Source: Escherichia phage vB_EcoS-EE09. Taken from it: DNA of 44,198 bases. The stretch lies in the sequence record OR756193.1; one strand, given 5' to 3'. The notes below the pieces were generated by a model. The model saw only the letters and a program-made list of their open reading frames with translations, was not told where the DNA came from and did no database searches. Each line of letters begins with the position of its first letter. Positions within the stretch are counted from its first letter, which is position 1. The translations under genes and the position numbers were made by a program. Positions 1 through 44,198 of this stretch are shown here, one piece after another.

Positions 1-5
1 ATCTT

Positions 6-34
6 AAGGGTGTCCGGTTGGACGCCCTTTTTTA
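6..34 (+). terminator. rho-independent terminator-like hairpin at left edge of window
   Basis: Inverted repeat AGGGTGTCC-ggtt-GGACGCCCT (one G-U wobble) followed by a T6 run, directly upstream of RBS GGAGA and the ATG at 53. Confidence 0.5.
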
Positions 35-52
35 ATACCTGGAGACAACACG

Positions 53-295
53 ATGAAATCATTATTTTTCGACTACGACGGCGACCTTCGATTTTGGGTG
101 ATCCTCACCCTCATGTTTGCCGTTTGTATTTGCGTTCCTACCGCTGCTATTTACTACACGGAACGCTACGGATGCAAGACCGTATATGCCGAGCAAACGG
201 GACGTAATACCCAATGGCGATACGGAGTCTGCTGGGTGGAGATGGATGGCAAATTTATTCCACGCAAAGAGATTCGCACTACGGAGATTAAATAA
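53..295 (+). CDS. hypothetical small membrane protein (80 aa)
   Basis: ORF track; RBS GGAGA about 8 nt upstream; one hydrophobic segment (WVILTLMFAVCICVPTAAIYY). Confidence 0.5.
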   Translation: MKSLFFDYDGDLRFWVILTLMFAVCICVPTAAIYYTERYGCKTVYAEQTGRNTQWRYGVCWVEMDGKFIPRKEIRTTEIK

Positions 296-760
296 ATGAA
301 AATTTTACAAGAAGAAAAAGCATACTGGGCCGCGCAATGCCTCGAAGCCCGCGAACAGGCCGAACGTGCGAACGCGTTGGCGGACACCAAACAGGCGAGC
401 TATGAAGGCGAGGAGAAGATGCGCAAGGAATTAGAGGAGCGCTTCGAACTGCTATTCGAATTGATGGGGATTATGCAGCGCACCGGATACACCACCAGCG
501 TCGCACTAAACCGCATCACTGCCGACGGGCTGCGTGAGCATTGCAAACGGGCCGAGGAGTACGTGCGTCCGAAGGGTCGCCAGTCTAAGGTTGACCGTAA
601 AGATTTGGTGCTTATGGCGTGGCGCAACCCTACAAATGGCAGCTTCTACCCGGACGCGCGCCCGCTTAGTGTCGAGGAGACAAAGCGCGTGCAACGCATT
701 CTCAAGACCGGCAATAAAATCGCCCTGTATGCGATAGACACCGACCATGCAGAAGAGTGA
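296..760 (+). CDS. hypothetical protein (154 aa)
   Basis: ORF track; ATG immediately after the preceding stop (TAAATG); no motif recognised. Confidence 0.5.
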   Translation: MKILQEEKAYWAAQCLEAREQAERANALADTKQASYEGEEKMRKELEERFELLFELMGIMQRTGYTTSVALNRITADGLREHCKRAEEYVRPKGRQSKVDRKDLVLMAWRNPTNGSFYPDARPLSVEETKRVQRILKTGNKIALYAIDTDHAEE

Positions 761-1232
761 GCAGAAGGATAGCTGGCGCACGCCGCCAGCTTTATTTAAA
801 CCGCTTCGGCGGAAGTACCGATTCCGTTACGATATGGCGGCAAGCGACACCAACCACCTGCTACCGCGTTACTTCACTGCGGAGCACAGCGCGCTCGATG
901 TGGACTGGTCAGAGTTGAAAGGGTGGAAGTGGTGCAACCCACCATATTCCGATCCGCTGCCGTGGGTCGAGTGTGCAGCGCACGGACGCCGTACCGTCAT
1001 GCTACTGAATCAGGACACGTCGACGAAGTGGGCGAAGCTGGCCCGGAAGACTGCAAACCTGATAATTCTTCTGGACTGGCGGATCCGATTCATACATGCT
1101 GTAACCGGTGAAGTCGGGCAGAGCAATAACAAGTGCCAGCAATTGATAATCTTTGACGAAGCGCCGCCCATCGGCAGCGCACAAATTGAAATAATGAGCG
1201 AAGGAGAACTACGTGAATATCTTAATCGTTGA
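747..1232 (+). CDS. dam: DNA N6-adenine methyltransferase, phage Dam type
   Basis: N-terminal W-R-T-P-P motif and catalytic N-P-P-Y tetrapeptide (WCNPPYSD), arrangement typical of the small phage Dam family; no cognate restriction enzyme nearby. Confidence 0.75.
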   Translation: MQKSEQKDSWRTPPALFKPLRRKYRFRYDMAASDTNHLLPRYFTAEHSALDVDWSELKGWKWCNPPYSDPLPWVECAAHGRRTVMLLNQDTSTKWAKLARKTANLIILLDWRIRFIHAVTGEVGQSNNKCQQLIIFDEAPPIGSAQIEIMSEGELREYLNR

Positions 1233-1437
1233 CCGCGACCACGCGGTCGTAGACCGAATGCAAAAAGACTATAACATCGACCCACGCCGCGATCGTGTGG
1301 TGCGCGCGTCTCGCCCCGAATACATCCTGGGCCTTGACCTCACCGGTTGGCTTGTCATGACCCGACGTTGTCATTTCGTGTGCAACTCTTACACCGCGCG
1401 TAGCGCCCGAGCCACCCTTATTGAGAGCCTAAAATGA
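1213..1437 (+). CDS. hypothetical protein (74 aa, GTG start)
   Basis: ORF track; strong RBS AAGGAGA 5 nt upstream of GTG; overlaps the 3' end of dam in another frame. Confidence 0.4.
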   Translation: MNILIVDRDHAVVDRMQKDYNIDPRRDRVVRASRPEYILGLDLTGWLVMTRRCHFVCNSYTARSARATLIESLK

Positions 1438-1904
1438 AATTACTGATTTGCGATTTGGATGGAGTTATTAACGGTTCAAGCGATGCGCGCGCCGACCTGG
1501 TGCCTGGTATAAAAACTAAATCCACCTTTTGGGCGAAGTGGCACAAGGCGCACGTACGCGAAGACCTGAATATGGATATGCTGCCGCTGCTGACCATGTA
1601 CAAAGAGCAAGGCTTCGAGATCGCGTATCTGACCAACCGGCAGCGAGAATGCTGGGACACCACAGCCGAGCAACTGGAAGTATTCCCGAACGGCCGGTTG
1701 TTTATGCGCCACATGCTGGACGACACCCCGCCGCCAGAGTTTAAAGCGTACGCTGTGTTCAAAATGGTCTGCTATGCGGACGTATCGGAACTGGTCATCA
1801 TTGAAGACTGTCCGAAGAACATCGCGGCAATTCGTCGGGCGTGCAGCGATTTAGTCCCTAAAATTTATGCGATAAACGTGGCAAAATTCACTTGCAACCA
1901 ATAG
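1434..1904 (+). CDS. HAD-superfamily phosphatase (nucleotidase or polynucleotide 3'-phosphatase-like)
   Basis: N-terminal HAD motif I LICDLDGV (DxDxV); start overlaps the upstream stop (ATGA). Confidence 0.6.
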   Translation: MKLLICDLDGVINGSSDARADLVPGIKTKSTFWAKWHKAHVREDLNMDMLPLLTMYKEQGFEIAYLTNRQRECWDTTAEQLEVFPNGRLFMRHMLDDTPPPEFKAYAVFKMVCYADVSELVIIEDCPKNIAAIRRACSDLVPKIYAINVAKFTCNQ

Positions 1905-1921
1905 GTTGGTTGCACTATAGT
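1892..1921 (+). promoter_or_regulatory. candidate sigma70-type promoter carrying an inverted pair of the TTGGTTGCA motif
   Basis: -35-like TTGCAA, 18-nt spacer, -10-like TATAGT; the spacer is the inverted repeat TGCAACCAA-tagg-TTGGTTGCA; lies upstream of the CDS at 1966. Confidence 0.4.
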
Positions 1922-1965
1922 AAACGTGTCGGGGCAATACGGCCCCTCACTAAAAGGGTAATACT

Positions 1966-2487
1966 GTGAAAGCATACGAATACTGCAAAAACGCCGCCAC
2001 CACTATGGAACAGCGCGGGAAAGAAAACGGCTATGACAACGCGAAAGAAGAACGCAGCGCTAAACAGATCGCCGCCGTGTTTAACGCGCTTACCGGTCGC
2101 GACCTGACCGAGCAAGAAGCCTGGACTTTCTTGATTTGCCTGAAGCTGGTACGCCAGCACCGCAAGCACCAGGAATATAATATCGTCGACCTGGTAGCGT
2201 ATTCCGCCCTGCTGGGCGAGTCGTACATGACCGTGCATGATGAGATTCAGATCGACACAACGGCAGCACAATTCGACAGCCTAAAAGGTTGGCCCATCGC
2301 CTCCGCCGGGACGTGGCATCCTTCTTCATCTGAGGGCAAGACGGTTAAAGCCGCTAATTTTGGCATCGCAGATCAGGACGTACAGCCTATGGTCGTACTC
2401 ACCGGCGAAGACGGATCTAAAATCCTCATGACGCCGGAAGACTTCCGTAACATGGAAAAAACACTGGTGGCTGGCGCACTTAAATAA
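1966..2487 (+). CDS. hypothetical protein (173 aa, GTG start; alternative ATG near 2005)
   Basis: ORF track; RBS-like AAAAGGG upstream of GTG; no motif recognised. Confidence 0.45.
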   Translation: MKAYEYCKNAATTMEQRGKENGYDNAKEERSAKQIAAVFNALTGRDLTEQEAWTFLICLKLVRQHRKHQEYNIVDLVAYSALLGESYMTVHDEIQIDTTAAQFDSLKGWPIASAGTWHPSSSEGKTVKAANFGIADQDVQPMVVLTGEDGSKILMTPEDFRNMEKTLVAGALK

Positions 2488-2529
2488 TTCTAATCGCGGG
2501 CCGAAGCCCGCATCAATGAGGGCAACACA

Positions 2530-3105
2530 ATGTACGGCGAATACGAAATAACCGGCAAACAATTCCACCTGGCGGCAATGATAGCAAGCATCGAGTTTGA
2601 CCAGTGGCGATACAAGTCTGACGCGTGCAAGCAAAGCCGTCTTGTCGGTGTGCTTGGCGAGATGTTTGCGGGCATGTACCTCGAAGGGCAGGCGGGCGGG
2701 CGTAGCTGTATTCCGCAAGGTTTGTTAATGCGTACCGGCCTGTTTAGCGCTAACACTATCGACCGCGGCGATATTATCATGGTCGGCAAACGCAAGGTAA
2801 AGTCTGGTCCAGACTTCCGCGAACATATGATTGATGCCGTCTGGACCTACGAGGTTAAGGCTACCAGCGGCATCCGTCGCGGACTGGTTGAGGCACGTTG
2901 CGCTCGCGAGTATCTCACTCGTCGAGTTGCCGGTGTTATTCTGGTGGGGGTGTCGTTCGGGCAGCATAGCGCCAGCGGCGTGATTGAGGATATTGCAGAG
3001 CCATACGTGATAGTGAACGACGGGCCTTTAGTGGAAGTGGAAGGAACGGAATACTACGAAAGCCCCCTGGTGCGGCGCAAAATGGACTGGGAAAACTCAA
3101 ACTAA
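2530..3105 (+). CDS. hypothetical protein (191 aa), possible PD-(D/E)xK-like fold
   Basis: ORF track; RBS GAGGG; D...E-V-K arrangement (GDIIMVG ... TYEVKAT) weakly suggestive of a nuclease fold. Confidence 0.5.
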   Translation: MYGEYEITGKQFHLAAMIASIEFDQWRYKSDACKQSRLVGVLGEMFAGMYLEGQAGGRSCIPQGLLMRTGLFSANTIDRGDIIMVGKRKVKSGPDFREHMIDAVWTYEVKATSGIRRGLVEARCAREYLTRRVAGVILVGVSFGQHSASGVIEDIAEPYVIVNDGPLVEVEGTEYYESPLVRRKMDWENSN

Positions 3106-3131
3106 AAAAGGGGCCGCATGGCCCCTTCTAA
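3104..3131. terminator. bidirectional rho-independent terminator between convergent genes
   Basis: Perfect hairpin GGGGCC-gcat-GGCCCC flanked by an A5 run on one side and a T-rich run on the other; sits between the stop at 3105 (+) and the stop at 3132 (-). Confidence 0.75.
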
Positions 3132-4952
3132 TTATTTCTTCAACGCCGCGATCTCGGCTTTCAAATCCTCCACTTCCGCCGACAGGCGTTTACACTCAGC
3201 GATCGCATATTGTGCGCACCCCATCAAGTCCATCACGATAGGGTTAACGTCTACCGACGGACGGTCGCGCGTCTTACCCCCGACGATGGCGTTAGTCTCG
3301 GGGTCCACCTCCACATCGTACGTCTCCTCTCGGTGTTTGATGTATTGAGGCGCAATCTCTTCTGCTTCCTCGGCAATGATGCCGAAGCGGACGCGCTCCT
3401 GCACATCGTCCTTATACACGTAGCGCACCATGCGCATTTGTTCAATGCGTGCAACCGCTTCGGTAACGTCCGCGTCGGTAATATCTTTCTTAAAGTCCCT
3501 TCCTGATGTACCCTGGAGGGCAATAACACCACCAGATGAGGGCCAGTTGACTGTGAAGCCAGTGCCGTCTCCCTTCTCAAAATATTTATAGATCAGGTTA
3601 CTATTGATATTAACCGTATCCCACATCGTGCGGAAGTTACCAGCCGGGACGGTAGCTTTTCCGTTGTTTAGAACGAAAGACAACGCTGAAGCTGTCTCTG
3701 TTGGGCGGACCGTGATATCTCGATGACTCATCATGCCGCTTATCCCCGATCCAGAGATCTCCATAACGGTATCGCGGTACGCGCCCGACGCGTCATATGA
3801 GTGCAACTTAAAATTGCCCGCGGCGTCGTTAATCCCCATGCGCCAGCGTACTTTATCGGCGGAATCAGCCCAACATACGCCACCAAAGCCCGACCCGTTC
3901 TGCTTAAGGATTAATCCATCTTGGGAGTCGCCGTTAGATTTGAATTGGCGGAACTCGGCGACGTTATCGCCGCGCCCCGTACCACCGAATGCAATCGGCA
4001 GCGGCATGGCTTTATTGTTGGCATTATCCCACCCGCCCCAGTCGCCATTTTCCTTAACGAAGATCCATTTATTCTTCGCCGCAGTCCTGATTTGTGTTTC
4101 GCCGCTGGTTATGTTTTGCGTTAGGCGGTCTACACCAATGTTTTCGCGCGCCACAGCCACATCCGCAACATCACTTAAGTTGTTGGCCTTCGCAAGTAGG
4201 TTTTCCGGGTTAACACTATTAGCGAATTGTTCGGCCTCATTGCGAAATCCTTGCGCGGCAGTGCGGGCAGCTTGCGCGTCCTCCTTCGCGGTATTGGCTT
4301 CATCACGAATAACGCCAGTGTCAGTCTTGATCTGATTCGTTTGGTCCTTGATCGCCTGCGTATCTGCCTTAAGTTGAGTGGTCTGGTCCTTGATCGCCTG
4401 CGTATCTGCCTTAAGTTGGCTGGTCTGCGTCTTGATGGTGTTGGCGTCGTTCTTGAAGCCTTCCGCCTCGTTACGGAATCCTTGCGCGGCTGCTTCCGAT
4501 GCGGCGGCTTGTTGTTGCAGGTTGCGCATCTCAACGGGGTCTACTTCCTTCAGCAAAGACGACAGGTAGCCCCACGACATACCCTGCATAACTTGCCCGT
4601 TCGGGAGCGTGACTGTGATTTCTTCAGCATCGCCGAAGATTGCACGCCAGTTGTTTTCATCTGCAATCATCAAGCGCAATGCTTTTTGGGCCTGTACGGT
4701 AACGCCCATCGTTGCCAGCGACATGGTATCGCGCTTAACGCCATCCCACGCAAGGCCGGTTGCCGTCGGGCCGTCGAACGGCAGCACCAGCGTAAGCGCC
4801 GTGTTACTTTCGATTGATGCGATCGCCACGGTGTAAGGCACTTGTCCTACCACCAGCGTTAAGAAGTCGCCAGCTTTAAACGCGGTAAACGTTGTGCCGA
4901 CCCCTACTACCGCCTTGCTGTTGTTCGTTACGGATAGAGTACCCGCTGCCAT
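3132..4952 (-). CDS. tail fibre protein with C-terminal intramolecular chaperone (peptidase S74-like) domain
   Basis: ORF track (track start at 4979 is a TTG inside the ATTGGTTGCA motif; ATG at 4952 with RBS GAGGA preferred); C-terminus has S-G-R-D-F-K-K-D-I followed by VRYVYKDD...RFGIIAEEAEEIAPQYI and a terminal coiled coil, the pattern of auto-cleaving chaperone domains of phage fibres. Confidence 0.75.
   Translation of the reverse strand: MAAGTLSVTNNSKAVVGVGTTFTAFKAGDFLTLVVGQVPYTVAIASIESNTALTLVLPFDGPTATGLAWDGVKRDTMSLATMGVTVQAQKALRLMIADENNWRAIFGDAEEITVTLPNGQVMQGMSWGYLSSLLKEVDPVEMRNLQQQAAASEAAAQGFRNEAEGFKNDANTIKTQTSQLKADTQAIKDQTTQLKADTQAIKDQTNQIKTDTGVIRDEANTAKEDAQAARTAAQGFRNEAEQFANSVNPENLLAKANNLSDVADVAVARENIGVDRLTQNITSGETQIRTAAKNKWIFVKENGDWGGWDNANNKAMPLPIAFGGTGRGDNVAEFRQFKSNGDSQDGLILKQNGSGFGGVCWADSADKVRWRMGINDAAGNFKLHSYDASGAYRDTVMEISGSGISGMMSHRDITVRPTETASALSFVLNNGKATVPAGNFRTMWDTVNINSNLIYKYFEKGDGTGFTVNWPSSGGVIALQGTSGRDFKKDITDADVTEAVARIEQMRMVRYVYKDDVQERVRFGIIAEEAEEIAPQYIKHREETYDVEVDPETNAIVGGKTRDRPSVDVNPIVMDLMGCAQYAIAECKRLSAEVEDLKAEIAALKK
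4341..4424 (-). repeat. two near-identical 42-bp tandem repeats inside the tail fibre gene
   Basis: TGGTCCTTGATCGCCTGCGTATCTGCCTTAAGTTG(A/G)(G/C)TGGTC twice with degenerate flanking copies; encodes 14-aa repeats (TQLKADTQAIKDQT-like). Confidence 0.8.
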
Positions 4953-4968
4953 AGCTAAATCCTCGTAA

Positions 4969-4978
4969 ATTGGTTGCA
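4969..4978. promoter_or_regulatory. ATTGGTTGCA motif in the divergent region between tail fibre and lipoprotein genes
   Basis: Exact 10-mer shared with 20819, 20832, 44170, 44187 and, in reverse, 1893, 31484, 31515, 34812. Confidence 0.5.
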
Positions 4979-5032
4979 ATCCTGGTTGAGCGGTGTAATA
5001 CTAAGACTCAACCAAATATAGGAGATGATAAC

Positions 5033-5251
5033 ATGAAAACTTTAATTATGATTTGTGCGGTTCTTCTGTCTGGTTGTGCCGGTATGCCGTCTAAAATCTG
5101 CGACGCGACGTACCAGAATAGCGGCATGGATTACTCAGTCCCCGTGTTTGGGGTTGCAGACTTCTCCGGGCATAAAATGCTAAGGGCTGGCTATCCGTTT
5201 AGCTTCCAGTACGTGTCGGTCAACCACTTCAAAAGCACCACCTGCAGATAA
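5033..5251 (+). CDS. small secreted lipoprotein (72 aa); candidate Cor/Llp-like superinfection exclusion protein
   Basis: RBS AGGAG 8 nt upstream of ATG; signal peptide with lipobox (MKTLIMICAVLLSGC); opposite orientation to the surrounding tail genes, terminator hairpins on both sides. Confidence 0.65.
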   Translation: MKTLIMICAVLLSGCAGMPSKICDATYQNSGMDYSVPVFGVADFSGHKMLRAGYPFSFQYVSVNHFKSTTCR

Positions 5252-5268
5252 GCCCCTTTCGGGGCTTT
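5251..5268. terminator. terminator hairpin between lipoprotein gene and the convergent minus-strand gene
   Basis: AGCCCC-tttc-GGGGCT hairpin followed by a T-rich run. Confidence 0.6.
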
Positions 5269-5270
5269 CT

Positions 5271-5945
5271 TCAATCATAATTGGCAGTGTTAATCGCCAT
5301 AATCGCGTTGCCGTTGTTAGTATACCCCACCACATCCCCCGTGGCGTTCCCCGACGACGCTGCCGATATACGCGTTCGCGACCCATCAAATCTGGCCCCC
5401 GTGTACGCCGTTACCGATATTACCTGCGGCTGGCCCTGCACAAAAAACCGGATCAGCGTAGACCCCAATATGCCCGGAGCGACGGCGTAGCTGCCGTTTA
5501 GCGTCTGGTCAATGTTAATCCCCCCGTTAGCGCCTGGCGATCCGACGGTAACTAAATCGCTTAGTACCCGGCTCTCGTTCGTCAGCACTAGCCTCCCCGT
5601 CTTATCCCAAATAGCGAAGCCCCACCGCGGAAGGGTCTGTGGGAATATGGCAAAGATGTAAGCCGTCATCGTGAAGCCTTGCCCGAATGGATTGCTGGCG
5701 CTCACCTTCACCACATTACCAACGCGAGAAGACCCTACGACGGTCGGCTGGGCGGTGTGCGTAGTTTTCACAAACGCTATTGCGGGGTAGTCGCCACCCA
5801 AATTAATATCGGCAGCCGCCGACTGCGCAGTGCCGTTAGCCGAAGACCCAACAACCACACGGCGGAATAGACAAAACGGCGTCGATTCTGGCGTGATAAA
5901 CGGGTTGCCGTTTGGTAAGTCAATCAACGCGCCGTAATTAGCCAT
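5271..5945 (-). CDS. hypothetical tail-associated protein (224 aa), possible receptor-binding component
   Basis: ORF track; start overlaps the upstream stop (TAATG); sits directly downstream of the J-like gene. Confidence 0.55.
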   Translation of the reverse strand: MANYGALIDLPNGNPFITPESTPFCLFRRVVVGSSANGTAQSAAADINLGGDYPAIAFVKTTHTAQPTVVGSSRVGNVVKVSASNPFGQGFTMTAYIFAIFPQTLPRWGFAIWDKTGRLVLTNESRVLSDLVTVGSPGANGGINIDQTLNGSYAVAPGILGSTLIRFFVQGQPQVISVTAYTGARFDGSRTRISAASSGNATGDVVGYTNNGNAIMAINTANYD

Positions 5946-6247
5946 TATGCTCGCTCCACAAAAACAATAACGTCACATTCAGATGCGGAGTAAACCCCGC
6001 CACCTACCGCACTTGCCGCGGAAACCGTGATAGTGTTCCCGCTGGCGGTTATTCTGCGGCCTGGCCCGACCGCGCCTTTATCCAGTGCGACCACGTATCC
6101 GACCTTCATCCCCGCCGGTACCGGGAATGACCATGCGCCTGATTTTTGTCCTTCCGCAAGATGAATCCTTCCGACAACCGATACCGGTTTAATCCCGTAG
6201 TTGTTCGGTCGCCCTTGTGCGTCCCATGTTGCTATTCCGAAAGCCAT
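5945..6247 (-). CDS. hypothetical tail-associated protein (100 aa)
   Basis: ORF track; RBS GGAG 8 nt upstream of ATG. Confidence 0.55.
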   Translation of the reverse strand: MAFGIATWDAQGRPNNYGIKPVSVVGRIHLAEGQKSGAWSFPVPAGMKVGYVVALDKGAVGPGRRITASGNTITVSAASAVGGGVYSASECDVIVFVERA

Positions 6248-6264
6248 GCTTTAACTCCAAAAGA

Positions 6265-6280
6265 AGGGGCCGAAGCCCCT
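6265..6280 (-). terminator. terminator/attenuator hairpin after the J-like gene
   Basis: AGGGGC-cgaa-GCCCCT hairpin with a T-rich run downstream on the minus strand. Confidence 0.5.
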
Positions 6281-6283
6281 ATA

Positions 6284-9200
6284 TTACCAACTGCCGGTGA
6301 GTTCTCCAATCTGCACGCGGAGAACGCCGTTTCCGTCCTTAACGCTGATTCGCGTGTTAGTCTGTTTCATCCCGCCGCCACTACCAGTGCCCAGGTTGAT
6401 AAACGTTCCGTCTTTCCCTAAGCGCCAGCCGCGCGTGCTGCCGTCGTAGTTATTCGATTGCAGCGTGTCTGTTATCTGCGCGAAGTTGATGGACGCGTTC
6501 TTGATGCGTGCCGTGTCGATATACACCGCGCCACCGTCCACAATAAACGCAGACGACAGCGTCCCATTGGACGGGTGCATGATGTAGAACTGGTCCGCCT
6601 TGAACGCAATACGTGATTTAACCGCGTTGCCAGACGTCACAACGGAAAGCTGCATACCAGCATCATAGTAAGTCCCGTTATACGTCACGCCCGCCTTAAG
6701 GCTATACGTGGCACTACCACCAGCGTGGTTAAACGAGGACGTCATCTTCTGCTCGATAGCGGCGGACTGCTGGCCGAACTGTGTCGCGACCTGGGTCTTA
6801 TATTCCGCCAGCGCTCCCGCCACGTCTGCGGTTGCCGTTTGTACCTGCTGGATGGCGGCTTCCTGTTCCCCGAACTTAGCGGCAACAGTTTGCTGATACT
6901 GGGCGAACGCTTGTTCCTGTGTGCTCTGCGCGGTCTGCAACGTGTGGATCGCAGCTTCCGCGTCATCAAGTCGCGTGCCGATCAACGTCTCCAGTTGAGC
7001 GACCGCCTTGTGGGCGTCCGCCGCCACGTTATACGCGACCGAGATTTCCGCATAAATACCCTTGTACTCGGCGCGGGCGTTGAACAATTGCTGCGCGTCG
7101 GTGAGCATCGCTTCATATATGCCTTGCGGGATCGTGTTAATAGCTTCCTGGAAGCGTTTACCATCCTCGGAAGTCAAGAACTCGTCATCAAGCCCCTTCA
7201 TGTACTCGTCAACTTTGTCACTCACCTGCCCTTCAAACGGGGCCGACCAGTCCGACCGGTTGCCGATTTTATCCACCACACGGGCGCGCAACTGCTGGTA
7301 AATCCCGAACTCCAGCGACGTTTGCGCATACTCTGCCCCAGGGTATGGGACGTTGGACAGGAATTTCCATTCCGTTTCGCCCGTCTTGCGCACTTCAAGC
7401 TCTGTGTAAGAGATATCCGTCGCGGCGTTGTTGTGGTTCCACTTCCATAGGATCTGGTGCAAACCTGAAATCGCGTTGGTGATGATTGGCGCATTAAGCC
7501 CACCGAGACGACCTTCCACCGGCGTGATCGCGGATGATACCCACGGAGATGAAATCTCGCCCATACCGATCGCACGGACGCGTGCCTGGTAGTTACCGGA
7601 GAACACGTTAGGAATGTGCGCGCCATTCGACGCCGTTCGTGGGATATTCACCCAGTCGTTACCCCACTGGATTTCCATATTCTGTAAGCTGGTGCGCCGC
7701 CACTGTATTTCATACACCACGGCGTCCTTCACCGGCGGGAAAACAATATCCACGTTGGTGATTAGCTGGCCTTGCGATGAAATCTGCGACGGGGTTATGG
7801 TCACGGATTCCGGCCCCTTCATCACACCGTCCGGCACTTGCGTAAAGATGCCTGGGTCAAGGCGCGCGCCATTATCAACGGCATCATATTTGCTATCGTT
7901 GTATTCAATCCCGCGCACCGAAAAAGTGCTGGTAGAGTCGTCATATTCCAGGTCGGTGATGCGGAACTTCTGCAACTGGATATCGTTGCCATCAACGCAA
8001 AACGGCTGGTCGGGAATCGGGTCGGCATCCAGTGCAGTTTTTAGCGTAACCTTGTTGCCGTTGACGCTGGCGATCTCGCGAGTCTCCACATTACCGCTAT
8101 CGGTGCGCACCAGGAACTTATCGCCAGGGCGGAACGTGATTTCGCTGTCCGTGTTCAGCACGGTACGCGTTCCGGGGTCCGACATCAGTCGACCGCCACG
8201 AGTCTCGAATCCGCCAGAAATATTAGTATCTGCGATCGCGACTACGCTACCAGGAATAAAGAATAACCCTTCCATGCCAACTTTAAAGCTAACTTGCTGG
8301 TCAAGCTGGTTGGAGATTAGCGCCCAGTGCCCGCGGCGTTGCGCTTCAGATTCACGCGTACAGCCGATCGCCGTGATATCAAGACGGTTAATCTTATGGC
8401 GGCGTACCAGTTCGACACGTTGCCCCGTTGCGATGGCATCTTCATAGTGGTTCTTCGGGTTGCCGTATGCGACCGCGAAAGTTGAATACCGAGTTTTCTG
8501 GCTGCCCGATGCGTAGTCGAATCGACCATCAATTACCGAGGCGTTGGTGATAGTGTGCGACACTGCTGCGACCGGTTGGTCACTGACGATATTCAACATC
8601 TGGTTGCCCCACCAGGTCATTCCGGCGAAGATGGCAGCCAAATCCTTAAGCACGGTCCAGGCATCCGTCTGTGACTGAATGTACATATCATTCTTAAAGC
8701 GGATTTCTCGACCACCGTTGCCGTCGCTGACCAACTGATCGCAGCGCTGCGCAATCTGGTAGAGCGCGTACCGGTTTAACATTTGCGGTTTGATACGCCG
8801 ACCGAGGCCGAAGCGCTCAGTAATACAAATATCGTACCAGTGCCACGCAGGGTTATCCGTCCATGCGCGTTTAAACGTGCCGTCCCAGTCCCCGGAATAG
8901 GTATGGTTAATCGGGTCGTAGTTGTTCGGTATTAGAACTTTGCGGCCTTTGCACTTGATGGACACGCGCGGGATGTTCTGGAACGCTTTGGCGTCGAACT
9001 CCACAAACAACAGCGCGGTTAGCGGGTAACGCAGACGGGCGTCAATAATCTCAGTGATGGACTGCACCCGGATATCATTAACCACTTTCGCCGATGTGGA
9101 GTCCGCCGTTATGCGGTGCACCTCCACTCGCCAGCCGGTATTCACGTTCGGCGGTAATTCGATGCGGTGGTCGCGCTCATACAGCGACATTGTTTTACCA

Positions 9201-9703
9201 ACGGCGGCGAATCTGAACTCACGCGGGTCGGCGTTATCCGTATACACAACTATCTTATAGTCGATGCGCCCGCCCACCAGGTCGCCATTATCTTCGTTAG
9301 TGTACAGGGCTGGAATGCCGATGCGAATGCGAACAGCGTCCAGACTGGTATCGTTAATCTGGCGCACCCACGGCGTGCCGTTTTCCAGTTTTACGCCGGC
9401 AGATTGCTCACTTTCCACCGCCGAAAATCCGTGGATCACATCCTGGTGCTGTGTGCCGGGGCGGAACTCCACCCGCGCTCCAGGGAAGTTTTCGGACAGG
9501 TCAGCATTCTGGATCGGCGTTCCGTCCAGATATACACGCTGCCGCAATTCGCTGGCGCTGGTAATACTTTCGAATTCCCCTTCGCCCAGTGCGAGCAAGA
9601 TGCGGATTTTAGCCAGCGAATGCAGGCTATCGGGCGTCTCCTGTGGGGTGTGCTGTTTGCCGCCGCCGCCTTTATGCCCAGTGACGTCGTAGATAATCGT
9701 CAT
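6284..9703 (-). CDS. central tail fibre / host specificity protein, lambda J-like (1139 aa)
   Basis: Size and position after I/K/L/M-like genes; start overlaps the I stop (ATGA). Confidence 0.85.
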   Translation of the reverse strand: MTIIYDVTGHKGGGGKQHTPQETPDSLHSLAKIRILLALGEGEFESITSASELRQRVYLDGTPIQNADLSENFPGARVEFRPGTQHQDVIHGFSAVESEQSAGVKLENGTPWVRQINDTSLDAVRIRIGIPALYTNEDNGDLVGGRIDYKIVVYTDNADPREFRFAAVGKTMSLYERDHRIELPPNVNTGWRVEVHRITADSTSAKVVNDIRVQSITEIIDARLRYPLTALLFVEFDAKAFQNIPRVSIKCKGRKVLIPNNYDPINHTYSGDWDGTFKRAWTDNPAWHWYDICITERFGLGRRIKPQMLNRYALYQIAQRCDQLVSDGNGGREIRFKNDMYIQSQTDAWTVLKDLAAIFAGMTWWGNQMLNIVSDQPVAAVSHTITNASVIDGRFDYASGSQKTRYSTFAVAYGNPKNHYEDAIATGQRVELVRRHKINRLDITAIGCTRESEAQRRGHWALISNQLDQQVSFKVGMEGLFFIPGSVVAIADTNISGGFETRGGRLMSDPGTRTVLNTDSEITFRPGDKFLVRTDSGNVETREIASVNGNKVTLKTALDADPIPDQPFCVDGNDIQLQKFRITDLEYDDSTSTFSVRGIEYNDSKYDAVDNGARLDPGIFTQVPDGVMKGPESVTITPSQISSQGQLITNVDIVFPPVKDAVVYEIQWRRTSLQNMEIQWGNDWVNIPRTASNGAHIPNVFSGNYQARVRAIGMGEISSPWVSSAITPVEGRLGGLNAPIITNAISGLHQILWKWNHNNAATDISYTELEVRKTGETEWKFLSNVPYPGAEYAQTSLEFGIYQQLRARVVDKIGNRSDWSAPFEGQVSDKVDEYMKGLDDEFLTSEDGKRFQEAINTIPQGIYEAMLTDAQQLFNARAEYKGIYAEISVAYNVAADAHKAVAQLETLIGTRLDDAEAAIHTLQTAQSTQEQAFAQYQQTVAAKFGEQEAAIQQVQTATADVAGALAEYKTQVATQFGQQSAAIEQKMTSSFNHAGGSATYSLKAGVTYNGTYYDAGMQLSVVTSGNAVKSRIAFKADQFYIMHPSNGTLSSAFIVDGGAVYIDTARIKNASINFAQITDTLQSNNYDGSTRGWRLGKDGTFINLGTGSGGGMKQTNTRISVKDGNGVLRVQIGELTGSW

Positions 9704-10317
9704 TCGTTCAAGTCCTCGGTTACGATTCCGGCTGAAATGATAGCGCCGCCGATCTCACGCTCGCCCCATAATACACCAAGAGCCGTGCCTTGCGCGGTAG
9801 TGTTTACTGGGCCTCCGAACGCATACGACGCCTTGTTATCCACGTCCTGCCTTGTCTGCAATCCTTTCGGTTGCGGCGATAGCAATTGCATAACGCCACC
9901 CAGCGCCATCGACATCCCGAACGAAAACGTCGCCGTCCCGATAGCGGCAGCGGTCGCCGCCGAAGCCCCAAAAGCGGCAGTAGCAAGTCCGCCGGTATAG
10001 AACGACGCCACCACTATTGCCACACCCGCCAGCAATTGGCCCAGACCTCTTTTTGCACCCGTCATAACCGGCGCGATGGTAACTACGCGGTTGCCGTGGA
10101 ACTCGCCCAGCTCATCATAGCCGGTCATCGTGTGGTCGCCTTTGCGCACTTTGAACATTATGTTGTCCAGGTGGGCCGACATTAGAAAGTCTTGTAAGCC
10201 GGGTAACTTCACGCACAGGCCAGTGATACCCTCGCCCGGAGTGAAGCAGTCCAGCTTATGCACTTTACCGAATCGACGCCCTAAGACGCCGTACAATTTA
10301 AACGTTGTCATTGCCAT
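9700..10317 (-). CDS. tail assembly protein, lambda I-like
   Basis: Position between K-like and J-like genes; N-terminal MAMTTFKLYGVLGRRFG and hydrophobic glycine-rich C-terminal half. Confidence 0.75.
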   Translation of the reverse strand: MAMTTFKLYGVLGRRFGKVHKLDCFTPGEGITGLCVKLPGLQDFLMSAHLDNIMFKVRKGDHTMTGYDELGEFHGNRVVTIAPVMTGAKRGLGQLLAGVAIVVASFYTGGLATAAFGASAATAAAIGTATFSFGMSMALGGVMQLLSPQPKGLQTRQDVDNKASYAFGGPVNTTAQGTALGVLWGEREIGGAIISAGIVTEDLNE

Positions 10318-11048
10318 TCTGTTATATTCCCCGGTAGGTCTTTATGACGTACCCATTTAACCACATTGTCCCGGAAAAATCCTGACCGGAAGGGTATCAC
10401 GCTCGACAGGCTGCCGTAGATATGGTGGAGTAGTTGGTTGCCAGGAAGGAATATCCCGGCATGGTTAGGTACTGGCGCGCTGATCTGCATGATAACCATC
10501 GCCCCCGGCGTATTCTCCTCGCATTCCCTGAAGCCAGCACCGTACCAATTATCCATATACAGATTTTCGCCTGTCTCCCACCAGTTATACGGCACGCGGA
10601 AGTCTGGCAAATTTACTCCCTGCTTTTTGTGCCAGTCCATGACGAGGCCGTAACAATCCGTAATTCCGAGAACAAATCGGCGGCCTACCAGCGGCGGGTC
10701 TTCCGGGTCTATCTCGATAAAGTCGCCATATTCGTTAGTGATGGTCCAGACGACGCCGCTGCCGTTGCATCCGTTAACGTCGCCCAGTGAGGGGGTTAAC
10801 TCGCGCTGACCCGGGTGTGAGTGGACTACGCGAACGACGTCGCCCATATCCTCGGCATCCATCCAGGCCATATCACTAATAGTAAATGCGTCTTTACGCG
10901 AACGCGCCCCGGTCGGGTCTTCGAAGACGTTAGGGCACGGGACAAAAACTTGCTTACGACCCACCATGACCACCAGGCCGCAGGCTTCTTCCGGCAGACA
11001 CGCCGCAACGTGCGCGGCGATATCGCTTTTAACCTTTTTCGTTAACAT
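10308..11048 (-). CDS. tail tip assembly protein, lambda K-like (MPN/JAMM plus NlpC/P60-like)
   Basis: JAMM-like H-S-H-P...S-L-G-D motif (VVRVVHSHPGQRELTPSLGD) followed by a Cys/His-containing C-terminal half. Confidence 0.75.
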   Translation of the reverse strand: MLTKKVKSDIAAHVAACLPEEACGLVVMVGRKQVFVPCPNVFEDPTGARSRKDAFTISDMAWMDAEDMGDVVRVVHSHPGQRELTPSLGDVNGCNGSGVVWTITNEYGDFIEIDPEDPPLVGRRFVLGITDCYGLVMDWHKKQGVNLPDFRVPYNWWETGENLYMDNWYGAGFRECEENTPGAMVIMQISAPVPNHAGIFLPGNQLLHHIYGSLSSVIPFRSGFFRDNVVKWVRHKDLPGNITEWQ

Positions 11049-11050
11049 GG

Positions 11051-11839
11051 CTACCCCTTAATTAATCTGGACCCAGGAAAGCCGCCGAAGTCCAGCACCG
11101 CCGCTTTCGGGTCCGCAAGCCCTTGCCCAAATCGAAGATAACAGTCTGACAAACAGCCGCCGCATCGGTCCATGTTCATCGCGATGACTTCATTACCTCG
11201 CTCGTCGTAATACTTGATACCAGGCTTCGCAAGGTTCCAGGTGCACCCGTCCCCGCTGGCGTACTTCCCGTTGAGCGCCCACTCGCACATATTCATGATT
11301 TGGCGACGGGGAACGACCTGCCCTTCCATATCCGCAGGCGAGGATAGCGCGAAAGTGATCTGCTTGCCCGGATTGCGCCCGACCTGTGAGTCGATGTAAT
11401 ACTCCTGGACACGTTTTTGCGTCGGGTCCGGGTCCGACCCGTTATCCAGGAACTTCGCGAACGTGTCGATTATTTCAACCTTCGCTCCCAGTAGCTGGTC
11501 GTGATTCAATGATAGCCGGGTGATTATGCCGCCAATATCGACGATTGTTAGTTGCGGTTCTGCCGCCGTCGATGTGGAGAAGTTAAGGCCGGACAAATCG
11601 AAGGGCCAAAATTCGAACTCCTGCCCGCCGAAGAAGATGGATTTTGGCTTCAGCTTATCCTCGTCACCCCCAGCGGCAGCAATATCCTCCGCAGTGTGCG
11701 GGATAAAGCAGTAATGAAAATAGTGATGGCCCGCGCCGATCGCGCCGTCTCCTGGTTCCACGTCCTGAGCGTCAATGTGAATCAGGCGAACGCGGCCCGA
11801 TGGGTCGAAGCGTGTCGCCTCGCGATATAGTTTATTCAT
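11051..11839 (-). CDS. minor tail protein, lambda L-like
   Basis: Position and size (262 aa) between M-like and K-like genes; several Cys near the C-terminus. Confidence 0.7.
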   Translation of the reverse strand: MNKLYREATRFDPSGRVRLIHIDAQDVEPGDGAIGAGHHYFHYCFIPHTAEDIAAAGGDEDKLKPKSIFFGGQEFEFWPFDLSGLNFSTSTAAEPQLTIVDIGGIITRLSLNHDQLLGAKVEIIDTFAKFLDNGSDPDPTQKRVQEYYIDSQVGRNPGKQITFALSSPADMEGQVVPRRQIMNMCEWALNGKYASGDGCTWNLAKPGIKYYDERGNEVIAMNMDRCGGCLSDCYLRFGQGLADPKAAVLDFGGFPGSRLIKG

Positions 11840-12435
11840 CTTACGAATCCAATAGCAGTCTTAAGGGTGGCGGATACCGTTGCCGTGTAGTGCCCGTTGT
11901 CCGTGTACGACAAGCTCGAACGCTCGACCACGAATAAACCTGTTTCTCCATCCGGCGCGGTGACGACAAACGGCTTGACGAAGTGCCCGCGAAGGAAGTT
12001 ATAAACCAGTTTGGGGTCGCACCACTTATCAGTAGTTAGCCCGACGAATTGCACGGGGAACTGTTTCGTTTCGGCGTTCGGGCCGTCCGCGATGTTCTGT
12101 CCGTAGCCATTACCGAATTGCAATTCCTCGGACCGGAAAGCTAACTGCACGTCGCCACCGCCCTGCAATTGCATGTGCCAGTAATAGGGCCATTCGTTTG
12201 ATCGCGGGTCGTGTGCTTCGATTAGCTCATATGCCGCACCGGATTTCGTTGGACCGGCCCAGTTATCTTTCAGTGTAATGACCGTGTTCGAGTTGAACGA
12301 CGCAATTTTGCCGGTGTAGTCGTTGCCGTCAATGCGGGCAAATACGCGTACCTTCCCGATCTCGCTAAGGAACGCCGTTCCCACGCCCGTAACGGTCTTA
12401 CTCCCCTTAGTTAATGTGATTGTACCTTGTGACAT
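11836..12435 (-). CDS. minor tail protein, lambda M-like
   Basis: Position directly downstream of the tape measure gene; 199 aa. Confidence 0.7.
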   Translation of the reverse strand: MSQGTITLTKGSKTVTGVGTAFLSEIGKVRVFARIDGNDYTGKIASFNSNTVITLKDNWAGPTKSGAAYELIEAHDPRSNEWPYYWHMQLQGGGDVQLAFRSEELQFGNGYGQNIADGPNAETKQFPVQFVGLTTDKWCDPKLVYNFLRGHFVKPFVVTAPDGETGLFVVERSSLSYTDNGHYTATVSATLKTAIGFVR

Positions 12436-12471
12436 AAAAAAGCCCCCACGATGGATGTGAGGGCCATTTTA

Positions 12472-15036
12472 TCATCGTTTGTAAAGTACACCACCTGGTT
12501 TAGTCGCTTTCACGATCTCGGACTTCACCGCCTCGGTGATTTGCTTGCCGAACGCCTGCGCGGTACGGACGCCAGACGCGGCAACGCCCAGTTTTCCGTC
12601 TGGCCCGCGCTTCAGTGGCATGATGGCCTCGGGTCCCGCCTCCCCCATCAACCCCGCGCCCTTAGCGAACGCCTGGACGCCATAACTGAAAAAGGTAGGC
12701 TGGCTTACCACTTTCCCCGAATAGGCCGCGAGATTGCCTCCTGCGTACGCTCCGCCGTCCGCATTCTTGGTGAGGCCCGAGAAGATAGCGCCGAACAATC
12801 CGTTTTTGCCGCCGTCGCCACCAAAAGCGCTAACGATCGACTTGAAAGCCTGCGAGGTAGCCAGCTTGATTAATTCGCTCAGGATGGACTTAACCATATC
12901 CTTTGCGTTCAGCTTGCCCGTCTCGAAAAACTCGTTCATCGTGTCTTGCATAGCGCTGAACGTGAATTTTGTGAGCGTCGTCATCTGCGTATATCCGTTA
13001 CCCATATCATCCACACTATCCTTAAGCCCGCGGCTGAAGCCATCCCATAGCGAGGCGTTAGCTCCGGTCTGTGCTTCCTGCACTTCGCGCAGCTTAGACA
13101 CCGCCTTGTCTATATCGGTATCGTTAGCGCCAACCCGCTTCAGGCGATCAATTAGCTGCAATTCTTCGCGCAGGTTTGCCGCTTCGCGAGTGGAAAGCGC
13201 ATACCCCGCGGCGGTGGCTTTTAGTTCGGCGTTCTGGTTCTTAACGAAGGCATCGATCTGCGCGTGCGCCTTAACCTGCTGCTCTTTCGCATCCAGCAAT
13301 TTGGCTTCTTCGACGATCTGCTCGCGGACTTCCTTCACGCGCCCGAACTCGACTAATTGCTGCTTTTCTGCTGCCGTTAGTGCTCTTTCTTTGCTCGCAG
13401 CGATTAACTGCTCATTGTCGGCGATCAGCTTGTTTAAGGCCGCTTGAGCGCGTTGCGTGCGGGTCTGCGTAGACGCGTTGGCTTCGATCTGCTTGCCGGA
13501 TTCTCGAAGCTGGGCCAGTTCGCTCCGTGCGACTTCCAGCATTTTCATACCGGCATCCACGCGAACAGCCGCGGCCTTTTTCGGGGCTGGGTCTTTGTAC
13601 CGCTCGTTTACCTGCTTCACCGCCTCGGCTAGTTCTTTCTCATCAATAACGCCGCGCTTATTCAGCAAATTGAGGCGGGCGATCTCGTCGGCGCGCTTCT
13701 TAGCGTTGGTGGCGTATTCCTTCTCGAACGCGGCGCGGTCACGGGCAGTGCGGTTGGCCTCCTCGTTCGCCTTTGCGGATTCGTCTGCGGCGCGGGCGTT
13801 GTCTCGCTCAGCACGGTTACGCAGGGTTAGCGACGCCACCACTTTTTCCTGGGCGACCAGTTCGCTGTAAAGCATGTTAATACGTGCTTTCTGCGCTTCA
13901 GTCATTACCCCACCGGCAGCGTTTACCGCTTTCATCTCGGCATAGTAAGCCGTGGTCAGCCGCTGCAGTGATTCGCGCGCTTTCATCTCGGATTCATTGG
14001 AGGACTGCGCGCGACCCACATCCAGGATAGCGTCCCACATCGATTTGGCTGCCGATGTGACGACGTTCATCGACCGCTCAAGCGTACCCATGTTCGCCTT
14101 GATCTCATTGGTCATGCTGGTGAACGACGCAGCGGCTGTTTTGTTAGCCAACGCAACTGCGTCTGTCTCACGACCCGCATCAACGAGCGACTGTACCTGC
14201 TGGATCTGCGCTTCGTTTACGACGTGATACTTATCCGCCAGCGCACGCAGTCCGCCAACGGGGTCGGTTGACAGCTTCGCCACCGCCGCTACCACATCCT
14301 CGATCGGCTGGCTTGATACCTTCGCGAAGTCATTCACTACCTTTGCCAATGCGCCGAAGTCACCACCCGCTTTCACACCCGCCGCCGCCAGTGCCTGGAT
14401 TGTGTCACGCGTCTTGCGGAATGACCCGCCCATGCGCTCGGCGTTCTCGGATAACACCAGGATCTGGTTTGCCGTTAGGCCGGAAATATTACCGGAAAGC
14501 GCCAGCGTCTTGTTAAGCGCGGCGACCTGGTTCTCTGCGCGGGACGTAATTGCCACGCCCACGCCTAACGTTGCCGTTACCGCAGCGAGGCCAACCCCTA
14601 CTGGGCCGAGGAAGCCCGCAACATAACGCAGCGTGTTACCCAATCCACCGAACGCCCCAGTTAGCTGCGGTAACTGCTGAAGCATGACGCGGTGAACAGG
14701 CATCCCCATCTCAAGCGTAACTGCGATATCCTGTAACTGGAATGCGGCGTTACGCGAGGCAAAGCCCAGGTTTTTGGTCGACATGCCTAACCTGTTGGCA
14801 AGTCGCTCCTGTTTCGTCATGCCATCGGCGGCGCGCTGCGATTCAGTCGCCAGCTTCTCCATTCCGCCCGCGGCGTCACTCGTCACCTTTTTGGATTTGC
14901 CGAGTGTGTCGTTTAATTTCTTAACCTTGTTTTCTGTGTTCTCGGATTTCTGTGCGAATGAATCAAGCACAGTATTCGCCGTTCTGATTTGTGCAACATC
15001 CGCCTTTAGCGTGATGCCTGCTGCTTGATCTGCCAT
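12472..15036 (-). CDS. tail tape measure protein (854 aa)
   Basis: Long alpha-helical, Ala/Lys/Glu-rich protein with a glycine-rich C-terminal region, upstream of M/L/K/I/J-like genes. Confidence 0.85.
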   Translation of the reverse strand: MADQAAGITLKADVAQIRTANTVLDSFAQKSENTENKVKKLNDTLGKSKKVTSDAAGGMEKLATESQRAADGMTKQERLANRLGMSTKNLGFASRNAAFQLQDIAVTLEMGMPVHRVMLQQLPQLTGAFGGLGNTLRYVAGFLGPVGVGLAAVTATLGVGVAITSRAENQVAALNKTLALSGNISGLTANQILVLSENAERMGGSFRKTRDTIQALAAAGVKAGGDFGALAKVVNDFAKVSSQPIEDVVAAVAKLSTDPVGGLRALADKYHVVNEAQIQQVQSLVDAGRETDAVALANKTAAASFTSMTNEIKANMGTLERSMNVVTSAAKSMWDAILDVGRAQSSNESEMKARESLQRLTTAYYAEMKAVNAAGGVMTEAQKARINMLYSELVAQEKVVASLTLRNRAERDNARAADESAKANEEANRTARDRAAFEKEYATNAKKRADEIARLNLLNKRGVIDEKELAEAVKQVNERYKDPAPKKAAAVRVDAGMKMLEVARSELAQLRESGKQIEANASTQTRTQRAQAALNKLIADNEQLIAASKERALTAAEKQQLVEFGRVKEVREQIVEEAKLLDAKEQQVKAHAQIDAFVKNQNAELKATAAGYALSTREAANLREELQLIDRLKRVGANDTDIDKAVSKLREVQEAQTGANASLWDGFSRGLKDSVDDMGNGYTQMTTLTKFTFSAMQDTMNEFFETGKLNAKDMVKSILSELIKLATSQAFKSIVSAFGGDGGKNGLFGAIFSGLTKNADGGAYAGGNLAAYSGKVVSQPTFFSYGVQAFAKGAGLMGEAGPEAIMPLKRGPDGKLGVAASGVRTAQAFGKQITEAVKSEIVKATKPGGVLYKR

Positions 15037-15094
15037 TATGCAGTCCCCTTTTTTATGCAGTTGCCGGTTGACATTGTATCAGCGAATTTAAAAC

Positions 15095-15420
15095 AAACCT
15101 TATTCAGTCTCAGACGAGGGGGGCCGTTGACCCCCGTCTAGTCTGAAAGACTGGAGTTTGTCCCGCCTGTCCCGATCGGCTGAAAACCGCGGCAGCACTG
15201 GCGGGGACGGGGTGCTGTCCCGCTTTGTCCCGCCCCTGGTCTGTCCCGCTTTCTGTCCCGTTTGGTTTATGCAGATTTCGTGCATAGGTATGCACACTTA
15301 GAGGGTGGGACAAAGCGGGACGTCCCGCCTGTCCCGCTTTGGGTTTATGCAGTGGGAGTGAGTAGATATGCAGTTTTACAGAGGCGGGACAAAACGGGAC
15401 GTCCCGCCTGTCCCGCTTCA
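15095..15420. repeat. non-coding structured element: hairpin plus arrays of GTCCCGC direct and inverted repeats
   Basis: Hairpin AGACGAGGGGGG-ccgttga-CCCCCGTCT, then at least eight GTCCCGC units (for example GGGACAAAGCGGGACGTCCCGCCTGTCCCGC) and recurring TTTATGCA; a diverged second copy lies at about 31670-31800. Confidence 0.7.
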
Positions 15421-16097
15421 TTATGCGGGGTTCTGCTGCGCCATCTCATCAAGCGCGATTCGCTCCATTAGCTTGATATCTTTAAACGCGCGCTGCTCGT
15501 TTTCGATACCGTGCATCTTAAATAACCACTCCAGCACGCCGTAGTCGATGCCGTATGCGCCACCAAAACCGGTGCGCCATTGCGTGGAACAATCTGTGAA
15601 GACTGCGACTACCTTCGCGTTGTCGGGCCATAGCGCAACAGGCGGACAAACATCTTCGGGGGCCGCACCCCATAAACTTGCGGCTAAATCTTCGGAGGGT
15701 GGCGGCGGGCCATAAAAGCGTCGCGCCGCCTCAATTAGTTTTTTTCACGCAACCCCATCAGTTCGAGATAGTACGACGTGTGGAACACACCGAACGCGCG
15801 TGGATAGTTGACCACCAGGCGGCGGACGTTCTCCGCGTTAAATTCGTCCGGCAGATTCCAGCCTTCTGCGACGTGCATGATGGCCTCGACCATAACGTTA
15901 AAGCCGTCCGGGTCATTGTCGTCATATTCCGACAACTTGCGCTCCGTGTCCTGCATGGTCTGCGAAAATTCGTCGATAGGGCGGTGGCGTACTGTAAACG
16001 TCATTTTGCCCGGTTCGTTTTCGCCTGGGCGCGGGATCTCAATCGGCAGCTTAAAGGTAGGCTTAGGGTCAAGTGTGAAAAGTGGTGCTTTAGCCAT
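15421..16097 (-). CDS. tail assembly chaperone GT fusion, made by programmed -1 ribosomal frameshift
   Basis: G frame ends ...CGT GAA AAA AAC TAA; the slippery heptamer A-AAA-AAC (plus-strand T7 run at 15739-15745) opens a -1 frame that stays open for about 105 codons to TAA at 15421-15423 and has no start codon of its own near its 5' end. Confidence 0.7.
15735..16097 (-). CDS. tail assembly chaperone, lambda G-like (120 aa)
   Basis: ORF track trimmed to the ATG with RBS GGAGA 8 nt upstream; sits between major tail and tape measure genes. Confidence 0.75.
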   Translation of the reverse strand: MAKAPLFTLDPKPTFKLPIEIPRPGENEPGKMTFTVRHRPIDEFSQTMQDTERKLSEYDDNDPDGFNVMVEAIMHVAEGWNLPDEFNAENVRRLVVNYPRAFGVFHTSYYLELMGLREKN

Positions 16098-16109
16098 TGT
16101 AGTATTCTC

Positions 16110-16137
16110 CAATAAAAAAAGGGGCCGTGCAGGCCCC
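16110..16137 (-). terminator. rho-independent terminator after the major tail protein gene
   Basis: GGGGCC-tgcac-GGCCCC hairpin followed by a T7 run on the minus strand. Confidence 0.75.
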
Positions 16138-16167
16138 ATATTATCACTCGCTATTTAAGCGACCAAA

Positions 16168-16893
16168 TCAAGACAATGCCTCGACCAGATCCTTACGGTA
16201 GATAACCATATCAGACTGCATGGTCAGAGTGGACTCCACCGTCTCCACGTTGTTTACTTCAGCCGATGGAATCTTCTGGAAAGACACCTTAGCCGGGTAA
16301 ATGCGGATCTCACCTTTGCCGCTTGCCGCTGCCGGGTTAGTGAACTTAATCACAGTGGTTTTCTGTGTGTCGTCCAGGTCTTCCAGAATCGGGCGGATCG
16401 GGTCTTCTTCGTCATGGGTGAAGGTGTAAGTCTGGACCAACGGGTTTTTCGTGGTATTCAGACTAATCGCGGTATTCACCTGCAACGGCTGGAAGGTAGT
16501 AGTCTGCTGGTCGCCACCAGACACGGCGACGTTAGTGATAAACGGGAAGTCGATAAAGCTCGACACCTTCACCACTTCGCCTGGTGTGCCTACGCCGAAA
16601 GCACCGGTCGGGTATTTGGTGACGTCCGAGGTGTCGAAGCGCGCCAGTGTAACAGCGTTCTCGGCTACTTTACCCACGATGAACGCGCGGTTCAGCGCAC
16701 GTACCCACGGGGTTTTAGTGAACATAACAACGTCGCCTACAACCAGGCCATGCGAAGCCGCGCAGGTAATTACGCAACCTTGCGTAAGGTCAGAGATCGA
16801 CGCGGCAGCGTTGGTAGCTGCCGTAACAGCGATGCCGCTGCCAAGTACGGACCCAATCTGGACGCTAGACCCGTTAGGAAGTTGATAACCCAT
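16168..16893 (-). CDS. major tail protein (241 aa)
   Basis: ORF track trimmed from a GTG to the ATG with RBS AGGAG 8 nt upstream; followed by a strong terminator then G/GT, the usual major-tail arrangement. Confidence 0.7.
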   Translation of the reverse strand: MGYQLPNGSSVQIGSVLGSGIAVTAATNAAASISDLTQGCVITCAASHGLVVGDVVMFTKTPWVRALNRAFIVGKVAENAVTLARFDTSDVTKYPTGAFGVGTPGEVVKVSSFIDFPFITNVAVSGGDQQTTTFQPLQVNTAISLNTTKNPLVQTYTFTHDEEDPIRPILEDLDDTQKTTVIKFTNPAAASGKGEIRIYPAKVSFQKIPSAEVNNVETVESTLTMQSDMVIYRKDLVEALS

Positions 16894-16954
16894 AATGAAC
16901 ACTCCTGTTTAGATATACGGTTCAATGATACAGCACGCGCAGAATAGCGCCAAA

Positions 16955-17377
16955 TCAGGCGCAACAGGTGTAGGGGACTGTAACCACAATGCGGGCACGA
17001 TCAACATCCTCAACCACTGAACTGGTATAGGGCGCATCCTGAAGCTGGAATGCCGCGCCGGAAATCTTTACCGCCAGCCACTTATCCGACGTAGCGATGG
17101 CGTCAGCCAGTTCGCTCGCGTACTGTGTGCCAGTGCCCGCCGGGAACACCACGGCAACCTGATATACGCCAGCATAGATCCGGCCCTTCTGCTGGAAGCC
17201 CACAAACTGGGTCGGGGCCGGTAGCAGGTACGGCTCCAGGTAGACACCGCTGCCGTTTGCGTGGTCGCCGCCCACGTTCTCCCAGTTAACCTTTATCGGG
17301 CGCGCGCTAGTGTTCAGGCTAACCGATAGCTCTTCGACAACGCTGTTAAGCGCCTTGCGGATTAGAGTATTGCTCAT
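16955..17377 (-). CDS. putative tail completion / tail terminator protein
   Basis: Position immediately upstream of the major tail gene; 140 aa. Confidence 0.45.
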   Translation of the reverse strand: MSNTLIRKALNSVVEELSVSLNTSARPIKVNWENVGGDHANGSGVYLEPYLLPAPTQFVGFQQKGRIYAGVYQVAVVFPAGTGTQYASELADAIATSDKWLAVKISGAAFQLQDAPYTSSVVEDVDRARIVVTVPYTCCA

Positions 17378-17970
17378 TATTTCACCTTCGAATTGATTTC
17401 TGCCGCTACGACGCGAACAATCCCCGCGGGCGCTTGTTTACTCCAGCCATATTCCAGTCGCTGGGCATACGGCACATTGTTAGTAAACCAGATCGACACG
17501 TATTCACCAGAATCGTAATGCGCCAGCACTTCACGCCCTGCGGCTAATGTTGCCGTTCCGGCCTTGTCCACGCGGTCAATAGCGCCGACAGCCGGGCGGT
17601 CGAACGTAACCTGCCAGTTTCCCCGGAAGCGTCCGCCGGTGTAATTCTTCGCGGCCCAGCCACGCTGGCGGAACGTGACGTTGCCGTTTTTAGTTTTAAA
17701 TGAGATGAGCACACTGGCGTGCTTCTTCTGCCCGCGCTTCAGTTTGCCGCCATTCTTGCGGCGCTGTGCGGCGTTCACCTTGTTCGCGTGCTGGCGGGCC
17801 ATCGCATAAGCCTTGTTAATCTTCCACCGGCGAGGATCGCCCACCGGGGAGATCTCAATAAGGCGTCCGAGTATTTGCATCCCGTACGCCCGCACCGCCT
17901 TATCGTTGTTCTCCTTCGTCTTATCCACCCACGTAGCAATAGTGGCGGCGAATGAGTAGACTTCAGCCAC
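17377..17970 (-). CDS. putative head-tail joining protein (HK97 gp10-like)
   Basis: Position; basic central region and C-terminal FTNNVPYAQRLEYGWS-type sequence. Confidence 0.45.
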   Translation of the reverse strand: MAEVYSFAATIATWVDKTKENNDKAVRAYGMQILGRLIEISPVGDPRRWKINKAYAMARQHANKVNAAQRRKNGGKLKRGQKKHASVLISFKTKNGNVTFRQRGWAAKNYTGGRFRGNWQVTFDRPAVGAIDRVDKAGTATLAAGREVLAHYDSGEYVSIWFTNNVPYAQRLEYGWSKQAPAGIVRVVAAEINSKVK

Positions 17971-17971
17971 G

Positions 17972-18325
17972 TTAGCCCCTTAGCTGTAGTTGAAACAGCA
18001 TGGTAGTGCCCGCCGGTTGCAGTGGGTTGGGGTTGACGACCCGGTAGTCAGTGCCGTTCAGGTTAACCAGGTCGCCCACCCGCAATTGCTCAACCGCCCG
18101 ACATAAAAACTTCACATCACCGGCAACGATACGCGTTCCGTCGATCTCGCTAGGCTTGTACTCCTCGCGAAGACCGATGACGTCAAACGACGTTGGCGGT
18201 CTTACCACTTCTTCGCCGTCTACGCGGTCAACCGATCCCGGACGCGTAACCGTAACGGTCATGCCGAATTTTTTAATCAGCGGATTCACTTTCCGCTTTA
18301 ATCCTGCGTAATTAAAGCCCGCCAT
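17972..18325 (-). CDS. putative head-tail connector / head closure protein
   Basis: Position in connector cluster; 117 aa. Confidence 0.45.
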   Translation of the reverse strand: MAGFNYAGLKRKVNPLIKKFGMTVTVTRPGSVDRVDGEEVVRPPTSFDVIGLREEYKPSEIDGTRIVAGDVKFLCRAVEQLRVGDLVNLNGTDYRVVNPNPLQPAGTTMLFQLQLRG

Positions 18326-18420
18326 CTTCTTCGCTCTCCTGTACCGGTGGTTCCGGTTCCGGTTCCGGTCGGCGTTTAGTATTTGCGGCGATAATAGCCG
18401 CGAGTAATGCAGGATTCATA
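18313..18420 (-). CDS. possible small protein (35 aa) with a PEPEPEP segment
   Basis: RBS AGGGGG 5 nt upstream of ATG; stop overlaps the start of the next gene; too short for the ORF track. Confidence 0.3.
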
Positions 18421-18921
18421 TTACCCCCTGAATACGTCGAAATTGCCTGCGGCGTTGCCGCCTGAATCAACCCAGTGGCCTAACAAGCCATCCCACCACG
18501 GGAACGACACCCCGCTACCAATCGTCGCGGGGTCATACTCCATCGTGATCGGGCCTACAGTTTCGCGGATAGTCTCCTTACCGTCCCCGATCGGAGAAAT
18601 ATCAACATCGTCCGCCACCAGCATAGCCAGCCGGTAAACGGCTTGCTCAACGGCAACAGGGATTGACGCGAAGTCTACAATCTGCCCAGCGGGAACTACT
18701 GCCAAATCTTCAGTAAGCGTGTTTTGCACCGGCTTACCGTCTGACGGGTAGTTGACGCGGGGCCATGCGTCAATTCCGGTCGGGTCCGCTTGTTCGCCGA
18801 TCCAGTCGATGCCGTTAAGGAAGTCATTAACAATGGTAAGGTGTCGCGTTGCGTCGCTCTGCGTAATTTCAACGCCTCGCGCAGCGGCATAAACAACAAA
18901 GGTTTGCGGGTCGCCATACAT
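18421..18921 (-). CDS. putative head-tail adaptor / head completion protein (166 aa)
   Basis: ORF track trimmed: the track start at 18951 lies inside the capsid terminator hairpin; ATG at 18921 has RBS AGGAG 8 nt upstream. Confidence 0.5.
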   Translation of the reverse strand: MYGDPQTFVVYAAARGVEITQSDATRHLTIVNDFLNGIDWIGEQADPTGIDAWPRVNYPSDGKPVQNTLTEDLAVVPAGQIVDFASIPVAVEQAVYRLAMLVADDVDISPIGDGKETIRETVGPITMEYDPATIGSGVSFPWWDGLLGHWVDSGGNAAGNFDVFRG

Positions 18922-18936
18922 CTTATTTGCTCCTAT

Positions 18937-18962
18937 AAAAAAGGCGGGCATAAGCCCGCCCC
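18937..18962 (-). terminator. rho-independent terminator after the major capsid gene
   Basis: GGCGGGC-ttat-GCCCGCC hairpin followed by a T6 run on the minus strand. Confidence 0.8.
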
Positions 18963-18979
18963 TTTGGGATTTGCGCCCG

Positions 18980-20080
18980 TTAAGACGCGGTAGTCGCAGT
19001 CAGCGTAACCAGTACGCCAGCCGTTTCCTTGATGTGACGGGTAGGCACTTCCTGTGCGGCCTGGGTCTTACGACGGCCTTTAGTATCGCCGTCGCCAACA
19101 GCGCCAACATCCTGAACGGTTGCCGGTGCGTTGTCTACTTGGCCCTGATCCAGTTCCCAGTTAGCGGAAGTGGTGATGTCGGACAGTTTGAACGAGCGAA
19201 CACCTTCGACCGGAGTACGTGCGGACGCCTTCAGACGATAGCCTTTAACCGCCACGTTGAAGTCGAACTCGCCCTGCCACCAACGTTCGATGTTCTCGTT
19301 ACCGCCTTTCTCCTGCGCCAGCATATCAAGACCGTTGGTGGTAACTGCAACCGCGCCAGGGACCAGACCCAGCATGTTACCCGTGCCCATAGCATCGGCA
19401 GCGGCATCGGAGATAATGAAGCGACGGCCCAGGCCATCACCCATTACCTGGAGATCGCCAATTGCGAATACCTGTTCAGCGGAAGGGAGTGCCTGGTACG
19501 CAATGAAGTTTGCCCAGGTAACGCCGTCCATAAACCAGGACTTAATCAAAGACGCCTGATCGCCGAACTTAGAAGCCGCCAGCGGGAAGTCTGCCAGGGT
19601 CGGGAAGGTACGACCGCCAACGCCGTCAACGCGCGCCGGTTGGGTGTATTTTGCCGCTGCGTTGCTCTCGATCGCCGCTTTACTTGCGCCGATGCCAGCC
19701 TTCAGGTAATGCAGCATAATCGCTTGAGTAGCCTGTGCCGCAATCTCAGCCGCAACGCTGTTAACGTTGGTTTCGATTTTAGCCATCATAGCCTTAGTGA
19801 TTGCTACCGGACCCACTTTCGCGGACAGGTTGACGGAGTTGGTCAGCATACGCGCCAGCACTTTTGCGGTCGCCGGAGTACCGACAGGGGCATAGGCGTT
19901 ACGGTCGGTAACGAGGTTGGCGATCAAGCCTACGGACATTTTTTCTACAACATCCTTCAGCACTTCACCCGTGCCGAGAACAACAGCACCGTTAGCGGCA
20001 GCGTTGAACACGTTCAGGTTATCGGGGATCATTTGCGTAACCGCGGTGACGAGTTTACGCTGGAACACTGTTAAAGACAT
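18980..20080 (-). CDS. major capsid protein (366 aa)
   Basis: RBS AAGGA 7 nt upstream of ATG; Ala/Gly-rich protein flanked by terminators, downstream of portal and scaffold-like genes. Confidence 0.8.
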   Translation of the reverse strand: MSLTVFQRKLVTAVTQMIPDNLNVFNAAANGAVVLGTGEVLKDVVEKMSVGLIANLVTDRNAYAPVGTPATAKVLARMLTNSVNLSAKVGPVAITKAMMAKIETNVNSVAAEIAAQATQAIMLHYLKAGIGASKAAIESNAAAKYTQPARVDGVGGRTFPTLADFPLAASKFGDQASLIKSWFMDGVTWANFIAYQALPSAEQVFAIGDLQVMGDGLGRRFIISDAAADAMGTGNMLGLVPGAVAVTTNGLDMLAQEKGGNENIERWWQGEFDFNVAVKGYRLKASARTPVEGVRSFKLSDITTSANWELDQGQVDNAPATVQDVGAVGDGDTKGRRKTQAAQEVPTRHIKETAGVLVTLTATTAS

Positions 20081-20149
20081 ATCGAAATCCTTTGAGTTGT
20101 GAGCATTCGCCCAGTACCGTTAATGTTACCTTAGATTTACGCGCTCGCA

Positions 20150-20175
20150 AAATTGCCCGCGAAAGCGGGCAATCT
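20150..20175 (-). terminator. terminator-like hairpin between scaffold-like gene and major capsid gene
   Basis: ATTGCCCGC-tttc-GCGGGCAAT hairpin followed by TTTTG on the minus strand. Confidence 0.5.
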
Positions 20176-20177
20176 GC

Positions 20178-20716
20178 TTACTCGTCGCCCATCTTAGCGA
20201 TGATTTCACCGGCCTGTTTCGTTAAGTCAGTGATACCGAAGCTGTGGCCCATAGTGATTTTAGACTTCACATCCTCGACAACCTGCGTCGGTTTGCTCGG
20301 TGCACCACCGGCTGGCGTGCCTGCCAGGACGGATGCAAAATCGGCGTTATTACGGAACTCTTTTTCAAGCTCTTCCATAGTCAGCGCGGACGGTTTGCCA
20401 TCCTGCAGGACACGCACCTTCAAGCTGCCGTCTTCGCCGTCTTCCAGCGTCAGGCGGTCCATAACGTGGCGTTGCATGATCCCGGCATTCTTACCGAATA
20501 GCTTCGACGCCAGGTCTTTGGCAGCGCTTCGGCGCGGCGTTCTGCTTCTGCTTTCTTCTCGCTCACCAGCTTCGCGTTGTTGTCTTTCAGACCCTTGATC
20601 TCCGCCTGTACTTCTTCGGCGGTCATGAACGTTGATTTATACCCGTCACCATCGGCAACAAAAAGCGCCTTCATACCTTCCGGCAACGCGTCATATTCTG
20701 CTTTAGTAAGTTTCAT
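20178..20716 (-). CDS. putative scaffolding protein, split into two overlapping frames
   Basis: Strong RBS AGGGGGA before ATG at 20716 (MKLTKAEYD...); frame A reads through a coiled-coil-like stretch then degenerates and stops at 20450; the -1 frame is open from about 20540 and continues as ...AAKDLASKLFGKNAGIMQRH... to 20178; no slippery site seen. Confidence 0.45.
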
Positions 20717-20805
20717 GCTATCCCCCTGGGATTGTGGCAAAGCGGGCCACCCGCTTGACTTCACGCCTTAATATTATCAGCGATAAAAATAATCGCAAAA
20801 TTCGC

Positions 20806-20841
20806 TTGCAATCCGCGTATTGGTTGCATATATTGGTTGCA
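20806..20841 (+). promoter_or_regulatory. candidate sigma70-type promoter with tandem ATTGGTTGCA motifs
   Basis: -35-like TTGCAA, 17-nt spacer containing ATTGGTTGCA, -10-like TATATT, then a second ATTGGTTGCA; 17-nt identity ATTGGTTGCACACCAAC with the reverse-strand motif upstream of the gene starting at 31460. Confidence 0.45.
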
Positions 20842-21628
20842 CACCAACAACGAGGACACAAAAAAGAGACTGACTAAAGACATTAAAAATCAGATTCTGG
20901 CTAACATCCTGCGCGACCACGAAATAGCGACAGAAGCAAAATCAATAATGATGGACTCGCGCGACCTGGCGTACGCCATTACGCTGGACTGTATGCCAGA
21001 AGGCATTCGCACGTTCGCCGAGCTACTCGCGCGCATTGAAGCAATCGGCGATGACCCGTCGCAGATGTACGGCGTCTGTGTATACACCAACAAGGCGACG
21101 TATAGTTATAACACCGACCGCCCGAAAGGCATCGGCAGCGTTTACGACGCCACTTTCGAAATCAACGCAGGCGGAAACGTCCGTACCGTGTCATTGAGCG
21201 GAGACGGATACCGATTCCGAGTACATCGCGGATACTGGGAGTATAAATACATGAATAAACTGTCTCCCGATCTCGGCGATATTGTGCCAGGGTATGAGGA
21301 AATTTTGTTAGCGTCAGTGTGCGAAGTCGACGACGACGGGAAAGCACTGCCGATATATCTCCCACGCGGCCGTGTAGACTACCCGGCGGATCATGATTTC
21401 TGTAAGCGCCTTGACCGTAACGATAAGGCCCGCCGCGATTTGCGAGCTAAGTATGACGCGTTCAAACTAACTGTTACCGGTGTGCTGGATATGCACAATA
21501 CCGATAAGAAGCTGATCAAGGAGTGGCCTGAAGTGGAACAGTTCATTCCTTACCCGGACAAGCCGAAGTCCACGGCGGTGGCGCTGGACGTTAAGACGTT
21601 AAACGAGATTTGCGGTATTCCGCGCTAA
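20837..21628 (+). CDS. hypothetical protein (up to 263 aa) on the opposite strand inside the head module
   Basis: ORF track; start uncertain (track start is a TTG inside the promoter motif; first in-frame ATG near 20947); own promoter-like region upstream and terminator downstream; no motif recognised. Confidence 0.55.
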   Translation: MHTNNEDTKKRLTKDIKNQILANILRDHEIATEAKSIMMDSRDLAYAITLDCMPEGIRTFAELLARIEAIGDDPSQMYGVCVYTNKATYSYNTDRPKGIGSVYDATFEINAGGNVRTVSLSGDGYRFRVHRGYWEYKYMNKLSPDLGDIVPGYEEILLASVCEVDDDGKALPIYLPRGRVDYPADHDFCKRLDRNDKARRDLRAKYDAFKLTVTGVLDMHNTDKKLIKEWPEVEQFIPYPDKPKSTAVALDVKTLNEICGIPR

Positions 21629-21630
21629 CG

Positions 21631-21655
21631 AAAAGGGGGCCATCACGGCCCCCGA
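21631..21655. terminator. bidirectional terminator
   Basis: GGGGGCC-atcac-GGCCCCC hairpin with an A-run upstream and T-runs on both strands; overlaps the last codons of the o-spanin gene. Confidence 0.7.
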
Positions 21656-21873
21656 ATTATTTTCTGCAACTCCAGCACTTGCGCCCTTAGCTTAGCCCCG
21701 CATTCCATATTTTTAACATCAACCAGCAAATCTTCGTCTGGATCTGCCGAGGCATTCTCAAAGGTGCAAGGAGGTCTATAGACCGACTCGGTTAGCGGCG
21801 TCGATGGCACGTTGCTTGATCCGCACGCGCTCATCATCAAAACTGCAATCAGGACGGTTAGGACGCGTAACAT
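21643..21873 (-). CDS. o-spanin (Rz1-like outer membrane lipoprotein)
   Basis: RBS AAGAGG; signal peptide with lipobox-like MMSAC, Pro-rich mature part; overlaps the i-spanin gene in another frame. Confidence 0.65.
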   Translation of the reverse strand: MLRVLTVLIAVLMMSACGSSNVPSTPLTESVYRPPCTFENASADPDEDLLVDVKNMECGAKLRAQVLELQKIIRGP

Positions 21874-22084
21874 ATTTTACAACCTCTTTCGTGATGGTCC
21901 TGTATTCCACGTCGCGGGCCTGTTCTGCCTGCACGACCCCCTCGACAACCTTAGTTTGCTGCCGTTGGGCTTTCGCTTGCGCTTCTTGCGCCGCTCTCGC
22001 CTCAACGCCAGTGCGGTAGGAATCACCCTGCCAGAATCCAACCGCCAGACCTATTACCAACCCAATCGCTGCATACTTAATCAC
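21776..22084 (-). CDS. i-spanin (Rz-like inner membrane protein)
   Basis: N-terminal transmembrane segment (IKYAAIGLVIGLAVGFW) followed by a charged, Gln/Ala-rich periplasmic part; track start is TTG, GTG at 22084 with RBS AGGGGG preferred. Confidence 0.6.
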   Translation of the reverse strand: MIKYAAIGLVIGLAVGFWQGDSYRTGVEARAAQEAQAKAQRQQTKVVEGVVQAEQARDVEYRTITKEVVKYVTRPNRPDCSFDDERVRIKQRAIDAANRVGL

Positions 22085-23180
22085 GCCATAGCCCCCTGTT
22101 TTTAAGCTGCGCAATAGTCATTAGTTCGCCCGTATCGGTGAACATCTTCGGCACTTTCACGCCTCGCATAATCTGGTCTGCGCGCTGCACTCCATATAAT
22201 TCCTCCAGAATATGGCGCGGCTGGCGCTGCACCCAGGAGAAGAAATCAGTCTGCGCGTCGACCTGCTCACTCAGCAATCTGCCCGCTTCAGCCTTCAGGG
22301 CCGGACGCTTACCACTGGGCCAATCTTCCATGCCCTTAACTTTCCACGTCTCCGTAGAACGGCAGCAATAATGCAGCTTGCCCGGACCAGCGCCATATTG
22401 TGATCCCGCCACCACTTTCCCGCCGCGTTTTCCTTTGGTGTCGGGAGTGACGTCAACAGGATAAAACAAGCGATCGCGTAGCTGGCACATAGGGGAGGTA
22501 TGAGTGTCCAATGTAGCCAACCATTGGCGACCTTCGAGAATATCGTCATTAGCTTTTACCATTAATTCGCGGGCGGTCGCCGCATAGTGGTTGACCGCGG
22601 ACTTAACAACGCTTGAGATTGCCTGCGCACTACGACCGCCAAGCGCGCGCCTCACGTCCGCGATAATTTCCATCGTTGGCTTGCCCTGGATGAATCCGGC
22701 GCGCACCTGATTGCCGATCTGCGTCCTGGTCCACTCGGAAAGTGAATCCGGCCATTGCATCATCGTATTACCCTGGAACGGGTTTTTCATAGCCGTCGCT
22801 GCAATCTGCGCGCCGGTAACAACGCCAACTACTTCAACAGCGGGTACGGCGACCGCGGGCTGGATCGCTGCCGTTAGTGTGTCGGCGAGATAATCAGCCT
22901 CGGTGTCGGCGAACTCCTGAAGGCTCTCCGCCAGCACTTTAAACTCGGCGCGCAGTTCCGTTTTGACGGTCTTGTCGAGTTGCGTTAATAGTGTGGTAAG
23001 TGCCTTGTTGCTCATGGACTTTTTGCCATCAAGTAACTCGGTCAACTTACCCAGTAAAGCGGGCCGGAACTTCTCCCACATAGTCAGCACCCTTCGCGCC
23101 TGGTCATTGCTCAGGCGCTGGGTGAAGATGTGACGGCGAATCATTCGATCCGCCATATATTGATTAATTGTCTTCGCCAT
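22077..23180 (-). CDS. putative head morphogenesis protein (367 aa)
   Basis: Position immediately downstream of portal with overlapping start and stop; size. Confidence 0.55.
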   Translation of the reverse strand: MAKTINQYMADRMIRRHIFTQRLSNDQARRVLTMWEKFRPALLGKLTELLDGKKSMSNKALTTLLTQLDKTVKTELRAEFKVLAESLQEFADTEADYLADTLTAAIQPAVAVPAVEVVGVVTGAQIAATAMKNPFQGNTMMQWPDSLSEWTRTQIGNQVRAGFIQGKPTMEIIADVRRALGGRSAQAISSVVKSAVNHYAATARELMVKANDDILEGRQWLATLDTHTSPMCQLRDRLFYPVDVTPDTKGKRGGKVVAGSQYGAGPGKLHYCCRSTETWKVKGMEDWPSGKRPALKAEAGRLLSEQVDAQTDFFSWVQRQPRHILEELYGVQRADQIMRGVKVPKMFTDTGELMTIAQLKNRGLWRD

Positions 23181-24684
23181 TGTCCGCTACCTTGTCCGGG
23201 TCTTCTTCGGTAGATTCTACCGCATCAGGGGACATTTGAGGCAATGGATTCTGATTTCGCAATTCGTCTTCCACCTGCTCGACGGTTTGCGAGTCGTCGA
23301 TAACGCCCTGCGCCATCATCCACTTGATGAAGTCAGCCAGTCGGACCGTACCAGTCTGCACACCAGACATCATTGCGGTCATAAGCTGCGCATCAACCGT
23401 GATTTCGGTGTAGAACTTGTTCAGCGTTACGCGCTGGTCGGCGGTGTCGCCCGTGAATAGCTGCACGATTTGCAGCGCACGGTTGAAAGCCTTTTCAACG
23501 TTACCGGCGATAAGCGACAGGATACTGTTATCAGTCTGCGCATCGTAGGCCGCCTCGGTTGCCGTCTTAGGTGCGGTCCCCTTCTCAACCAGGGCCGCGC
23601 CCAGTTTAGCCATTTGCAATTCGCGTCGCTCACACAGTGCAACAGACAAGTTGCGCTCCTCGGCCTGGATCAGTTTAGCATCCATGTTCTGGCCCAGGAT
23701 AACGCCCTTAGTCGCACCGAGGGCAATGCCGCCCTTCAGGTTCTTGTCAGCCCATGTTTGAGTCAAGCCCGTCGCAACAAGGGTAGGCTGGCCCACGATG
23801 TGCGCAATCTCGGCGACGTCCGCTTCGGCGTTGTAGTGCTTAATGTTGATGGATGCGATATCTGCCAGCGGAGCGGCGTCTGGCGTCGCGTTGTTGTCCA
23901 CCGCACCACACCAGCAAAACGGAAGTTGTGTCAGCGCATTACCGGCGGCATCCACCAGCGGCACAAGATCGGTGCGGGTGAATCCACGCGGCAAGTCCAT
24001 TTGCACCTCGGACGTGTCCGCGTTATAAAACCAGCGGCGGGCGTGTGCCGCACCGTTAATCATGCGAAGCTCGGTCCATATTGTTACTTCGTGGTTTGCG
24101 AAGTCGTCCGGGTCTTCGGTGCTGATTTCGTCCGTCTCCTTCAGCACGATTAGCGTGTCGACCCCGTGGGTCTGCCGCCAGTTAATGATCTGCTCTGCCG
24201 TATACAGGCGGATAAGCGGGCGGTGTGACGCCATCTCAGCGGCTGTCTGCGGCACTACGTTACCCAGTTCATCAAAGTTAGCCTGGCGGTCGTAGTCCAC
24301 CATAAAGCCTGCGCGGCCCGATTGCAGCACTTCCGACATAGCACCGCGCAGGAGTTGCGGCAGCGGCATACCACTGCCGTCTACGTCGTCAATCAGGTCC
24401 GCCATCGCCCCGGAAAGGTCCAGACTTACCGGTTTAGCAAAGGCAACGCCTAACAGCGCGTTAAGTGTGCGGGCGGTGGCGTTCAGGAATACAGCGCGTT
24501 GCTTGTACGCCTTATACCGCGCCCGTGCTTTCGGGTCAGTATTGTCGCCACTGGCGGGGTGAGGCAGGTACAAGGGGCCGCACGCCTTCACGGCGCGCTC
24601 CCCTGCGACACAATCACGGATCATTTTCCACTCTGGCGCGATGCGCGCATAAAGTGGGTGCTGGTTGTCAACGTTAACGGTCAT
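23164..24684 (-). CDS. portal protein (506 aa)
   Basis: Position immediately downstream of terminase large subunit; size; acidic C-terminus. Confidence 0.8.
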   Translation of the reverse strand: MTVNVDNQHPLYARIAPEWKMIRDCVAGERAVKACGPLYLPHPASGDNTDPKARARYKAYKQRAVFLNATARTLNALLGVAFAKPVSLDLSGAMADLIDDVDGSGMPLPQLLRGAMSEVLQSGRAGFMVDYDRQANFDELGNVVPQTAAEMASHRPLIRLYTAEQIINWRQTHGVDTLIVLKETDEISTEDPDDFANHEVTIWTELRMINGAAHARRWFYNADTSEVQMDLPRGFTRTDLVPLVDAAGNALTQLPFCWCGAVDNNATPDAAPLADIASINIKHYNAEADVAEIAHIVGQPTLVATGLTQTWADKNLKGGIALGATKGVILGQNMDAKLIQAEERNLSVALCERRELQMAKLGAALVEKGTAPKTATEAAYDAQTDNSILSLIAGNVEKAFNRALQIVQLFTGDTADQRVTLNKFYTEITVDAQLMTAMMSGVQTGTVRLADFIKWMMAQGVIDDSQTVEQVEDELRNQNPLPQMSPDAVESTEEDPDKVADNGEDN

Positions 24685-24695
24685 GGTCGTTTTCC

Positions 24696-26081
24696 TTAGT
24701 AGAAGTCTACAGTTGGAACAACGGCGATCGGACGAATCACTGGGAACAGGTGCGCAATTGGATAGCCCGCGGCATCGTTCATGTGGTCCACCCCAGCGGT
24801 TTTATCCGGCTCGCCTTTCTTCAGGTCGTAAACCTGCTGTTCCAGACATTTCGCTAGTGTAGGGCATTTATCCAGGTTGACAAAATACTGGCGCACGCCC
24901 TTCGAGTTGCACATCATCGTATTCATCGCGATCAATCGGTCTTTCACAGGCGGGTTAACGCTGTCGTACTCCACCTCGAAGCCTGCGTCTTCCAGTTGCG
25001 CGATATCTGACGACGATGCGTTGACAGTCTTGCGGGACTTGCCGCTGCTATCCGGGTAAACGACGACCCGACCGGCAGCACAATGATCGGGGTAGCGCTC
25101 CTCGATCGCCTCAATCATAGCCGGGGTGTCAAACAGATCCACAAATTCATCCACTGCGTGTATCTCGTCGCGGAACTCCTTGTTTTCGGTGGTACGCTGC
25201 CGTCTGACGTACACGACCGCCGCCATTTTCGTGACGTTAAAGTCCATACCGATAATCAGCGTGTCTTCCGGTTGTACTTCTTCGGTGCTGGCGTTCTCCT
25301 CGCGATTAAACATCTTGTACACCGCGCCCGACGTAAGGTTAACAAATAGGCCGTTCAGGTACGCGTCGATCAGGTTAGCCGGGTACTGACTGCGCAGCGT
25401 GTCGATAAAGTCTGCCGGTAAATGGTGGTTGTCGGTGGTCTTCGCCCGGATCAAACGTTTCTGGCTATCCTTCTCCACCTCGAAAATTTGATACATTGCC
25501 CGGAAGCCTTCCGGCGTGGATACGATGACAAACTGACGGACCACGCCCGCACGCAGACGACCTAGCAATTTGTGGTATGCCGCCATTGCGACGTCTTGCT
25601 TCGTGGTGTCGAACTCATCGGCAACAATCCACGCGGCGTTAACCCCGATCAGGCGGGTATAGTTCTCCATCGACTCACAGATAACGCGAGTCCATTTGCC
25701 TTTCACCAGAACGCTATAGATCTTGTCCTGCTTGTTGAACTTCCACCGGAAGCCAGCCTCGTCGAAAGCCTTTTCCAATTCCGGGTACATGATCTTAACC
25801 AGGAGTGGAATAGTCGGCTCTGTAACGATGCCATCATGACCAGGGTTCAGGGTTAAAAGCTGGATTACCTTACGGGCTGCGACCCATGACTTGCCGCCGC
25901 CGAAGCCAGAGCACAGGCCGAGGATTTTAGTCTTCGTGTCCCGCAGTAGTTCAACCTGGTGCGGTAGGCAATCAGGCTGGTAAAGACGCACCGCCTGCGC
26001 AACGCGTGTCGGGCGTGGTGGTCTGTTGCGCTTTGCGATCGCGCGTTCCAGTGCGCGGTGTTCTGCCGCATAGTTACGCAT
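24696..26081 (-). CDS. terminase large subunit (461 aa)
   Basis: Walker A-like GFGGGKSW near the N-terminus with acidic motifs downstream; start overlaps the small subunit stop (TAATG). Confidence 0.85.
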   Translation of the reverse strand: MRNYAAEHRALERAIAKRNRPPRPTRVAQAVRLYQPDCLPHQVELLRDTKTKILGLCSGFGGGKSWVAARKVIQLLTLNPGHDGIVTEPTIPLLVKIMYPELEKAFDEAGFRWKFNKQDKIYSVLVKGKWTRVICESMENYTRLIGVNAAWIVADEFDTTKQDVAMAAYHKLLGRLRAGVVRQFVIVSTPEGFRAMYQIFEVEKDSQKRLIRAKTTDNHHLPADFIDTLRSQYPANLIDAYLNGLFVNLTSGAVYKMFNREENASTEEVQPEDTLIIGMDFNVTKMAAVVYVRRQRTTENKEFRDEIHAVDEFVDLFDTPAMIEAIEERYPDHCAAGRVVVYPDSSGKSRKTVNASSSDIAQLEDAGFEVEYDSVNPPVKDRLIAMNTMMCNSKGVRQYFVNLDKCPTLAKCLEQQVYDLKKGEPDKTAGVDHMNDAAGYPIAHLFPVIRPIAVVPTVDFY

Positions 26082-26632
26082 TATTCGCCCTGGCCTTTGC
26101 CGGTAGGTTCCACAACGACGTCGCCGTTATCATCTTCGTCGTCATCCAGCGGAGCATCGTCGCGGACGCCGTGGTTGGCTTTAAGCAGGAACGTAGCGAA
26201 GCCCGCCGCGATGGTAACGCCGCCCGCTTCCATCAGGAAAGTTTTCTGCAACTCCATAGCGTCCGCCATCGCCTCGGCGAACTCCTCATGCGCACGCGCC
26301 CATCGATACAGGCAAGCTACGCCCACGCCGATTTCCGCGGCAAATCGACCGAAGGTTGGCATTTTGTTGCGAGGGATTACCTGCGCAGCGCCCTTGTCGG
26401 AGTAGTTGACCTGCCAGGCGTCGGCGTCGGCAAAATAGCGACGAAGCTGGTCGCAGTAAACAGATCGGTAGTCGGTAGGGCGTCCGCATTTGCCGCCTTT
26501 ACGGCGCTTGCCGTATTCGATCTCGGGTCCGAGATTGGTATGTTCGGTTTGCTCGCCTGGTTTACGGCGCGGGGTTACTGCTACTCGTCCGTCCAGTTTG
26601 GCGCGTCGGCCCTTAACTTTGATTTCTGCCAT
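26081..26632 (-). CDS. putative terminase small subunit (183 aa)
   Basis: ORF track trimmed to the internal ATG (MAEIKVKGRR...); translationally coupled to the large subunit; basic N-terminus. Confidence 0.55.
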   Translation of the reverse strand: MAEIKVKGRRAKLDGRVAVTPRRKPGEQTEHTNLGPEIEYGKRRKGGKCGRPTDYRSVYCDQLRRYFADADAWQVNYSDKGAAQVIPRNKMPTFGRFAAEIGVGVACLYRWARAHEEFAEAMADAMELQKTFLMEAGGVTIAAGFATFLLKANHGVRDDAPLDDDEDDNGDVVVEPTGKGQGE

Positions 26633-26762
26633 GATATAAGCCCTTTTGTGCATATGCGCCGACCATCGGCAACATAGGAGACAGCCCTGCCATCTAAGGG
26701 GGATTATAACAGGCACAAAAAAGCCCACCAAATCGGCAGGCTGGGAGGCTTACGGGTTGCCG

Positions 26763-27905
26763 TTACTTCAACATTTCCGGGCTAATGGTTAAGCGTGCAA
26801 CTTCGCCGTAGTTGGCGCTGTAGGTAATGACGTTGGCACTACGACCTGACATCCATCCGCCACGGCTGGCGTAGGCGTCTTTCGCTGCGAGCGTCCGGTG
26901 CTGTTCAACAATCATGTTGCGGGATTCTACAATCTTCTGGTGGTGCAAGTGGCCTACGTGCGCGTAGCTGTACTCACTGGATCCGAAAGCCTGTCTGAAT
27001 TTAGAAATCATAACCTGCTCGATAGCATCGAATCGCGCTTTGTGCCCGTGGTGGAAGAATAGCGTGGTCTTGCCGTGCTGCACCATTTTGTAGACGTCCG
27101 GGGACGTATCCACATCGACGCGCGGCTCGTTCTCGTACAGAGTATTGAACATCTCAGCCAGCCAAATCATACCCGACTCGTCATGATTTCCCTGGACGAT
27201 TAGCAGTTTTACTTTGTGGTGTTTTTGCAGCGCCAGTTCGACGACGTTGCGCACCATGCGAATCATGTATCGGACCAGTTTCTGGTAGCGGGTGTCGGCG
27301 TCCAGTACGTGACCACTTGCCGGAGTGACAGCGTCGAGGCTATCAAAGTGCGCCATATCACCGAGAATATTAATTACGGCAGTGCCCGCGTCCGGTGCGC
27401 GTGCGAAGGCTTCGACAAACCAGCGGTAAAACAGATCTTCGGCGATTGCCATATCCCAGTCCTCGCCAGTCTCCTCACCCCAGGCCAACATGCCCAGGTG
27501 GAAGTCTGACACGGTGTACAGGTTAAGCAAGTCGAGCGCCTGGATCGGGACTGGCGGGGCTTTCACTGGCGCTGCCGGTGTGATTTCGCTGTTCATACCC
27601 TCGACAACAGCGCGCATGGCTTCAAGCTGGCGCTCCTTGTCCTGCTCAGTGATAACCCACGACATGACCTCTTCGCCATTGCCGCGCACCAGGGCGGATA
27701 CGCGCTTAACGCCAAAGCCATCGGCAACGCGCTTACGGATTACGGCATCGTTACCGTGACCAATCCCTTTCTTCGACAGGCGGGCTTTTCGCATGTAGAC
27801 ATTTCGGAGGGAAAGACCGTATTTCTTCGCAATCTCTTTCGCGGTAGTGCCGGATTGTAATTCAGCAATCAATTGCTCGTCGGTGATTTTAGTTTGCGGG
27901 TGCAT
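26763..27905 (-). CDS. HTH domain fused to a calcineurin-like metallophosphoesterase (380 aa)
   Basis: ORF track trimmed to the ATG with RBS AGGAAGTGG; N-terminal helix-turn-helix-like TAKEIAKKYGLSLRNVYMRKARL; phosphoesterase motifs ILGDMAHF, VQGNHDE, GHLHH. Confidence 0.7.
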   Translation of the reverse strand: MHPQTKITDEQLIAELQSGTTAKEIAKKYGLSLRNVYMRKARLSKKGIGHGNDAVIRKRVADGFGVKRVSALVRGNGEEVMSWVITEQDKERQLEAMRAVVEGMNSEITPAAPVKAPPVPIQALDLLNLYTVSDFHLGMLAWGEETGEDWDMAIAEDLFYRWFVEAFARAPDAGTAVINILGDMAHFDSLDAVTPASGHVLDADTRYQKLVRYMIRMVRNVVELALQKHHKVKLLIVQGNHDESGMIWLAEMFNTLYENEPRVDVDTSPDVYKMVQHGKTTLFFHHGHKARFDAIEQVMISKFRQAFGSSEYSYAHVGHLHHQKIVESRNMIVEQHRTLAAKDAYASRGGWMSGRSANVITYSANYGEVARLTISPEMLK

Positions 27906-27967
27906 ATTAATCCACTTCCTGATTATGGGTCCGAGGACAATATACCACGGTCCCGAGTCAAGCAATA

Positions 27968-27992
27968 AAAAGCCCGGAATTAACCGGGCTTG
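27968..27992 (-). terminator. rho-independent terminator after the Ig-like protein gene
   Basis: AGCCCGG-ttaatt-CCGGGCT hairpin followed by TTTTTATT on the minus strand. Confidence 0.7.
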
Positions 27993-27997
27993 TGGTT

Positions 27998-28411
27998 TTA
28001 TTCTCCTGCTTCCGTTACGGTGAAGATGGCGGACGCCATTGCCCCGCTACCATCGGAGGCCACCCAAAAGATGTGGGCGCTACCTGCCGTTTGGGCTGTG
28101 ATTTCTCCGGTAGTCTGATCGATCGCCGCGCAGGCAGGATTAGACGACACCCACTTCCCTGCCTTGTTAGTCGCGTCTGGTGGCTGGACCGCAACCGAAG
28201 CGGTGGCATTCGCACCAACTGCGGCGGATTCCGGTGTGACAGTTACGGTTGCACTAGTCACCAGCTTACTTTCCGGCGGGCTGGGCAACTTCGCATCGAA
28301 GACCCCCGCATGGCTGATAGTGTCCGCGATGATAGCGCGTGCGCCAGGGTCTTCGGTTTTAGCCAGCGCGGCGAGCGCGTCGGCGTTATGATCAAGAATA
28401 CTTTTTAACAT
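27998..28411 (-). CDS. bacterial Ig-like (Big_2-type) domain protein (137 aa)
   Basis: Beta-rich, Thr/Ala/Val-rich sequence with a W-V-S-S-N-P...A-x-I-D pattern typical of Big_2 folds. Confidence 0.5.
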   Translation of the reverse strand: MLKSILDHNADALAALAKTEDPGARAIIADTISHAGVFDAKLPSPPESKLVTSATVTVTPESAAVGANATASVAVQPPDATNKAGKWVSSNPACAAIDQTTGEITAQTAGSAHIFWVASDGSGAMASAIFTVTEAGE

Positions 28412-28427
28412 ACTGTGTTACCCCGTA

Positions 28428-28919
28428 TTATGCTGCGTTACGTCCGATCTTCTCGGCAACGTCCCACTGCTTACCATCGAATAGCGCCTGCCTGCCGATT
28501 GCTCGACGGACCAGACCCTTAAGCACTTCCCCGCCTTGCTTGCGGAACTGCGGCAGAATAGCACGGACCTTCGCCCAGTCGCCCAGTCGCACCGCATCAT
28601 CGAAATCATTCGCTACGTCATCCGGTACGATCGGACCCGGACCGGCATTGATTACCAGGTCAACCAGCGCGTCGAATTGCGCTTGATTAATGCTCGGATG
28701 TGCGTATTTGTTCACCCAGTCCTCGGCATACGCCACATCGCGCTTGAGTAGCTCCAGCGCTTCCGCACGGGTAATGCTTCGAGGCGGGTTAGTGCCGGTA
28801 TGACCATAACCCCAGGTGTACAGGCCGCGGGCCTGCTCTTTCTTAGTCGCGAAATACGGCACTGGGCTGAAAGTCTCCCATGCTGCCGTAAATCGTAGAC
28901 CGTTGTCACTGAATCGCAT
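28428..28919 (-). CDS. endolysin, phage lysozyme (GH24, P22 gp19-like)
   Basis: Catalytic-region pattern E...Y...T-W-G-Y-G-H-T-G ... N-Q-A-Q-F-D-A-L-V-D-L-V-I-N-A-G; adjacent to holin genes. Confidence 0.8.
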   Translation of the reverse strand: MRFSDNGLRFTAAWETFSPVPYFATKKEQARGLYTWGYGHTGTNPPRSITRAEALELLKRDVAYAEDWVNKYAHPSINQAQFDALVDLVINAGPGPIVPDDVANDFDDAVRLGDWAKVRAILPQFRKQGGEVLKGLVRRAIGRQALFDGKQWDVAEKIGRNAA

Positions 28920-29151
28920 GTTTTACCCCATTCAAAACAGCATTACGCAGCGTGCGCAATGCAAACAGCCAGATTAACGCGGTCCAGGTGGTGTCAGATA
29001 CGTCTCCTGTCTGCAACAATCCGATAACGCAGATCATCGCCGTTAGCAGATATAACACCCGGCCTAAAATGCCATCCTGGACGGACGGCGCATACACGTT
29101 AAACAGGGACGAAGCCCCTATGATAACAAACAACAGGACGGAGATAATCAT
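28906..29151 (-). CDS. holin/antiholin-like small membrane protein (81 aa)
   Basis: Two to three predicted transmembrane segments; start overlaps the upstream stop; directly upstream of the endolysin. Confidence 0.6.
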   Translation of the reverse strand: MIISVLLFVIIGASSLFNVYAPSVQDGILGRVLYLLTAMICVIGLLQTGDVSDTTWTALIWLFALRTLRNAVLNGVKHAIQ

Positions 29152-29438
29152 TTTGCGCCCCCCGGAAGTCGGAACGACTCAATAGTCTCCCTGATCCGGG
29201 CGGCTATTGGCATCCAGAAGATTGCGGTTACGAAGCCCAAACCGGCGACAGTGCGCTCGCCAGATAATCCCGCCCACTCGGCGATAGCTGGCGCACCAAA
29301 TATGGCACACAGGAAGCCAACTACGACATATAAAACGAAGTTCAACGGCCCTTTCGTTGCCTCGCCATGAATGCGTGCGCCTACGAAGCCACCAGCAAGA
29401 CACGCAAGGGCGAATAACCACTCGTTTAGCTTATCCAT
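29148..29438 (-). CDS. holin-like membrane protein (96 aa)
   Basis: Three hydrophobic segments with a charged C-terminus. Confidence 0.6.
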   Translation of the reverse strand: MDKLNEWLFALACLAGGFVGARIHGEATKGPLNFVLYVVVGFLCAIFGAPAIAEWAGLSGERTVAGLGFVTAIFWMPIAARIRETIESFRLPGGAK

Positions 29439-29444
29439 AAAAAA

Positions 29445-29472
29445 GTCCCAGTAAGTTTTAGCTCACTGGGAC
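29445..29472 (-). promoter_or_regulatory. intercistronic stem-loop with T-run abutting the holin-like start codon
   Basis: Perfect 8-bp stem GTCCCAGT/ACTGGGAC with a 12-nt loop; on the minus strand it is followed by T6 and then ATG, with no Shine-Dalgarno sequence. Confidence 0.55.
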
Positions 29473-29476
29473 TATA

Positions 29477-29776
29477 TCACGCTTGCATAATTAATCGAAA
29501 ATGGACCACTTGCCGACGCCTTTCCACTCCCACCCTTCCGATCGGACGGCCTCGAACATCCGGCCCCCAATCATATCCCGATACCACAGACCGGGTCGGG
29601 TGCTCCGTGATTCCACGGCGCTTGTATACCTCGAACGTCATGCGGGTAATACTGGCGGCTTCCACGGCAGGCCATACCAGGAATACCCATATTGCTCCCA
29701 GCACTCCCGTAACCAGGCATAACATGCTGGCCATACCAAACCAATAAATCACATCATGAATCATAATCTGCTCCAT
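29477..29776 (-). CDS. small membrane protein (95-99 aa; alternative start at 29764)
   Basis: ORF track; long hydrophobic segment (YWFGMASMLCLVTGVLGAIWVFLVWPAV). Confidence 0.45.
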   Translation of the reverse strand: MEQIMIHDVIYWFGMASMLCLVTGVLGAIWVFLVWPAVEAASITRMTFEVYKRRGITEHPTRSVVSGYDWGPDVRGRPIGRVGVERRRQVVHFRLIMQA

Positions 29777-29874
29777 AGGTATTTAACCAGACTAATAACC
29801 GACGCCAACAGCACCAGGGCCGCCAGACTACCGCCACATACTACCGCGAAGACGTATAGCATCGAATTGCCCAT
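29761..29874 (-). CDS. possible 37-aa single-pass membrane peptide
   Basis: ATG...TGA ORF MGNSMLYVFAVVCGGSLAALVLLASVISLVKYLWSRL whose stop overlaps a downstream ATG (ATGA); weak RBS; too short for the ORF track. Confidence 0.3.
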   Translation of the reverse strand: MGNSMLYVFAVVCGGSLAALVLLASVISLVKYLWSRL

Positions 29875-29983
29875 TCCGGTTTGCCAATATGGCGCGCCCA
29901 TGCACGCGCCACGAAGTAATTGCGAAATACCCTACCGCCTATCTCGAAGCGGTTATGCTGAAGCATATCACGGATCGTCGCAC

Positions 29984-30556
29984 TCATTTCAGAATCACCG
30001 AGCGCGGGTCAATGGCTTTCATGCTGCCGTCTTGTTCCACCCGGATGAATCCAACGCCATATTCCTGCGCATGGCGCTGTGCATTCGTGACGGCATCAAA
30101 GCGATTGACGATTTCGTGTACGGCACGGCCCATCTTCGCTTGCACCTGGTGGGCGTCGTAGGTTGCGTAGGCGGGCTGCGACTTGCGGAACTCAACGCGC
30201 TCATGCGGCTGGCGGTTGCGCAGGCAGTATTTGCGCCCCACTCGTTCAAAGTGGATTAGCCCAAAGTACGTCATCCCCCTAATCATGTTGCCCGATACGC
30301 CATCCTTGCGGGATTGCATACGCAGGCCATGACGACCGACATACTCGACGACCCACAATTGCCCGTCGCGAATATCACGCAACACATCGCCGCGCTCAAT
30401 ATCGTGTGTGAGGACTTCGAAGAACTGCGGCAATGTGCCCTTCGATGCGCGGAATACCCGATCGCTTGCCGCGTGGTGCAAGCGGACGTAGGAATCCAGG
30501 GTCTGGATCGGCTTCAGTATGCGACCGTCTGATTTGCGGCGGAATAGTAATCTCAT
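29984..30556 (-). CDS. hypothetical protein (190 aa)
   Basis: ORF track; start overlaps the stop of a 50-aa upstream ORF (ATGA); no motif recognised. Confidence 0.55.
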   Translation of the reverse strand: MRLLFRRKSDGRILKPIQTLDSYVRLHHAASDRVFRASKGTLPQFFEVLTHDIERGDVLRDIRDGQLWVVEYVGRHGLRMQSRKDGVSGNMIRGMTYFGLIHFERVGRKYCLRNRQPHERVEFRKSQPAYATYDAHQVQAKMGRAVHEIVNRFDAVTNAQRHAQEYGVGFIRVEQDGSMKAIDPRSVILK

Positions 30557-30705
30557 TGCTCAGTCTCCTCAATCTCGTCAACAGTCTTATAGTCGCCATC
30601 GCATACCGTAGCGATGCCGTCCATCTCATAATCAGCTATGCAGGCGTCTACTGAAATAAACTTCTGCGAGAATCCCGTCATTAGTGCTCTTTGCATTGGT
30701 GTCAT
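30553..30705 (-). CDS. possible small acidic protein (50 aa)
   Basis: ORF MTPMQRALMTGFSQKFISVDACIADYEMDGIATVCDGDYKTVDEIEETEQ bridging two overlapping-stop/start junctions; too short for the ORF track. Confidence 0.35.
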   Translation of the reverse strand: MTPMQRALMTGFSQKFISVDACIADYEMDGIATVCDGDYKTVDEIEETEQ

Positions 30706-30971
30706 TTGCTCAGTCTCCAGTGTTTTCCTACCCGCTCAACGGCGGGCTTCCGGCGTAATGTAATACGAATCCCCATTGGTTGCAAGGAAGTCCGCACCCT
30801 GAAATCGTGTTGTGCTGCGAACTGGTGTAAGTAGCGAGTCTGCGTCAACGGCTTTACGTCGTCGCGATAGCACCAGAATACCGATTCGCCCTCAACTGCA
30901 TTCTCAGCCCATATTCGTATGCAATGCAGGGGAATATGCCACGAAAGCTGTTTTGCTCGTCTACGTCCCAT
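30702..30971 (-). CDS. hypothetical protein (89 aa)
   Basis: ORF track; RBS AAGGGG upstream of ATG. Confidence 0.5.
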   Translation of the reverse strand: MGRRRAKQLSWHIPLHCIRIWAENAVEGESVFWCYRDDVKPLTQTRYLHQFAAQHDFRVRTSLQPMGIRITLRRKPAVERVGKHWRLSK

Positions 30972-30980
30972 TTTGGCCCC

Positions 30981-31460
30981 TTATTTCGCAAGCTGGGCGA
31001 ATAACTCACGCTGGGCTTTAATCCTGGCGACGTTTGTCACTGCCTTCTCGCCAATACCGAAGCGATAAGCCAGGCGCTCACGGGAGAATGCCAGCGCGTA
31101 TTCATGGATTGCCTTACGCAGCGGACCCAGGTCATCCATGCTGGCGTCCATATCGTCTAGCGCACACATGATTGACTGGTGTGCCAGTGTCGCAAACTGG
31201 CGCGCACGGTCTACGTTGCCGTTCAGCGCCTTCGCTTCGTTCAGCTTTGCCAGGGCCAGTGAGTAATTCCAGATTAGTGCTCTCATTGTTCGGTCCTTCT
31301 TAGTGTTGTCGTCAACAATCGAGGCTTTTCCGGAATTAACACGAATCATCACATCGTCCAGGGTAGACATGCAAGTCGCCCCGCTTTCATAGGTGCCCTG
31401 GTCGTTGCTGGTGAAGGTGATAGTTGATTTACCGTCTTTGATGGTTACTGGAAATTTCAT
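30981..31460 (-). CDS. hypothetical protein (159 aa)
   Basis: ORF track; RBS GAGAGGA upstream of ATG; preceded on its strand by two ATTGGTTGCA motifs. Confidence 0.55.
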   Translation of the reverse strand: MKFPVTIKDGKSTITFTSNDQGTYESGATCMSTLDDVMIRVNSGKASIVDDNTKKDRTMRALIWNYSLALAKLNEAKALNGNVDRARQFATLAHQSIMCALDDMDASMDDLGPLRKAIHEYALAFSRERLAYRFGIGEKAVTNVARIKAQRELFAQLAK

Positions 31461-31479
31461 TTTGTTTGGTCCTCTCGTT

Positions 31480-31530
31480 GGTGTGCAACCAATCTAGCAG
31501 GGTGCCAGGCTGAATGCAACCAATATTAAT
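31480..31530 (-). promoter_or_regulatory. promoter-like region with two ATTGGTTGCA motifs (reverse strand)
   Basis: Two exact copies about 31 bp apart, 25-55 bp upstream of the start at 31460; the proximal copy extends to ATTGGTTGCACACCAAC, identical to the motif at 20832. Confidence 0.45.
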
Positions 31531-31669
31531 CATGCGTATGAAAAAGTTGATCGCTATCTGCTGTGGCTGCAAACTGCATTTTTCACTCAGCATAATACAA
31601 CCCGCATTGGTTGCCTAGTTCATCCGCGACCGCACTTCGCATCATGCTGCCGTGTATTTTGCAATCCCC

Positions 31670-31800
31670 GGATTTTATTCAGTCTCAGACGAGGGGGGCC
31701 GTTGACCCCCGTCTAGTCTGAAAGACTGGGGTGCTGTCCCGCTTTGTCCCGCCTAGTGTTTGTCCCGCTTTTTGTCCCGTTTGGTTTATGCAATAAAACT
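31670..31800. repeat. second copy of the hairpin plus GTCCCGC-array element
   Basis: TTATTCAGTCTCAGACGAGGGGGGCCGTTGACCCCCGTCTAGTCTGAAAGACTGG...GTCCCGCTTTGTCCCGCC...GTTTGGTTTATGCA matches the copy at about 15095-15285 apart from a roughly 50-bp internal deletion and a few substitutions. Confidence 0.7.
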
Positions 31801-31829
31801 GCATAACTATTCATCTCATCTACACTACA

Positions 31830-31930
31830 CGGCAACCAATACGACCAGATAAAAACACGCAAAATGGCAACCAATACGCGCACAAATTAATCGTCTAGCG
31901 ATATGGGAATTCCCATATCGGCAACCAATG
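31830..31930. repeat. three iteron-like GGCAACCAAT(A/G)CG repeats plus a 22-bp perfect palindrome
   Basis: Direct repeats cGGCAACCAATACGa, tGGCAACCAATACGc, cGGCAACCAATGCGc; palindrome CGATATGGGAATTCCCATATCG at about 31899-31920; AT-rich flank; directly 3' of the primase-helicase gene. Confidence 0.6.
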
Positions 31931-31940
31931 CGCGCAAAAT

Positions 31941-34282
31941 TTAATCTTTCAGGTCATCATCGGTCGCCGAAAGCGTGATGGGTATATTTGTTTTGATGAC
32001 GATATTCGACGACCCATAGATGGCCCCGGTGTGCGGATCTGTATAAAAACCTAGCACGCCGCGATCCACCATATCGTCTATTGCCTTCGTCGATGTGCCA
32101 CCTTTTGCCAATCCCGCCTGGCGGACGATTGCCGATTTACTGAATCCGGTATGGTCCGGGTTATCTTCCATCAGTTTTTCCAGTGCCGCATAAAGCACTT
32201 TCTCTTTTTCGTTGCGCGGCCCCGCGGCATTTTCTTCCTTAACTGCGGCTTTGCCAGCGGCCTTTGCCTGCTCAATAGCGAACGGTGCCAGGGCGACCGG
32301 TACGAGATACAGAGTCTCGTCGCGTGGCGTGGACGCGATCGGCTTGACGTCCCAACCGGCAACCACATCGCCGAAGTCAGGCCCGGTGCTGGTGGACTGG
32401 TGCGATTCGAACGCCTCGGACTTGCGGAGATCCACCTTAACCTTGCACTTGAGCAGGACGAATCCGCGCGGCGCTTGCTTGATGCCGTTACGTGCCTTTT
32501 CGTGATACAGGTTCAATTGGCCTGGTTGATTGTCGTCCGGTTGCTCCAGGAAGAACGCAGAATCAACAGCACCATGCAGCGCGCCGGACCCGCGTGGGGA
32601 TCTGCTGCCGTTTGCACCCTTCGCCGGGTGGTGGATGACGCCCGCACTGCCGCCTGTATTTTCCGCGATGGCCTTCAGCGCCTTGACCACTTCGCCCATA
32701 TCGCTGGCGTTGTTCTCGTCGAACGGTTTAGCATCGGCGGACCGCAGCGCAACAGTCTGGTTGAGTGAGTCGAACGCCACCAGGCCAACCGGTTCGCCGT
32801 TAGCGGTGCGGTTGATAAAGCTGATAACTTCACGCAAGCCGGATTTGCTGGTGATATCCCAGCCGCGAGATTGCAGGTCGATAATGTGCAGCTTGTCCAG
32901 GTCGTGCTCATATTTGATCTGCAATGCTTCCTTACGCTGGTTGGAGGCTTCGCCACCTTCCGCGTCGAAATAGAAGCAATGAGACTGGACGACCTTCGCA
33001 CCACCGAACGGGATCCCCGCGGCAACCGCACCCATTTGGCCCAGCACGTAGAACGATTTACCGATGTTCGATTCGCCAGCCATATACCAGGTCGATTTGA
33101 AGTTGACCAGGCCTTCTATGATCGGGTCGTGCTTACTGAACAGTGCGACCGGTTCGTTATCCAGGTCAGCGTCGGTACATACGCCGTACTCGTCGCCGTC
33201 TCCGACCGCATCAACGATATGCGCATAGCACGATTCCACTTCCTCGTCGTCCAGTCCTGGGAGGATGGCGGCGATTTGCTTACGTGACATGTTGTGCGGT
33301 TCGACGTTCAGGTGGTCCGGGATCCCGATAAGACGTAGCGCCAGGTGCTGGTGTCTGTTCAGTTCCGAGCAACACTCGTTGCCGGTGTGCATACACTTGA
33401 AACGGATCTCGCCATCCTTAACCATGATAGCGGTGGACCCTTCGCCGCTGTGCAGGTGTTCGTTCGGGCATGGCACTTCATAACCACGACCGGACGACAG
33501 CGGTTCGAATCCTGCCTGGAAGCACCAGTCCAGAATTCCGTCCGTTACGCCAGCGTCGCCCTGGGTCAGTTCGCGGCGCACTTCCTCTTTTTCCACTCCC
33601 CGCTTATCAGCCAGGCGGAGCAGACGACGGACGCGGGCGCGCTTGCCATAGTGGCACTTAATAACAGACTGCTGGTGTGGCAGGTACATCAGGCGGTTTG
33701 TGTCTTTCGTGCAGTCGTCGAAGTCCACATCGGACAAACCAAGTTGGTGTAATAGCGCATACTGGACGCGGCCCAGGTCTTCCGCCGGTACAGGCTTGTC
33801 GGTCAACACCAGGAAACGGGCGCAACGCGTGGCGCATACTGGACGCGGCCCAGGTCTTCCGCCGGTACAGGCTTGTCGGTCAACACCAGGAAACGGGCGC
33901 AACGCGTGCCGCCTTTCAGCGGGTGGCGGTCGCCGGTTGTGGTGTGAAATACGTGTTCCAGCCCCGCGTCAATGAACGCCTTACGGCAGCGGCGTAGGGT
34001 GCGGGTGTCGGTACGGTCGATATCAAAGAACAGGATCGAGCGGTCCACCGCACTGGTCTTACGACGCAATCCGTCACTGGTATACGCCACGATGCCATCG
34101 GCCTTACGCTTGCGGCGCGCATACTCGGCTTTATCTTCCGTCTTATTGATATGCACCGAGGAGATTTCTTTCGCATCATTGATAAATTCGAAAAATTCAT
34201 CGGTGGTCATCTGGAAGTTTTCCGCCCTGGCTTTTTCGCCTTTTTTAGCGGGTCTTGTTACAGCGAATTTAATTAAGCTCAT
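31941..34282 (-). pseudogene. DNA primase-helicase (AEP/PrimPol-like N-domain plus P-loop NTPase), frame broken by a 77-bp tandem duplication
   Basis: N-terminal ORF (33803-34282) has the AEP motif LFFDIDR and a conserved His; the C-terminal ORF (31941-33902) has a Cys/His cluster and Walker A GESNIGKS; both contain TRCARFLVLTDKPVPAEDLGRVQYA; removing one 77-bp copy gives a single 2265-nt (754-codon) frame. Confidence 0.7.
33755..33908. repeat. perfect 77-bp tandem direct duplication (two copies)
   Basis: 33755-33831 is identical to 33832-33908 (GCGCATACTGGACGCGGCCCAGGTCTTCCGCCGGTACAGGCTTGTCGGTCAACACCAGGAAACGGGCGCAACGCGTG). Confidence 0.9.
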
Positions 34283-34292
34283 TGCCGTGGCC

Positions 34293-34622
34293 TTACTTAG
34301 AAGTTTTATTATTGCGTACCCAGGAGCGCACTGTGCTCTGATTAATTCCGGTCAACTCGGCAATCATCGCCCAGGATTTGCCCTCGGCGCGCAAACGGAT
34401 AACCTGTTTTTTGTATTCTTCCATTTCTTCATTGTGCTTTTGCAGCTTGCTTGCTGCAGTACCGTTGAGTAATTCCAGCTTCGCGCGCAATTCTTTTTCG
34501 GTAAGTCGCAGACGTTCGATTTCAAATAGCACCGCACCCACGGCATCGGTATACGCCCATGACCGGCTTGTTTCACTGCTAACAGTCTTCGTTAACATTT
34601 CGATTGCGTCGTTTACATTCAT
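34293..34622 (-). CDS. small HTH DNA-binding protein (109 aa), putative regulator
   Basis: Coiled-coil-like N-terminus and C-terminal helix-turn-helix-like KSWAMIAELTGINQSTVRSWV; first gene of the leftward unit. Confidence 0.55.
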   Translation of the reverse strand: MNVNDAIEMLTKTVSSETSRSWAYTDAVGAVLFEIERLRLTEKELRAKLELLNGTAASKLQKHNEEMEEYKKQVIRLRAEGKSWAMIAELTGINQSTVRSWVRNNKTSK

Positions 34623-34653
34623 TGTTCTGTCCCCAGTTGGTTAATGACCAATG

Positions 34654-34682
34654 AAACTACACCTAAAACCGCAAGGTGTCAA
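34654..34682 (-). promoter_or_regulatory. candidate leftward sigma70 promoter with overlapping palindromic operator
   Basis: On the minus strand: TTGACA, 17-nt spacer, TAGTTT; near-palindrome TTGGTTAATGACCAA (about 34637-34651) lies between the predicted start site and the RBS of the HTH gene. Confidence 0.4.
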
Positions 34683-34753
34683 ATCCTTTGGATATTGAAA
34701 CGGGCGCGCACGCGTGTAATAATAATTCCCGTCTCATTGTCTCTTATTGGTTA

Positions 34754-34787
34754 GCGCCGTCGCATTTTGCCTCGGCGCTTTTTTTTT
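34754..34787 (+). terminator. plus-strand rho-independent terminator inside the divergent control region
   Basis: GCGCCG-13 nt loop-CGGCGC hairpin followed by a T9 run; no annotated plus-strand gene upstream. Confidence 0.6.
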
Positions 34788-34798
34788 GAAATTAGTTG

Positions 34799-34828
34799 TT
34801 GACACCCATCCTGCAACCAATCTATTAT
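34799..34828 (+). promoter_or_regulatory. candidate strong rightward sigma70 early promoter
   Basis: Consensus -35 TTGACA, 18-nt spacer containing TGCAACCAAT, -10 TATTAT; about 200 bp upstream of the first rightward gene. Confidence 0.5.
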
Positions 34829-35024
34829 TCACTCCGTCGACAGGATGCAGGACGCAAACTGGAGAGGGGCAACGCAGGGGCCGGATCGAAGTGTCAGGAT
34901 TCCCAACCGTGATTATATAACCTGGTCCACTACCCGAACGGGAGAACGCGCAACCGGGCAATATGTTAAGGCCACCGACGAAGTTAACTGCCGACATCTA
35001 AACTTAACCAATCGGAGATATACC

Positions 35025-35543
35025 ATGTTTGAGCAAATCGTAAACCTGATCACTCGCGGCGTAGTAGCACTGGAAACCATCGCTAAACATTATGAAACCG
35101 TTGGCGCTGCCGTTGGTAAGCAGGAAGACAAGAAGCCGTCTAAGGCCAAAAAAGAAGTTGTCGAAGATGACGACGATGAAGTCGAAGACGAAAAACCGGC
35201 TAAATCTAAAAAAGCCCCGGCGAAAGGTAAATCCAAAAAAGAAGTCGTAGAAGATGACGACGACGAGGATGCCGAAGATGAAAAACCGGCTAAGTCTAAA
35301 AAAGCACCGGCGAAAGGCAAAGGTAAGAAAGATGCCGATCCGCTGGCGGAGATGCGCGACGAAATCAAACAGTATGCCGCGATTATCGCCGGTGGCGATG
35401 ACGACGATGCGAACGACGAATTCGACGACCTGCTGGAATCGTTCGAGATCAAATCAATCGCCAAGCTGGAAGATGACGACGTCGAAGACTTCCACAAAGA
35501 GCTAAAAGAAATCGTCGAAACCTATTTCGAACTGGAAGATTAA
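35025..35543 (+). CDS. highly charged repeat protein (172 aa), first gene of the rightward early operon
   Basis: ORF track trimmed to the ATG with RBS GGAGA 6 nt upstream; two tandem ~29-aa repeats KKEVVEDDDDE..EDEKPAKSKKAPAKGK; strongly acidic C-terminal half. Confidence 0.65.
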   Translation: MFEQIVNLITRGVVALETIAKHYETVGAAVGKQEDKKPSKAKKEVVEDDDDEVEDEKPAKSKKAPAKGKSKKEVVEDDDDEDAEDEKPAKSKKAPAKGKGKKDADPLAEMRDEIKQYAAIIAGGDDDDANDEFDDLLESFEIKSIAKLEDDDVEDFHKELKEIVETYFELED

Positions 35544-35591
35544 TATATTCCGGCCCGCTAATCTGCGGGCCTATTTTTAGAGGACGAGACA

Positions 35592-35843
35592 ATGGCACGC
35601 TTCACGCTAATCGAGGCGGTGGACTCCCGCGACCAGCGCCCGTACTATTGGCTATTCGAACGCATCGGCAGCTTTCAGTCACGCGTTGCCGTAATAGATA
35701 AACGCCGTAACACCCCCGCGCAAATTAAGCGCACCACCTTTACTAACCCCGACTTTTATATTTGGGCGGATTCCAATCTGGAATATGTTCGCTTCGCAGT
35801 TGCATCCGAAGCAAAAACAATTGACCGCTGGGAGACAAAATAA
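35592..35843 (+). CDS. hypothetical protein (83 aa)
   Basis: ORF track; RBS GAGGA upstream of ATG. Confidence 0.55.
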   Translation: MARFTLIEAVDSRDQRPYYWLFERIGSFQSRVAVIDKRRNTPAQIKRTTFTNPDFYIWADSNLEYVRFAVASEAKTIDRWETK

Positions 35844-36032
35844 ATGGCTATATTCTTTGTTTTATTTCGTTGCCGTATTACCGGCGACGAGCAACCGGAA
35901 ATTGTTATGAATCAAAACTGGAATTGCTGCTGGATGCAAGCCCGAGGACTGGCGGCTACCATGAACAATGCCGCTAAGCGGGCCAATGTTGAACATGACT
36001 ATTACATTGCTCAATTTACACGGGTGGAATGA
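35844..36032 (+). CDS. hypothetical protein (62 aa)
   Basis: ORF track; start and stop coupled to neighbours (TAAATG, ATGA). Confidence 0.4.
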   Translation: MAIFFVLFRCRITGDEQPEIVMNQNWNCCWMQARGLAATMNNAAKRANVEHDYYIAQFTRVE

Positions 36033-37462
36033 TGGCGATTAAACCAAAACGTAAAACGCAATCCGGTAGCAATACGGAGCACTCATTACTCGGGCCATCC
36101 GGTGCTAAAAAATGGATGGGTTGCCCTGCCGCCCTGGTGGTGGAAAAAGATATCCCGAACGAATCCGGGCAAGCCGCGATTAACGGTACGAGTATGCACA
36201 CCGTATCGGAGGTGGTGCTAAACCGCATTATCGCCGGTGAGAAGCTGATAACCGCGAAGACGTATAAAGGGTGCTACGTCGAGAACGAAGGCAAGGGGCC
36301 GGTAAAGGCGCACCCGAAAGCACCGAAAGGCGGCGTACTGGTCACCGACGATATGGTGAAACAGTGCGACGCGTACATCGACCACTGGCGACCGCTCCTC
36401 GAAGTGGCGGAGTTTGTTCGGCTTGAGATGCGCGCCGATCTGACCCGCGTCCTACACTCTGGCTTCGAGATCGACGGCAACCGGGTTAAGACGTTCGGTA
36501 CTGCCGATATGGTCATGGTCATGAAGAAGACCGACGGCACGTACATGCTGATTGTTGGCGACCTGAAGACGGGGCGGCATAAGGTCGAGGCGAAAGAAAA
36601 CAAACAGCTTATGTTGTATGCGCTGGGCCTGCTGCGCAAGCTGAAAACCATGTACGACATTACGACCGTGCGCCTGGCTATCTTCCAGCCGTATTGCGGC
36701 GGGGCGTCGGAGTGGGATATTTCGGTAGAAGCCCTGGAGATATTCGCGAAGTTTGCGGCCAAGCGTGCGATCGCCGCCCTGGAAGCGTACGCCCGCGGTA
36801 AGAAAGGACTCACCCGTGCCGACTTCCGACCGAGCGTTGATGCGTGCCAGTGGTGCAGATTTGCGGATCAGTGTAGTGCCCGCGCTAAGGCCGCAATCGA
36901 CACGATGACACCTCCAACGGCAACCGACGAAGACCTGGGCGACGACGTGAGTATCGCTACAGAGGAGGAATGCGCCAACCACGATCGCAATATGGCCCGC
37001 GAAGCCCGGAAGGCGGCACGACGTGCGAAGCGTGGCAAGAAAGAAGCGGCCCCCGGCGCTATGACCGCCGCAGAACTGCGCAAGGCATATGAAGGTCTAG
37101 ACGCAATGCGCCAGCACATCAAGGCTATCGAGTACGCAGTATTCAAGGCTGTGATGGCGGGCAATGGTGAATCGCTGGGCCTCAAGATGGTTGCCGGTAA
37201 GGAAGGGATCCGCAAATGGGCGGACGAGAGCGAGGTGATTGAAATCTTCACGAAGGCCCGGATCAAGCGCGACGTGATGTACAAAGAAACATTGCTCAGT
37301 CCTACCGACGCCGAGAAGGTATTGAAGGACGAGAAACCGAAAGTGTGGGCGAAATTGTGTGATAAAATCACGCGCGCACCGGCTAAACCTGTATTAGCAC
37401 CAATTGACGACCCGCGCCCCGCGTGGTCTGAAGCTACCGACGAGGACTTAAGTAATGAATAA
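36029..37462 (+). CDS. PD-(D/E)xK nuclease, Cas4-like / DUF2800-type (477 aa)
   Basis: Nuclease core D...IVGDLKTG and a C-terminal Cys cluster C-x2-W-C-x5-C consistent with an Fe-S Cas4/RecB-like exonuclease. Confidence 0.65.
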   Translation: MMAIKPKRKTQSGSNTEHSLLGPSGAKKWMGCPAALVVEKDIPNESGQAAINGTSMHTVSEVVLNRIIAGEKLITAKTYKGCYVENEGKGPVKAHPKAPKGGVLVTDDMVKQCDAYIDHWRPLLEVAEFVRLEMRADLTRVLHSGFEIDGNRVKTFGTADMVMVMKKTDGTYMLIVGDLKTGRHKVEAKENKQLMLYALGLLRKLKTMYDITTVRLAIFQPYCGGASEWDISVEALEIFAKFAAKRAIAALEAYARGKKGLTRADFRPSVDACQWCRFADQCSARAKAAIDTMTPPTATDEDLGDDVSIATEEECANHDRNMAREARKAARRAKRGKKEAAPGAMTAAELRKAYEGLDAMRQHIKAIEYAVFKAVMAGNGESLGLKMVAGKEGIRKWADESEVIEIFTKARIKRDVMYKETLLSPTDAEKVLKDEKPKVWAKLCDKITRAPAKPVLAPIDDPRPAWSEATDEDLSNE

Positions 37463-37697
37463 AGTATTCGCAGTCTTATTGATGTTTTTTCTCGGCGCGC
37501 TGGGCTTTATCCTGCATTGCGTGCAAGGCGTGTTAATGGTGGCGTGGATGATTCGCCATCCGACCCGCTGGCTGGATGACGGCTATAGCGAAGTTGCCGT
37601 CGATTGGGTGGAAAAGAACATCGACCGACCGCCGCTAAGCTGGATCGAGAACGCCACCAACTACGTTACCCGAAATCTTTTTAATGAAAATGCTTGA
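37455..37697 (+). CDS. small membrane protein (80 aa)
   Basis: ORF track; N-terminal hydrophobic segments (VFAVLLMFFLGALGFILHCVQGVLMVAWMI). Confidence 0.45.
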   Translation: MNKVFAVLLMFFLGALGFILHCVQGVLMVAWMIRHPTRWLDDGYSEVAVDWVEKNIDRPPLSWIENATNYVTRNLFNENA

Positions 37698-37787
37698 CCG
37701 CTTAGGCGCAACCAAGTAGATTAGCAACCAAGCCGAACGGGGTGGCTTCCAATAACCCCGATACATGTGAAAATGAGGAATTGGAAA

Positions 37788-38573
37788 ATGGCTAAAGTCA
37801 ACCTGAAAAATGTGCGTGTATGTTTCCTGAAAATTTGGGAACGTGATACCCCTAAACAGGATGGACAAAAACCGGCATACCGTGCCGTGATTCTTCTTGA
37901 TAAAGAAGATCCGCAGGTGGACAAAGTGGAAGCGGCAGCGCGCGCAGTGCTCACCGACAAGCTGAAATCTGAGAAGAATGCCGATAAGTGGATGGACCGC
38001 CACTACGCCCAGGATTCTAAGGAATGCGCAGTTCGTGACGGTGACGAGCGCGACGAAGTAACCGAAGAATTCGAAGGCATGTTGTACATCAACGCTAAAT
38101 CGTTCAAACAGCCAAACATTCAAACGTCACTCGGCGAGAAGCAGACCGAACAGGGTCTGACCGTAGAAGGCGACGAGATCGAAGGCCAGGAGATCTACTC
38201 CGGTTGTTATTGCAACGTGTCCCTTGATATCTGGGCGTGGAACAATACCAACGGCAAGGGACTCGGTGCTGGCTTGCTGGGTTTACGCTTCCGTGATGAC
38301 GGTGAAGCCTTCGGGGGTGGCGGGTCTTCTTGCTCCGATGAAGACCTGGACAACGACGACGAAGACGAAGCACCGCGCAAGTCCAAAAAGTCAAAACGTC
38401 GTGATGACGATGATGAAGATGACAAGCCGCGCAAGTCCAAGAAATCCAAGCGCCGCGATGACGACGACGATGAGGAAGATGAAAAACCTCGCAAACGTCG
38501 TAAGCCACGCGATGACGAAGATGAGGACGACGACGACGAAGACGAAGCGCCACGTAAACGTCGCCGCCGTTAA
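37788..38573 (+). CDS. DUF2815-like putative ssDNA-binding protein with charged repeat tail
   Basis: ORF track trimmed to the ATG with RBS GAGGA 7 nt upstream; MAKVNLKNVRV... N-terminus; C-terminal ~85 aa of tandem PRKSKKSKRRDDDDED-type repeats. Confidence 0.55.
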   Translation: MAKVNLKNVRVCFLKIWERDTPKQDGQKPAYRAVILLDKEDPQVDKVEAAARAVLTDKLKSEKNADKWMDRHYAQDSKECAVRDGDERDEVTEEFEGMLYINAKSFKQPNIQTSLGEKQTEQGLTVEGDEIEGQEIYSGCYCNVSLDIWAWNNTNGKGLGAGLLGLRFRDDGEAFGGGGSSCSDEDLDNDDEDEAPRKSKKSKRRDDDDEDDKPRKSKKSKRRDDDDDEEDEKPRKRRKPRDDEDEDDDDEDEAPRKRRRR

Positions 38574-38592
38574 GGGCAAAGCCCACTATTCA

Positions 38593-38616
38593 AGCCCGCT
38601 TAATGCGGGCTTTTTA
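38593..38616 (+). terminator. rho-independent terminator after the DUF2815-like gene
   Basis: AGCCCGC-ttaat-GCGGGCT hairpin followed by T5. Confidence 0.7.
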
Positions 38617-38631
38617 ATAGGACAATGAAAA

Positions 38632-38802
38632 ATGCGTATTAAAGCCAGCGAAGTAAAAGTCGGAATGCAAGTATGGTCCAAGCTACTGGGGGAATATTTC
38701 ACAGTTGCCGAGATTCGCAACAACGGCGAAGAGATCGCCCTGTCAGACGGCATCTTCTCCACGATCGGCAGCGCTGACGCCGTAGTGAGGATAAAGCAAT
38801 GA
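38632..38802 (+). CDS. small hypothetical protein (56 aa) coupled to the DNA polymerase gene
   Basis: RBS AGGA; stop overlaps the polymerase ATG (ATGA); too short for the ORF track. Confidence 0.45.
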   Translation: MRIKASEVKVGMQVWSKLLGEYFTVAEIRNNGEEIALSDGIFSTIGSADAVVRIKQ

Positions 38803-40958
38803 AAGACTTCGAACGTCTGTTTCTCGACACCGAGACATTTAGCGGGGTGGACCTGAAGAAAGTAGGGGCGTACGCCTACGCAGAGCACCCAACCACCGAG
38901 ATTATGATTTGCACCTACGCCATCGACGAAGGCCGCGTGCAGACATGGGATGCCACTGAATCCCCAACAATGCCGCGTGAACTGCGCAAGGCGCTCCGTC
39001 AGGTATCCCGCAAGAAAGCAAAAATCGTGATGGCTAACGGCCTCCTGTTTGACCGCCTGGTTATCCGTGAGAAGTGGGGAATCGACCTGCCGGTAAGCCA
39101 GATCGAAGATACCATGATTATGGCCTTTCGCCACGCGCTGCCGGGTAGTCTCGATATGCAGTGTCAGGTGCTGGGCGTTGACGCAGAGCACGCGAAGGAT
39201 AAGGCCGGCAAGGCGCTGATCAAACGATTCTGTAAGCCTACCCCTAAGACCTACAAAATACGCCGCTACACGCGCGAGACTCACCCTGAAGAATGGGCCA
39301 AATTTCTGCGATATGCCGCTCTTGATATTATCGCGATGCGTGAGGTCTACTGGCGCATACCGGACTGGGGTAATACTCCGAAGGAAGACGAGATACTGCT
39401 TATTGACCAGTTGATCAACGACCGCGGCTTCTATGTGGACGTTGACCTGGCGAACGCCGCGATCAAAGCGGTGCAGGCGCATAAGGAAGAATTGAAGGAG
39501 GAAGCCTGGGAGCGATTTGGCGGTAAGCTGACCGGCAATGACTTCCTGCCAATCCTGCGTGATATCGCCCCAGCGTTCACAATCCACAACGCGCAGAAAT
39601 CCACACTTAACGACCTGCTTGAAGACCCGGACTTCCCCGACGAAGGCAAAGCGCTTATCGAAATGCGCCTCGGTGCGTCATCAACGGCATCGACTAAGTA
39701 CAATCCGCTAGTTAACGGCTTATCCGCAGACGGTCGCCGCCGTGGGTGTCTTCAGTATGGTGGTGCAAAGCGCACGCTGCGCTGGGCCGGTAAAGGCTTC
39801 CAGCCGCAAAACCTGGCACGCGGCGAGTATAGCGACGATCACGAAGGGAAGATTAAGCGCCGCGAAGGCGAGAGCGACGTTGCTTTTTGGGTCCGGTCGC
39901 ACATGCTCACCAACGGCATCAATTCCCTGTTACGCGGGACCGCGCACTGGGCGTATGACATATCTAAGCTAACAGCCTCGACCGTTCGCGGGTGCATTAT
40001 CCCGGCTAAGGGCAAGAAGTTTGTCGTAGCGGACTACTCCAACGTGGAAGGGCGTGGACTTGCCTGGATCGCGGGCGAGAAAACAGCGCTCATGGTGTTT
40101 AAGGCCGGTCGCGATATCTATTGTGAGACTGCCGGTAAGATGTTCGGCCTGGACCCGGACTACATTAAAGCCAACCGCAAGGACTTGCGCCAGATCGGTA
40201 AGGCGTGCGAATTGGGGCTGGGCTATGGTGGCGGCGTCGCGGCGTTCTTGCAGTTCGCTAAAAACCTGGGACTCGACCTTTACACTATGGCGGACGTGAT
40301 GAAAGGCACGTTCCCGGATCACATTTGGGCGGCGGCGAAGCGCGGTTATGAGTACGCCCGCATTAACGAAGCGAAACGCCCACCGAAGCCGGGTAAGAAG
40401 GACGAGCGCCCGACTTACATACTGCCGAAAAACGTATGGCTTACTTGTGACGCGATCAAACGTATGTGGCGTGAGGCTCACCCGAAGACGGTAGCCTTTT
40501 GGGCCGAGCTTGAGGACGCGGTGTTGTGTGCAATCCGCAATCCGGGCAAAGCATACTGGGCTGGTGCGAACGTTCACCCGGACGGTGGCATCGCGCTGTC
40601 TGTCACTACCGAGATCGACGAAGACACCGGCAAGAAGCGCACCAGCACACGCATTAAATATCAGGGCGAGAATCAGACGACGCGCCAGTGGGGCTTCCAG
40701 TATACCTACGGCGGCAAACTGACGGAGAACATCGTACAGGCGTTATGCCGTGATATTCTCGCCTGGTCAATGCCTGGCGTTGAAGCTGCGGGCTATGAAA
40801 TCGTTCTATCGGTGCATGATGAATTGATCACAGAAGTGCCGGACACCGACGACTACACGACCGAGGAGCTTTGCGCGCTGATGTGCGACCTGCCTATTTG
40901 GGCAAAAGGCTTCCCACTTGCCGCGGAAGGCGACATCATGTACAGGTACAGGAAATAA
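38799..40958 (+). CDS. family A DNA polymerase with 3'-5' exonuclease domain (719 aa)
   Basis: Exo I motif LDTETFS near the N-terminus; polymerase motifs R-Q-I-G-K-A-C-E-L-G-L-G-Y-G-G-G (motif B-like) and V-H-D-E-L (motif C). Confidence 0.85.
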   Translation: MKDFERLFLDTETFSGVDLKKVGAYAYAEHPTTEIMICTYAIDEGRVQTWDATESPTMPRELRKALRQVSRKKAKIVMANGLLFDRLVIREKWGIDLPVSQIEDTMIMAFRHALPGSLDMQCQVLGVDAEHAKDKAGKALIKRFCKPTPKTYKIRRYTRETHPEEWAKFLRYAALDIIAMREVYWRIPDWGNTPKEDEILLIDQLINDRGFYVDVDLANAAIKAVQAHKEELKEEAWERFGGKLTGNDFLPILRDIAPAFTIHNAQKSTLNDLLEDPDFPDEGKALIEMRLGASSTASTKYNPLVNGLSADGRRRGCLQYGGAKRTLRWAGKGFQPQNLARGEYSDDHEGKIKRREGESDVAFWVRSHMLTNGINSLLRGTAHWAYDISKLTASTVRGCIIPAKGKKFVVADYSNVEGRGLAWIAGEKTALMVFKAGRDIYCETAGKMFGLDPDYIKANRKDLRQIGKACELGLGYGGGVAAFLQFAKNLGLDLYTMADVMKGTFPDHIWAAAKRGYEYARINEAKRPPKPGKKDERPTYILPKNVWLTCDAIKRMWREAHPKTVAFWAELEDAVLCAIRNPGKAYWAGANVHPDGGIALSVTTEIDEDTGKKRTSTRIKYQGENQTTRQWGFQYTYGGKLTENIVQALCRDILAWSMPGVEAAGYEIVLSVHDELITEVPDTDDYTTEELCALMCDLPIWAKGFPLAAEGDIMYRYRK

Positions 40959-41236
40959 TGACACCAGAAGGCAAGATTCAAAGTCACCTGATGAGACGGG
41001 TGAAAGATGTTGGCGGATTCTGCCGAAAACTGGCATGGGAGGGGCGCGCAGGTGCGCCCGACCTGATTATTATCATCAACGGCAAAATAGTGTTCGTCGA
41101 AGTGAAGCGCCCCGGAGGAAAACCGAAGCCGCACCAGGTACGTGAACATGAGCGAATGGCCCGCCGCGGTGCGGACGTTCGTGTTATCGACAACATAGCC
41201 GACTGCGATTTATTGGTTGCTGAATTGGTCGCGTAG
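40958..41236 (+). CDS. VRR-NUC domain nuclease (92 aa)
   Basis: ORF track trimmed to the ATG overlapping the polymerase stop (TAATG); PD-(D/E)xK core DLIIIINGKIVFVEVK. Confidence 0.6.
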   Translation: MTPEGKIQSHLMRRVKDVGGFCRKLAWEGRAGAPDLIIIINGKIVFVEVKRPGGKPKPHQVREHERMARRGADVRVIDNIADCDLLVAELVA

Positions 41237-41276
41237 CGGTATAGTGTGCAGGTTGGCACTATCGAGGATTTTAGAA

Positions 41277-41450
41277 ATGATTGAAGAAAAACGTTGTAGT
41301 AATTGCGGATGCATCAAGCCGCTATCCCAGTTCCACAAGTACACCGGCAAGACTGCGCGAAGTCCAGACGGTCATCGGGCCGAGTGCAAGTCGTGCCGCA
41401 ATAAGAAAGAGCGCGAACGGCAGCGCCGCTATCGCGCAGAACAAGAATAA
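41277..41450 (+). CDS. small zinc-ribbon protein (57 aa)
   Basis: RBS GAGGA 8 nt upstream of ATG; C-x2-C...C-x2-C pattern (CSNCGC ... ECKSC) with a basic C-terminus. Confidence 0.45.
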   Translation: MIEEKRCSNCGCIKPLSQFHKYTGKTARSPDGHRAECKSCRNKKERERQRRYRAEQE

Positions 41451-41457
41451 TCAATAC

Positions 41458-41480
41458 GGCGGGCTTGTCCCGCCATTTTT
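41458..41480 (+). terminator. rho-independent terminator
   Basis: GGCGGG-cttgt-CCCGCC hairpin followed by ATTTTT. Confidence 0.6.
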
Positions 41481-41494
41481 AGAGAGACATGACG

Positions 41495-41713
41495 ATGAAA
41501 GAACACTACCGACTCACCAAGCTGGGCGAATGTAAGCCGGGCGATCGCGTATGGTTTATTGCGGGCATGAATGACCCGCTGCCGTTGACGGTATGCTGGC
41601 AAAAATTTAAGAGCTTCCGGGCTACCGGTGTCCACGTCGGACACGCCACCAACTACGACGCCACAAAGAGGAACTGGGATAGTGAAACTGAAGTCTGGAA
41701 AAAGGCGGAATAA
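41495..41713 (+). CDS. hypothetical protein (72 aa)
   Basis: RBS AGAGAG 8 nt upstream of the second ATG of the track ORF. Confidence 0.45.
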   Translation: MKEHYRLTKLGECKPGDRVWFIAGMNDPLPLTVCWQKFKSFRATGVHVGHATNYDATKRNWDSETEVWKKAE

Positions 41714-41717
41714 AGAG

Positions 41718-43142
41718 ATGGCACGATTCCGACGCCGCGAATATCAGAAGTTGATAACCGCGTTCATCCTCAAGCATAAGCGATGCAATATATGGGCGAC
41801 AATGGGGTCGGGTAAAACCGGCGCGACTATGTGGGCGCTGAACAAAATGTTCCAGACTGGCGTCCTGTCCCATCATGAGGACCGCGTACTGGTGCTGGCC
41901 CCGCTGCGTGTTGCGTCCGGTACGTGGCCCCCGGAGCAAGAAAAATGGCGATTCCCCGCCTTGCTGGTCGTAGACGGCACCGGACCGGAGAAGGACCGGA
42001 TTGCAGCGCTTGAGAGCGACGCTAACGTGGTTTGTGTTAACTACGATGTGGTTGAGTGGCTGGTTGACTATTACGGCGATGCGTGGCCCTTTACGGTCGT
42101 TGTTGCCGATGAATCCACTAAGCTGAAAGGCTACCGCAGTAAGCAGGGTAGTAAGCGCGCACGCGCACTGGCGGCGATCGCACATAAGCACGTCAAGCGC
42201 TGGATTAATCTGACCGGCACACCAGCGCCAAACGGGCTGAAAGACTTATGGGGTCAGACGTGGTTTGTCGACGGTGGCGAACGACTCGGCAGTAGTTATA
42301 AGGCATTTACCGATCGCTGGTTCATTAGCAAGCCGGTTAAGCCTGGCAGCTTCACTATGCAGCACGCCCCGCTAAAGAACTCCGAGAAAGAAATACAACA
42401 ACGCCTGTCTGACGTATCCCTCACCGTTGACGCGGCTGAATACTTCGGATGTGACAAGCCAATATATACGCCGGTTGTTGTGGATCTGCCGAAGAAAGCC
42501 CGCAAGATTTACGACCAGTTTGAAAGCGAGCTATTTGCCGAACTGGAAAGCGGAACAGTGGAAGCGGCGAACGCGGCATCGAAGACTATTAAGTGCCTTC
42601 AGCTTGCTTCGGGGGCCGTGTATAAAGTCGACGAAGACGGCGAGCGCACCGACGAATGGGTGAAGATTCACGACGCCAAACTGGACGCGCTGGAAAGTAT
42701 CGTGGAGGAGTTGAACGGCGCGCCGTTGCTCGTTGCGTATCAGTATAAGCATGACCTGGCACGTCTTAAGAAGAAATTTCCGTACGGCGTCGCGTTGGGT
42801 AAGGGTAAGCAGGGCAATAAGGATATGGAAGCGTGGAACAGAGGCGAGATCCCCATCATGTTTGCACACCCGGCATCGGCGGGCCACGGCCTTAACTTGC
42901 AGGACGGCGGTCATCACCTGGCAATCTTCTCCGATACCTGGAACTTTGAGCACTTTTCGCAGATCGTTGAACGTATCGGGCCGGTTCGCCAGATGCAGGC
43001 CGGACACCCTCGACCGGTATTCGTCTACATTATCCAGGCGCGCGGAACACTGGACGAACTGGTCGCCGAGCGTCGCGACAGTAAGCGAGATATACAGGAC
43101 GACTTGATGGAATACATGAAAGCTAAAAAGGCGCGCAAATGA
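41718..43142 (+). CDS. SNF2/DEAD-like superfamily 2 helicase (474 aa)
   Basis: ORF track trimmed to the ATG after the upstream stop; Walker A-like ATMGSGKTGA and DExx box VVADEST. Confidence 0.75.
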   Translation: MARFRRREYQKLITAFILKHKRCNIWATMGSGKTGATMWALNKMFQTGVLSHHEDRVLVLAPLRVASGTWPPEQEKWRFPALLVVDGTGPEKDRIAALESDANVVCVNYDVVEWLVDYYGDAWPFTVVVADESTKLKGYRSKQGSKRARALAAIAHKHVKRWINLTGTPAPNGLKDLWGQTWFVDGGERLGSSYKAFTDRWFISKPVKPGSFTMQHAPLKNSEKEIQQRLSDVSLTVDAAEYFGCDKPIYTPVVVDLPKKARKIYDQFESELFAELESGTVEAANAASKTIKCLQLASGAVYKVDEDGERTDEWVKIHDAKLDALESIVEELNGAPLLVAYQYKHDLARLKKKFPYGVALGKGKQGNKDMEAWNRGEIPIMFAHPASAGHGLNLQDGGHHLAIFSDTWNFEHFSQIVERIGPVRQMQAGHPRPVFVYIIQARGTLDELVAERRDSKRDIQDDLMEYMKAKKARK

Positions 43143-43849
43143 CTATTGCTAAAATGACAATTTGGTCATTGTTTGACGGCAGCGGCTTGATGATTGAGCG
43201 TGCTGCCGAGATGGGGCATAAGTGTTATTGCTTCAACTACTCCGAAGCCGACCACGGGTCTTACCTTGACTACCGGATTTATGGTCGCGGAATCCGGTAT
43301 CGCAATGAGTTTATCGATCTGGACTTTGTAGACCGTGCGATGAATGGCGATTTCGGTACGCCAGATATCATCTACGCATTCCCGCCGTGTACTGATCTGG
43401 CGGTGAGCGGTGCGCCAGCTTTCCCGCGCAAACGCGCCCGCGACCCGGCCTTCCAGCTTAAGGCGGTGCGCACCGCGAAGATCGCAGCTTACCTGGGTGA
43501 CTTCTTCGAAGTGCCATATATGATTGAGAATCCGCGCAGTGTGCTTTCCACCCAGTGGCGCAAGCCGGATCACTCATTCGACCCGTGGGAGTATGGGGGA
43601 TATCTGCCGGAGGATGACGTACACCCGCTCTTCCCGGAATACATCAACGCCCGCGATTCATATCCGAAGCTGACCTGCTTATGGACCGGCAACGGCTTCC
43701 GTATGCCAGAGAAGAAACCTGTTTTCGTTGAAAAAGGGTACTCGAAGCAGTATAGTCGCCTCGGAGGCAAATCAGCCCGCACAAAATTAATCCGGTCGCT
43801 CACCCCGCGCGGCTTCGCGATAGCGGTCAATGAGGAAAATTTAAAATGA
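43139..43849 (+). CDS. putative DNA (cytosine-5) methyltransferase-like protein (236 aa)
   Basis: Motif I-like LFDGSG, P-C dipeptide in AFPPCTD (motif IV-like), E-N-P in MIENPRSV (motif VI-like); short for a complete C5 methyltransferase. Confidence 0.4.
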   Translation: MTIAKMTIWSLFDGSGLMIERAAEMGHKCYCFNYSEADHGSYLDYRIYGRGIRYRNEFIDLDFVDRAMNGDFGTPDIIYAFPPCTDLAVSGAPAFPRKRARDPAFQLKAVRTAKIAAYLGDFFEVPYMIENPRSVLSTQWRKPDHSFDPWEYGGYLPEDDVHPLFPEYINARDSYPKLTCLWTGNGFRMPEKKPVFVEKGYSKQYSRLGGKSARTKLIRSLTPRGFAIAVNEENLK

Positions 43850-44169
43850 ATACTACATTCGAAGCCATTGATTTTTCGGTTGCAATGACTAACCAGTTAT
43901 TCTCCTACGACAGCAAAACCGGCGTCATTCGTCTGAAGTCCACCGGCTGCAAAATTGGCAACCTCAACACTGCCGATGGCGGCACGCGCATCGAATGCAA
44001 CGGCAAAACTCTATCGGGCGCACGCGTGGCGTGGATTATCGCGACCGGCAATACAATTCCTCCAGGCTACGCCGTTGTGTGCCGCCAGCGAACACCAGGC
44101 CACTACGGCAACCGAATCAGCAATCTGTATCTGGTAGACGTTGCACGCGACCCAAATTTTTATTCGTAA
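43846..44169 (+). CDS. HNH-endonuclease-like protein, possibly degenerate (107 aa)
   Basis: N-terminal F-S-Y-D-x-x-T-G and C-terminal G-N-R-I-S-N-L resemble phage HNH proteins, but the expected metal-binding His positions are not evident. Confidence 0.4.
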   Translation: MNTTFEAIDFSVAMTNQLFSYDSKTGVIRLKSTGCKIGNLNTADGGTRIECNGKTLSGARVAWIIATGNTIPPGYAVVCRQRTPGHYGNRISNLYLVDVARDPNFYS

Positions 44170-44196
44170 ATTGGTTGCATAATTAGATTGGTTGCA
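44170..44196 (+). promoter_or_regulatory. tandem ATTGGTTGCA motifs at the right edge of the window
   Basis: Two exact copies 17 bp apart immediately after the stop of the last gene, same tandem arrangement as at 20819-20841. Confidence 0.5.
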
Positions 44197-44198
44197 TT

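What the first reader, a model, noticed from the sequence alone, without database searches (positions are those of the whole stretch)
747..44169. Two orphan DNA methyltransferase-like genes and a degenerate HNH-like gene, no restriction partner
A Dam-type N6-adenine methyltransferase (747-1232, NPPY motif) and a short C5-cytosine-methyltransferase-like ORF (43139-43849, with FDGSG, PPC and ENP motifs) sit at opposite ends of the window, without any adjacent restriction endonuclease. The next gene (43846-44169) has an HNH-like frame (FSYD..TG ... GNRISNL) but lacks obvious catalytic histidines. Orphan methyltransferases in lytic phages usually serve as anti-restriction self-methylation. The 236-aa C5-like protein is unusually small and may perform a different modification or be non-catalytic.
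Basis: partly seen in the sequence, partly recalled or inferred. Interest (0 to 1): 0.45.

Follow-up and report, generated by a model that had tools for sequence, protein, structure and literature searches.

The report
Known phage methyltransferases plus inactivated HNH gene
The window is a complete genome of a well-known E. coli phage group (Dhillonvirus), whose two stand-alone DNA methyltransferases and neighbouring HNH-type gene lacking its catalytic residues are conserved, already-annotated core genes, so the finding is real but ordinary.

Summary
All three ORFs and the quoted motifs are present at the stated coordinates. The window is a complete, circularly permuted Dhillonvirus (HK578-like coliphage) genome. 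Its two ends are contiguous in relatives, so the methyltransferases lie about 0.9 kb apart in one replication-module cluster, not at opposite ends.

- **747-1232:** a T1/VT2-type Dam (Pfam PF05869, E=2e-36, NPPY motif).
- **43846-44169:** an I-HmuI/HNH_3-fold protein whose Asp-His dyad is replaced by Val-Cys. It is near-universal in the genus, under strong purifying selection (dN/dS 0.07), and linked to the SNF2 helicase rather than to the methyltransferase. That fits a domesticated gene, not a decaying or mobile one.

No restriction enzyme was found in 60 ORFs. The anti-restriction role and the target sites (GATC, CCWGG) remain inferred. Novelty is low.

The parts
41628..43142 (+). SNF2-family DNA helicase, first gene of the cluster. 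Its stop overlaps the start of the C5-methyltransferase gene (ATGA).
   Evidence: Pfam SNF2-rel_dom 1.2e-10 and PHROG 62 'DNA helicase' 2.7e-156. The overlap is seen in the sequence.
43139..43849 (+). Minimal (236 aa) orphan C5-cytosine DNA methyltransferase ('Dcm-like'). Motif I is F12-D-G14-S-G16, the catalytic Cys is C84 (PPC), and motif VI is E130-N-P. An alternative start at M6 (43154) would give the 231-aa form annotated in HK578, WF5505 and Sloth.
43846..44169 (+). 107-aa I-HmuI/HNH_3-fold protein lacking the Asp-His catalytic dyad (V77-C78 in its place). The N88 and N93-L94 positions are kept. It is translationally coupled to the methyltransferase gene (ATGA overlap).
44171..44197 (+). 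Two direct copies of TTGGTTGCAT (44171-44180 and 44188-44197), between the HNH-like stop codon and the terminator.
   Evidence: (12 copies in the window at <=1 mismatch against 3.4 expected).
6..29 (+). Intrinsic-terminator-like hairpin followed by a T-run. It lies just past the artificial window junction and ends the helicase/methyltransferase/HNH-like transcription unit.
   Evidence: The same element is annotated as a terminator after the HNH-like gene in phage WF5505. Junction continuity is shown.
53..295 (+). 80-aa accessory ORF of unknown function. It is absent from HK578 and WF5505.
   Evidence: PHROG 18961, unknown function. Presence and absence across relatives.
296..760 (+). 154-aa accessory ORF of unknown function. 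PHROGs labels it 'DNA ligase', but there is no Pfam or NCBIfam support. It is absent from HK578.
   Evidence: The Sloth record notes 'Possible DNA ligase but no evidence'.
747..1232 (+). 161-aa orphan N6-adenine DNA methyltransferase of the phage T1/VT2 'Dam' family, with the catalytic motif N64-P-P-Y67.
   Evidence: Pfam PF05869 2e-36. PHROG 111 2.9e-55. PADLOC 'orphan methyltransferase' 3.3e-11. TIGR01712 at 89 bits, below its 97.05-bit cut-off. dN/dS 0.08.
1434..1904 (+). HAD-family phosphatase (polynucleotide-kinase-phosphatase-like). This is a downstream neighbour that recurs with the helicase/HNH-like pair in related phages.
   Evidence: Pfam Acid_phosphat_B 4.7e-5 and PHROG 415 1.2e-35. 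Locus L012 carries a HAD_PNKP gene in the same relative position.

Best explanation
The window is a complete, circularly permuted genome of an Escherichia coli Dhillonvirus (HK578-like siphovirus). Its replication module carries one gene string: SNF2 helicase, a minimal C5-cytosine methyltransferase, an HNH-fold protein without the catalytic dyad, a terminator, two dispensable small ORFs, and a T1-type Dam.

Both methyltransferases are solitary SAM-dependent enzymes, expressed with the replication genes, that methylate phage DNA as it is made.
- Dam uses its NPPY motif to methylate adenine N6.
- The C5 enzyme uses Cys84 to attack cytosine C6, with Glu130 (motif VI) assisting, and transfers methyl to C5. 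It has only about 28 residues where classical enzymes carry a large target-recognition domain.

The most likely benefit is pre-emptive protection against restriction enzymes that are blocked by these marks. That would make the phage independent of how completely host Dam/Dcm can methylate fast-replicating DNA. The known cost is that this C5 enzyme family is sensed by retron Ec86/Eco1.

The HNH-like protein is a domesticated homing-endonuclease domain. It probably no longer cuts by the canonical mechanism, and it works with the helicase/replication module as a DNA-binding factor rather than with the methyltransferase.

Shown here: identity, fold, motif conservation, purifying selection, synteny and the absence of a restriction enzyme. 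Taken from the literature: 5mC formation by the K42 enzyme. Inferred: target sites (GATC, CCWGG), the anti-restriction role, and the function of the HNH-like protein.
For: - Genome identity: 94-96% nucleotide identity to about 159 Dhillonvirus records. Junction continuity shown.
- Dam: PF05869 2e-36.
- Core-gene status: about 154, 157 and 157 records carry the C5, HNH-like and Dam genes at >=80% identity. dN/dS is 0.04, 0.07 and 0.08.
- Operon structure: ATGA start/stop overlaps and a terminator.
- HNH-like protein: loss of the dyad, I-HmuI fold, and placement directly after the SNF2 helicase in lineages with no methyltransferase between them or none at all.
- No restriction enzyme found.
- GATC (167 sites) and CCWGG (153 sites) are not strongly avoided.
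Against: - No methylation data exist for this phage. The target sites are carried over from relatives at <=54% (C5) and <=40% (Dam) identity.
- The window protein itself gives no Pfam PF00145 hit at E<0.1. It lacks a canonical motif VIII (QxRxR) and a recognisable motif X (GN).
- K176 of the K42 enzyme is Leu178 here.
- In the K42 study the CCWGG site was assumed from host Dcm and tested only by mutating the retron stem-loop. msDNA from the empty-vector MG1655 control showed little 5mC. If MG1655 has active host Dcm, as I recall but the preprint does not say, the phage enzyme may have a different specificity.
- BASEL phenotyping found Dhillonvirus comparatively sensitive to the type I and II restriction systems tested.
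- Nothing tests whether the HNH-like protein binds DNA or retains non-canonical nuclease activity. A conserved His85 in a 'GHY' insert could in principle substitute.
Confidence: 0.75

Rival explanations
1. The 236-aa C5-like protein is non-catalytic, or it installs a different modification. An example would be carboxymethyl transfer from carboxy-SAM, as done by the CmoX enzymes.
Against: The K42 enzyme increased 5mC on msDNA by LC-MS, and this depended on C82/E128/K175/K176. The catalytic Cys and Glu are invariant and dN/dS is 0.04. The window has no phage cmoA or amide-ligase gene among the Pfam families listed, whereas CmoX genes typically sit beside CmoA/CmoY. 8yf3 scores no better than ordinary C5-methyltransferases.
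Confidence: 0.05
2. The 107-aa gene is an active, mobile HNH homing endonuclease, as many GenBank records annotate it.
For: PHROG 99 'HNH endonuclease' 2e-16. I-HmuI-like fold. Relatives carry a weak I-HmuI NUMOD-like match. Distant homologues are bona fide HNH_3/AP2 endonucleases.
Against: The Asp-His dyad and the upstream His are replaced by V77-C78 and A59 across the whole clade. The gene sits at the same position in 157 of about 160 Dhillonvirus records, which is not the patchy distribution expected of a mobile element. It is conserved in synteny with the helicase across genera. dN/dS is 0.07 with dS>1. The Pfam HNH_3 score is below threshold.
Confidence: 0.1
3. The methyltransferases do not serve anti-restriction. 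Instead they serve phage-internal functions such as timing of replication or packaging, escape from MutH-directed mismatch repair on hemimethylated DNA, or gene regulation.
For: They sit inside the replication module and are co-transcribed with a helicase. Dhillonvirus was comparatively sensitive to the type I and II restriction systems tested, and for the related Drexlerviridae no simple link between methyltransferase genes and restriction resistance was found. The usual E. coli hosts already supply Dam and Dcm (my own knowledge).
Against: There is no evidence for any such role in this phage group. The restriction systems named in the passages I read (EcoKI, EcoRI) are not ones I would expect GATC or CCWGG methylation to block, so they do not test the anti-restriction idea. 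Both families are spread horizontally over many unrelated phage groups, which is typical of counter-defence cargo.
Confidence: 0.15
4. The methyltransferases belong to a cryptic restriction-modification or toxin-like module whose nuclease partner is unrecognised. Candidates would be the HNH-like protein, the VRR-NUC protein or the DUF2800 PD-(D/E)XK protein.
For: Three nuclease-fold genes are present: the HNH-like gene, VRR-NUC at 40871-41236 and DUF2800/PDDEXK at 36029-37462.
Against: No restriction-enzyme model matches. The HNH-like protein lacks its catalytic dyad and also occurs without any methyltransferase. The DUF2800/PDDEXK gene sits two genes upstream of an Enc34-type ssDNA-binding protein gene. 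I read it and the VRR-NUC gene next to the SNF2 helicase as replication and recombination genes.
Confidence: 0.03

Closest known systems
Dcm-like C5 cytosine methyltransferase of Drexlerviridae phage KarlJaspers/K42 (bas06_0055), the trigger of retron Ec86/Eco1
   Same: Same length (236 aa, 711 bp), 54% identity over the full length, and the same motif I, PPC cysteine, ENP glutamate and conserved lysine. Same PHROG family. It is also encoded near an SNF2-type helicase in a small siphovirus.
   Different: K176 is Leu178 here. The gene order relative to the helicase is reversed, and KarlJaspers has no HNH-like neighbour. Activity, target site and retron triggering have not been tested for the Dhillonvirus protein.
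Classical DNA C5-methyltransferases (Pfam PF00145: M.HhaI, M.HaeIII, E. coli Dcm, DNMT3A/3B catalytic domains)
   Different: It is about 90-100 residues shorter than M.HhaI. Only about 28 residues lie between the motif VIII strand and the C-terminal helices, where the target-recognition domain normally sits. PCQ reads PCT, ENV reads ENP, and there is no canonical QxRxR or GN motif. This sequence itself gives no Pfam hit. The nearest structural relatives are DNMT3A/3B, which I recall as having small recognition domains.
Phage T1 / VT2-Sakai type Dam (Pfam PF05869, TIGR01712 phage N-6-adenine-methyltransferase)
   Same: Strong PF05869 match, the (D/N)PPY catalytic motif, small size and orphan status in a phage.
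   Different: Identity to members outside the genus is only <=40% (VT2-Sakai 36.7%, KarlJaspers 31%). The TIGR01712 equivalog cut-off is not reached, so GATC specificity cannot be assumed.
I-HmuI and HNH_3 (PF13392) homing endonucleases of phages
   Different: The catalytic Asp-His is replaced by Val-Cys and the upstream His by Ala. There is a two-residue 'GH' insertion and no C-terminal AP2/NUMOD DNA-binding extension. The gene is fixed in the genus rather than sporadic.
Edwardsiella phage eiAU (Eiauvirus) module: helicase, gp31, C5-methyltransferase, Dam
   Same: Same gene string with an orthologous HNH-like gp31 (40% identity) and a PF05869 Dam.
   Different: In eiAU the HNH-like gene directly follows the helicase. 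The C5 enzyme is a classical 330-aa PF00145 protein placed after it, not a minimal enzyme inserted before it.

Membership tests
DNA C5-cytosine methyltransferase (PF00145) | Motif I FxGxG (AdoMet binding) | tested here: met
   F12-D-G14-S-G16. F12, G14, S15 and G16 are invariant in 33 homologues.
DNA C5-cytosine methyltransferase (PF00145) | Motif IV Pro-Cys with the catalytic cysteine | tested here: met
   P82-P83-C84 is invariant. It aligns with C82 of the mutagenised K42/KarlJaspers enzyme. Gln of PCQ is replaced by Thr.
DNA C5-cytosine methyltransferase (PF00145) | Motif VI Glu-Asn-Val | tested here: met
   E130-N131-P132 is invariant. E130 corresponds to E128 of K42. Val is replaced by Pro.
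DNA C5-cytosine methyltransferase (PF00145) | Motif VIII QxRxR and motif X GN in canonical form | tested here: not met
   Neither string is present. The conserved blocks are Y175-P-K177-x-T179-x-x-W182 and L208-G-G-K211...R219-S-L-T-P-R224. Whether these are structurally equivalent to motifs VIII-X could not be resolved without a superposition.
DNA C5-cytosine methyltransferase (PF00145) | Pfam model score above the gathering threshold | tested here: not met
   The window protein gives no hit at E<0.1. Homologues P0023, P0026 and P0058 (62-63% identical) score 28.5, 24.7 and 25.4 bits against a 22-bit cut-off over motifs I-IV, so homology is established transitively.
DNA C5-cytosine methyltransferase (PF00145) | C5-methyltransferase fold | tested here: met
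DNA C5-cytosine methyltransferase (PF00145) | Formation of 5-methylcytosine in DNA | not testable with these tools
   Reported for the K42 Dcm (LC-MS on msDNA). The window protein is 54% identical to the corresponding KarlJaspers Bas06 protein. No data exist for this phage.
Phage Dam N6-adenine methyltransferase (PF05869 / TIGR01712) | Pfam PF05869 above threshold | tested here: met
   125.7 bits against 28.1, E=2e-36, residues 3-142.
Phage Dam N6-adenine methyltransferase (PF05869 / TIGR01712) | (D/N)PPY catalytic motif | tested here: met
   N64-P-P-Y67 in ...KWCNPPYSD....
Phage Dam N6-adenine methyltransferase (PF05869 / TIGR01712) | NCBIfam equivalog TIGR01712 cut-off | tested here: not met
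   89 bits against a 97.05-bit cut-off. It is a family member, but not at equivalog level.
Phage Dam N6-adenine methyltransferase (PF05869 / TIGR01712) | GATC specificity | not testable with these tools
   Only <=40% identical to members outside the genus. GATC occurs 167 times and is not strongly depleted.
HNH endonuclease (HNH_3, PF13392; I-HmuI-like) | Pfam HNH_3 above threshold | tested here: not met
   13.2 bits against a 24.8-bit cut-off, E=0.07. PHROG 99 does match at 2e-16.
HNH endonuclease (HNH_3, PF13392; I-HmuI-like) | Catalytic Asp-His dyad (general base and metal ligand) | tested here: not met
   These positions align to V77-C78. The upstream 'aHR' His aligns to A59. The same holds in all Dhillonvirus, eiAU, P0126, P0127 and P0128 homologues.
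HNH endonuclease (HNH_3, PF13392; I-HmuI-like) | HNH-type (I-HmuI-like) fold | tested here: met
HNH endonuclease (HNH_3, PF13392; I-HmuI-like) | Sporadic, mobile distribution expected of homing endonucleases | tested here: not met
   157 of 162 matching phage records carry it at >=80% identity. Every Dhillonvirus locus I examined has it at the same position, directly after the C5-methyltransferase gene. dN/dS is 0.07.
Restriction-modification system | A cognate restriction endonuclease encoded with the methyltransferase | tested here: not met
   No restriction-enzyme family matched among 60 ORFs in PADLOC at E<=1e-6 or in Pfam at E<=1e-5. None is annotated in Oekolampad. PADLOC labels the Dam an 'orphan methyltransferase'.

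The most novel reading that the evidence does not exclude
The 107-aa protein is an exapted homing-endonuclease domain. On this reading, an I-HmuI/HNH_3 fold lost its Asp-His dyad and was fixed as a partner of the phage SNF2 helicase across several siphovirus genera (Dhillonvirus, Eiauvirus and uncultured relatives). It would act as a sequence- or structure-specific DNA-binding or loading factor, or as a nuclease with a rebuilt Cys78/His85 active site. Separately, the minimal C5-methyltransferase, with almost no recognition domain, may have a specificity other than the assumed CCWGG.
Probability: 0.35. Interest if true: 0.35.

Novelty: already known. Interest (0 to 1): 0.15.

Why it matters
It matters little as a discovery. 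These genes are annotated in the same way in curated relatives: Oekolampad lists a 'Dcm-like C5 cytosine methyltransferase', a 'putative homing endonuclease' and a 'Dam-like N6-adenine methyltransferase'. The C5 family already has a published activity and a published role as a retron Ec86/Eco1 trigger.

The practical value is in annotation:
- The small C5 enzyme should be treated as a real methyltransferase and a likely retron liability, which is relevant to choosing therapeutic Dhillonvirus phages.
- The 'HNH endonuclease' label on the 107-aa gene is probably misleading.
- The target specificities of both enzymes are still unmeasured.

Tried and rejected
- **Sequence searches of the PDB.** The C5-like protein gave nothing significant as a single sequence or as a 33-sequence profile; M.HaeIII reached only E=0.54 over motifs I-IV. 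The Dam and the HNH-like protein also gave nothing. Fold searches were needed instead.
- **Profile-sequence comparison.** hhalign of the C5 family profile against the classical eiAU C5-methyltransferase was uninformative (probability 0.86%), so motifs IX/X could not be mapped.
- **NCBIfam.** It gave no name for the C5-like protein, the HNH-like protein or the small ORFs.
- **Word-indexed homologue search for the HNH-like protein.** It found only Dhillonvirus clusters. The exhaustive HMMER search was needed to reach 16 clusters.
- **HNH-like protein as an obligate partner or specificity subunit of the minimal methyltransferase.** This was suggested by the translational coupling. I rejected it because homologues follow the SNF2 helicase with no methyltransferase present (L011, L012), and because K42 Dcm acts alone when expressed from a plasmid.
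- **Motif-avoidance statistics for GATC and CCWGG**. These are not discriminating.
- **dN/dS for the helicase against L006.** This was invalid because of an alignment gap and was ignored.
- **Literature searches.** I found no methylome or restriction-digest data for Dhillonvirus DNA in the held library.

Full report
**What the window is.** Megablast of both ends of the window against GenBank phages gives about 159 records. Almost all are Escherichia or Shigella Dhillonvirus (HK578-like siphoviruses) of 43-46 kb, at 94-96% identity for 41000-44198 and about 90% for 1-3200. In phage mckay the two window ends map to adjacent coordinates (6499-9681 and 9682-12820). Window end joined to window start also aligns without a break to phage Oekolampad. 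The 44,198-base window is therefore a whole, circularly permuted genome. The 'opposite ends' layout comes from where the assembly was opened.

The real order is as follows:
- SNF2 helicase (41628-43142)
- C5-like methyltransferase (43139-43849)
- HNH-like gene (43846-44169)
- two TTGGTTGCAT repeats (44171-44197)
- terminator hairpin (6-29)
- two small ORFs (53-295 and 296-760)
- Dam (747-1232)
- a 74-aa ORF (1213-1437)
- HAD phosphatase (1434-1904)

The helicase, methyltransferase and HNH-like genes are joined by ATGA stop/start overlaps. The string ends in an intrinsic-terminator-like hairpin, which is annotated as a terminator in phage WF5505. The two small ORFs are dispensable. HK578 has neither, so its HNH-like gene is followed directly by Dam, and WF5505 has one.

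**Dam.** The 161-aa product matches Pfam PF05869 (phage Dam) at 125.7 bits, E=2e-36. It also matches PHROG 111 at 2.9e-55 and PADLOC's 'orphan methyltransferase' model. It carries N64-P-P-Y67. It falls short of the TIGR01712 equivalog cut-off, at 89 against 97.05 bits. Relatives occur in 1746 phage records, but outside the genus identity is at most about 40% (VT2-Sakai 36.7%, T1-like phages about 30%). Membership of the family is secure. GATC specificity is only an inference from characterised members, which I recall from the phage T1 and VT-2 literature and did not test here.

**The 236-aa C5-like protein.** Four lines of evidence say it is a genuine C5-cytosine methyltransferase.

1. It belongs to PHROG 757 (E=7e-84). 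This is a very large family: 2873 clusters in the protein collection and 1511 phage records spanning Dhillonvirus, Drexlerviridae, Vequintavirinae, T4-like, and Klebsiella, Salmonella, Vibrio and Campylobacter phages. Nearly all listed members are 225-250 aa, so the small size is normal for the family.
2. Homologues at 62-63% identity (P0023, P0026, P0058) pass Pfam's PF00145 threshold over motifs I-IV.
3. In a 33-sequence alignment, F12, G14, S15, G16 (motif I), P82-P83-C84 (motif IV) and E130-N131-P132 (motif VI) are invariant. dN/dS across six Dhillonviruses is 0.04.

The model leaves only about 28 residues (185-212) between the motif VIII-like strand and the C-terminal helices, where classical enzymes carry their target-recognition domain. 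Canonical QxRxR and GN motifs are absent.

**Published experimental anchor.** A preprint on retron Ec86 (bioRxiv 10.1101/2023.08.16.553469) isolated escape mutants of Drexlerviridae phage K42 (KarlJaspers-like). All of them disrupted a 711-bp 'Dcm' gene.
- Expressing that gene was toxic only when the retron was present.
- LC-MS showed increased 5mC on the retron msDNA.
- A C82A/E128A/K175A/K176A mutant was inactive.

I fetched KarlJaspers (Bas06) and compared its 236-aa Dcm-like protein with the window protein. They are 54% identical over the full length (E=2e-86), with C82/E128/K175 aligned to C84/E130/K177 and K176 aligned to L178. The later Eco2 paper cites this mechanism as established.

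The suggestion that the protein is non-catalytic or performs different chemistry is therefore not supported. The carboxymethyl-transferase alternative (CmoX, PMC12783734) is unlikely. No cmoA or amide-ligase gene appears among the Pfam families listed for the window, and the homologue yields 5mC.

One caveat concerns the target site. In that study CCWGG was assumed from host Dcm and supported only by mutating the msDNA stem-loop. msDNA from the empty-vector MG1655 control carried little 5mC. If MG1655 has active host Dcm, as I recall but the preprint does not state, the phage enzyme may have a different specificity. The true specificity of this near-TRD-less family remains open.

**The HNH-like gene.** The 107-aa product matches PHROG 99 'HNH endonuclease' at 2e-16, but Pfam HNH_3 only at 13.2 bits against a 24.8-bit cut-off.
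- An exhaustive HMMER search of 1.84 billion representatives found just 16 clusters at E<=1e-3. The more distant ones are bona fide HNH_3 or HNH_3+AP2 endonucleases.
- In the alignment, true HNH_3 proteins show aHR ... (I/L)DH ... DNR..NLR. The Dhillonvirus proteins and their nearest relatives (Edwardsiella phage eiAU gp31, P0126, P0127, P0128) show G(A/P)R ... x-C ... GHY(G/A)(N/Q)R..NL. The Asp-His dyad has become Val77-Cys78 and the upstream His has become Ala59. N88 and N93-L94 are retained, and a two-residue insertion introduces a conserved His85.

So 'HNH-like but lacking the catalytic histidines' is correct.

It is not a decaying remnant or a mobile element, however.
- It is present at >=80% identity in 157 of 162 matching phage records.
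- In every Dhillonvirus locus I examined it sits at the same position, directly after the C5-methyltransferase gene.
- dN/dS is 0.07 with dS above 1 to the most divergent genome.

Context in relatives shows what it travels with.
- In eiAU the order is helicase, gp31, a classical 330-aa PF00145 methyltransferase, then Dam.
- In contig L011 the homologue starts at the stop codon of the SNF2 helicase.
- In L012 the order is SNF2 helicase, DUF7167, the HNH-like gene, two small ORFs, then a HAD phosphatase, with no methyltransferase at all.

The conserved partner is therefore the helicase. The minimal C5-methyltransferase looks like a cassette inserted between the two in the Dhillonvirus lineage. 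I conclude that the protein is a domesticated HNH domain of the replication module, probably without canonical nuclease activity. Its actual function is unknown and inferred only from this context.

**No restriction partner.** Sixty ORFs covering the genome were scanned.
- Pfam families at E<=1e-5 are structural, lysis and replication functions (25 of 33 are listed). They also include Dam, DUF2800/PD-(D/E)XK, an Enc34-type SSB, VRR-NUC and Nmad5.
- PADLOC at E<=1e-6 returns only helicase-like models, a PD-(D/E)XK model and methyltransferase models, with no restriction enzyme.
- The curated Oekolampad annotation lists none.

Both enzymes are thus orphan methyltransferases.

**Function.** The anti-restriction reading is the most economical, but nothing here demonstrates it.
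- GATC (167 sites) and CCWGG (153 sites) are not strongly avoided (observed/expected 0.79 and 0.97 by a Markov model). That is compatible with protection but is not diagnostic.
- The BASEL study found Dhillonvirus and Drexlerviridae sensitive to type I and II restriction systems compared with Queuovirinae. For Drexlerviridae it found no simple link between methyltransferase genes and resistance (PMC8594841).
- I would not expect GATC or CCWGG methylation to block the systems named in the passages I read (EcoKI, EcoRI), so this neither supports nor refutes the idea.
- A phage-internal role in replication, mismatch-repair avoidance or packaging remains a live rival.
- The one experimentally supported biological consequence for this C5 family is negative for the phage: activation of retron Ec86/Eco1.

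**Verdict.** The features are conserved core genes of a well-sampled phage genus and are annotated in the same way in curated records. A 100% identical C5-like protein sequence is encoded in Dhillonvirus EcoIv6a_Kente. The only modestly new points are these:
- The 'HNH endonuclease' has lost its catalytic dyad, is under strong purifying selection, and is linked to the helicase.
- The minimal C5 enzyme's target site has never been measured directly.

Interest is low.

Noticed in passing
window 1-44198 (junction 44198|1): The window is a complete, circularly permuted Dhillonvirus genome. Its end and start are contiguous in relatives, and a terminator hairpin (6-29) lies just past the artificial junction.
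   Followed up: yes
window 44171-44197, 1892-1915, 20820-20842, 31483-31616, 30776, 34811, 4970: The motif TTGGTTGCA(N) occurs 12 times at <=1 mismatch (3.4 expected; none of 100 shuffles reached 12). Eight of the 12 copies lie in close pairs or a triplet, direct or inverted, and the pair I checked lies in intergenic DNA. It contains a -35-like TTGCA(T/A), and one copy overlaps a sigma-70-like promoter match at 1892-1921. It is probably a phage promoter or operator element.
   Followed up: partly
window 20837-21625 (+): A 263-aa protein with a strong Nmad5 match ('nucleotide modification associated domain 5', PF18757, E=3.7e-54). It is encoded against the direction of the surrounding structural genes, with two TTGGTTGCA copies at its start. 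A 2025 paper (PMC11846954) reports that a single Lys-to-Glu change in Dhillonvirus nmad5 lets the phage escape the Tmn defence system, while deleting the gene does not. Its biochemical function is unknown, and it may be a third DNA-modification-related gene in this genome.
   Followed up: partly
window 53-295 and 296-760 (+): Two small ORFs between the HNH-like gene and Dam are accessory. Both are absent from HK578, and the first is absent from WF5505. They diverge far more than their neighbours (62-84% against 86-98% amino-acid identity). The PHROG label 'DNA ligase' for the second has no Pfam or NCBIfam support.
   Followed up: partly
L010 (Edwardsiella phage eiAU) 2352-5882; L011; L012 1513-4682: The SNF2 helicase followed by the HNH-like (gp31-type) gene is a conserved pair across genera. 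eiAU adds a classical 330-aa C5-methyltransferase plus Dam after it. The uncultured relative L012 has no methyltransferase at all, but keeps the downstream HAD phosphatase.
   Followed up: yes
window 40871-41236 (+) and 41628-43142 (+): A VRR-NUC nuclease-domain protein (Pfam 9.2e-6; PHROG 93 'endonuclease') lies just upstream of the SNF2 helicase. Relatives annotate it variously as Holliday junction resolvase, restriction endonuclease or VRR-NUC protein. It matches no restriction-enzyme model.
   Followed up: partly
window 36029-37462 (+) and 37767-38573 (+): A DUF2800/PD-(D/E)XK nuclease (E=6.4e-66) lies two genes upstream of an Enc34-type ssDNA-binding protein (E=1.2e-31). This looks like a recombination pair.
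   Followed up: no
window 26763-27965 (-): A 399-aa calcineurin-like metallophosphoesterase (PHROG 704 'DNA repair exonuclease', E=8e-162) lies next to the terminase small-subunit gene. Its homologue is a 'hypothetical protein' in Oekolampad.
   Followed up: no
phage record OR420686.2 (Shigella phage 1b), hit H109: In this Dhillonvirus only the last 57 residues of the C5-methyltransferase match (24% coverage, 91% identity). This suggests a natural truncation or disruption of the gene in at least one isolate.
   Followed up: no

Follow-up and report, generated by a model that had tools for sequence, protein, structure and literature searches.

The window analysed here (the whole stretch of 44,198 nucleotides) is an entire Dhillonvirus genome, HK578/SO-1-like. 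Its leftward early operon begins with the gene of a small HTH protein and includes a helicase-primase gene, which is followed by a repeat-rich non-coding gap. The features of this region are:

34293 to 34622, minus strand: gene of a 109-aa HTH protein, first of the leftward early operon; a rival candidate for the protein that binds the motif described below
31941 to 34282, minus strand: helicase-primase gene (754 aa in relatives), with an AAA_25 domain
31989 to 32216, minus strand: codons of a predicted C-terminal winged helix (residues ~664 to 739), the proposed reader of the motif
31461 to 31943, minus strand: candidate replication origin, a 480-bp non-coding gap proposed from its layout, AT content and repeats
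31831 to 31929, minus strand: iteron array of the candidate origin, three direct ATTGGTTGCC, directly 3' of the helicase-primase stop codon

Statistics, conservation, lineage switching, promoter overlap, origin-like layout and predicted fold were all computed directly.

Copies, footprint and lineage variants of the motif

An earlier note on this DNA had described a 10-mer, ATTGGTTGCA, recurring at module boundaries. All ten exact copies it reported were present at the positions and on the strands it gave; shuffles gave an expectation of 0.13, and 0 of 100 shuffles reached 10. With one mismatch or none, there were 16 copies vs. 3.04 expected. The 9-mer and variant copies that it listed (GTTGGTTGCA, ATTGGTTGCC and CTTGGTTGC) were also real, as was the extension of two sites on opposite strands to one identical 17-mer, ATTGGTTGCACACCAAC (20832 to 20848, plus; 31477 to 31493, minus). 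It had overlooked ATTGGTTGCT at 41212 (plus) together with ATTGGTCGC at 41224 (plus). We found no published description of a ATTGGTTGCA motif system in the literature. The copies are:

1893, 31484, 31515 and 34812, minus strand: exact ATTGGTTGCA
4969, 20819, 20832, 30775, 44170 and 44187, plus strand: exact ATTGGTTGCA
1905, plus strand: variant GTTGGTTGCA
31606, plus strand, and 31831, 31866 and 31920, minus strand: variant ATTGGTTGCC
37708 and 37724, minus strand: variant CTTGGTTGC

The 9-mer core ATTGGTTGC occurs 15 times in the window, every time at a gene boundary. Thirteen copies lie within non-coding DNA, which makes up 8.8% of the window (binomial P = 1.7e-12), and the other two lie inside the final codons of genes. 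When the copies were compared, information was limited to A-TTGGTTGC, with none in the flanks. Among relatives, motif columns were 98-100% identical and flanks 85-95%.

A motif search in related phages revealed syntenic placement in close and distant relatives. The positions were kept in every relative examined, including metagenomic ones whose core proteins are only 65-86% identical. Enrichment (observed vs. expected) was 12 vs. 0.24 in L005, 11 vs. 0.18 in L146, 10 vs. 0.11 in L009, and 14 vs. 0.56 in SO-1. In Dhillonvirus, a lineage-variable family, (A/G)TTGG-NN-GC, takes the form ATTGGTTGC(A/C); the family's central dinucleotide is TT, CC, CA or CT, depending on the lineage. TTGGTTGC is present in Klebsiella phage 37P2 (7 copies vs. 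0.42 expected) and in Edwardsiella phage eiAU (12 vs. 0.86), which has a TTGGTTGC iteron array 3' of its helicase-primase gene. At the same places, the core is TTGGCCGC in L150 (11 copies vs. 2.0 expected), TTGGCAGC in L152 and L154, and TTGGCTGC in L153 and SE1. Even the copy within the 3' end of the helicase-primase gene switches; GAATTGGTTGC encodes ELVA and GAGTTGGCCGCA encodes ELAA. A coordinated switch of the dinucleotide at all sites of a lineage requires a trans-acting reader.

Promoters that contain the motif

A promoter-like match scoring at least 8.5 was found at 69% of motif sites vs. 10.5% of random positions. The reported overlap with sigma70-like hexamers was borne out at 20806 to 20834 (TTGCAA-17-TATATT), 1892 to 1921 (TTGCAA-18-TATAGT) and 34799 to 34828 (TTGACA-18-TATTAT, motif in the spacer). 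The sites are:

34799 to 34828, plus strand: early rightward promoter TTGACA-18-TATTAT, the genome's best sigma70 match (11/12)
34636 to 34682, minus strand: early leftward promoter of the HTH/helicase-primase operon (-35 TTGACA at 34677 to 34682, -10 TAGTTT at 34654 to 34659)
37694 to 37732, plus strand: promoter TTGACC-17-TAGATT upstream of the ssDNA-binding-protein gene
31484 to 31524, minus strand: tandem motif pair at the promoter of gene 30981-31460
30775 to 30784, plus strand: single motif copy, intact in 16 of 16 alignable relatives
20806 to 20848, plus strand: promoter TTGCAA-17-TATATT of the Nmad5 "moron" gene, which is variable
4969 to 5002, plus strand: motif copy as -35 TTGCAA in the promoter of a superinfection-exclusion/Cor-like gene (5033 to 5251)
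1892 to 1921, plus strand: inverted pair TGCAACCAAT-AG-GTTGGTTGCA in promoter TTGCAA-18-TATAGT, upstream of the gene at 1966
41212 to 41245, plus strand: ATTGGTTGCT (-35 TTGCTG) and, in the spacer, ATTGGTCGC; -10 TATAGT
44170 to 44198, plus strand: tandem motif pair after the HNH gene

In the early rightward promoter, the motif lies in the spacer on the opposite strand (34812 to 34821), one base from the -10; the same layout was found in L003, L005, L007, L009, L145 and L146. The early leftward promoter carries a palindromic CATTGGTCATTAACCAAC at ~+1 (34636 to 34653), and in L005, L009 and L145 it has an exact reverse copy at +3 to +11. Reverse CTTGGTTGC occupies the spacer of the ssDNA-binding-protein promoter (37708 to 37716) and the position directly after its -10 (37724 to 37732). 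This layout recurs in L005, L009, L145, L146, 37P2 and L150, each with its own variant.

At 31484 to 31524, the upstream copy forms the -35 (TTGCAT); the downstream copy, which continues into the longer ATTGGTTGCACACCAAC, is overlapped by the -10 (TAGATT). The self-complementary TTGCAA in the copy at 30775 to 30784 could be the -35 of a minus-strand TTGCAA-17-TACATT (30757 to 30785). In the Nmad5 promoter, one copy (20819 to 20828) fills the spacer and the other (20832 to 20841) spans -9 to +1 and extends into the 17-mer. The site at 41212 to 41245, located where the VRR-NUC gene ends and upstream of 41277, has its motif intact in all 14 alignable relatives. In the pair after the HNH gene, the first copy forms the -35 (TTGCAT, 44175 to 44180) and the second occupies the spacer; as the two ends of the window join, the -10 (TATCTT) spans 44198 and positions 1 to 5, and a terminator-like hairpin follows at 6 to 29.

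These promoter placements are recurrent and conserved. They fall into at least five classes (-40 to -32, -34 to -26, -22 to -14, -9 to -1, and ~+3 to +11) and occur in both orientations. The motif had been called orientation-consistent, which holds for the ~12-13 copies co-oriented with the downstream gene and fails for the 5-6 anti-oriented ones.

The candidate origin and the helicase-primase

The gap at 31461 to 31943 has a GC content of 0.47 vs. 0.546 for the genome, and 30-mers within it are as low as 0.27. Its order is iterons (31921 to 31929, 31867 to 31875 and 31832 to 31840), a conserved AATAGTTATGCAGTT block with an AT-rich stretch (31771 to 31820), four GCGGGACA repeats, a conserved long hairpin, an inverted ATTGGTTGCC (31606 to 31614), and the promoter of the next gene. 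Short repeats 3' of the ORF thus flank an AT-rich region, inverted copy included. The GenBank record of SO-1 marks this gap as a repeat, "region B". Equivalent arrays were found in all ten further lineages examined, each with its own variant. The module-boundary picture of the earlier note was right in placing copies at gene boundaries, but it missed this iteron-like array, the densest and evolutionarily constant one. This repeat-rich, AT-rich gap after the helicase-primase gene is probably the replication origin. Because the array within it is constant, the motif would be primarily a site of the replication module, the promoter copies being additional.

By analogy, the origin-like layout matches the arrangements of SaPI Rep, P4 alpha and pRN1 (PMC9371898, PMC2777425, PMC4234260). 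SaPI Rep/PriRep of Staphylococcus aureus is a helicase, fused to a primase in some islands, whose C-terminal winged helix recognises short iterons; these are found directly 3' of the ORF that encodes it, oppositely oriented to either side of an AT-rich region (PMC9371898). In the window, gene, iterons, AT-rich block and inverted copy follow one another in that order too, with a predicted winged helix. The window differs in its 9-bp sites and in the approximately one dozen extra copies within promoters genome-wide, which are undescribed for SaPIs. P4 alpha and pRN1 ORF904 combine primase, helicase and an origin-binding winged helix in one polypeptide (PMC2777425, PMC4234260). In pRN1, the operon has a small repressor gene, orf56, ahead of the ORF904 gene, and the origin lies just 3' of the latter (PMC2777425, PMC4234260); the window likewise shows an HTH gene, the helicase-primase gene and a repeat-rich gap. 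Initiators of iteron plasmids (RepA, RepE and pi type) have iterons at the origin and operator copies at the rep promoter (PMC4980987). The resemblance lies in one recognition sequence with two roles, origin assembly through direct repeats and autorepression through an inverted or palindromic copy at the initiator operon's promoter; however, sites in the window occur in many promoters besides that of the initiator, and the proposed initiator is the helicase-primase itself.

AF2 predicted a helix-helix-helix-strand-strand unit at residues ~664-739 of the helicase-primase with pLDDT 85-92; the model is confident for this domain alone (whole-protein mean 60.6). The best Foldseek matches to the domain were MarR-type winged-helix DNA binders (probability 0.97-1.0), with modest E-values (best 5.7e-3, others weaker), and further matches were the winged helices of histone H1, ScpB and Rio2. 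The predicted fold is thus that of a C-terminal winged-helix DNA-binding domain. P4 alpha (PDB 1ka8) was absent from the best 50 Foldseek matches. By sequence, Pfam identified AAA_25 (RecA/RepA-like) alone and no DNA-binding domain, neither Pfam nor NCBIfam revealed a primase domain ("helicase-primase" is a database annotation only), and comparisons with PDB and NCBIfam gave no matches. P4 alpha and ORF904 are SF3 helicases, whereas the ATPase in the window is of the RecA/RepA type (AAA_25), with no detectable sequence homology to an SF3 core or to these proteins. The helicase-primase is therefore an architectural analogue of the P4 alpha/ORF904 family and not a member of it.

The recognition region of the predicted winged helix is identical in both CA-motif phages, differs in the CT phage, and also differs between CC and TT relatives. 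It is strongly different among lineages that share the TT motif (Dhillonvirus KGGTSTKAIDDM, 37P2 TSGNYKKVLEEL, eiAU VHGDRKKFQEGW); covariation is therefore weak and is based on few lineages. The sole indirect support for specific iteron binding by the winged helix and for origin activity of the array comes from the identity in the CA-motif phages and from the lineage-specific switching of the motif. The helicase-primase gene of the window is frameshifted by a tandem duplication of 74 bp near 33760-33900, which counts against its product being the initiator.

Candidate readers of the motif

The above results support the view that the motif is a functional, conserved cis-element and that it is most plausibly a site bound by a phage-encoded protein. 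The earlier note had proposed the binding site of a phage or host regulator; the conserved cis-element of several transcription units and the phage binder stand, whereas the host binder is disfavoured by a central dinucleotide that depends on the lineage. We give a probability of about 0.5 to the reading in which the predicted winged helix of the helicase-primase binds the motif, with the origin array and the promoter copies linking replication and early transcription. We infer both the identity of the binder and the sign (positive or negative) of its effect on transcription.

A serious but less probable rival reading is that the motif is the operator of the 109-aa HTH protein, acting like Cro or CopG. 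As a dimer, this protein would repress, or at some sites activate, early and middle promoters and its own operon, and would also control a promoter that fires into the origin. It is the sole sequence-predicted HTH among 38 small or unassigned ORFs scanned in the window, and it has a variable N-terminus, a long coiled-coil-like helix, and a C-terminal HTH of sigma70-region-4/HTH_23 type; in relatives it is annotated as Gam, transposase or resolvase. Its C-terminal 60 residues, the DNA-binding half, are nearly invariant, and GIN-x-S-T-[VI]-[RK]-x-W is retained, together with the same motif, where the protein has diverged deeply (L146 and CHD5UKE2, 46-47% identity). Sites overlap both divergent early promoters at the -35, -10 or +1, with the palindromic copy at ~+1 of the protein's own operon, and a small Cro-like repressor would more typically have so many promoter-embedded sites. 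In pRN1, the same operon position is taken by a small repressor (PMC4234260). However, operator specificity does not travel with the repressor family. 37P2, L151 and eiAU have exactly TTGGTTGC, yet a non-homologous XRE-type HTH stands at that position, and no homologue of the 109-aa protein was found in the 14-22-kb loci examined in these phages. The element thus outlives the small HTH protein (37P2, eiAU). It is very unlikely that an unrelated fold would replace the regulator while the same 8-bp specificity was kept at 7-12 sites. Furthermore, XRE recognition helices differ even between the two CA-variant phages, and what L152, L153, L154 and eiAU carry is in essence an origin array and not a promoter operator.

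The other alternatives are far less probable. The earlier note's phage-specific promoter class, taken as a core element read by host RNA polymerase, possibly phage-modified, is very improbable. The 3' part TTGCA(A/T) is often exactly at the -35 place, 16-18 bp from a -10-like hexamer, and TAnATT hexamers precede several copies. However, the motif is found in either orientation and in at least five placements, without a constant relation to the -35 and -10, and so does not qualify as a core promoter element. At the strongest early promoters, the -35 is a separate consensus hexamer, TTGAC(A/G), and the motif is reversed in the spacer; arrays in origin gaps lack a matching -10; and the central dinucleotide differs between phages of related enterobacterial hosts. 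T4 MotA boxes are similar in being phage-specific and in standing in place of the -35, or overlapping it, at many otherwise sigma70-type promoters, but they have a fixed orientation and a fixed position near -30. ATTGGTTGCA has neither, its distance from the -10 and its orientation not being constant, and no homologue of MotA or AsiA was noticed. Equally doubtful is a host DNA-binding protein, conserved in Enterobacterales, that the phages exploit. TTGGTTGC is common to phages of Escherichia, Sodalis, Klebsiella and Edwardsiella despite highly diverged proteins; however, sister lineages have TTGGCCGC, TTGGCAGC or TTGGCTGC at the same positions, and this change between phage lineages favours a phage binder. 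The constant partner of the motif is the phage helicase-primase gene, and we know of no E. coli regulator whose site matches. It is scarcely credible that the copies are remnants of a duplicated promoter/5'-UTR cassette spread by recombination at module boundaries, with no dedicated binder. The 17-mer and a similar ribosome-binding region are common to two sites, and several copies flank variable "moron" genes (Nmad5, Cor-like), but copy-to-copy similarity is restricted to the 9-mer, which is invariant while the flanks diverge and carry no information, and the coordinated dinucleotide switch does not fit copies lacking a reader.

Cluster A mycobacteriophage stoperators (L5 gp71-type) are short asymmetric sites with many intergenic copies bound by a phage protein (PMC9283540, PMC6550527). 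They resemble the motif as multi-copy short sites in short intergenic regions, and one stoperator overlaps an early promoter. However, those phages are temperate or temperate-derived, and the protein that binds is their immunity repressor. Stoperators are oriented with transcription, whereas the motif is so only loosely (~12 vs. 6) and lies mostly over promoters or in the origin array instead of within transcription units.

In the reading that we prefer, a phage-encoded protein would bind the (A/G)TTGG-NN-GC site, the likeliest candidate being the helicase-primase through its predicted C-terminal winged helix. The origin where this self-loading initiator assembles, as SaPI Rep/PriRep, phage P4 alpha and pRN1 ORF904 do, would be the array at and beyond the 3' end of its gene, beside an AT-rich stretch and further repeats. 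In Dhillonvirus, the same site would also have become part of sigma70-type promoters driving early, replication and accessory transcription units; there it would supply or abut the -35, fill the spacer against the -10, or cover the start site. The helicase-primase's own operon is among those with motif-bearing promoters. Initiator occupancy would modulate these promoters, in the simplest form by repression, and would thereby couple early transcription to replication and to how much initiator is present. The motif, which sits within most early promoters, probably links DNA replication to gene control.

Genome map and distribution of the motif

The 44,198-bp window is a complete, circularly permuted Dhillonvirus genome of an HK578/SO-1-like virulent coliphage, with ~94% identity to phage GeorgBuechner and ~92% to phage jat. 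Carrying the jat annotation to the window by tblastn gave the following gene map.

34845 to 44169 and on across the window ends to 3105 (+): early/replication block
3132-4952 (-): lateral tail-fibre gene
5033-5251 (+): Cor-like gene
5271-20716 (-): structural module
about 20890-21628 (+): Nmad5 gene, variable
34622 down to 21467 (-): leftward block (small HTH protein, helicase-primase, small genes, lysis, terminase, portal)

The junction of the window ends falls within a promoter, with ...ATTGGTTGCATT before the joint and ATCTTAAGGG after it. Relative to GeorgBuechner, a 74-bp direct tandem duplication in the helicase-primase gene (window 33760-33900) shifts the frame and breaks this essential gene in two (ORFs 31941-33902 and 33803-34282); the genome is defective, or else the duplication arose in assembly. 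The scaffold-like gene (20178-20716) lacks ~160 bp relative to GeorgBuechner at ~20450-20530 and is left as two ORFs in different frames, a second sign of imperfect sequence quality or of a defective variant.

All ten exact copies of the 10-mer ATTGGTTGCA reported in the earlier note were recovered at its positions, whereas shuffled sequences predict 0.13. With up to one mismatch, the window holds 16 copies (3.0 expected). An unbiased k-mer scan returned the core ATTGGTTGC as the top over-represented 9-mer (15 copies against 0.44 expected). Thirteen of these 15 copies are non-coding, although non-coding DNA makes up 8.8% of the genome (P = 1.7e-12); the remaining two lie within the final codons of genes. 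When 93 distinct sites from seven genomes were combined in a weight matrix, information was present solely in A-TTGGTTGC, with a weak preference at position 10 (A>C>G) and nil in the flanks, so that the unit is a 9-mer without palindromic symmetry. The 17-mer described as common to the 20832 and 31484 sites is real. The consistent orientation claimed for the motif holds loosely, for about 12 co-oriented copies, and fails for about six anti-oriented ones. Motif-bearing gaps of the window are limited to the early/replication/accessory half and two junctions beside the structural module, and its late structural gaps contain no copy. The pair GCTGCCGTT/AACGGCAGC was also over-represented window-wide (13 copies, 0.87 expected), as it was in L002 and L150. 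GeorgBuechner has 17 copies of it and L150 has 21 of GCTGCCGT; the GCTGCCGTT/AACGGCAGC copies are apparently mostly intragenic, on both strands.

Association of the motif with promoters

The earlier note had also seen overlap with sigma70-like hexamers. In agreement, four of the best intergenic promoters found by a consensus scanner coincide with motif copies.

1892-1921: motif-borne sigma70-like promoter
20806-20834: motif-borne sigma70-like promoter
34799-34828: motif-borne sigma70-like promoter, 11/12 consensus match, best in the genome
37694-37722: motif-borne sigma70-like promoter

Across seven genomes, a promoter-like match of at least 8.5 was found at 69% of motif sites versus 10.5% of random positions, and one of at least 9 at 44% versus 3.9%. 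The geometry of motif and promoter falls into recurrent, conserved classes.

Classes of motif-promoter geometry (orientation and position of the motif)
Forward, -40 to -32: -35 supplied by the motif's TTGCNN; 4969, 31515, 41212, 44170
Reverse, -22 to -14: motif abuts the -10, promoter has a consensus TTGAC(A/G) -35; early rightward and SSB promoters; present in every Dhillonvirus-like genome
Reverse, -34 to -26: -35 from self-complementary TTGCAA; 1892, 30775
Reverse, -29 to -20: promoter 5' of the phosphoesterase/terminase cluster; in relatives, gone in the window
Forward, -9 to -1: 20832, 31484
Reverse, about +3 to +11: leftward early promoter

The phosphoesterase/terminase promoter carries one or two copies (TTGACG-TGCAACCAAT...) in jat, GeorgBuechner, CHD5UKE2, L005, L145 and L146; in the window (27906-27997, -) the -35 TTGACT is kept, and the motif and spacing are lost. 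Such variable placement and orientation exclude the proposed promoter class in the sense of a single core element for RNA polymerase, and a separate DNA-binding protein fits them.

Two further promoter-like segments were observed. Between the divergent early promoters lies a good promoter-like site, TTGAAA-17-AATAAT (34695-34723, +), which has a TG upstream; ~30 bp further on come a strong terminator-like hairpin and a T9 run (34755-34790). Together they could produce a ~60-nt small RNA. Only the window-type clade has the promoter segment; the hairpin and T-run are more widely conserved. The other, at 26633-26762 (-) and 5' of the gene for the small terminase, is a perfect extended -10, TGTTATAAT, preceded by a terminator-like hairpin; this region has no motif copy and is a candidate motif-independent late promoter.

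Conservation, lineage-specific centre and candidate origin

In related phages the motif keeps its syntenic positions (jat, GeorgBuechner, CHD5UKE2 and Sodalis phage SO-1), and its columns are 98-100% identical versus 85-95% for the flanks in up to 20 alignable relatives. Metagenomic Dhillonvirus-like relatives with unalignable flanks (L005, L007, L009, L145, L146) carry it at the same kinds of places, even L146, whose core proteins are merely 65-86% identical to those of the window. The metagenomic relatives have 10-12 copies versus 0.1-0.25 expected per 13-20 kb, mostly intergenic. When the divergent early control regions were aligned, conserved islands stood out amid diverged DNA: -10, motif and -35 in that order at the rightward promoter, and -35, -10 and a palindromic TTGGT-N5-ACCAA site at the leftward promoter. 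Tandem ATTGGTTGC-N(1-25)-ATTGGTTGC was also sought in 2.9 million viral contigs; most hits were unrelated tandem arrays, and the scan is too unspecific to inform on distribution.

Intermediate lineages were sampled by homologue search with the full-length helicase-primase. The nearest outgroups have helicase-primases 43-49% identical to the Dhillonvirus-like ones; these phages share the synteny, but at the small-HTH position they encode an unrelated XRE/Cro-type HTH protein. Klebsiella phage 37P2 follows the same promoter grammar, with seven copies of TTGGTTGC (0.42 expected), and Edwardsiella phage eiAU has 12 (0.86 expected), seven of them in an iteron-like array directly 3' of the helicase-primase stop codon. 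The sampled lineages together show a family of elements, (A/G)TTGG-NN-GC, whose centre is lineage-specific.

Centre TT: Dhillonvirus-like phages, 37P2/L151, eiAU
Centre CC: L150, 11 copies versus 2.0 expected
Centre CA: L152, L154
Centre CT: L153, and Salmonella phage SE1 at low copy number

The few CT-variant copies of SE1 are located in the gap after the helicase-primase gene, and L152, L153 and L154, with five or six copies each, have five of them in the array there. The copy within the 3' end of the gene follows the lineage: ELVA is written as GAATTGGTTGC in TT phages, and ELAA as GAGTTGGCCGCA in L150.

This gap (31461-31943 in the window) looks like a replication origin. The order of its elements is the same in every lineage.

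Element 1: motif copies at or past the helicase-primase 3' end
Element 2: conserved AATAGTTAT(GCAGTT) block and AT-rich DNA (31771-31820 in the window, GC 0.27-0.33)
Element 3: second repeat array, lineage-specific (GCGGGACAAA in the window)
Element 4: GC-rich long hairpin, conserved in Dhillonvirus-like phages
Element 5: inverted motif copy in window-type genomes (31606 in the window)
Element 6: motif-bearing promoter of the next gene

In the GenBank record of SO-1, the gap and a similar one before the tape-measure gene are repeat regions A and B. The arrangement of gap and gene matches that of the published self-loading initiators P4 alpha and pRN1 ORF904, which consist of primase, helicase and a C-terminal winged helix; in pRN1, a small repressor gene lies upstream in the same operon and the origin lies downstream of the gene (PMC2777425, PMC4234260).

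The hairpin, at about 31665-31735 (-), reads CAGTCTTTCAGACTAGACGGGGG...CCCCCCTCGTCTGAGACTG and is kept in all Dhillonvirus-like relatives examined. It has no T-run after it and a DNA-fold z-score of -2.1, and Rfam gave no match for it or anywhere else in the window; it may be a structural origin element. A second repeat, GCGGGACA(AA), has 12 copies in the window versus 2.1 expected.

15159-15416: seven copies, in the ~700-bp gap between the tail-assembly-chaperone and tape-measure genes
31735-31768: three copies, in the candidate origin
25937 and 41466: single copies

In relatives its place is taken by other repeats: GGGTGCCA/TGGCACC in L007, L009 and L146, TTGCGAGT in 37P2 and L151, and GGGGGAGA in SE1.

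Candidate readers and proposed role of the motif

We put the probability at about 0.8 that the motif is the binding site of a phage-encoded protein, with roles at both origin and promoters. When the centre changes in concert at every site of a lineage, the reader has to be a phage factor that co-evolves with it, which speaks against a host factor. Among known E. coli regulator and sigma-factor sites, those for CytR, NtrC/sigma54, Y-box ATTGG, DnaA and IHF do not appear to fit the conserved positions.

Within the phage, the small HTH protein (34293-34622, -; 109 aa, HTH_23/Sigma70_r4_2-type HTH) was the first candidate regulator, because a scan of 38 small and unassigned ORFs predicted no other sequence-specific DNA binder. 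The first rightward early protein (35025-35543), conserved in all lineages, is an unlikely binder because it is acidic, highly charged and of low complexity. GenBank relatives label the small HTH protein Gam ('DNA recombination nuclease inhibitor gamma'), 'transposase' or 'resolvase'. In its AF2 model (pLDDT 87.6) the HTH comes after a very long helix, and weak sequence matches to vimentin coil segments are consistent with a coiled-coil dimerisation helix; it is a coiled-coil, sigma-r4/HTH_23-type DNA-binding protein, and the database labels are a recurrent mis-annotation. The family is tiny (three representatives at 50% identity among 1.84 billion proteins searched), with the last 60 residues nearly invariant and the N-terminus hypervariable. 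Foldseek gave generic local HTH matches only, and sequence searches of PDB and NCBIfam with this protein and the helicase-primase gave no informative relatives. The L146 and CHD5UKE2 proteins are 46-47% identical and retain GIN-x-S-T-[VI]-[RK]-x-W, and the motif is unchanged; these strongly diverged proteins thus gave no signal of covariation. Exact TTGGTTGC is moreover common to phages with non-homologous small HTH proteins, which argues against those proteins as its reader, and XRE recognition helices are unlike each other even between two CA phages. We rate the small HTH protein a rather unlikely reader, yet a serious competitor; it may otherwise provide a second control layer.

By sequence methods, the helicase-primase shows an AAA_25 ATPase core only. 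AF2 modelling of its C-terminal 230 residues from a 26-sequence alignment was poor overall (mean pLDDT 60.6); residues 140-215 of this fragment were confident (pLDDT 85-92), with three helices and a beta-hairpin, and in the model are a winged helix. The best Foldseek matches were MarR-family winged-helix regulators, including a MepR-DNA complex, and winged helices of histone H1, ScpB and Rio2 were also matched; probabilities were 0.97-1.0, yet E-values were 5.7e-3 or weaker. The predicted helix-2/helix-3 region is identical in both CA phages (AGGKRRPAIQSLIDRK) and differs in the CT phage (PGGGRRPAMKSLLDRR); L150 (CC) has TSAHYGKTLAKM, versus TSGNYKKVLEEL in its relative 37P2 (TT). Support from covariation is weak because the TT lineages differ greatly in winged-helix sequence. 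A homologue search with the C-terminal 230 residues alone returned a single protein, and no helicase-primase segment tracking the second repeat family (GCGGGACA versus GGTGCCA) was sharply distinct. We judge the chances evenly balanced that the helicase-primase is the motif reader, probably through this modelled domain.

The helicase-primase also has a conserved acidic tail, ...(A/S)(T/S)D(D/E)DL-x-D (31944-31970, -), in all lineages, and its codons double as a motif copy in several of them. We take it to resemble those of T7 gp4, gp2.5 and SSB, whose acidic C-terminal tails contact partner proteins.

Overall, the evidence best supports ATTGGTTGC as the site that the replication initiator recognises, probably via the predicted helicase-primase winged helix. 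The origin would then consist of the 31831-31929 array, the inverted 31606 copy and the repeats in between. In Dhillonviruses, and less so in 37P2-like and L150-like phages, the site has also become part of early, middle and accessory promoters, among them the promoter of the proposed initiator's own operon. Occupancy of sites in the spacer, -10 or start site should impede RNA polymerase, and at sites supplying the -35 it could compete with or recruit polymerase. It is a decidedly speculative extension that the helicase-primase is also a global early-gene regulator. Rising helicase-primase would then bind iterons in about ten promoters and shut down or retune early transcription, promoters opened by transcription might serve as secondary loading sites for it, and one protein and mechanism would serve both replication initiation and the early-to-late switch, the small HTH protein adding a second, lineage-replaceable layer.

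No prior description was found in literature on the motif, Dhillonvirus promoters, transcription starts, or HK578, SO-1, YD-2008.s and related phages, and the searchable literature describes no Dhillonvirus replication origin or transcriptional control. Self-loading initiators whose iterons lie downstream are already known, as is the reuse of iterons as operators. New are the RecA-type helicase-primase with a predicted C-terminal winged helix, the 9-bp code, whose central dinucleotide can switch among the members of a supergroup of enterobacterial siphophages, and the spread of the site genome-wide into about ten promoters of a virulent phage.

Dhillonviruses are common, easily grown coliphages, represented in the BASEL collection and used for phage-therapy and defence-system studies. 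For these phages, the analysis places a predicted origin near 31.5-31.9 kb and predicts a 9-bp recognition code in which the two central bases set lineage specificity, together with a map of about ten site-bearing promoters. The natural TT, CC, CA and CT variants offer a ready-made specificity-swap experiment. If the initiator does occupy the promoter iterons, this would be a simple, tractable case of direct replication-transcription coupling in a virulent phage.

What the first reader, a model, noticed from the sequence alone, without database searches (positions are those of the whole stretch)
5033..5251. Small lipoprotein beside the tail fibre genes: candidate Cor/Llp-type superinfection exclusion factor
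A 72-aa ORF with a strong RBS and a lipoprotein signal peptide (MKTLIMICAVLLSGC) lies on the opposite strand between the tail fibre gene and the putative receptor-binding genes downstream of J, insulated by terminator hairpins on both sides. Phages T5 (Llp) and T1/phi80 (Cor) place a small outer-membrane lipoprotein next to their receptor-binding genes; it masks the receptor and blocks superinfection. That is established knowledge for those phages and an inference here.
Basis: partly seen in the sequence, partly recalled or inferred. Interest (0 to 1): 0.6.

Follow-up and report, generated by a model that had tools for sequence, protein, structure and literature searches.

The report
Cor receptor-blocking lipoprotein of a Dhillonvirus
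The small gene is a real, conserved member of the well-known phage Cor family, an outer-membrane lipoprotein that shuts the FhuA receptor so the infected cell cannot be re-infected; it is already annotated this way in sister phages, so the finding is correct but ordinary.

Summary
The 72-aa ORF at 5033-5251 (+) is real. It has AGGAG 8 nt upstream, a canonical lipoprotein signal peptide (lipobox LSGC, Cys15), and dN/dS of about 0.1 across eight Dhillonvirus alleles.

The window is a Dhillonvirus genome, about 93% identical to Envy, JLBYU60 and SM_W22.

The protein is a Cor-family member:
- It passes the curated NCBIfam equivalog "phage exclusion lipoprotein Cor" (58.8 bits, cut-off 31).
- It matches PHROG 1119 full length (E 2.9e-27).
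- It is 51% identical to T1 Cor and 42% to phi80 Cor.
- It keeps the family's invariant Cys pair and the RAGYPF motif.
- Its AlphaFold model (pLDDT 85.6) ranks the T5 Llp chain of the FhuA-Llp crystal structure second of 350,542 PDB chains, although the E-value is weak.

It sits in the conserved J / gp22-like / gp23-like / cor module of FhuA-dependent phages. The gp23-like neighbour is 99% identical to that of Envy, which is reported to depend on FhuA.

Only the downstream hairpin is supported, by compensatory changes. The upstream "hairpin" is a weak, unconserved inverted repeat lying over a candidate promoter.

Orthologues are already annotated as Cor, and the Dhillonvirus cassette is published. 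Novelty: already known. No exclusion phenotype has been tested for this allele.

The parts
4974..5002 (+). Candidate sigma-70 promoter of cor: -35 TTGCAA (4974-4979), 17-nt spacer, extended -10 TG-t-AATACT (TG 4994-4995, hexamer 4997-5002). The predicted transcription start is near 5009.
   Evidence: Read from the sequence. TTGCA, TG and ATACT are invariant in 9 Dhillonvirus sequences, including Zar3M, which carries a different cassette. At 8 of 12 consensus matches it falls below the scanner's threshold of 9. It is a candidate only.
5020..5024 (+). Shine-Dalgarno AGGAG, 8 nt upstream of the ATG
   Evidence: In relatives the sequence is AGGAG, AGGGG or AAGAG.
5033..5251 (+). The cor gene: a 72-aa precursor of a Cor-family phage exclusion lipoprotein, stop codon included
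   Evidence: NCBIfam NF047972 at 58.8 bits against a cut-off of 31. PHROG 1119 at E 2.9e-27. 51% identity to T1 Cor and 42% to phi80 Cor. dN/dS about 0.1.
5033..5077 (+). Signal peptide II region MKTLIMICAVLLSGC: lipobox LSGC, with the lipid-modified Cys15 at codon 5075-5077
   Evidence: Cys15 is invariant in 67 homologues. This stretch is identical in the unrelated lipoproteins of Oekolampad and Zar3M.
5078..5248 (+). Region after the lipidated Cys15 (57 aa; the mature protein is 58 aa counting Cys15, about 6.4 kDa). It carries the invariant Cys23 (5099-5101) and Cys71 (5243-5245) and the RAGYPF motif. The predicted fold is a small beta-sheet.
   Evidence: Invariant columns in 67 sequences are C15, C23, A52, G53, F66 and C71. 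AlphaFold2 mean pLDDT is 85.6, and 93-94 over residues 21-70. The best structural match that covers a whole chain is Llp, 8a60_B.
5250..5267 (.). GC-rich hairpin AAGCCCC-TTTC-GGGGCTT. It fills the 19-nt gap between the converging stop codons of cor and the gp23-like gene. It is the likely intrinsic terminator of cor, with the tail TCTTCAAT.
   Evidence: Fold of -14.2 kcal/mol, z = -3.2. Compensatory stem changes and loop variation occur in relatives. It was not called by the consensus scan because the T-run is short.
5271..5945 (-). N15 gp23-like protein (224 aa, PHROG 425). It belongs to the receptor-specificity locus downstream of J.
   Evidence: PHROG 425 at E 8.7e-70. 57% identity to phi80 gp23 and 52% to T1 ST31. 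99% identity to Envy.
5945..6247 (-). N15 gp22-like protein (100 aa, PHROG 557). It is the second gene of the receptor-specificity locus.
   Evidence: PHROG 557 at E 1.1e-32. 55% identity to T1 ST32.
6284..9703 (-). J-like tail tip protein (1139 aa). Its last roughly 40 codons (6284-6407) belong to the segment that differs from the LptD-type relative Oekolampad.
3132..4952 (-). Lateral tail fibre gene. It is a neighbour transcribed divergently from cor and is not part of the exclusion module.
   Evidence: PHROG 1980 at E 2.9e-134. The start ATG at 4952 follows from alignment with annotated relatives.

Best explanation
The gene encodes the Cor lipoprotein of a virulent FhuA-targeting Dhillonvirus.

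Proposed course of events:
1. After infection the gene is transcribed on its own, from a sigma-70-type promoter on the strand opposite the tail genes, and stops at the hairpin just past its stop codon.
2. The 72-aa precursor is exported, lipid-modified on Cys15 and cut by signal peptidase II.
3. [quoted passage not shown]
4. The 58-residue mature domain is a small beta-sheet fold stapled by a Cys23-Cys71 disulphide. It binds the periplasmic side of the ferrichrome transporter FhuA.
5. As solved for its distant homologue T5 Llp, binding forces FhuA's surface loops into a state that the phage's receptor-binding proteins cannot use.

The result is that the infected cell, and later its debris, no longer takes up or inactivates this phage or other FhuA-dependent phages.

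Shown here: the ORF, RBS, lipobox, purifying selection, family membership, conserved cysteines, predicted fold, gene order, and co-inheritance with the receptor-specificity genes.

Inferred: promoter use and timing, lipidation and sorting, the disulphide, FhuA as the target, the periplasmic allosteric mechanism, and the exclusion phenotype.
For: Family membership:
- NCBIfam equivalog 'phage exclusion lipoprotein Cor' scores 58.8 bits against a cut-off of 31.
- PHROG 1119 matches at E 2.9e-27 over residues 1-72.
- tblastn and BLASTP give 51% identity to T1 Cor and 42% to phi80 Cor, full length.
- 317 database homologues were found, many of them named 'phage exclusion lipoprotein Cor' by NCBI.
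- C15, C23, C71, A52, G53 and F66 are invariant in 67 diverse homologues.

Lipoprotein features: lipobox LSGC and Ala at +2.

A real gene: dN/dS about 0.1.

Link to Llp:
- hhalign of the Cor alignment against T5 Llp gives probability 93%, and both Cys pairs align.
- The AlphaFold2 model has pLDDT 85.6.
- Foldseek against the PDB ranks 8a60_B (Llp bound to FhuA) second of 350,542 chains: TM 0.52/0.59, rmsd 3.1 A over 57 of 62 residues, 26% identity.
- The next BFVD hits after the Dhillonvirus orthologue are lipoproteins of T5-like phages and a 'receptor-blocking protein'.

FhuA as the target:
- The gp22-like and gp23-like neighbours are 52-57% identical to those of T1 and phi80.
- The module order J / gp22 / gp23 / cor is the same in T1 (where cor is also convergent), phi80, HK75 and Erwinia phage Midgardsormr38.
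- The gp23-like protein is 99% identical to that of Envy.
- PMC10373560 reports Envy, JLBYU37, JLBYU60 and Teewinot as FhuA-dependent.
- PMC13164509 finds the full cor cassette only in FhuA-using BASEL Drexlerviridae and Dhillonvirus phages.

Co-inheritance: against the LptD-type Dhillonvirus Oekolampad, the replaced segment is exactly 5082-6407. That is mature Cor plus both small genes plus the tip of J.

Mechanism of the relative: FhuA-Llp crystal structure and allosteric loop closure (PMC9586334).
Against: - No experiment exists on this allele or, as far as two literature searches show, on any Dhillonvirus Cor.
- The Foldseek E-value for Llp is weak (0.078), and Tudor-domain chains of similar small beta folds score alongside it.
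- The molecular mechanism of Cor itself is unsolved. A 2026 preprint states this explicitly.
- From my own knowledge, Arguijo-Hernandez et al. 2018 reported that Cor-mediated exclusion involves other outer-membrane proteins.
- The promoter is below the scanner's threshold, and the terminator's T-tail is short.
- Pfam has no matching family.
Confidence: 0.88

Rival explanations
1. It is a Cor-family lipoprotein, but it blocks FhuA indirectly, through or together with other outer-membrane proteins, rather than by the direct Llp-like periplasmic allosteric clamp.
For: The Cor mechanism is stated to be unresolved (preprint 10.64898/2026.03.26.714494). [quoted passage not shown] Cor and Llp share only about 26% identity.
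Against: Cor and Llp share the fold, the disulphide positions and the lipoprotein topology. PMC13164509 reports an AlphaFold3 model of T1-like Cor docked on the periplasmic face of FhuA with ipTM 0.84.
Confidence: 0.12
2. It is a Cor homologue retargeted to another outer-membrane receptor such as BtuB, as occurs for Cor/Llp-like proteins of some T5-like and Tempevirinae phages.
For: PMC13164509 notes Cor-like proteins in BtuB-using phages. The mature part of cor is the most diverged stretch of the locus: 86% DNA identity to Envy against 95-100% in the flanks.
Against: The linked gp22-like and gp23-like genes are the FhuA-type alleles, and the gp23-like protein is 99% identical to FhuA-dependent Envy. 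The protein passes the Cor equivalog model, which T5 Llp does not match. The BtuB-linked cases lack the full three-gene cassette.
Confidence: 0.04
3. The molecular action is the same, but the benefit under selection in this virulent phage is mainly to stop progeny virions being wasted on FhuA in lysed-cell debris and vesicles, not to exclude competing phages.
For: Dhillonviruses are virulent; no integrase is annotated in the relative Oekolampad. This benefit is discussed for Llp and Cor in PMC13164509 and PMC9586334.
Against: The two benefits are not exclusive, and sequence cannot separate them.
Confidence: 0.4
4. It is a lysis lipoprotein (o-spanin), or a chance ORF with a lipobox-like start.
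For: Small phage outer-membrane lipoproteins are often o-spanins.
Against: The window has its own i-spanin/o-spanin pair at about 21646-22084 (-), 96-97% identical to the annotated pair of Oekolampad. It also has holin and endolysin elsewhere. There is no overlapping i-spanin partner here. dN/dS is 0.1 and the protein matches Cor over its full length.
Confidence: 0.01

Closest known systems
Cor of phages T1, phi80, N15, HK022/mEp167 (NCBIfam NF047972, PHROG 1119)
   Same: - Size, lipobox, invariant Cys pair and RAGYPF motif match.
- It is 42-51% identical over the full length.
- Its position directly after the J / gp22 / gp23 genes is the same.
- Its convergent orientation is the same as in T1.
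-.
   Different: - The host genome is a virulent Dhillonvirus rather than Tunavirus or a temperate lambdoid phage.
- In phi80, HK75 and the Erwinia phage, cor is co-directional with J.
- Here cor lies back-to-back with the lateral tail fibre gene.
- No phenotype has been measured for this allele.
Annotated Cor orthologues of Dhillonviruses (Envy YP_009288142, YD-2008.s, SSL-2009a, JLBYU60 and others)
   Same: The gene, position and orientation are the same. Protein identity is 85-92%. These records already carry the label 'Cor superinfection exclusion protein'.
   Different: This is a new allele. The best protein identity is 91.7% in phage records and 90% in the 5.8-billion-protein collection. 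The mature-coding part is more diverged than its flanks.
Llp of phage T5 (PDB 8A60, FhuA-Llp complex)
   Same: - It is also a small outer-membrane lipoprotein encoded next to the receptor-binding genes.
- The Cys pair aligns and the fold is similar: hhalign probability 93%; TM 0.52/0.59.
- The proposed target is the same, FhuA.
- It also has divergent promoters overlapping the start of the gene.
   Different: - Identity is only about 26%.
- Llp does not match the Cor NCBIfam model.
- T5 uses a single large RBP, pb5, rather than the gp22/gp23-type locus.
- The mechanism is solved for Llp and only inferred for Cor.
Rtp45-type exclusion lipoproteins of LptD-targeting small siphophages (Rtp; Oekolampad gp26 occupies the same slot)
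   Same: It occupies the same slot between J and the lateral tail fibre gene. It has the same promoter region and an identical 16-residue signal peptide. The logic of a cognate lipoprotein paired with an RBP allele is the same (PMC12685063).
   Different: The mature sequence is unrelated; tblastn matches only residues 1-16. The receptor differs (LptDE). The RBP there is one 321-aa protein on the lipoprotein's own strand.

Membership tests
Cor phage exclusion lipoprotein (NF047972 / PHROG 1119) | Scores above the curated family model threshold | tested here: met
   NCBIfam equivalog lamb_exclu_cor at 58.8 bits against a cut-off of 31, residues 2-71. PHROG 1119 at E 2.9e-27, residues 1-72.
Cor phage exclusion lipoprotein (NF047972 / PHROG 1119) | Full-length similarity to the named Cor proteins of phi80 and T1 | tested here: met
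   42% identity to phi80 Cor (E 3e-20 pairwise) and 51% to T1 Cor (E 4e-24 pairwise). The database-wide tblastn E-values are 5e-10 and 5e-15.
Cor phage exclusion lipoprotein (NF047972 / PHROG 1119) | Precursor of about 70-80 aa with a signal peptidase II lipobox and a residue at +2 that permits outer-membrane sorting | tested here: met
   72 aa, LSGC with Cys15, Ala at +2. Lipidation itself was not tested.
Cor phage exclusion lipoprotein (NF047972 / PHROG 1119) | Conserved second and C-terminal cysteines (intramolecular disulphide) and the RAGYPF core motif | tested here: met
   C23, C71, A52 and G53 are invariant, and P55 and F56 nearly invariant, in 67 homologues. Disulphide formation is inferred.
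Cor phage exclusion lipoprotein (NF047972 / PHROG 1119) | Linked to the J / gp22-like / gp23-like module of FhuA-dependent phages | tested here: met
   The whole unit is swapped together relative to Oekolampad.
Cor phage exclusion lipoprotein (NF047972 / PHROG 1119) | Expression makes cells resistant to FhuA-dependent phages and inactivates FhuA functions | not testable with these tools
   This needs plating assays and ferrichrome or albomycin assays. The only indirect support is that close relatives are FhuA-dependent (PMC10373560).
T5 Llp (lytic conversion lipoprotein) | Close sequence relationship to T5 Llp | tested here: not met
   There is only remote homology: hhalign probability 93% and 26% identity. 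Llp itself does not hit the Cor model. The two share a superfamily and a fold, not a subfamily.
T5 Llp (lytic conversion lipoprotein) | Llp fold as seen in the FhuA-Llp crystal structure | tested here: inconclusive
   8a60_B ranks second in the PDB with TM 0.52/0.59 and rmsd 3.1 A over 57 columns. However, the E-value is 0.078 and Tudor-like small beta folds score similarly. BFVD hits to lipoproteins of T5-like phages have E-values of 3e-3 to 5e-3.
Phage o-spanin (Rz1-like lipoprotein) | Lies in or beside the lysis genes, with a partner i-spanin gene | tested here: not met
   The window's spanin pair is at about 21646-22084 (-), and holin and endolysin at 28431-29438 (-). There is no partner gene around 5033-5251.
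Rtp45-type LptD-directed exclusion lipoprotein | Mature-domain similarity to the lipoprotein in the same slot of LptD-targeting relatives | tested here: not met
   Oekolampad gp26 matches only residues 1-16, the signal peptide. Rtp45 itself was not compared.

The most novel reading that the evidence does not exclude
Dhillonviruses may exchange receptor specificity and the matching exclusion factor as one cassette. That cassette is mature lipoprotein plus RBP-locus genes plus the tip of J. Its left junction sits immediately after the lipobox cysteine. The promoter, RBS and an identical signal peptide (MKTLIMICAVLLSGC) would then serve as a shared expression-and-export head and as the homology arm for at least three unrelated mature lipoproteins: Cor here, Oekolampad gp26 and Zar3M gp37. 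The junctions and the shared head are observed directly. Their role as a preferred recombination arm is inference. I did not check whether the boundary has already been described.
Probability: 0.5. Interest if true: 0.3.

Novelty: already known. Interest (0 to 1): 0.1.

Why it matters
It matters little beyond annotation. The gene confirms that this phage carries the standard FhuA-type receptor module together with its cognate receptor-blocking lipoprotein. That allows the terminal receptor (FhuA) to be predicted from sequence. It also warns that cells expressing the gene, or debris from them, would resist T1, phi80, T5 and related phages, which is relevant when designing phage cocktails. The Cor mechanism is still unsolved structurally, so a well-behaved Dhillonvirus allele could be one more candidate for a FhuA-Cor structure.

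Tried and rejected
- Pfam scan of the protein found no family, even at E <= 1.
- A sequence search of the PDB returned only a signal-peptide match to the TraV lipoprotein (E 0.32), which is not meaningful.
- The first word-indexed homologue search with the single protein found only 6 close relatives. The profile of diverse Cor proteins was needed to reach 317.
- The exhaustive HMMER search of 1.84 billion representatives found only 23 clusters at E <= 1e-3. A few of these are long, multi-stretch proteins that I take to be spurious. The family is therefore narrow.
- The consensus promoter/terminator scan called neither the candidate cor promoter nor the downstream hairpin. Both rest on manual reading plus conservation.
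- The upstream 'terminator hairpin' was rejected: its fold is not significant and it is not conserved.
- The o-spanin reading was rejected.
- The longer TTG-initiated ORF (4970-5251, 93 aa; some relatives are annotated this way, for example SECphi4 and the 94-aa CEC_Kaz_2018 entry) was rejected. It would bury the signal peptide, and T1 and phi80 Cor begin at the aligned Met.
- The first two protein-family calls failed because my start coordinate was off by one.

Full report
**Observation**

The window holds an ATG-initiated ORF at 5033-5251 on the + strand, encoding 72 aa. AGGAG lies at 5020-5024, 8 nt upstream. The N-terminus MKTLIMICAVLLSGC has a Lys n-region, a hydrophobic core and the canonical lipobox L-S-G-C, with Cys15 followed by Ala.

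The genes on both sides are on the minus strand:
- The lateral tail fibre gene is at 3132-4952. Its true start is the ATG at 4952, by alignment with annotated relatives.
- Two small genes lie at 5271-5945 and 5945-6247, downstream of the J-like gene at 6284-9703.

Across eight Dhillonvirus alleles the gene has pooled pN/pS of 0.15 and median pairwise dN/dS of 0.10, with dS of 0.5-0.8 against the window. It is a protein-coding gene under purifying selection, not a chance ORF.

**The hairpins**

The downstream hairpin is AAGCCCC-TTTC-GGGGCTT at 5250-5267. It fills the 19 nt between the converging stop codons. It folds at -14.2 kcal/mol (z = -3.2; none of 200 shuffles does as well).

Relatives keep the stem through compensatory changes: GGCCCC/GGGGCC in GeorgBuechner and AAACCCC/GGGGTTT in Pubbukkers. 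The loop varies among TTTC, GAAA and GGAA. Its T-tail is short, and the consensus scanner did not call it.

The upstream 'hairpin' (4983-4990 / 5007-5014, 16-nt loop) is not significant (z about -2). It has no T-run, and most relatives break it by one-sided substitutions.

It overlies a candidate promoter: TTGCAA at 4974-4979, a 17-nt spacer, then TG-t-AATACT at 4994-5002. The key positions of this promoter are invariant in nine phages. It matches 8 of 12 consensus positions, one below the scanner's threshold. The claim of hairpins on both sides is therefore only half right.

**What the window is**

The window is a Dhillonvirus genome, a small virulent siphophage of E. coli. It is about 92-93% identical over 25 kb to SM_W22, UHP65, Oekolampad, Envy and JLBYU60. 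The region 4700-5600 is 94% identical to JLBYU60 and Envy. In those records the orthologous gene is already annotated as '(Cor) super-infection exclusion protein'.

**What the protein is**

Family tests:
- The protein passes NCBI's curated equivalog model NF047972 'phage exclusion lipoprotein Cor' (58.8 bits, cut-off 31).
- It matches PHROG 1119 'Cor superinfection exclusion protein' over its whole length (E 2.9e-27).
- Pfam has no family for it.

Similarity to named Cor proteins:
- tblastn against 50,697 phage records finds 250 records.
- These include T1 (51% identity, E 5e-15), phi80 (42%, E 5e-10) and the HK/mEp lambdoid phages whose genes are named cor.
- Pairwise BLASTP confirms full-length alignments.

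Breadth of the family:
- A profile search found 317 homologues, mostly in enterobacterial prophages. NCBI names many of them 'phage exclusion lipoprotein Cor'.
- An exhaustive HMMER scan of 1.84 billion representatives found only 23 clusters, so the family is narrow.
- In 67 diverse homologues C15, C23, C71, A52, G53 and F66 are invariant, and the RAGYPF core is nearly so.

**Relation to T5 Llp**

The T5 Llp sequence I recalled was verified as 100% identical to the T5 records. A Cor profile aligns to it with hhalign probability 93% and 26% identity. The lipobox Cys aligns, and so do both further cysteines: window C23/C71 with Llp C26/C73. Llp does not match the Cor NCBIfam model.

An AlphaFold2 model built on the 67-sequence alignment has mean pLDDT 85.6, and 93-94 over residues 21-70. 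It shows four beta strands.

Foldseek against the PDB ranks the Llp chain of the FhuA-Llp crystal structure (8a60_B) second of 350,542 chains. It has the best rmsd among the leading hits and covers nearly the whole Llp chain (TM 0.52/0.59, 3.1 A, 57 of 62 residues). The E-value is only 0.078, and Tudor-like small beta folds score alongside it.

In BFVD the top hit is a Dhillonvirus orthologue. The next hits are lipoproteins of T5-like phages and a 'receptor-blocking protein'.

Published work reaches the same view. Cor and Llp share about 20% identity including the disulphide and probably act alike (PMC9586334). Predicted Cor and Llp structures belong to one family, although the Cor mechanism is still unresolved (preprint 10.64898/2026.03.26.714494).

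**Context and target**

The two neighbours are the N15 gp22-like and gp23-like proteins (PHROGs 557 and 425). They are 52-57% identical to the T1 and phi80 proteins.

The order J / gp22 / gp23 / cor recurs in T1, phi80, HK75 and Erwinia phage Midgardsormr38; in T1 cor is convergent, as here. SSU5 shows a looser version: genes with the same product names precede cor, but a tail fibre protein and an adhesin stand upstream instead of J.

The gp23-like protein is 99% identical to that of Envy. PMC10373560 reports Envy, JLBYU37, JLBYU60 and Teewinot as FhuA-dependent. Maffei et al. describe allelic RBP loci downstream of gpJ that are paired with cognate exclusion proteins and match receptor use in Drexlerviridae and Dhillonvirus (PMC8594841). 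PMC13164509 reports the full three-gene cor cassette in exactly the FhuA-using BASEL Drexlerviridae and Dhillonvirus phages.

An independent line of evidence comes from my comparison with Oekolampad, an LptD-targeting Dhillonvirus. Homology runs to 5081 and resumes at 6408. The replaced unit is therefore mature Cor plus both small genes plus the last roughly 40 codons of J. Against Zar3M the break points are 5076 and 6259. The lipoprotein is thus inherited together with the receptor-specificity genes, as expected for a cognate receptor blocker.

**Rivals**

- An o-spanin is excluded. The window has its own spanin pair at about 21646-22084 (-), and holin and endolysin at 28431-29438 (-).
- Retargeting to another receptor is unlikely, given the FhuA-type neighbours.
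- It remains open whether Cor clamps FhuA directly like Llp or acts through other outer-membrane proteins.
- It also remains open whether the main benefit for a virulent phage is excluding competitors or protecting its own progeny from debris.

**Mechanism proposed**

1. The gene is transcribed independently by host RNA polymerase from the candidate promoter and terminates at the hairpin.
2. The precursor undergoes Sec export, lipidation on Cys15 and cleavage by signal peptidase II.
3. [quoted passage not shown]
4. A disulphide-stapled 58-residue domain binds the periplasmic face of FhuA and closes the surface loops to the phage's receptor-binding proteins.

Only the sequence-level steps are shown here. 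The biochemical steps follow from established lipoprotein biogenesis and from the Llp structure.

**Verdict**

The only error is the upstream terminator. The gene is a routine, already annotated Cor orthologue in a known genus, and the Dhillonvirus cassette has been described in print. It is a new allele at most: 91.7% is the best protein identity in phage records and 90% in the large protein collection. Interest is low.

Noticed in passing
window 4953-5081; L018 (Oekolampad) 21795-21923; L004 (Zar3M) about 4920-5044: The promoter region, RBS and first 15-16 codons (MKTLIMICAVLLSGC) are shared by three Dhillonvirus lipoproteins whose mature parts are unrelated: Cor here, Oekolampad gp26 and Zar3M gp37. 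The left junction of the swapped receptor cassette falls right after the lipobox Cys: homology ends at 5081 against Oekolampad and 5076 against Zar3M.
   Followed up: partly
window 5045-5072 (- strand): A promoter-like site, CAGACA-16-CATAAT, lies on the minus strand inside the signal-peptide codons of cor and points at the lateral tail fibre gene (ATG at 4952). The T5 record annotates the same layout: divergent, overlapping llp and oad promoters, with the oad promoter reaching into the start of llp. It is a consensus match only.
   Followed up: partly
window 5078-5251 versus flanks 4700-5077 and 5252-6100: Against Envy, the mature-coding part of cor is only 86% identical in DNA (dS about 0.6), while the flanks are 95-100% identical and the neighbouring gp23-like protein is 99% identical. 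This is a small mosaic patch centred on the exclusion gene.
   Followed up: partly
window 5271-5945 and 5945-6247 (- strand): [quoted passage not shown] The literature disagrees on their role. Maffei et al. treat the locus downstream of gpJ as bona fide RBP genes. PMC13164509 found no structural homologues and supposes a role in exclusion.
   Followed up: no
L018 20654-21843 (Oekolampad); L004 5001-6157 (Zar3M): In the alternative cassettes the receptor-binding gene or genes lie on the lipoprotein's strand, directly downstream of it, and so could be co-transcribed from the same promoter. In the window's FhuA-type cassette they lie on J's strand and converge on cor.
   Followed up: no
window 21646-22084 (-), 28431-28919 (-), 29151-29438 (-): The spanin pair sits far from the holin and endolysin genes, so the lysis genes are split between two places, as annotated in Oekolampad.
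   Followed up: no
hits H44 and H67 (MG065648.1, MG065640.1): Records named 'Campylobacter phage A144' and 'A14b' (host given as C. jejuni) carry Cor proteins 89% and 49% identical to this coliphage gene, and their genome sizes are like those of Dhillonvirus and T1-like phages. They look like E. coli phage genomes deposited under a Campylobacter label.
   Followed up: no

Follow-up and report, generated by a model that had tools for sequence, protein, structure and literature searches.

The window analysed here, the whole 44,198-nucleotide stretch of Escherichia phage vB_EcoS-EE09 (OR756193.1), is the genome of a Dhillonvirus (HK578-like). In its tail gene block the T-frame ORF, a DUF1799-type extension of the tail chaperone, lies on the minus strand with its stop codon at 15421–15423, and the 854-aa tape measure ORF begins at 15036. 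The spacer between them therefore occupies positions 15037–15420 and measures 384 bp, in good agreement with the roughly 385 bp that a first-pass annotation, made from the letters of the sequence, had placed between GT and the tape measure gene. That annotation had missed that the genes around the spacer are all encoded on the minus strand. The boundaries of the whole non-coding spacer, to which no strand is assigned and which is hereafter called region A, were taken from the flanking ORFs. In the GenBank record of the Sodalis phage SO-1 (GQ502199, 2009), repeat_region features named "region A" and "region B" correspond to the same two loci that are described below, and the record mentions direct, inverted and palindromic repeats as well as similarity between the two regions. 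It is an annotation note only, tentative in its closing "possible", with no motif definition, link to other phages or test, and a description of these repeats was not found in the literature on Dhillonvirus, HK578, SO-1 and EP23.

Region A is non-coding. A 103-aa ORF is present on the minus strand at 15110–15421, but it was rejected as a real gene because, in an alignment of 6 genomes, variable columns are distributed evenly over the three codon positions (41/38/37%), 26 columns contain gaps, and EP23 and KarlBarth have an interrupted frame. The lack of a coding signature in this frame across the 6 genomes bears out the earlier statement that the spacer holds no credible ORF, and the "hypothetical proteins" annotated within it in many GenBank records are probably spurious, which calls for caution from annotators. 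Region A was matched in 158 phage records at 80–95% identity, with at least 80% of the spacer covered in 151 of the 158, and is retained across about 150 Dhillonviruses. Two outcomes had been named that would speak against a genuine non-coding element, namely an ordinary ORF-bearing segment in relatives or repeats confined to this phage; in the relatives the spacer is kept at the same GT/tape-measure junction in these 151 records, the repeats are kept with it and no ORF is. The search for the array outside this genome, which had also been suggested, found the region in related phages and gave zero matches to it in 5,426 E. coli genomes and 72,556 plasmids.

The dominant feature of region A is a set of about 15 CGGGAC/GTCCCG sites in both orientations (counted on a GGGAC/GTCCC core with flanking CG), with neighbouring sites 9–12 bp apart. 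The window contains 19 exact copies of the heptamer GTCCCGC, where 9.0 ± 2.9 are expected; 0 of 100 shuffles gave as many, and 10 of the 19 copies fall within 15160–15416, so that the initial report of at least eight units in direct and inverted arrangement holds. The positions of the ~15 sites are conserved across the 6 genomes; the alignment shows drift in the spacers that separate the copies but conservation of the heptamer itself. Read on the gene strand, the consensus site is RRGCGGGACA, of which CGGGAC(A) is invariant. Region A thus displays the short word repeated at approximately helical periodicity that characterizes iterons, and the conservation of the heptamer amid drifting spacers, together with the regular distance between adjacent sites, fits the first-pass idea of multiple binding sites for a sequence-specific protein.

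Repeat analysis resolved these sites into several blocks. Palindromic four-site block 1, composed of GCGGGACAAAACGGGAC joined to GTCCCGCCTGTCCCGC with two sites facing two, lies at 15384–15416, and block 2, composed of GGGACAAAGCGGGAC joined to GTCCCGCCTGTCCCGC, lies at 15307–15337. Both blocks fold stably as single-stranded DNA (−13.9 kcal/mol, z = −4.5 for block 1; −13.2 kcal/mol, z = −3.2 for block 2). They are about 79 bp apart and define two tandem ~79-bp units, with a 79% self-match at a 79-bp offset; this internal periodicity had escaped the first pass. A 31-mer then quoted as occurring twice is exact at 15307–15337 as stated, but its second copy at 15386–15416 carries one mismatch, and likewise the palindrome GCGGGACGTCCCGC is exact at 15315–15328 and has one mismatch at 15394–15407. 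Closer to the tape measure gene, four direct TGTCCCG sites (15216–15260, starting at 15216, 15226, 15242 and 15254) form part of a core module common to region B, the direct-site segment being 91% identical to 31728–31792. Two more direct sites (15159 and 15168) and a degenerate inverted site, GCGGGGAC (15201–15208), make up the segment 15159–15208; this segment of ~52 bp is found in region B of other Dhillonviruses and is deleted from region B here.

The GC hairpin noted in the first pass is a 26-nt sequence, GACGAGGGGGGCCGTTGACCCCCGTC, at 15113–15138, and a second exact copy is located at 31688–31713. It is the stem-loop core of a hairpin module (15105–15153) with flanking AGTCT/AGACT arms, and over 58 nt this module is 98% identical to 31675–31732. 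Folding energies of −14.1 and −13.4 kcal/mol were obtained for the module (z-scores −3.8 and −3.3), which folds well on either strand and is nearly invariant in the 6 genomes, its stem lacking compensatory changes and being conserved as sequence. Neither strand has a T-run after the hairpin, and a terminator scan passed it over, picking out within the region just a weak stem in four-site block 1; the hairpin therefore does not qualify as an intrinsic terminator. The sequences said to trail the arrays are also real: GGTTTATGCA comes after the arrays at 15264 and at 15342, with a further copy at 31783 in region B. Motifs of the TTATGCAG / TATGCA type at 15267, 15289, 15345 and 15366 (15267–15372) are paired 21–22 bp apart, one pair per 79-bp unit, and the window has 12 copies of TTATGCA where 4.7 are expected. 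One sequence, GTATGCACA (15288–15296), resembles a DnaA box, with 8 of 9 positions matching TTATNCACA, and is partly conserved in the 6 genomes, but the recurrent motif TTATGCAG differs from the consensus DnaA box. On inspection by eye, DnaA-box and sigma-54 readings of individual motifs were unconvincing.

Inspection of the 6-genome alignment of region A identified no clear A+T-rich unwinding element, and the stretch from the hairpin to the tape measure ATG was judged by eye to be moderately A+T-rich. This stretch includes an extended −10-like element, TGATACAAT (15073–15081, minus strand), read from the sequence and lying ~37 bp upstream of the tape measure ATG. It is embedded in ATTGTATCAG, which is invariant in the 6 genomes; the first pass had not noticed this conserved element. 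The element has no −35 element, which is why a simple promoter scan did not call it. Promoter and terminator consensus scans of both loci gave matches no commoner than in shuffled sequence. At gathering thresholds Rfam returned zero matches for the whole window, and a permissive search of the region yielded sub-threshold microRNA-hairpin noise; ARAGORN found no tRNA or tmRNA in the window.

A second copy of the core module, overlooked in the first pass, is present at the other locus. The region B core (31675–31806 by repeat analysis; "region B" in the SO-1 record) contains the hairpin, four direct TGTCCCG sites at 31735–31779 and the palindrome TTATGCA-N7-TGCATAA, and it lies where early genes give way to late ones, with the primase-helicase gene on one side and the lysis/structural block on the other. 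In Dhillonviruses the core common to the two regions is about 175 bp long and runs from a TTATGCA motif through four direct sites, one inverted site and two direct sites to the hairpin; the region B copy here is shortened to ~120 bp (31675–31795). Across genomes, module copies are 87–97% identical between regions A, 82–98% between regions B and 80–95% between A and B. Concerted evolution between the two regions was rejected because the copies cluster by locus, A with A and B with B. Regions A and B are thus separately conserved orthologous lineages, and therefore both have been under selection since before the genus radiated.

Dense GTCCCG arrays are also present in many IMG/VR contigs that have no DNA similarity to this phage. 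An exact-pattern scan gave 120 loci, of which 52 had at least 6 sites per 300 bp and 68 served as low-density controls; the array-bearing phages span G+C contents from 38 to 72%. An AAA_25 (RepA-like) primase-helicase is encoded beside the array at 28 of the 52 dense loci vs. 1 of the 68 low-density loci, and for about 20 of the loci checked the stop codon of the AAA_25 gene and the start of the array are no more than ~60 bp apart. A gene for an O/DnaD-like initiator was found at 15 of the 52 dense loci, with the CGGGACA array inside the gene in 9 of 9 inspected, and such in-gene arrays encode a linker of the form SGTAAGQQRD (at least 9 IMG/VR loci inspected). At one locus, L112, a GTCCCG array lies 23 bp after a P4-type Toprim-D5 primase. 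The primase domains found beside arrays are not of one kind but fall into unrelated classes (Toprim, AEP prim-pol, others). When all window proteins were searched against the loci, only the primase-helicase was repeatedly found beside arrays. Among the roles listed in the first-pass annotation, this adjacency of the motif arrays to initiator or helicase genes in unrelated phages, or their location inside them, favours that of an origin.

Relatives show how motif, protein and layout vary. The primase-helicase of eiAU-183 is 47% identical to that of the window, its C-terminal 110 aa do not align, and TCGCCCCG-type repeats with a similar GC hairpin occur both after the primase-helicase gene and in the GT-to-tape-measure spacer. 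Tsm2, L141, L142 and L143 each have a different repeated word just past the gene and a different C-terminal domain; L140 has a Dhillon-like C-terminus and keeps GCGGGACA. The layout is thus kept where the motif differs. The covariation of motif and C-terminus is confounded by phylogeny, and along the same lineages the gene for the small HTH protein upstream also switches type, from HTH_23 in Dhillonvirus and L140 to HTH_3 in the others.

The primase-helicase gene (31941–34282, minus strand; phrog_3228), which encodes the candidate array binder, is split in the window by a 77-bp tandem duplication at 33755–33908. Its predicted domains are an N-terminal region that is probably an AEP-type primase, as judged from the DxD motif and Cys/His cluster in its sequence, an AAA_25 helicase (E = 6e-19) and a C-terminal winged helix. 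Pfam detected AAA_25 alone, and the sole PDB sequence match was a weak one to the RSF1010 RepA helicase (E = 0.46). The model of the C-terminal domain has a pLDDT of 82–90 and matches winged-helix folds; Foldseek paired it with MarR/MepR–DNA complexes and the ORC winged helix at a probability of 0.96–0.99 but with E = 0.01–0.3. A C-terminal domain with a KKKAFxRA motif is common to 21 array-linked helicases. Since the Dhillonvirus C-terminal domain showed no significant similarity to the C-termini of the array-linked helicases (hhalign probability 8%; blastp), the CGGGACA motif may be read by a different domain in Dhillonvirus. HMMs built from array-linked proteins and run against the six-frame translation of the window returned E ≥ 1 for both the KKKAFxRA C-terminal domain and a stand-alone O-like initiator. 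Upstream of the primase-helicase gene, at the head of the same operon, is the gene for a 109-aa HTH_23 / sigma-70 region-4-like protein (34293–34622, minus strand).

Based on these comparisons, we hypothesize with moderate confidence that region A is an iteron array for the phage initiator, functioning as a second origin or as a replication element similar to crr of P4. A ~175-bp core is common to regions A and B, and region B lies just past the primase-helicase gene; the phage would therefore possess two initiator-binding loci, one (region B) starting ~135 bp downstream of the primase-helicase stop codon and the other (region A), with more sites, 16.5 kb from that gene; the distance and the larger number of sites in region A weigh against the proposal. 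We infer which Dhillonvirus protein would bind, that its binding would lead to initiation, and which locus would fire. The initiator would be the 754-aa primase-helicase, whose C-terminal winged helix, as modelled, may bind the arrays by contacting RRGCGGGACA. It would fill sites spaced about one helical turn apart, over the direct runs and both palindromic four-site blocks, and the resulting nucleoprotein complex would distort the DNA, allowing the hairpin-forming, A+T-richer DNA beside the tape measure promoter to open and the helicase ring to load. The enzyme's own primase domain could then prime synthesis for the PolA-type polymerase of the phage. Region A would serve either as a second origin or as a cis-acting replication enhancer analogous to P4 crr. 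GC and AT skew (minimum 34835, maximum 3113) mirrors gene orientation, which makes it uninformative on the origin. Neither a described replication origin for Dhillonviruses nor an experiment tying these sites to replication in any Dhillonvirus was found in the literature, in which a preprint on OLD defence, cited below, was the one relevant paper.

The closest parallel is the satellite phage P4, in which ori and crr, the latter with tandem 120 bp units, are bound by the alpha primase-helicase. As in P4, an octamer-class repeat in direct and inverted orientation is present at two separated loci, one of them beside the primase-helicase gene and one built of tandem units (here two of ~79 bp), and the proposed binder is the C-terminal winged helix of a multifunctional primase-helicase. 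The two systems differ in the enzyme, P4 alpha having Toprim, D5_N and an SF3 helicase whereas the Dhillonvirus protein, for which Pfam gives AAA_25 only, would combine a probable AEP-like primase region with an AAA_25 (RepA-like) helicase; homology to alpha was thus not detected. They differ also in the motif (GCGGGACA here, TGTTCACC in P4), and the Dhillonvirus loci are 16.5 kb apart, the distant one inside the tail gene block. The lambda ori, which sits inside gene O, shares short, internally symmetric repeats with the Dhillonvirus arrays, and the lambda and O-like/DnaD-like initiators are winged-helix binders; in contrast, Dhillonvirus lacks an O-like gene (hmmsearch, six-frame, E > 1) and its arrays are intergenic. 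In the rep-ori modules of SaPI/PICI and iteron plasmids (PIME repA-oriV; RSF1010) the origin likewise sits directly 3' of the gene for the initiator or helicase, with iterons adjoining a hairpin or A+T-rich DNA, and AAA_25 is the family of the RSF1010 RepA helicase. Unlike Dhillonvirus, these modules have a single locus and separate initiators such as RepC or Rep; we know of no second distant array in them. It is hard to see what role handcuffing, or other copy-control logic of plasmids, would have in a lytic phage.

The main rival to an initiator-binding function is control of late transcription, and the two may coexist because a conserved extended −10 is found just upstream of the tape measure gene; this element and the early/late-boundary position of region B fit a transcriptional role too. 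Here the arrays would be operator or activator sites of a transcription regulator, e.g. the 109-aa HTH_23 protein, that boosts late transcription, acting at the early/late boundary through region B and again before the tape measure and distal tail genes through region A. We regard this as tentative and rather unlikely. It draws on the placement of region B between the primase-helicase gene and the lysis/structural block, on the invariance of TGATACAAT in region A, on the HTH gene heading the primase-helicase operon, and on the occurrence of the HTH_23 type in exactly those relatives that keep GCGGGACA (Dhillonvirus and L140). In unrelated phages, however, the arrays are tied to helicase or initiator genes and not to late operons, and no homologue of the small HTH protein was found near the array loci; moreover, the sites lie upstream of a strong hairpin at no fixed distance from a −10 element, and no −35/−10 pair was detected within the arrays. 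An element acting at the RNA level, with the hairpin as a terminator, attenuator or processive antiterminator (HK022 put-like) setting the chaperone:tape-measure ratio and the repeats incidental, is very unlikely. In its favour, the 58-nt module hardly varies, is found at two places in the genome and folds well whichever strand is considered, and the spacer of one GenBank record carries a predicted terminator. However, the missing T-run on either strand, the absence of a hairpin call in the terminator scan or of an Rfam family at threshold, and a stem conserved as sequence with no compensatory changes all argue against it, and the 15 oriented heptamers and the initiator-gene link elsewhere would be left unexplained.

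The primase of T7, gp4, uses 5'-GTC-3' as its priming site, at sites such as TTGTC. By analogy, the heptamers could be clustered single-stranded priming sites for a primase rather than duplex sites for an initiator, considering that the motif contains GTC, that many copies read TTGTC or CTGTC, and that the arrays abut primase-helicase genes. This is most improbable, given that the adjoining primase domains are of unrelated classes, that arrays also occur inside O-like initiator genes with no primase, and that the invariant CGGGAC(A) exceeds the known primase trinucleotide sites in length. The first-pass annotation had further suggested a packaging (pac/cos) site or a small mobile or selfish insertion, and neither is supported; we give this pair almost no credence. 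The Dhillonvirus records Kente and CHD5UKE2 begin or end inside region A, and the eiAU-183 record was opened inside its equivalent spacer, yet these breakpoints coincide with the A/B repeat boundary and the hairpin, as would be expected of assembly breaks. Packaging is made less likely by the terminase in a 69%-identical relative, which is of the P22/Sf6 headful type, and by the second copy of the element beside the primase-helicase gene. Against mobility stand its fixation at one site in 151 of 158 records, the lack of inverted termini or target duplication, the zero copies in E. coli chromosomes and plasmids, and the absence of recent copying between the A and B modules, which are old orthologues; the hallmarks of a miniature mobile element (MITE or REP-like) are therefore missing. 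A parS/centromere reading, to which the GGGACC core of F and N15 sopC had pointed, was abandoned, as the phages are lytic and no ParB appeared among the annotations inspected.

If region A is indeed an iteron array for the primase-helicase, the start of Dhillonvirus replication becomes testable at two predicted initiator-binding loci with an 8–10-bp site, and so does the possibility that an AAA_25 primase-helicase acts as an initiator that loads itself, binding to the origin via its C-terminal winged helix. A more far-reaching proposal, doubtful in our estimate, is that CGGGACA is a widely shared iteron word read by winged-helix modules that have become attached, by shuffling, to unrelated initiators of at least three types (O/DnaD-like, AAA_25 primase-helicase and P4-type primase), and that Dhillonvirus and Eiauvirus keep a second, larger initiator-binding array in the tail operon, perhaps with further roles. 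This second array could couple replication or initiator occupancy to the expression of the tape measure and distal tail genes, or could be a hairpin-forming structure detected by defence sensors such as OLD or Lamassu. In HK578, the mutations that allow escape from OLD defence fall in the helicase-primase gene and in its promoter, and origin-iteron hairpins were proposed by the authors as the OLD trigger (bioRxiv 10.64898/2026.07.10.737580); together with the stable single-strand folding of the four-site blocks, this also speaks for the main reading of region A as an iteron array. The four-site blocks of region A can accordingly be tested as trigger hairpins of the proposed OLD type, in a genus whose members (HK578, BASEL phages Bas14-17) are standard test phages in anti-phage defence work. 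Beyond the genus, the link between the heptamer and initiator genes across unrelated phages provides a simple signature for locating origins in uncultivated phage contigs.

Gene order was taken from annotated relatives. In the window, the minus strand carries the structural and lysis block, read from ~31.5 kb to 3.1 kb, and upstream of it the primase-helicase gene and a small HTH gene (31941–34622); the other replication genes occupy the plus strand from 34845. The T frame of the tail chaperone (a DUF1799-type extension) ends at 15421–15423 and the tape measure gene (854 aa) starts at 15036, so that the spacer between them, region A, spans 15037–15420 (384 bp). The window contains 19 exact copies of GTCCCGC, where 9.0 ± 2.9 would be expected, and 10 of these copies fall in 15160–15416. 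Counted by the GGGAC core, region A holds ~15 sites with the gene-strand consensus RRGCGGGACA, arranged as two palindromic four-site blocks (15384–15416 and 15307–15337), a direct run of four (15216–15260), two further direct sites (15159–15174) and one degenerate inverted site. Two tandem units of ~79 bp make up the upper part of the spacer, each array is followed by TTATGCA(G), and a 26-nt GC hairpin (15113–15138) lies within a conserved 58-nt module. The description in the first-pass annotation proved accurate on checking; the 31-mer that it quoted as present twice does recur, but its second copy has one mismatch. TTATGCA(G) itself is found 12 times in the window (4.7 expected), with copies at 15036–15059, 15267–15372 and 31786–31806; one pair, 21–22 bp apart, lies in each ~79-bp unit, two copies bracket the ribosome-binding site and ATG of the tape measure gene, and one copy, GTATGCACA, is DnaA box-like.

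A minus-strand ORF of 103 aa (15110–15421) has a start codon overlapping the T stop codon (TAATG), and small ORFs are annotated in the spacer in several GenBank records. We rejected the 103-aa ORF as a gene because an alignment of the spacer from six genomes contained 26 gap columns, with 1-nt and 10-nt indels among them, the frame was disrupted in EP23 and KarlBarth, and variable columns were spread evenly over the codon positions (41/38/37%). The alignment thus bears out the earlier impression that the spacer has no credible ORF. Conservation among the six genomes falls on the heptamers, the TTATGCA motifs, the hairpin module and ATTGTATCAG, a stretch that reads TGATACAAT on the gene strand, an extended −10-like element ~37 bp before the ATG of the tape measure gene. 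A 389-bp query around region A matched 158 phage records at 80–95% identity, almost throughout Dhillonvirus (HK578-like E. coli siphophages), with at least 80% of the query covered in 151 of them.

Second copies of the core elements lie at 31675–31795 (region B), ~135 bp 3′ of the primase-helicase stop codon, where the hairpin module (58 nt) is 98% and the four-site run with GGTTTATGCA (65 nt) 91% identical to the region A copy; in other Dhillonviruses the module common to A and B is contiguous over ~175 bp. Across genomes, module identity is 87–97% for A–A, 82–98% for B–B and 80–95% for A–B comparisons, and the closer A–A and B–B resemblance indicates that the duplication is old and that each copy has been maintained independently. 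The raw observation is not new, since the SO-1 GenBank record of 2009 marks both loci as mutually similar repeats, 'region A' and 'region B'; our literature search found no paper discussing these repeats. The window's own region B lacks a ~52-bp segment (31728–31735 against 38939–39112 of the compared genome L003; two direct sites and one inverted) that is kept in the other Dhillonviruses examined, and it contains a TTATGCA-N7-TGCATAA palindrome.

Another dispersed word, the 9-mer ATTGGTTGC/GCAACCAAT, has 24 matches with one mismatch allowed (11.6 expected), at 1894–1913, 4969, 20819–20840, 30775, 31485–31524, 31606, 31832–31929, 34813, 41212–41232 and 44170–44195. The copies are intergenic almost throughout, frequently paired 12–17 bp apart and dense on either side of region B; lineage variants are GCAACCAAC in eiAU-183 and GCGGCCAAC and GCTGCCAAC in the compared genomes L142 and L143, respectively, and the 9-mer is probably a promoter or regulator motif. 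Two ATTGGTTGC copies precede a plus-strand ORF of 263 aa (20837–21628) within the minus-strand late block, a position at which relatives have an annotated opposite-strand hypothetical gene or a gene labelled 'DNA polymerase III beta subunit', with a note that it could be a moron. Low-complexity acidic/basic tandem repeats (GAAGATGACGACGA-type; 90-bp and 54-bp units) occur at 34845–35543 and 37767–38573, in two early genes that encode a protein of unknown function and a putative single-stranded-DNA-binding protein.

An exact-pattern scan of IMG/VR with TGTCCCGC-N1-4-TGTCCCG returned at least 120 loci. Among the matches listed, which have a G+C of 0.38–0.72 and, except for three Dhillonvirus pieces, no DNA similarity to the window, many carry 7–18 GTCCCG/CGGGAC sites within 400 bp, both direct and inverted, and often with a GC palindrome such as GGGACACCCCTTAGGGGTGTCCC flanked by sites. 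When all window proteins were compared with these matches, only the primase-helicase recurred, at 20 or more non-close loci and with 21–38% identity over the AAA_25 region; in about 20 helicase loci the array starts no more than ~60 bp from where the helicase gene stops. By HMM, an AAA_25 helicase was present at 28 of the 52 listed loci with at least six sites per 300 bp, against 1 of 68 low-density loci. A further 15 listed loci encode an O/DnaD-like initiator (phrog_35955, 2514, 270), and in all nine inspected the array lies within the gene, encoding a linker of the form SGTAAGQQRD, just as lambda ori lies within gene O; at one listed locus the array starts 23 bp after a P4-type Toprim-D5_N primase. 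The AAA_25 helicases are fused to various primase domains (Toprim, AEP and others) and have varying upstream neighbours, so that what stays constant alongside the motif is the initiator/helicase itself. Of the array-linked helicases, 21 among the matches listed share a C-terminal domain with WR..FY...KKKAFxRA...L...V.

Full-length primase-helicase homologues (45–53% identical) from Eiauvirus, Guernseyvirinae and related metagenomic phages all have a non-coding gap of 350–900 bp 3′ of the gene, containing different repeated words: TCGCCCCG-type repeats with a similar GC hairpin in eiAU-183, TTGCGA(G) words in the genomes L141 and L142, and GGGGATC inverted pairs in L143. The eiAU-183 motif block is repeated in that phage's own GT–tape measure spacer (52 nt, 88% identical to the block after the primase-helicase, E = 1.6e-12). 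In Serratia phage Tsm2, six exact TGTGCGGAA copies occur at two loci only (9590–9649 and 20382–20411), four in alternating orientation from 23 bp past the primase-helicase stop codon and an exact inverted pair 10.8 kb away, between a tail gene and a spanin gene. The second loci of eiAU-183 and Tsm2 imply that the two-locus design outlives the motif. The C-terminal ~100 aa of the motif-changed relatives differ correspondingly, while L140 (69% identical, with a Dhillon-like C-terminus) retains GCGGGACA and the same hairpin. This fits a site specificity carried by the initiator C-terminus. Phylogeny confounds the argument, since the small HTH gene upstream switches type in these lineages too.

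The candidate binder is the window's primase-helicase, 754 aa long once one copy of a perfect 77-bp tandem duplication (33755–33908) is taken out. Because its length is not divisible by three, the duplication splits the protein, unsplit in relatives, into minus-strand ORFs at 33803–34282 and 31941–33902; it may have arisen in assembly or be a genuine mutation of a replication gene. The N-terminal third, with its DxD motif and Cys/His cluster, is read as an AEP-like primase; an AAA_25 domain (aa 357–531, E = 6e-19) and a C-terminal domain follow. In an AlphaFold2 model of the last 159 aa, a three-helix, two-strand unit was predicted with confidence (pLDDT 82–90), and its Foldseek matches were all winged-helix DNA binders (MarR and MepR-DNA complexes, ORC winged helix, histone H1), with probabilities of 0.96–0.99 but weak E-values of 0.01–0.3. 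Homology of the Dhillonvirus C-terminus could be shown neither to the KKKAFxRA domain nor to the winged helix of the O-like proteins, and binding of GCGGGACA by this protein is accordingly something we infer.

Several rival roles were considered for the spacer. The arrays could be late-transcription operators for the small HTH protein, the strongest of the rivals, though we consider it unlikely: it would leave unexplained why other phages have the arrays at initiator genes, and at the loci searched among the matches listed no homologue of the HTH protein sits beside the arrays. For a terminator or RNA element, the hairpin is without T-run, covariation or Rfam match. A small mobile or selfish element is contradicted by fixation of the spacer at one site, its absence from E. 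coli genomes and plasmids and the age of the duplication. A packaging site has in its favour solely that two records are broken within region A at a repeat boundary, and conflicts with the P22/Sf6-type terminase of a close relative. Deposited genomes opened or broken within region A or its equivalent include OX460974 (ends), MZ234029 (start) and eiAU-183 (start), with breaks at the hairpin or the A/B repeat boundary, which looks like assembly breakage at a repeat.

Judged on sequence, the repeat anatomy and the association with initiator genes support classing these loci as probable iteron origins bound by a phage initiator. Initiator molecules would fill sites about one helical turn apart, and the four-site palindromes and hairpin module (−13 to −14 kcal/mol as single-stranded DNA, z −3.2 to −4.5) could extrude, or fold after melting; the helicase would then load, and its own primase would begin synthesis. 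Region B adjoins the gene and would hold the canonical origin position; region A would serve as a second origin or as an enhancer of the crr type. The conserved −10 in the latter raises the possibility that initiation is coupled to transcription at that locus, as occurs at several known phage origins. In how they would work, the two regions come closest to P4 ori/crr and its alpha primase-helicase, then to lambda ori/O and to rep-ori modules from satellites and iteron plasmids; the Dhillonvirus system is not of the P4 family, because its helicase is AAA_25 and not D5/SF3.

HK578 mutants that escape OLD map to the helicase-primase and its promoter, and OLD has been proposed to sense hairpins at origin iterons, in a study that did not locate the HK578 origin (bioRxiv 10.64898/2026.07.10.737580). 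The window's 77-bp duplication sits in the same gene as these escape mutations. Regions A and B are obvious candidates for the HK578 origin.

What the first reader, a model, noticed from the sequence alone, without database searches (positions are those of the whole stretch)
15421..16097. G/GT tail chaperone -1 programmed frameshift at an A-AAA-AAC slippery site
The G-like gene ends ...CGT GAA AAA AAC TAA. The heptamer A-AAA-AAC (plus-strand T7 run at 15739-15745) lets a -1 slip enter a frame that stays open for about 105 more codons (KKLIEAARRFYGPPPPSEDL...IALDEMAQQNPA) to a TAA at 15421. That extension has no start codon near its 5' end and lies exactly where lambda-like phages encode the T domain. 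The ORF track cannot show it because it lacks an initiating Met.
Basis: partly seen in the sequence, partly recalled or inferred. Interest (0 to 1): 0.5.

Follow-up and report, generated by a model that had tools for sequence, protein, structure and literature searches.

The report
Tail chaperone G/GT programmed frameshift site
This is the usual -1 ribosomal frameshift that lets a long-tailed phage make a short and a long tail-assembly chaperone from one gene pair; it is very likely real and is missed in most database records of this phage genus, but it is an ordinary example of a well-known mechanism.

Summary
The window is a Dhillonvirus (HK578-like) E. coli siphophage. On the minus strand a 120-aa gene (16097..15735; Pfam Phage_TAC_4) ends CGT GAA AAA AAC TAA. 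From the C of AAC the -1 frame runs 105 codons to TAA at 15423..15421 and encodes a DUF1799 domain. Its first in-frame start codon is at codon 68.

The -1 frame is closed by TGA immediately 5' of the A-run, so a productive shift can only occur on the heptamer A AAA AAC (15744..15738). The pair sits between the tail tube and tape measure genes.

In 19 distinct Dhillonvirus sequences, third-codon-position variation switches from the G frame to the -1 frame at the junction. The heptamer plus an adjacent stop is kept in relatives of only 30-40% identity: T1-like phages, Serratia phages and metagenome contigs, some with G GGA AAC. Two GenBank records already annotate the join.

A GC hairpin 7 nt downstream lies in the deepest synonymous-site trough of the locus.

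Corrections: the proteins are not lambda G/T homologues by sequence, and the canonical junction is ...REKN-LIEAARR, not ...REKK-L.

Verdict: a new member of a known kind, of low interest. No expression data exist.

The parts
15735..16097 (-). Gene G: 120-aa tail assembly (tape measure) chaperone, stop codon included. SD GGAG at 16110..16107.
15738..15744 (-). Slippery heptamer A AAA AAC in 0-frame phase (Lys119-Asn120), part of an A7 run at 15745..15739.
   Evidence: the only in-phase X XXY YYZ in G. Invariant in 19 Dhillonvirus sequences. Conserved in T1-like, Serratia and metagenome relatives. Same heptamer as the proven IS1 site in E. coli (PMC4066793).
15735..15737 (-). 0-frame stop TAA immediately 3' of the heptamer; a possible stimulator (inferred).
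   Evidence: A stop (TAA, TGA or TAG) directly follows AAC in every intact relative examined.
15745..15747 (-). TGA in the -1 frame directly 5' of the heptamer; it confines productive shifting to the heptamer.
15421..15738 (-). T extension: 105 codons in the -1 frame plus TAA (15423..15421). The GT fusion is complement(join(15738..16097, 15421..15738)), 225 aa, 25.6 kDa.
   Evidence: Pfam DUF1799 E=2.7e-21. phrog_680 E=8.5e-31; phrog_17368 matches both halves. Variable sites 22/10/69 in the -1 frame. First in-frame start at codon 68. Masses.
15701..15730 (-). Putative stimulatory hairpin. The 5' arm GGCGGCG is at 15730..15724 and the 3' arm CGCCGCC at 15707..15701. It starts 7 nt after the heptamer.
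   Evidence: MFE -17.1 kcal/mol, z=-2.05, 6 of 200 shuffles as stable. Both arms invariant. 1 of 16 third positions variable across 15749..15701 against 144 of 225 overall, P=1e-6, the global minimum. Hairpins start 6-7 nt downstream in most relatives. 88.6% of cells paired against 36-58% when slid. Its function is inferred.
16121..16137 (-). Terminator-like hairpin GGGGCC-TGCAC-GGCCCC followed by T7, between the tail tube gene and G. It probably attenuates read-through into G (inferred).
16168..16902 (-). Upstream neighbour: tail tube (major tail) protein gene.
   Evidence: Pfam Phage_tail_3 E=1.4e-33; phrog_584.
12472..15036 (-). Downstream neighbour: tape measure protein gene (854 aa), separated from T by a 384-nt non-coding gap.
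   Evidence: Pfam TMP_2 E=1.4e-43 and Tape_meas_lam_C; phrog_24.

Best explanation
Ribosomes translating the tail assembly chaperone gene G (16097..15735, minus strand) mostly terminate at TAA and release the 14.0-kDa G protein. A small fraction slip one base backwards on A AAA AAC (15744..15738). They then continue in the -1 frame for 105 codons and make a 25.6-kDa G-T fusion that carries a DUF1799 'T' domain.

By analogy with lambda, G and the G part of GT would coat the tape measure protein, and the T part would recruit the tail tube protein. A weak shift site would keep the GT:G ratio low.

The adjacent 0-frame stop codon and a GC-rich hairpin 7 nt downstream probably stimulate the slip.

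Shown by sequence analysis: the anatomy, the coding constraint on the -1 frame, conservation of the site, and family membership. Inferred: that the slip occurs on the ribosome, its efficiency, the roles of the stop codon and hairpin, and the roles of G and GT in assembly.
For: Anatomy
- The anatomy is exact and the frame overlap equals the heptamer.
- G is Phage_TAC_4 and the extension is DUF1799. The flanking genes encode the tube and tape measure proteins.
- The profile phrog_17368 spans both halves.

Selection and conservation
- Third-position bias switches from the G frame (10/6/75) to the -1 frame (22/10/69) at the junction in 19 distinct sequences.
- The heptamer plus stop is invariant in 18 fetched Dhillonvirus loci and in Tlsvirus, Jhansiroadvirus, Serratia and OzMSK relatives.
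- 35 of the 44 non-Dhillonvirus IMG/VR loci have A AAA AAC followed by a stop.
- Metagenome relatives carry A AAA AAC TAG, G GGA AAC TGA and A AAA AAC TGA.
- Called T-homologue ORFs lose all conservation upstream of the (G/K)KL junction.

Mechanism
- G GGA AAC has no homopolymer run, which argues for ribosomal rather than polymerase slippage across the family.
- Joined CDSs are annotated in Serratia phage Smarc2 and phage OzMSK. A T1-like phage paper states the same (PMC6763657).
- A_AAA_AAC is a proven -1 site in E. coli IS1 (PMC4066793).
- The synonymous-site trough and the hairpin sit at canonical spacing from the heptamer.
Against: - There are no protein or ribosome-profiling data for this phage or genus.
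- A AAA AAC is a poor shifter in E. coli, because AAC-to-AAA re-pairing is badly tolerated (PMC4066793). The yield could therefore be very low.
- Hairpin support is moderate. The z-score is -2.05. A 106-nt fold is not significant (z=-0.87). Covariation amounts to about one event between clades. The arms also encode conserved EAA and PPP residues, so protein and RNA constraints are confounded.
- The A7 run would allow some transcriptional slippage.
- The HK578 GenBank record treats T as a separate CDS starting at ATT.
Confidence: 0.9

Rival explanations
1. Transcriptional slippage: RNA polymerase adds one A on the A7 run (T7 in the template). Some mRNAs then read GAA AAA AAA CTA and encode GT directly, with the junction ...REKK-LIEAARR.
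For: The run is 7 A in Dhillonviruses. Homopolymer runs are known slippage sites (PMC5009743; PMC4066793).
Against: T1-like relatives have only A6. More distant ones have G GGA AAC, with no homopolymer run, at the same place. What is conserved is the 0-frame phase, the terminal C and the adjacent stop, not the run length. From background knowledge, productive slippage in E. coli usually needs runs of about 8-9 or more.
Confidence: 0.04
2. T is made on its own, either by initiation at the ATT that overlaps the G stop (as the HK578 record annotates it) or by termination-reinitiation. No fusion protein is formed.
For: HK578_016 is annotated as a CDS starting at ATT at the last base of the G stop. 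The genes abut, as coupled genes do.
Against: The ATT is not conserved: relatives have AAA, ATC or AAG at that codon. No SD-like sequence is placed to serve it. The first canonical in-frame start is at codon 68, inside the DUF1799 domain. The heptamer and its phase are what is conserved. The profile phrog_17368 covers G and T together.
Confidence: 0.04
3. The -1 ORF is a decaying remnant or a chance open frame and is not expressed.
For: Most GenBank records of the genus annotate only G, or G plus a 38-aa fragment.
Against: Pfam E=2.7e-21. Third-position bias of 22/10/69 in that frame. The frame is intact in all 19 Dhillonvirus sequences and in relatives of 30-40% identity.
Confidence: 0.01

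Closest known systems
Phage lambda G/GT -1 programmed frameshift (Levin, Hendrix & Casjens 1993; Xu, Hendrix & Duda 2004, 2013, 2014, as summarised in PMC5009743)
   Same: The gene pair lies between the tube and tape measure genes. An in-phase heptamer sits at the 3' end of G. A startless T domain lies in the -1 frame. A short and a long chaperone that share their N-terminal part are expected.
   Different: Lambda uses G GGA AAG, five codons before the G stop. Here A AAA AAC abuts the stop, and the overlap is the heptamer alone. Lambda G and T are PF06894 and PF06223, whereas these proteins are PF08748 and PF08809, with no pairwise similarity. Lambda H follows T directly, whereas here a 384-nt non-coding gap intervenes.
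T1-like (Drexlerviridae) and related tape measure chaperone pairs, e.g. T1 gp40/gp39, phage OzMSK, Serratia phage Smarc2, Klebsiella phage Skenny
   Same: Same Pfam/PHROG families, the same A AAA AAC plus stop signal, the same junction motif (R-x-K-N / L-x-x-A), and a hairpin starting 6-7 nt downstream. The frameshift is annotated or stated for these phages.
   Different: Only 30-42% protein identity. They have an A6 run rather than A7, and the 3' partners of the hairpin differ. Dhillonvirus records do not annotate the join.
IS1 insA-insB' -1 frameshift at A AAA AAC in E. coli
   Same: An identical heptamer in the same host's translation system. It is a proven, low-level -1 shift (PMC4066793).
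   Different: It is a transposase rather than a chaperone. No established stimulator is known for IS1, whereas here a stop codon and a probable hairpin follow the site.

Membership tests
G/GT-type tail assembly chaperone -1 programmed frameshift | The gene pair lies between the major tail (tube) gene and the tape measure gene. | tested here: met
   Phage_tail_3 at 16902..16168 and TMP_2 at 15036..12472 flank the pair.
G/GT-type tail assembly chaperone -1 programmed frameshift | The second ORF overlaps the 3' end of the first, lies in the -1 frame and has no start of its own. | tested here: met
   105 codons in the -1 frame. The first in-frame start is at codon 68. The overlap is bounded by TGA (-1 frame) and TAA (0 frame).
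G/GT-type tail assembly chaperone -1 programmed frameshift | An X XXY YYZ slippery heptamer in 0-frame phase lies inside the overlap. | tested here: met
   A AAA AAC at 15744..15738, the only such heptamer in G.
G/GT-type tail assembly chaperone -1 programmed frameshift | Site and arrangement are conserved in relatives, and the extension is under coding constraint. | tested here: met
G/GT-type tail assembly chaperone -1 programmed frameshift | The upstream protein has the tail assembly chaperone fold or family. | tested here: met
G/GT-type tail assembly chaperone -1 programmed frameshift | Two products are made in a fixed low ratio, both are needed for tail assembly, and both are absent from virions. 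| not testable with these tools
   Needs expression and genetic experiments.
Lambda gpG / gpT protein families (PF06894 / PF06223) | Sequence homology to lambda G and T. | tested here: not met
   Lambda G is PF06894 and lambda T is PF06223. The window proteins match neither at E<=0.1. BLASTP gives E=4.4 for G and E=0.23 for T.
Phage_TAC_4 + DUF1799 chaperone pair (T1-like type) | Both halves score above the Pfam gathering thresholds. | tested here: met
   83.9 bits against a cut-off of 21.1, and 76.0 bits against 26.
Phage_TAC_4 + DUF1799 chaperone pair (T1-like type) | N NNA AAC followed at once by a stop codon at the G/T junction. | tested here: met
   The exception is five loci with A AAG GTC TAA.
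Transcriptional slippage sites | A long homopolymer run (typically 9 or more A/T, from background knowledge) that is conserved as a run. | tested here: not met
   The run is 7 here, 6 in T1-like relatives, and absent in G GGA AAC relatives.
Rfam frameshift elements | A match to a curated RNA family. | tested here: not met
   No match near any gathering score in 14900..16300.

The most novel reading that the evidence does not exclude
The arrangement conserved across this family may be a distinct, deliberately weak, termination-coupled -1 signal. It has three parts: a poor E. coli A-site codon (AAC), an obligatory adjacent stop codon, and a hairpin 6-7 nt downstream. On this reading the shift happens while the stop codon (or a slow AAC) occupies the A site, rather than by classic tandem slippage. 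In Dhillonviruses the A7 run may add a transcriptional-slippage component. The GT:G ratio would then be set by competition between release factor and slippage.
Probability: 0.15. Interest if true: 0.35.

Novelty: new member of a known kind. Interest (0 to 1): 0.18.

Why it matters
The main value is for annotation. In none of the six Dhillonvirus feature tables I opened, including the type species HK578, is the join annotated. T appears as a 38-aa fragment, as an ATT-initiated ORF, or not at all. G is often labelled 'tail length tape measure protein'. Annotating complement(join(15738..16097,15421..15738)) would correct this for a genus of about 157 sequenced phages.

A second, minor point concerns frameshift efficiency. 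The family keeps N NNA AAC plus a stop, which is a weak heptamer in E. coli, rather than A AAA AAG. [quoted passage not shown]

Nothing here changes what is known about tail assembly or recoding.

Tried and rejected
- **Heptamer count.** The heptamer is not enriched in the window (5 found, 7.4 expected). The count alone is therefore no evidence.
- **Genome-wide -1 open frames.** The distribution of -1 open lengths after ORF ends is uninformative, because mechanical ORFs overlap real genes.
- **Long-range fold.** A 106-nt fold downstream of the site is not significant (z=-0.87). Only the local 52-nt hairpin is (z=-2.05).
- **Rfam.** No family matched.
- **PDB sequence search.** Searching with the fusion found nothing.
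- **First homologue search.** The fused query returned only 3 hits. The profile search did better.
- **Structure of the fusion.** G and T were modelled separately instead.
- **Literature.** Searches for Dhillonvirus or HK578 with 'frameshift' found nothing relevant. The HK578 tail-interference paper does not address the chaperones.
- **Upstream SD-like GGGG (15756..15753).** Considered as a stimulator but not claimed. Only the TGGG part is fixed, and that is explained by Met-Gly codons.
- **103-aa ORF 15421..15110.** Rejected as a gene.

Full report
**1. What the window is**

The G-T region is 99.9% identical to Escherichia phage UHP65. It is 85-97% identical to about 157 Dhillonvirus (HK578-like) records.

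On the minus strand the gene order is:
- tail tube protein, 16902..16168 (Phage_tail_3, E=1.4e-33);
- a terminator-like hairpin, 16137..16121;
- G;
- the T frame;
- a 384-nt gap;
- tape measure protein, 15036..12472 (TMP_2, E=1.4e-43).

**2.

- G starts at ATG 16097, with GGAG nine bases upstream. It has 120 codons and ends CGT GAA AAA AAC TAA, with the stop at 15737..15735.
- The minus-strand A7 run is 15745..15739. The in-phase heptamer A AAA AAC is 15744..15738.
- From the C of AAC the -1 frame reads LIEAARRFYGPPPPSEDL...DEMAQQNPA. It runs 105 codons to TAA at 15423..15421.
- The -1 frame is closed by TGA (15747..15745) directly 5' of the A-run, and the +1 frame is open for only one codon. 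The heptamer is the only X XXY YYZ motif in phase in G. The two frames therefore overlap only across the heptamer, and a productive shift can happen nowhere else.
- The first in-frame ATG/GTG/TTG of the extension is at codon 68. That lies inside the domain, so T cannot be made whole on its own.

**3. It is more than chance**

The heptamer alone is not enriched in the window (5 found, 7.4 expected). Position, phase and content carry the evidence.

- G matches Phage_TAC_4 over its whole length (E=1.4e-23). The extension matches DUF1799 (E=2.7e-21).
- One PHROG profile, phrog_17368, matches G with its first half and T with its second half.
- In 19 distinct Dhillonvirus sequences, variable sites by codon position are 10/6/75 in G read in the G frame. 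They are 22/10/69 in the extension read in the -1 frame. The periodicity switches frame at the junction.

**4. Conservation of the signal**

- All 18 fetched Dhillonvirus loci have GAAAAAAAC TAA and an open extension of 105-106 codons.
- Relatives at 30-42% protein identity have GTAAAAAAC followed by TAA or TGA, with 101-107 open codons. These are Tlsvirus DanielBernoulli, Vibrio phage Vc1, Serratia phage Smarc2 and phage OzMSK.
- A scan of IMG/VR returned 44 non-Dhillonvirus loci. As I read the patterns, the hits come from an N-terminal G motif, because the junction pattern assumes an in-frame fusion that the DNA does not contain. Under that reading the scan was not biased towards the junction.
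- Of these loci, 35 have A AAA AAC followed by a stop, and five have GCA AAG GTC TAA. Three have A5 instead of A6. One of those three, L080, also has a frame break elsewhere in G, so these look like homopolymer sequencing errors.
- Three metagenome contigs recovered through T homologues show A AAA AAC TAG, G GGA AAC TGA and A AAA AAC TGA at the G end.
- In an alignment of 19 called T-homologue ORFs, conservation begins exactly at (G/K)KL. Everything upstream is unrelated out-of-frame sequence.

The family-wide signal is therefore N NNA AAC followed directly by a stop codon.

**5. Mechanism**

Ribosomal -1 slippage is the best explanation.

- The 0-frame phase, the terminal C and the adjacent stop are conserved, while the run length is not. 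It is 7, 6, or none in G GGA AAC. This argues against polymerase slippage as the shared mechanism.
- A_AAA_AAC is a proven -1 site in E. coli IS1. Re-pairing from AAC to AAA is poorly tolerated by bacterial ribosomes, so the site is intrinsically weak (PMC4066793). A weak site fits the low GT:G ratio known from lambda, about 1:30 (PMC5009743).
- Under tandem slippage Asn is incorporated before the slip, so the junction should read ...GLREKN-LIEAARR.

**6. Possible stimulators (inferred)**

- A stop codon follows the heptamer in every intact relative examined.
- Seven bases downstream, GGCGGCG (15730..15724) pairs with CGCCGCC (15707..15701). The fold is -17.1 kcal/mol with z=-2.05, and 6 of 200 shuffles are as stable.
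- Across 15749..15701 only 1 of 16 third-codon positions varies, against 144 of 225 for the whole G-T region. The hypergeometric P is 1e-6 for a window chosen after seeing the data, but it is also the global minimum in a sliding scan.
- Most relatives fold a hairpin that starts 6-7 nt after the heptamer, with different 3' partners in different clades.
- On a 22-sequence alignment the common stem is paired in 88.6% of cells, against 36-58% for slid controls. Only two pairs change on both sides, essentially one event between clades.
- The arms encode conserved EAA and PPP residues, so protein and RNA constraints cannot be fully separated.

**7. Comparison with known systems**

- Functionally and architecturally this is the G/GT class.
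- By sequence it is not lambda's family. Lambda G and T are PF06894 and PF06223, and BLASTP against the window proteins gives E=4.4 and E=0.23.
- Lambda's site G GGA AAG lies five codons before the G stop.
- The T model (pLDDT 78) has no informative match.
- The closest true relatives are the T1-like chaperone pairs. Joined CDSs are already annotated there (Smarc2, OzMSK), and the frameshift is mentioned in print for phage Skenny (PMC6763657).

**8. Annotation state in the genus**

None of the six Dhillonvirus feature tables I opened annotates a join. These are JLBYU60, UDS3lw, Opt212, HK578, Ioannina and UHP65.
- Several give only G.
- Some add a 38-aa 'DUF1799' fragment.
- HK578 starts a separate T CDS at the ATT that overlaps the G stop. 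That ATT is not conserved in relatives, so independent initiation is unlikely.

Literature searches found no paper describing the frameshift in Dhillonviruses.

**9. Verdict**

This is an ordinary, previously unannotated member of a well-known class of recoding site. Interest is low. No protein-level evidence exists, so the shift itself and its efficiency remain inferred.

Noticed in passing
window 15037-15420 and 31675-31792: The 384-nt gap between T and the tape measure gene is non-coding and packed with short repeats. It holds 9 of the window's 17 CGGGACA copies (6.4 expected genome-wide), and 4 more lie at 31735-31779. Two 36-nt copies at 15304-15339 and 15383-15418 each carry the palindrome GCGGGACGTCCCGC. 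A 55-nt hairpin-forming element at 15100-15154 is 100% identical to 31675-31729. The segment 15209-15273 is 91% identical to 31728-31792. This is a repeated intergenic module of unknown role. T1-like relatives have no such gap.
   Followed up: partly
window 15110-15421 (-): A 103-aa ATG ORF starts on the T stop codon (TAATG). It has no Pfam or PHROG match, and it is broken by stops or indels in most relatives: its length ranges from 11 to 106 codons across 20 sequences. It is probably not a gene.
   Followed up: yes
window 15036-15060, 15267-15274, 15345-15352, 31799-31806: The motif CTGCATAA occurs 7 times in the window against 1.25 expected. Four copies lie in the T-to-tape-measure gap, and one of these overlaps the tape measure start codon (CTGCATAATG). 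Another lies beside the second CGGGACA cluster.
   Followed up: no
window 16121-16137 (-): A strong terminator-like hairpin (GGGGCC-TGCAC-GGCCCC followed by T7) lies between the tail tube gene and G. The mechanical ORF list starts 'G' inside it at ATG 16139. The real start is 16097.
   Followed up: partly
L074, L076-L079, about position 1506: Five T1-like IMG/VR loci replace A AAA AAC TAA with GCA AAG GTC TAA at the same place, with the T frame unchanged. A AAG is the most shift-prone tetramer in E. coli. These loci may therefore shift one codon earlier on a single tRNA-Lys, giving ...QRAK-GLKRAVY.
   Followed up: partly
L060, L061, L080, about positions 1505-1509: Three contigs have GTAAAAAC (A5) instead of A6, which puts T in the +1 frame. 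L080 also has another frame break in G, and the L060 protein is nearly identical to Vibrio phage Vc1, which has A6. These are probably homopolymer sequencing errors rather than biology.
   Followed up: partly
Public records: HK578 JQ086375 10795-11109; UHP65 PQ511047; PHROGs 569, 680 and 17368: There are annotation problems in public data. The HK578 record starts T at ATT. Several records and the PHROG labels call the chaperone G and its T domain 'tail length tape measure protein'. The T frame is often annotated only as a 38-aa fragment.
   Followed up: yes
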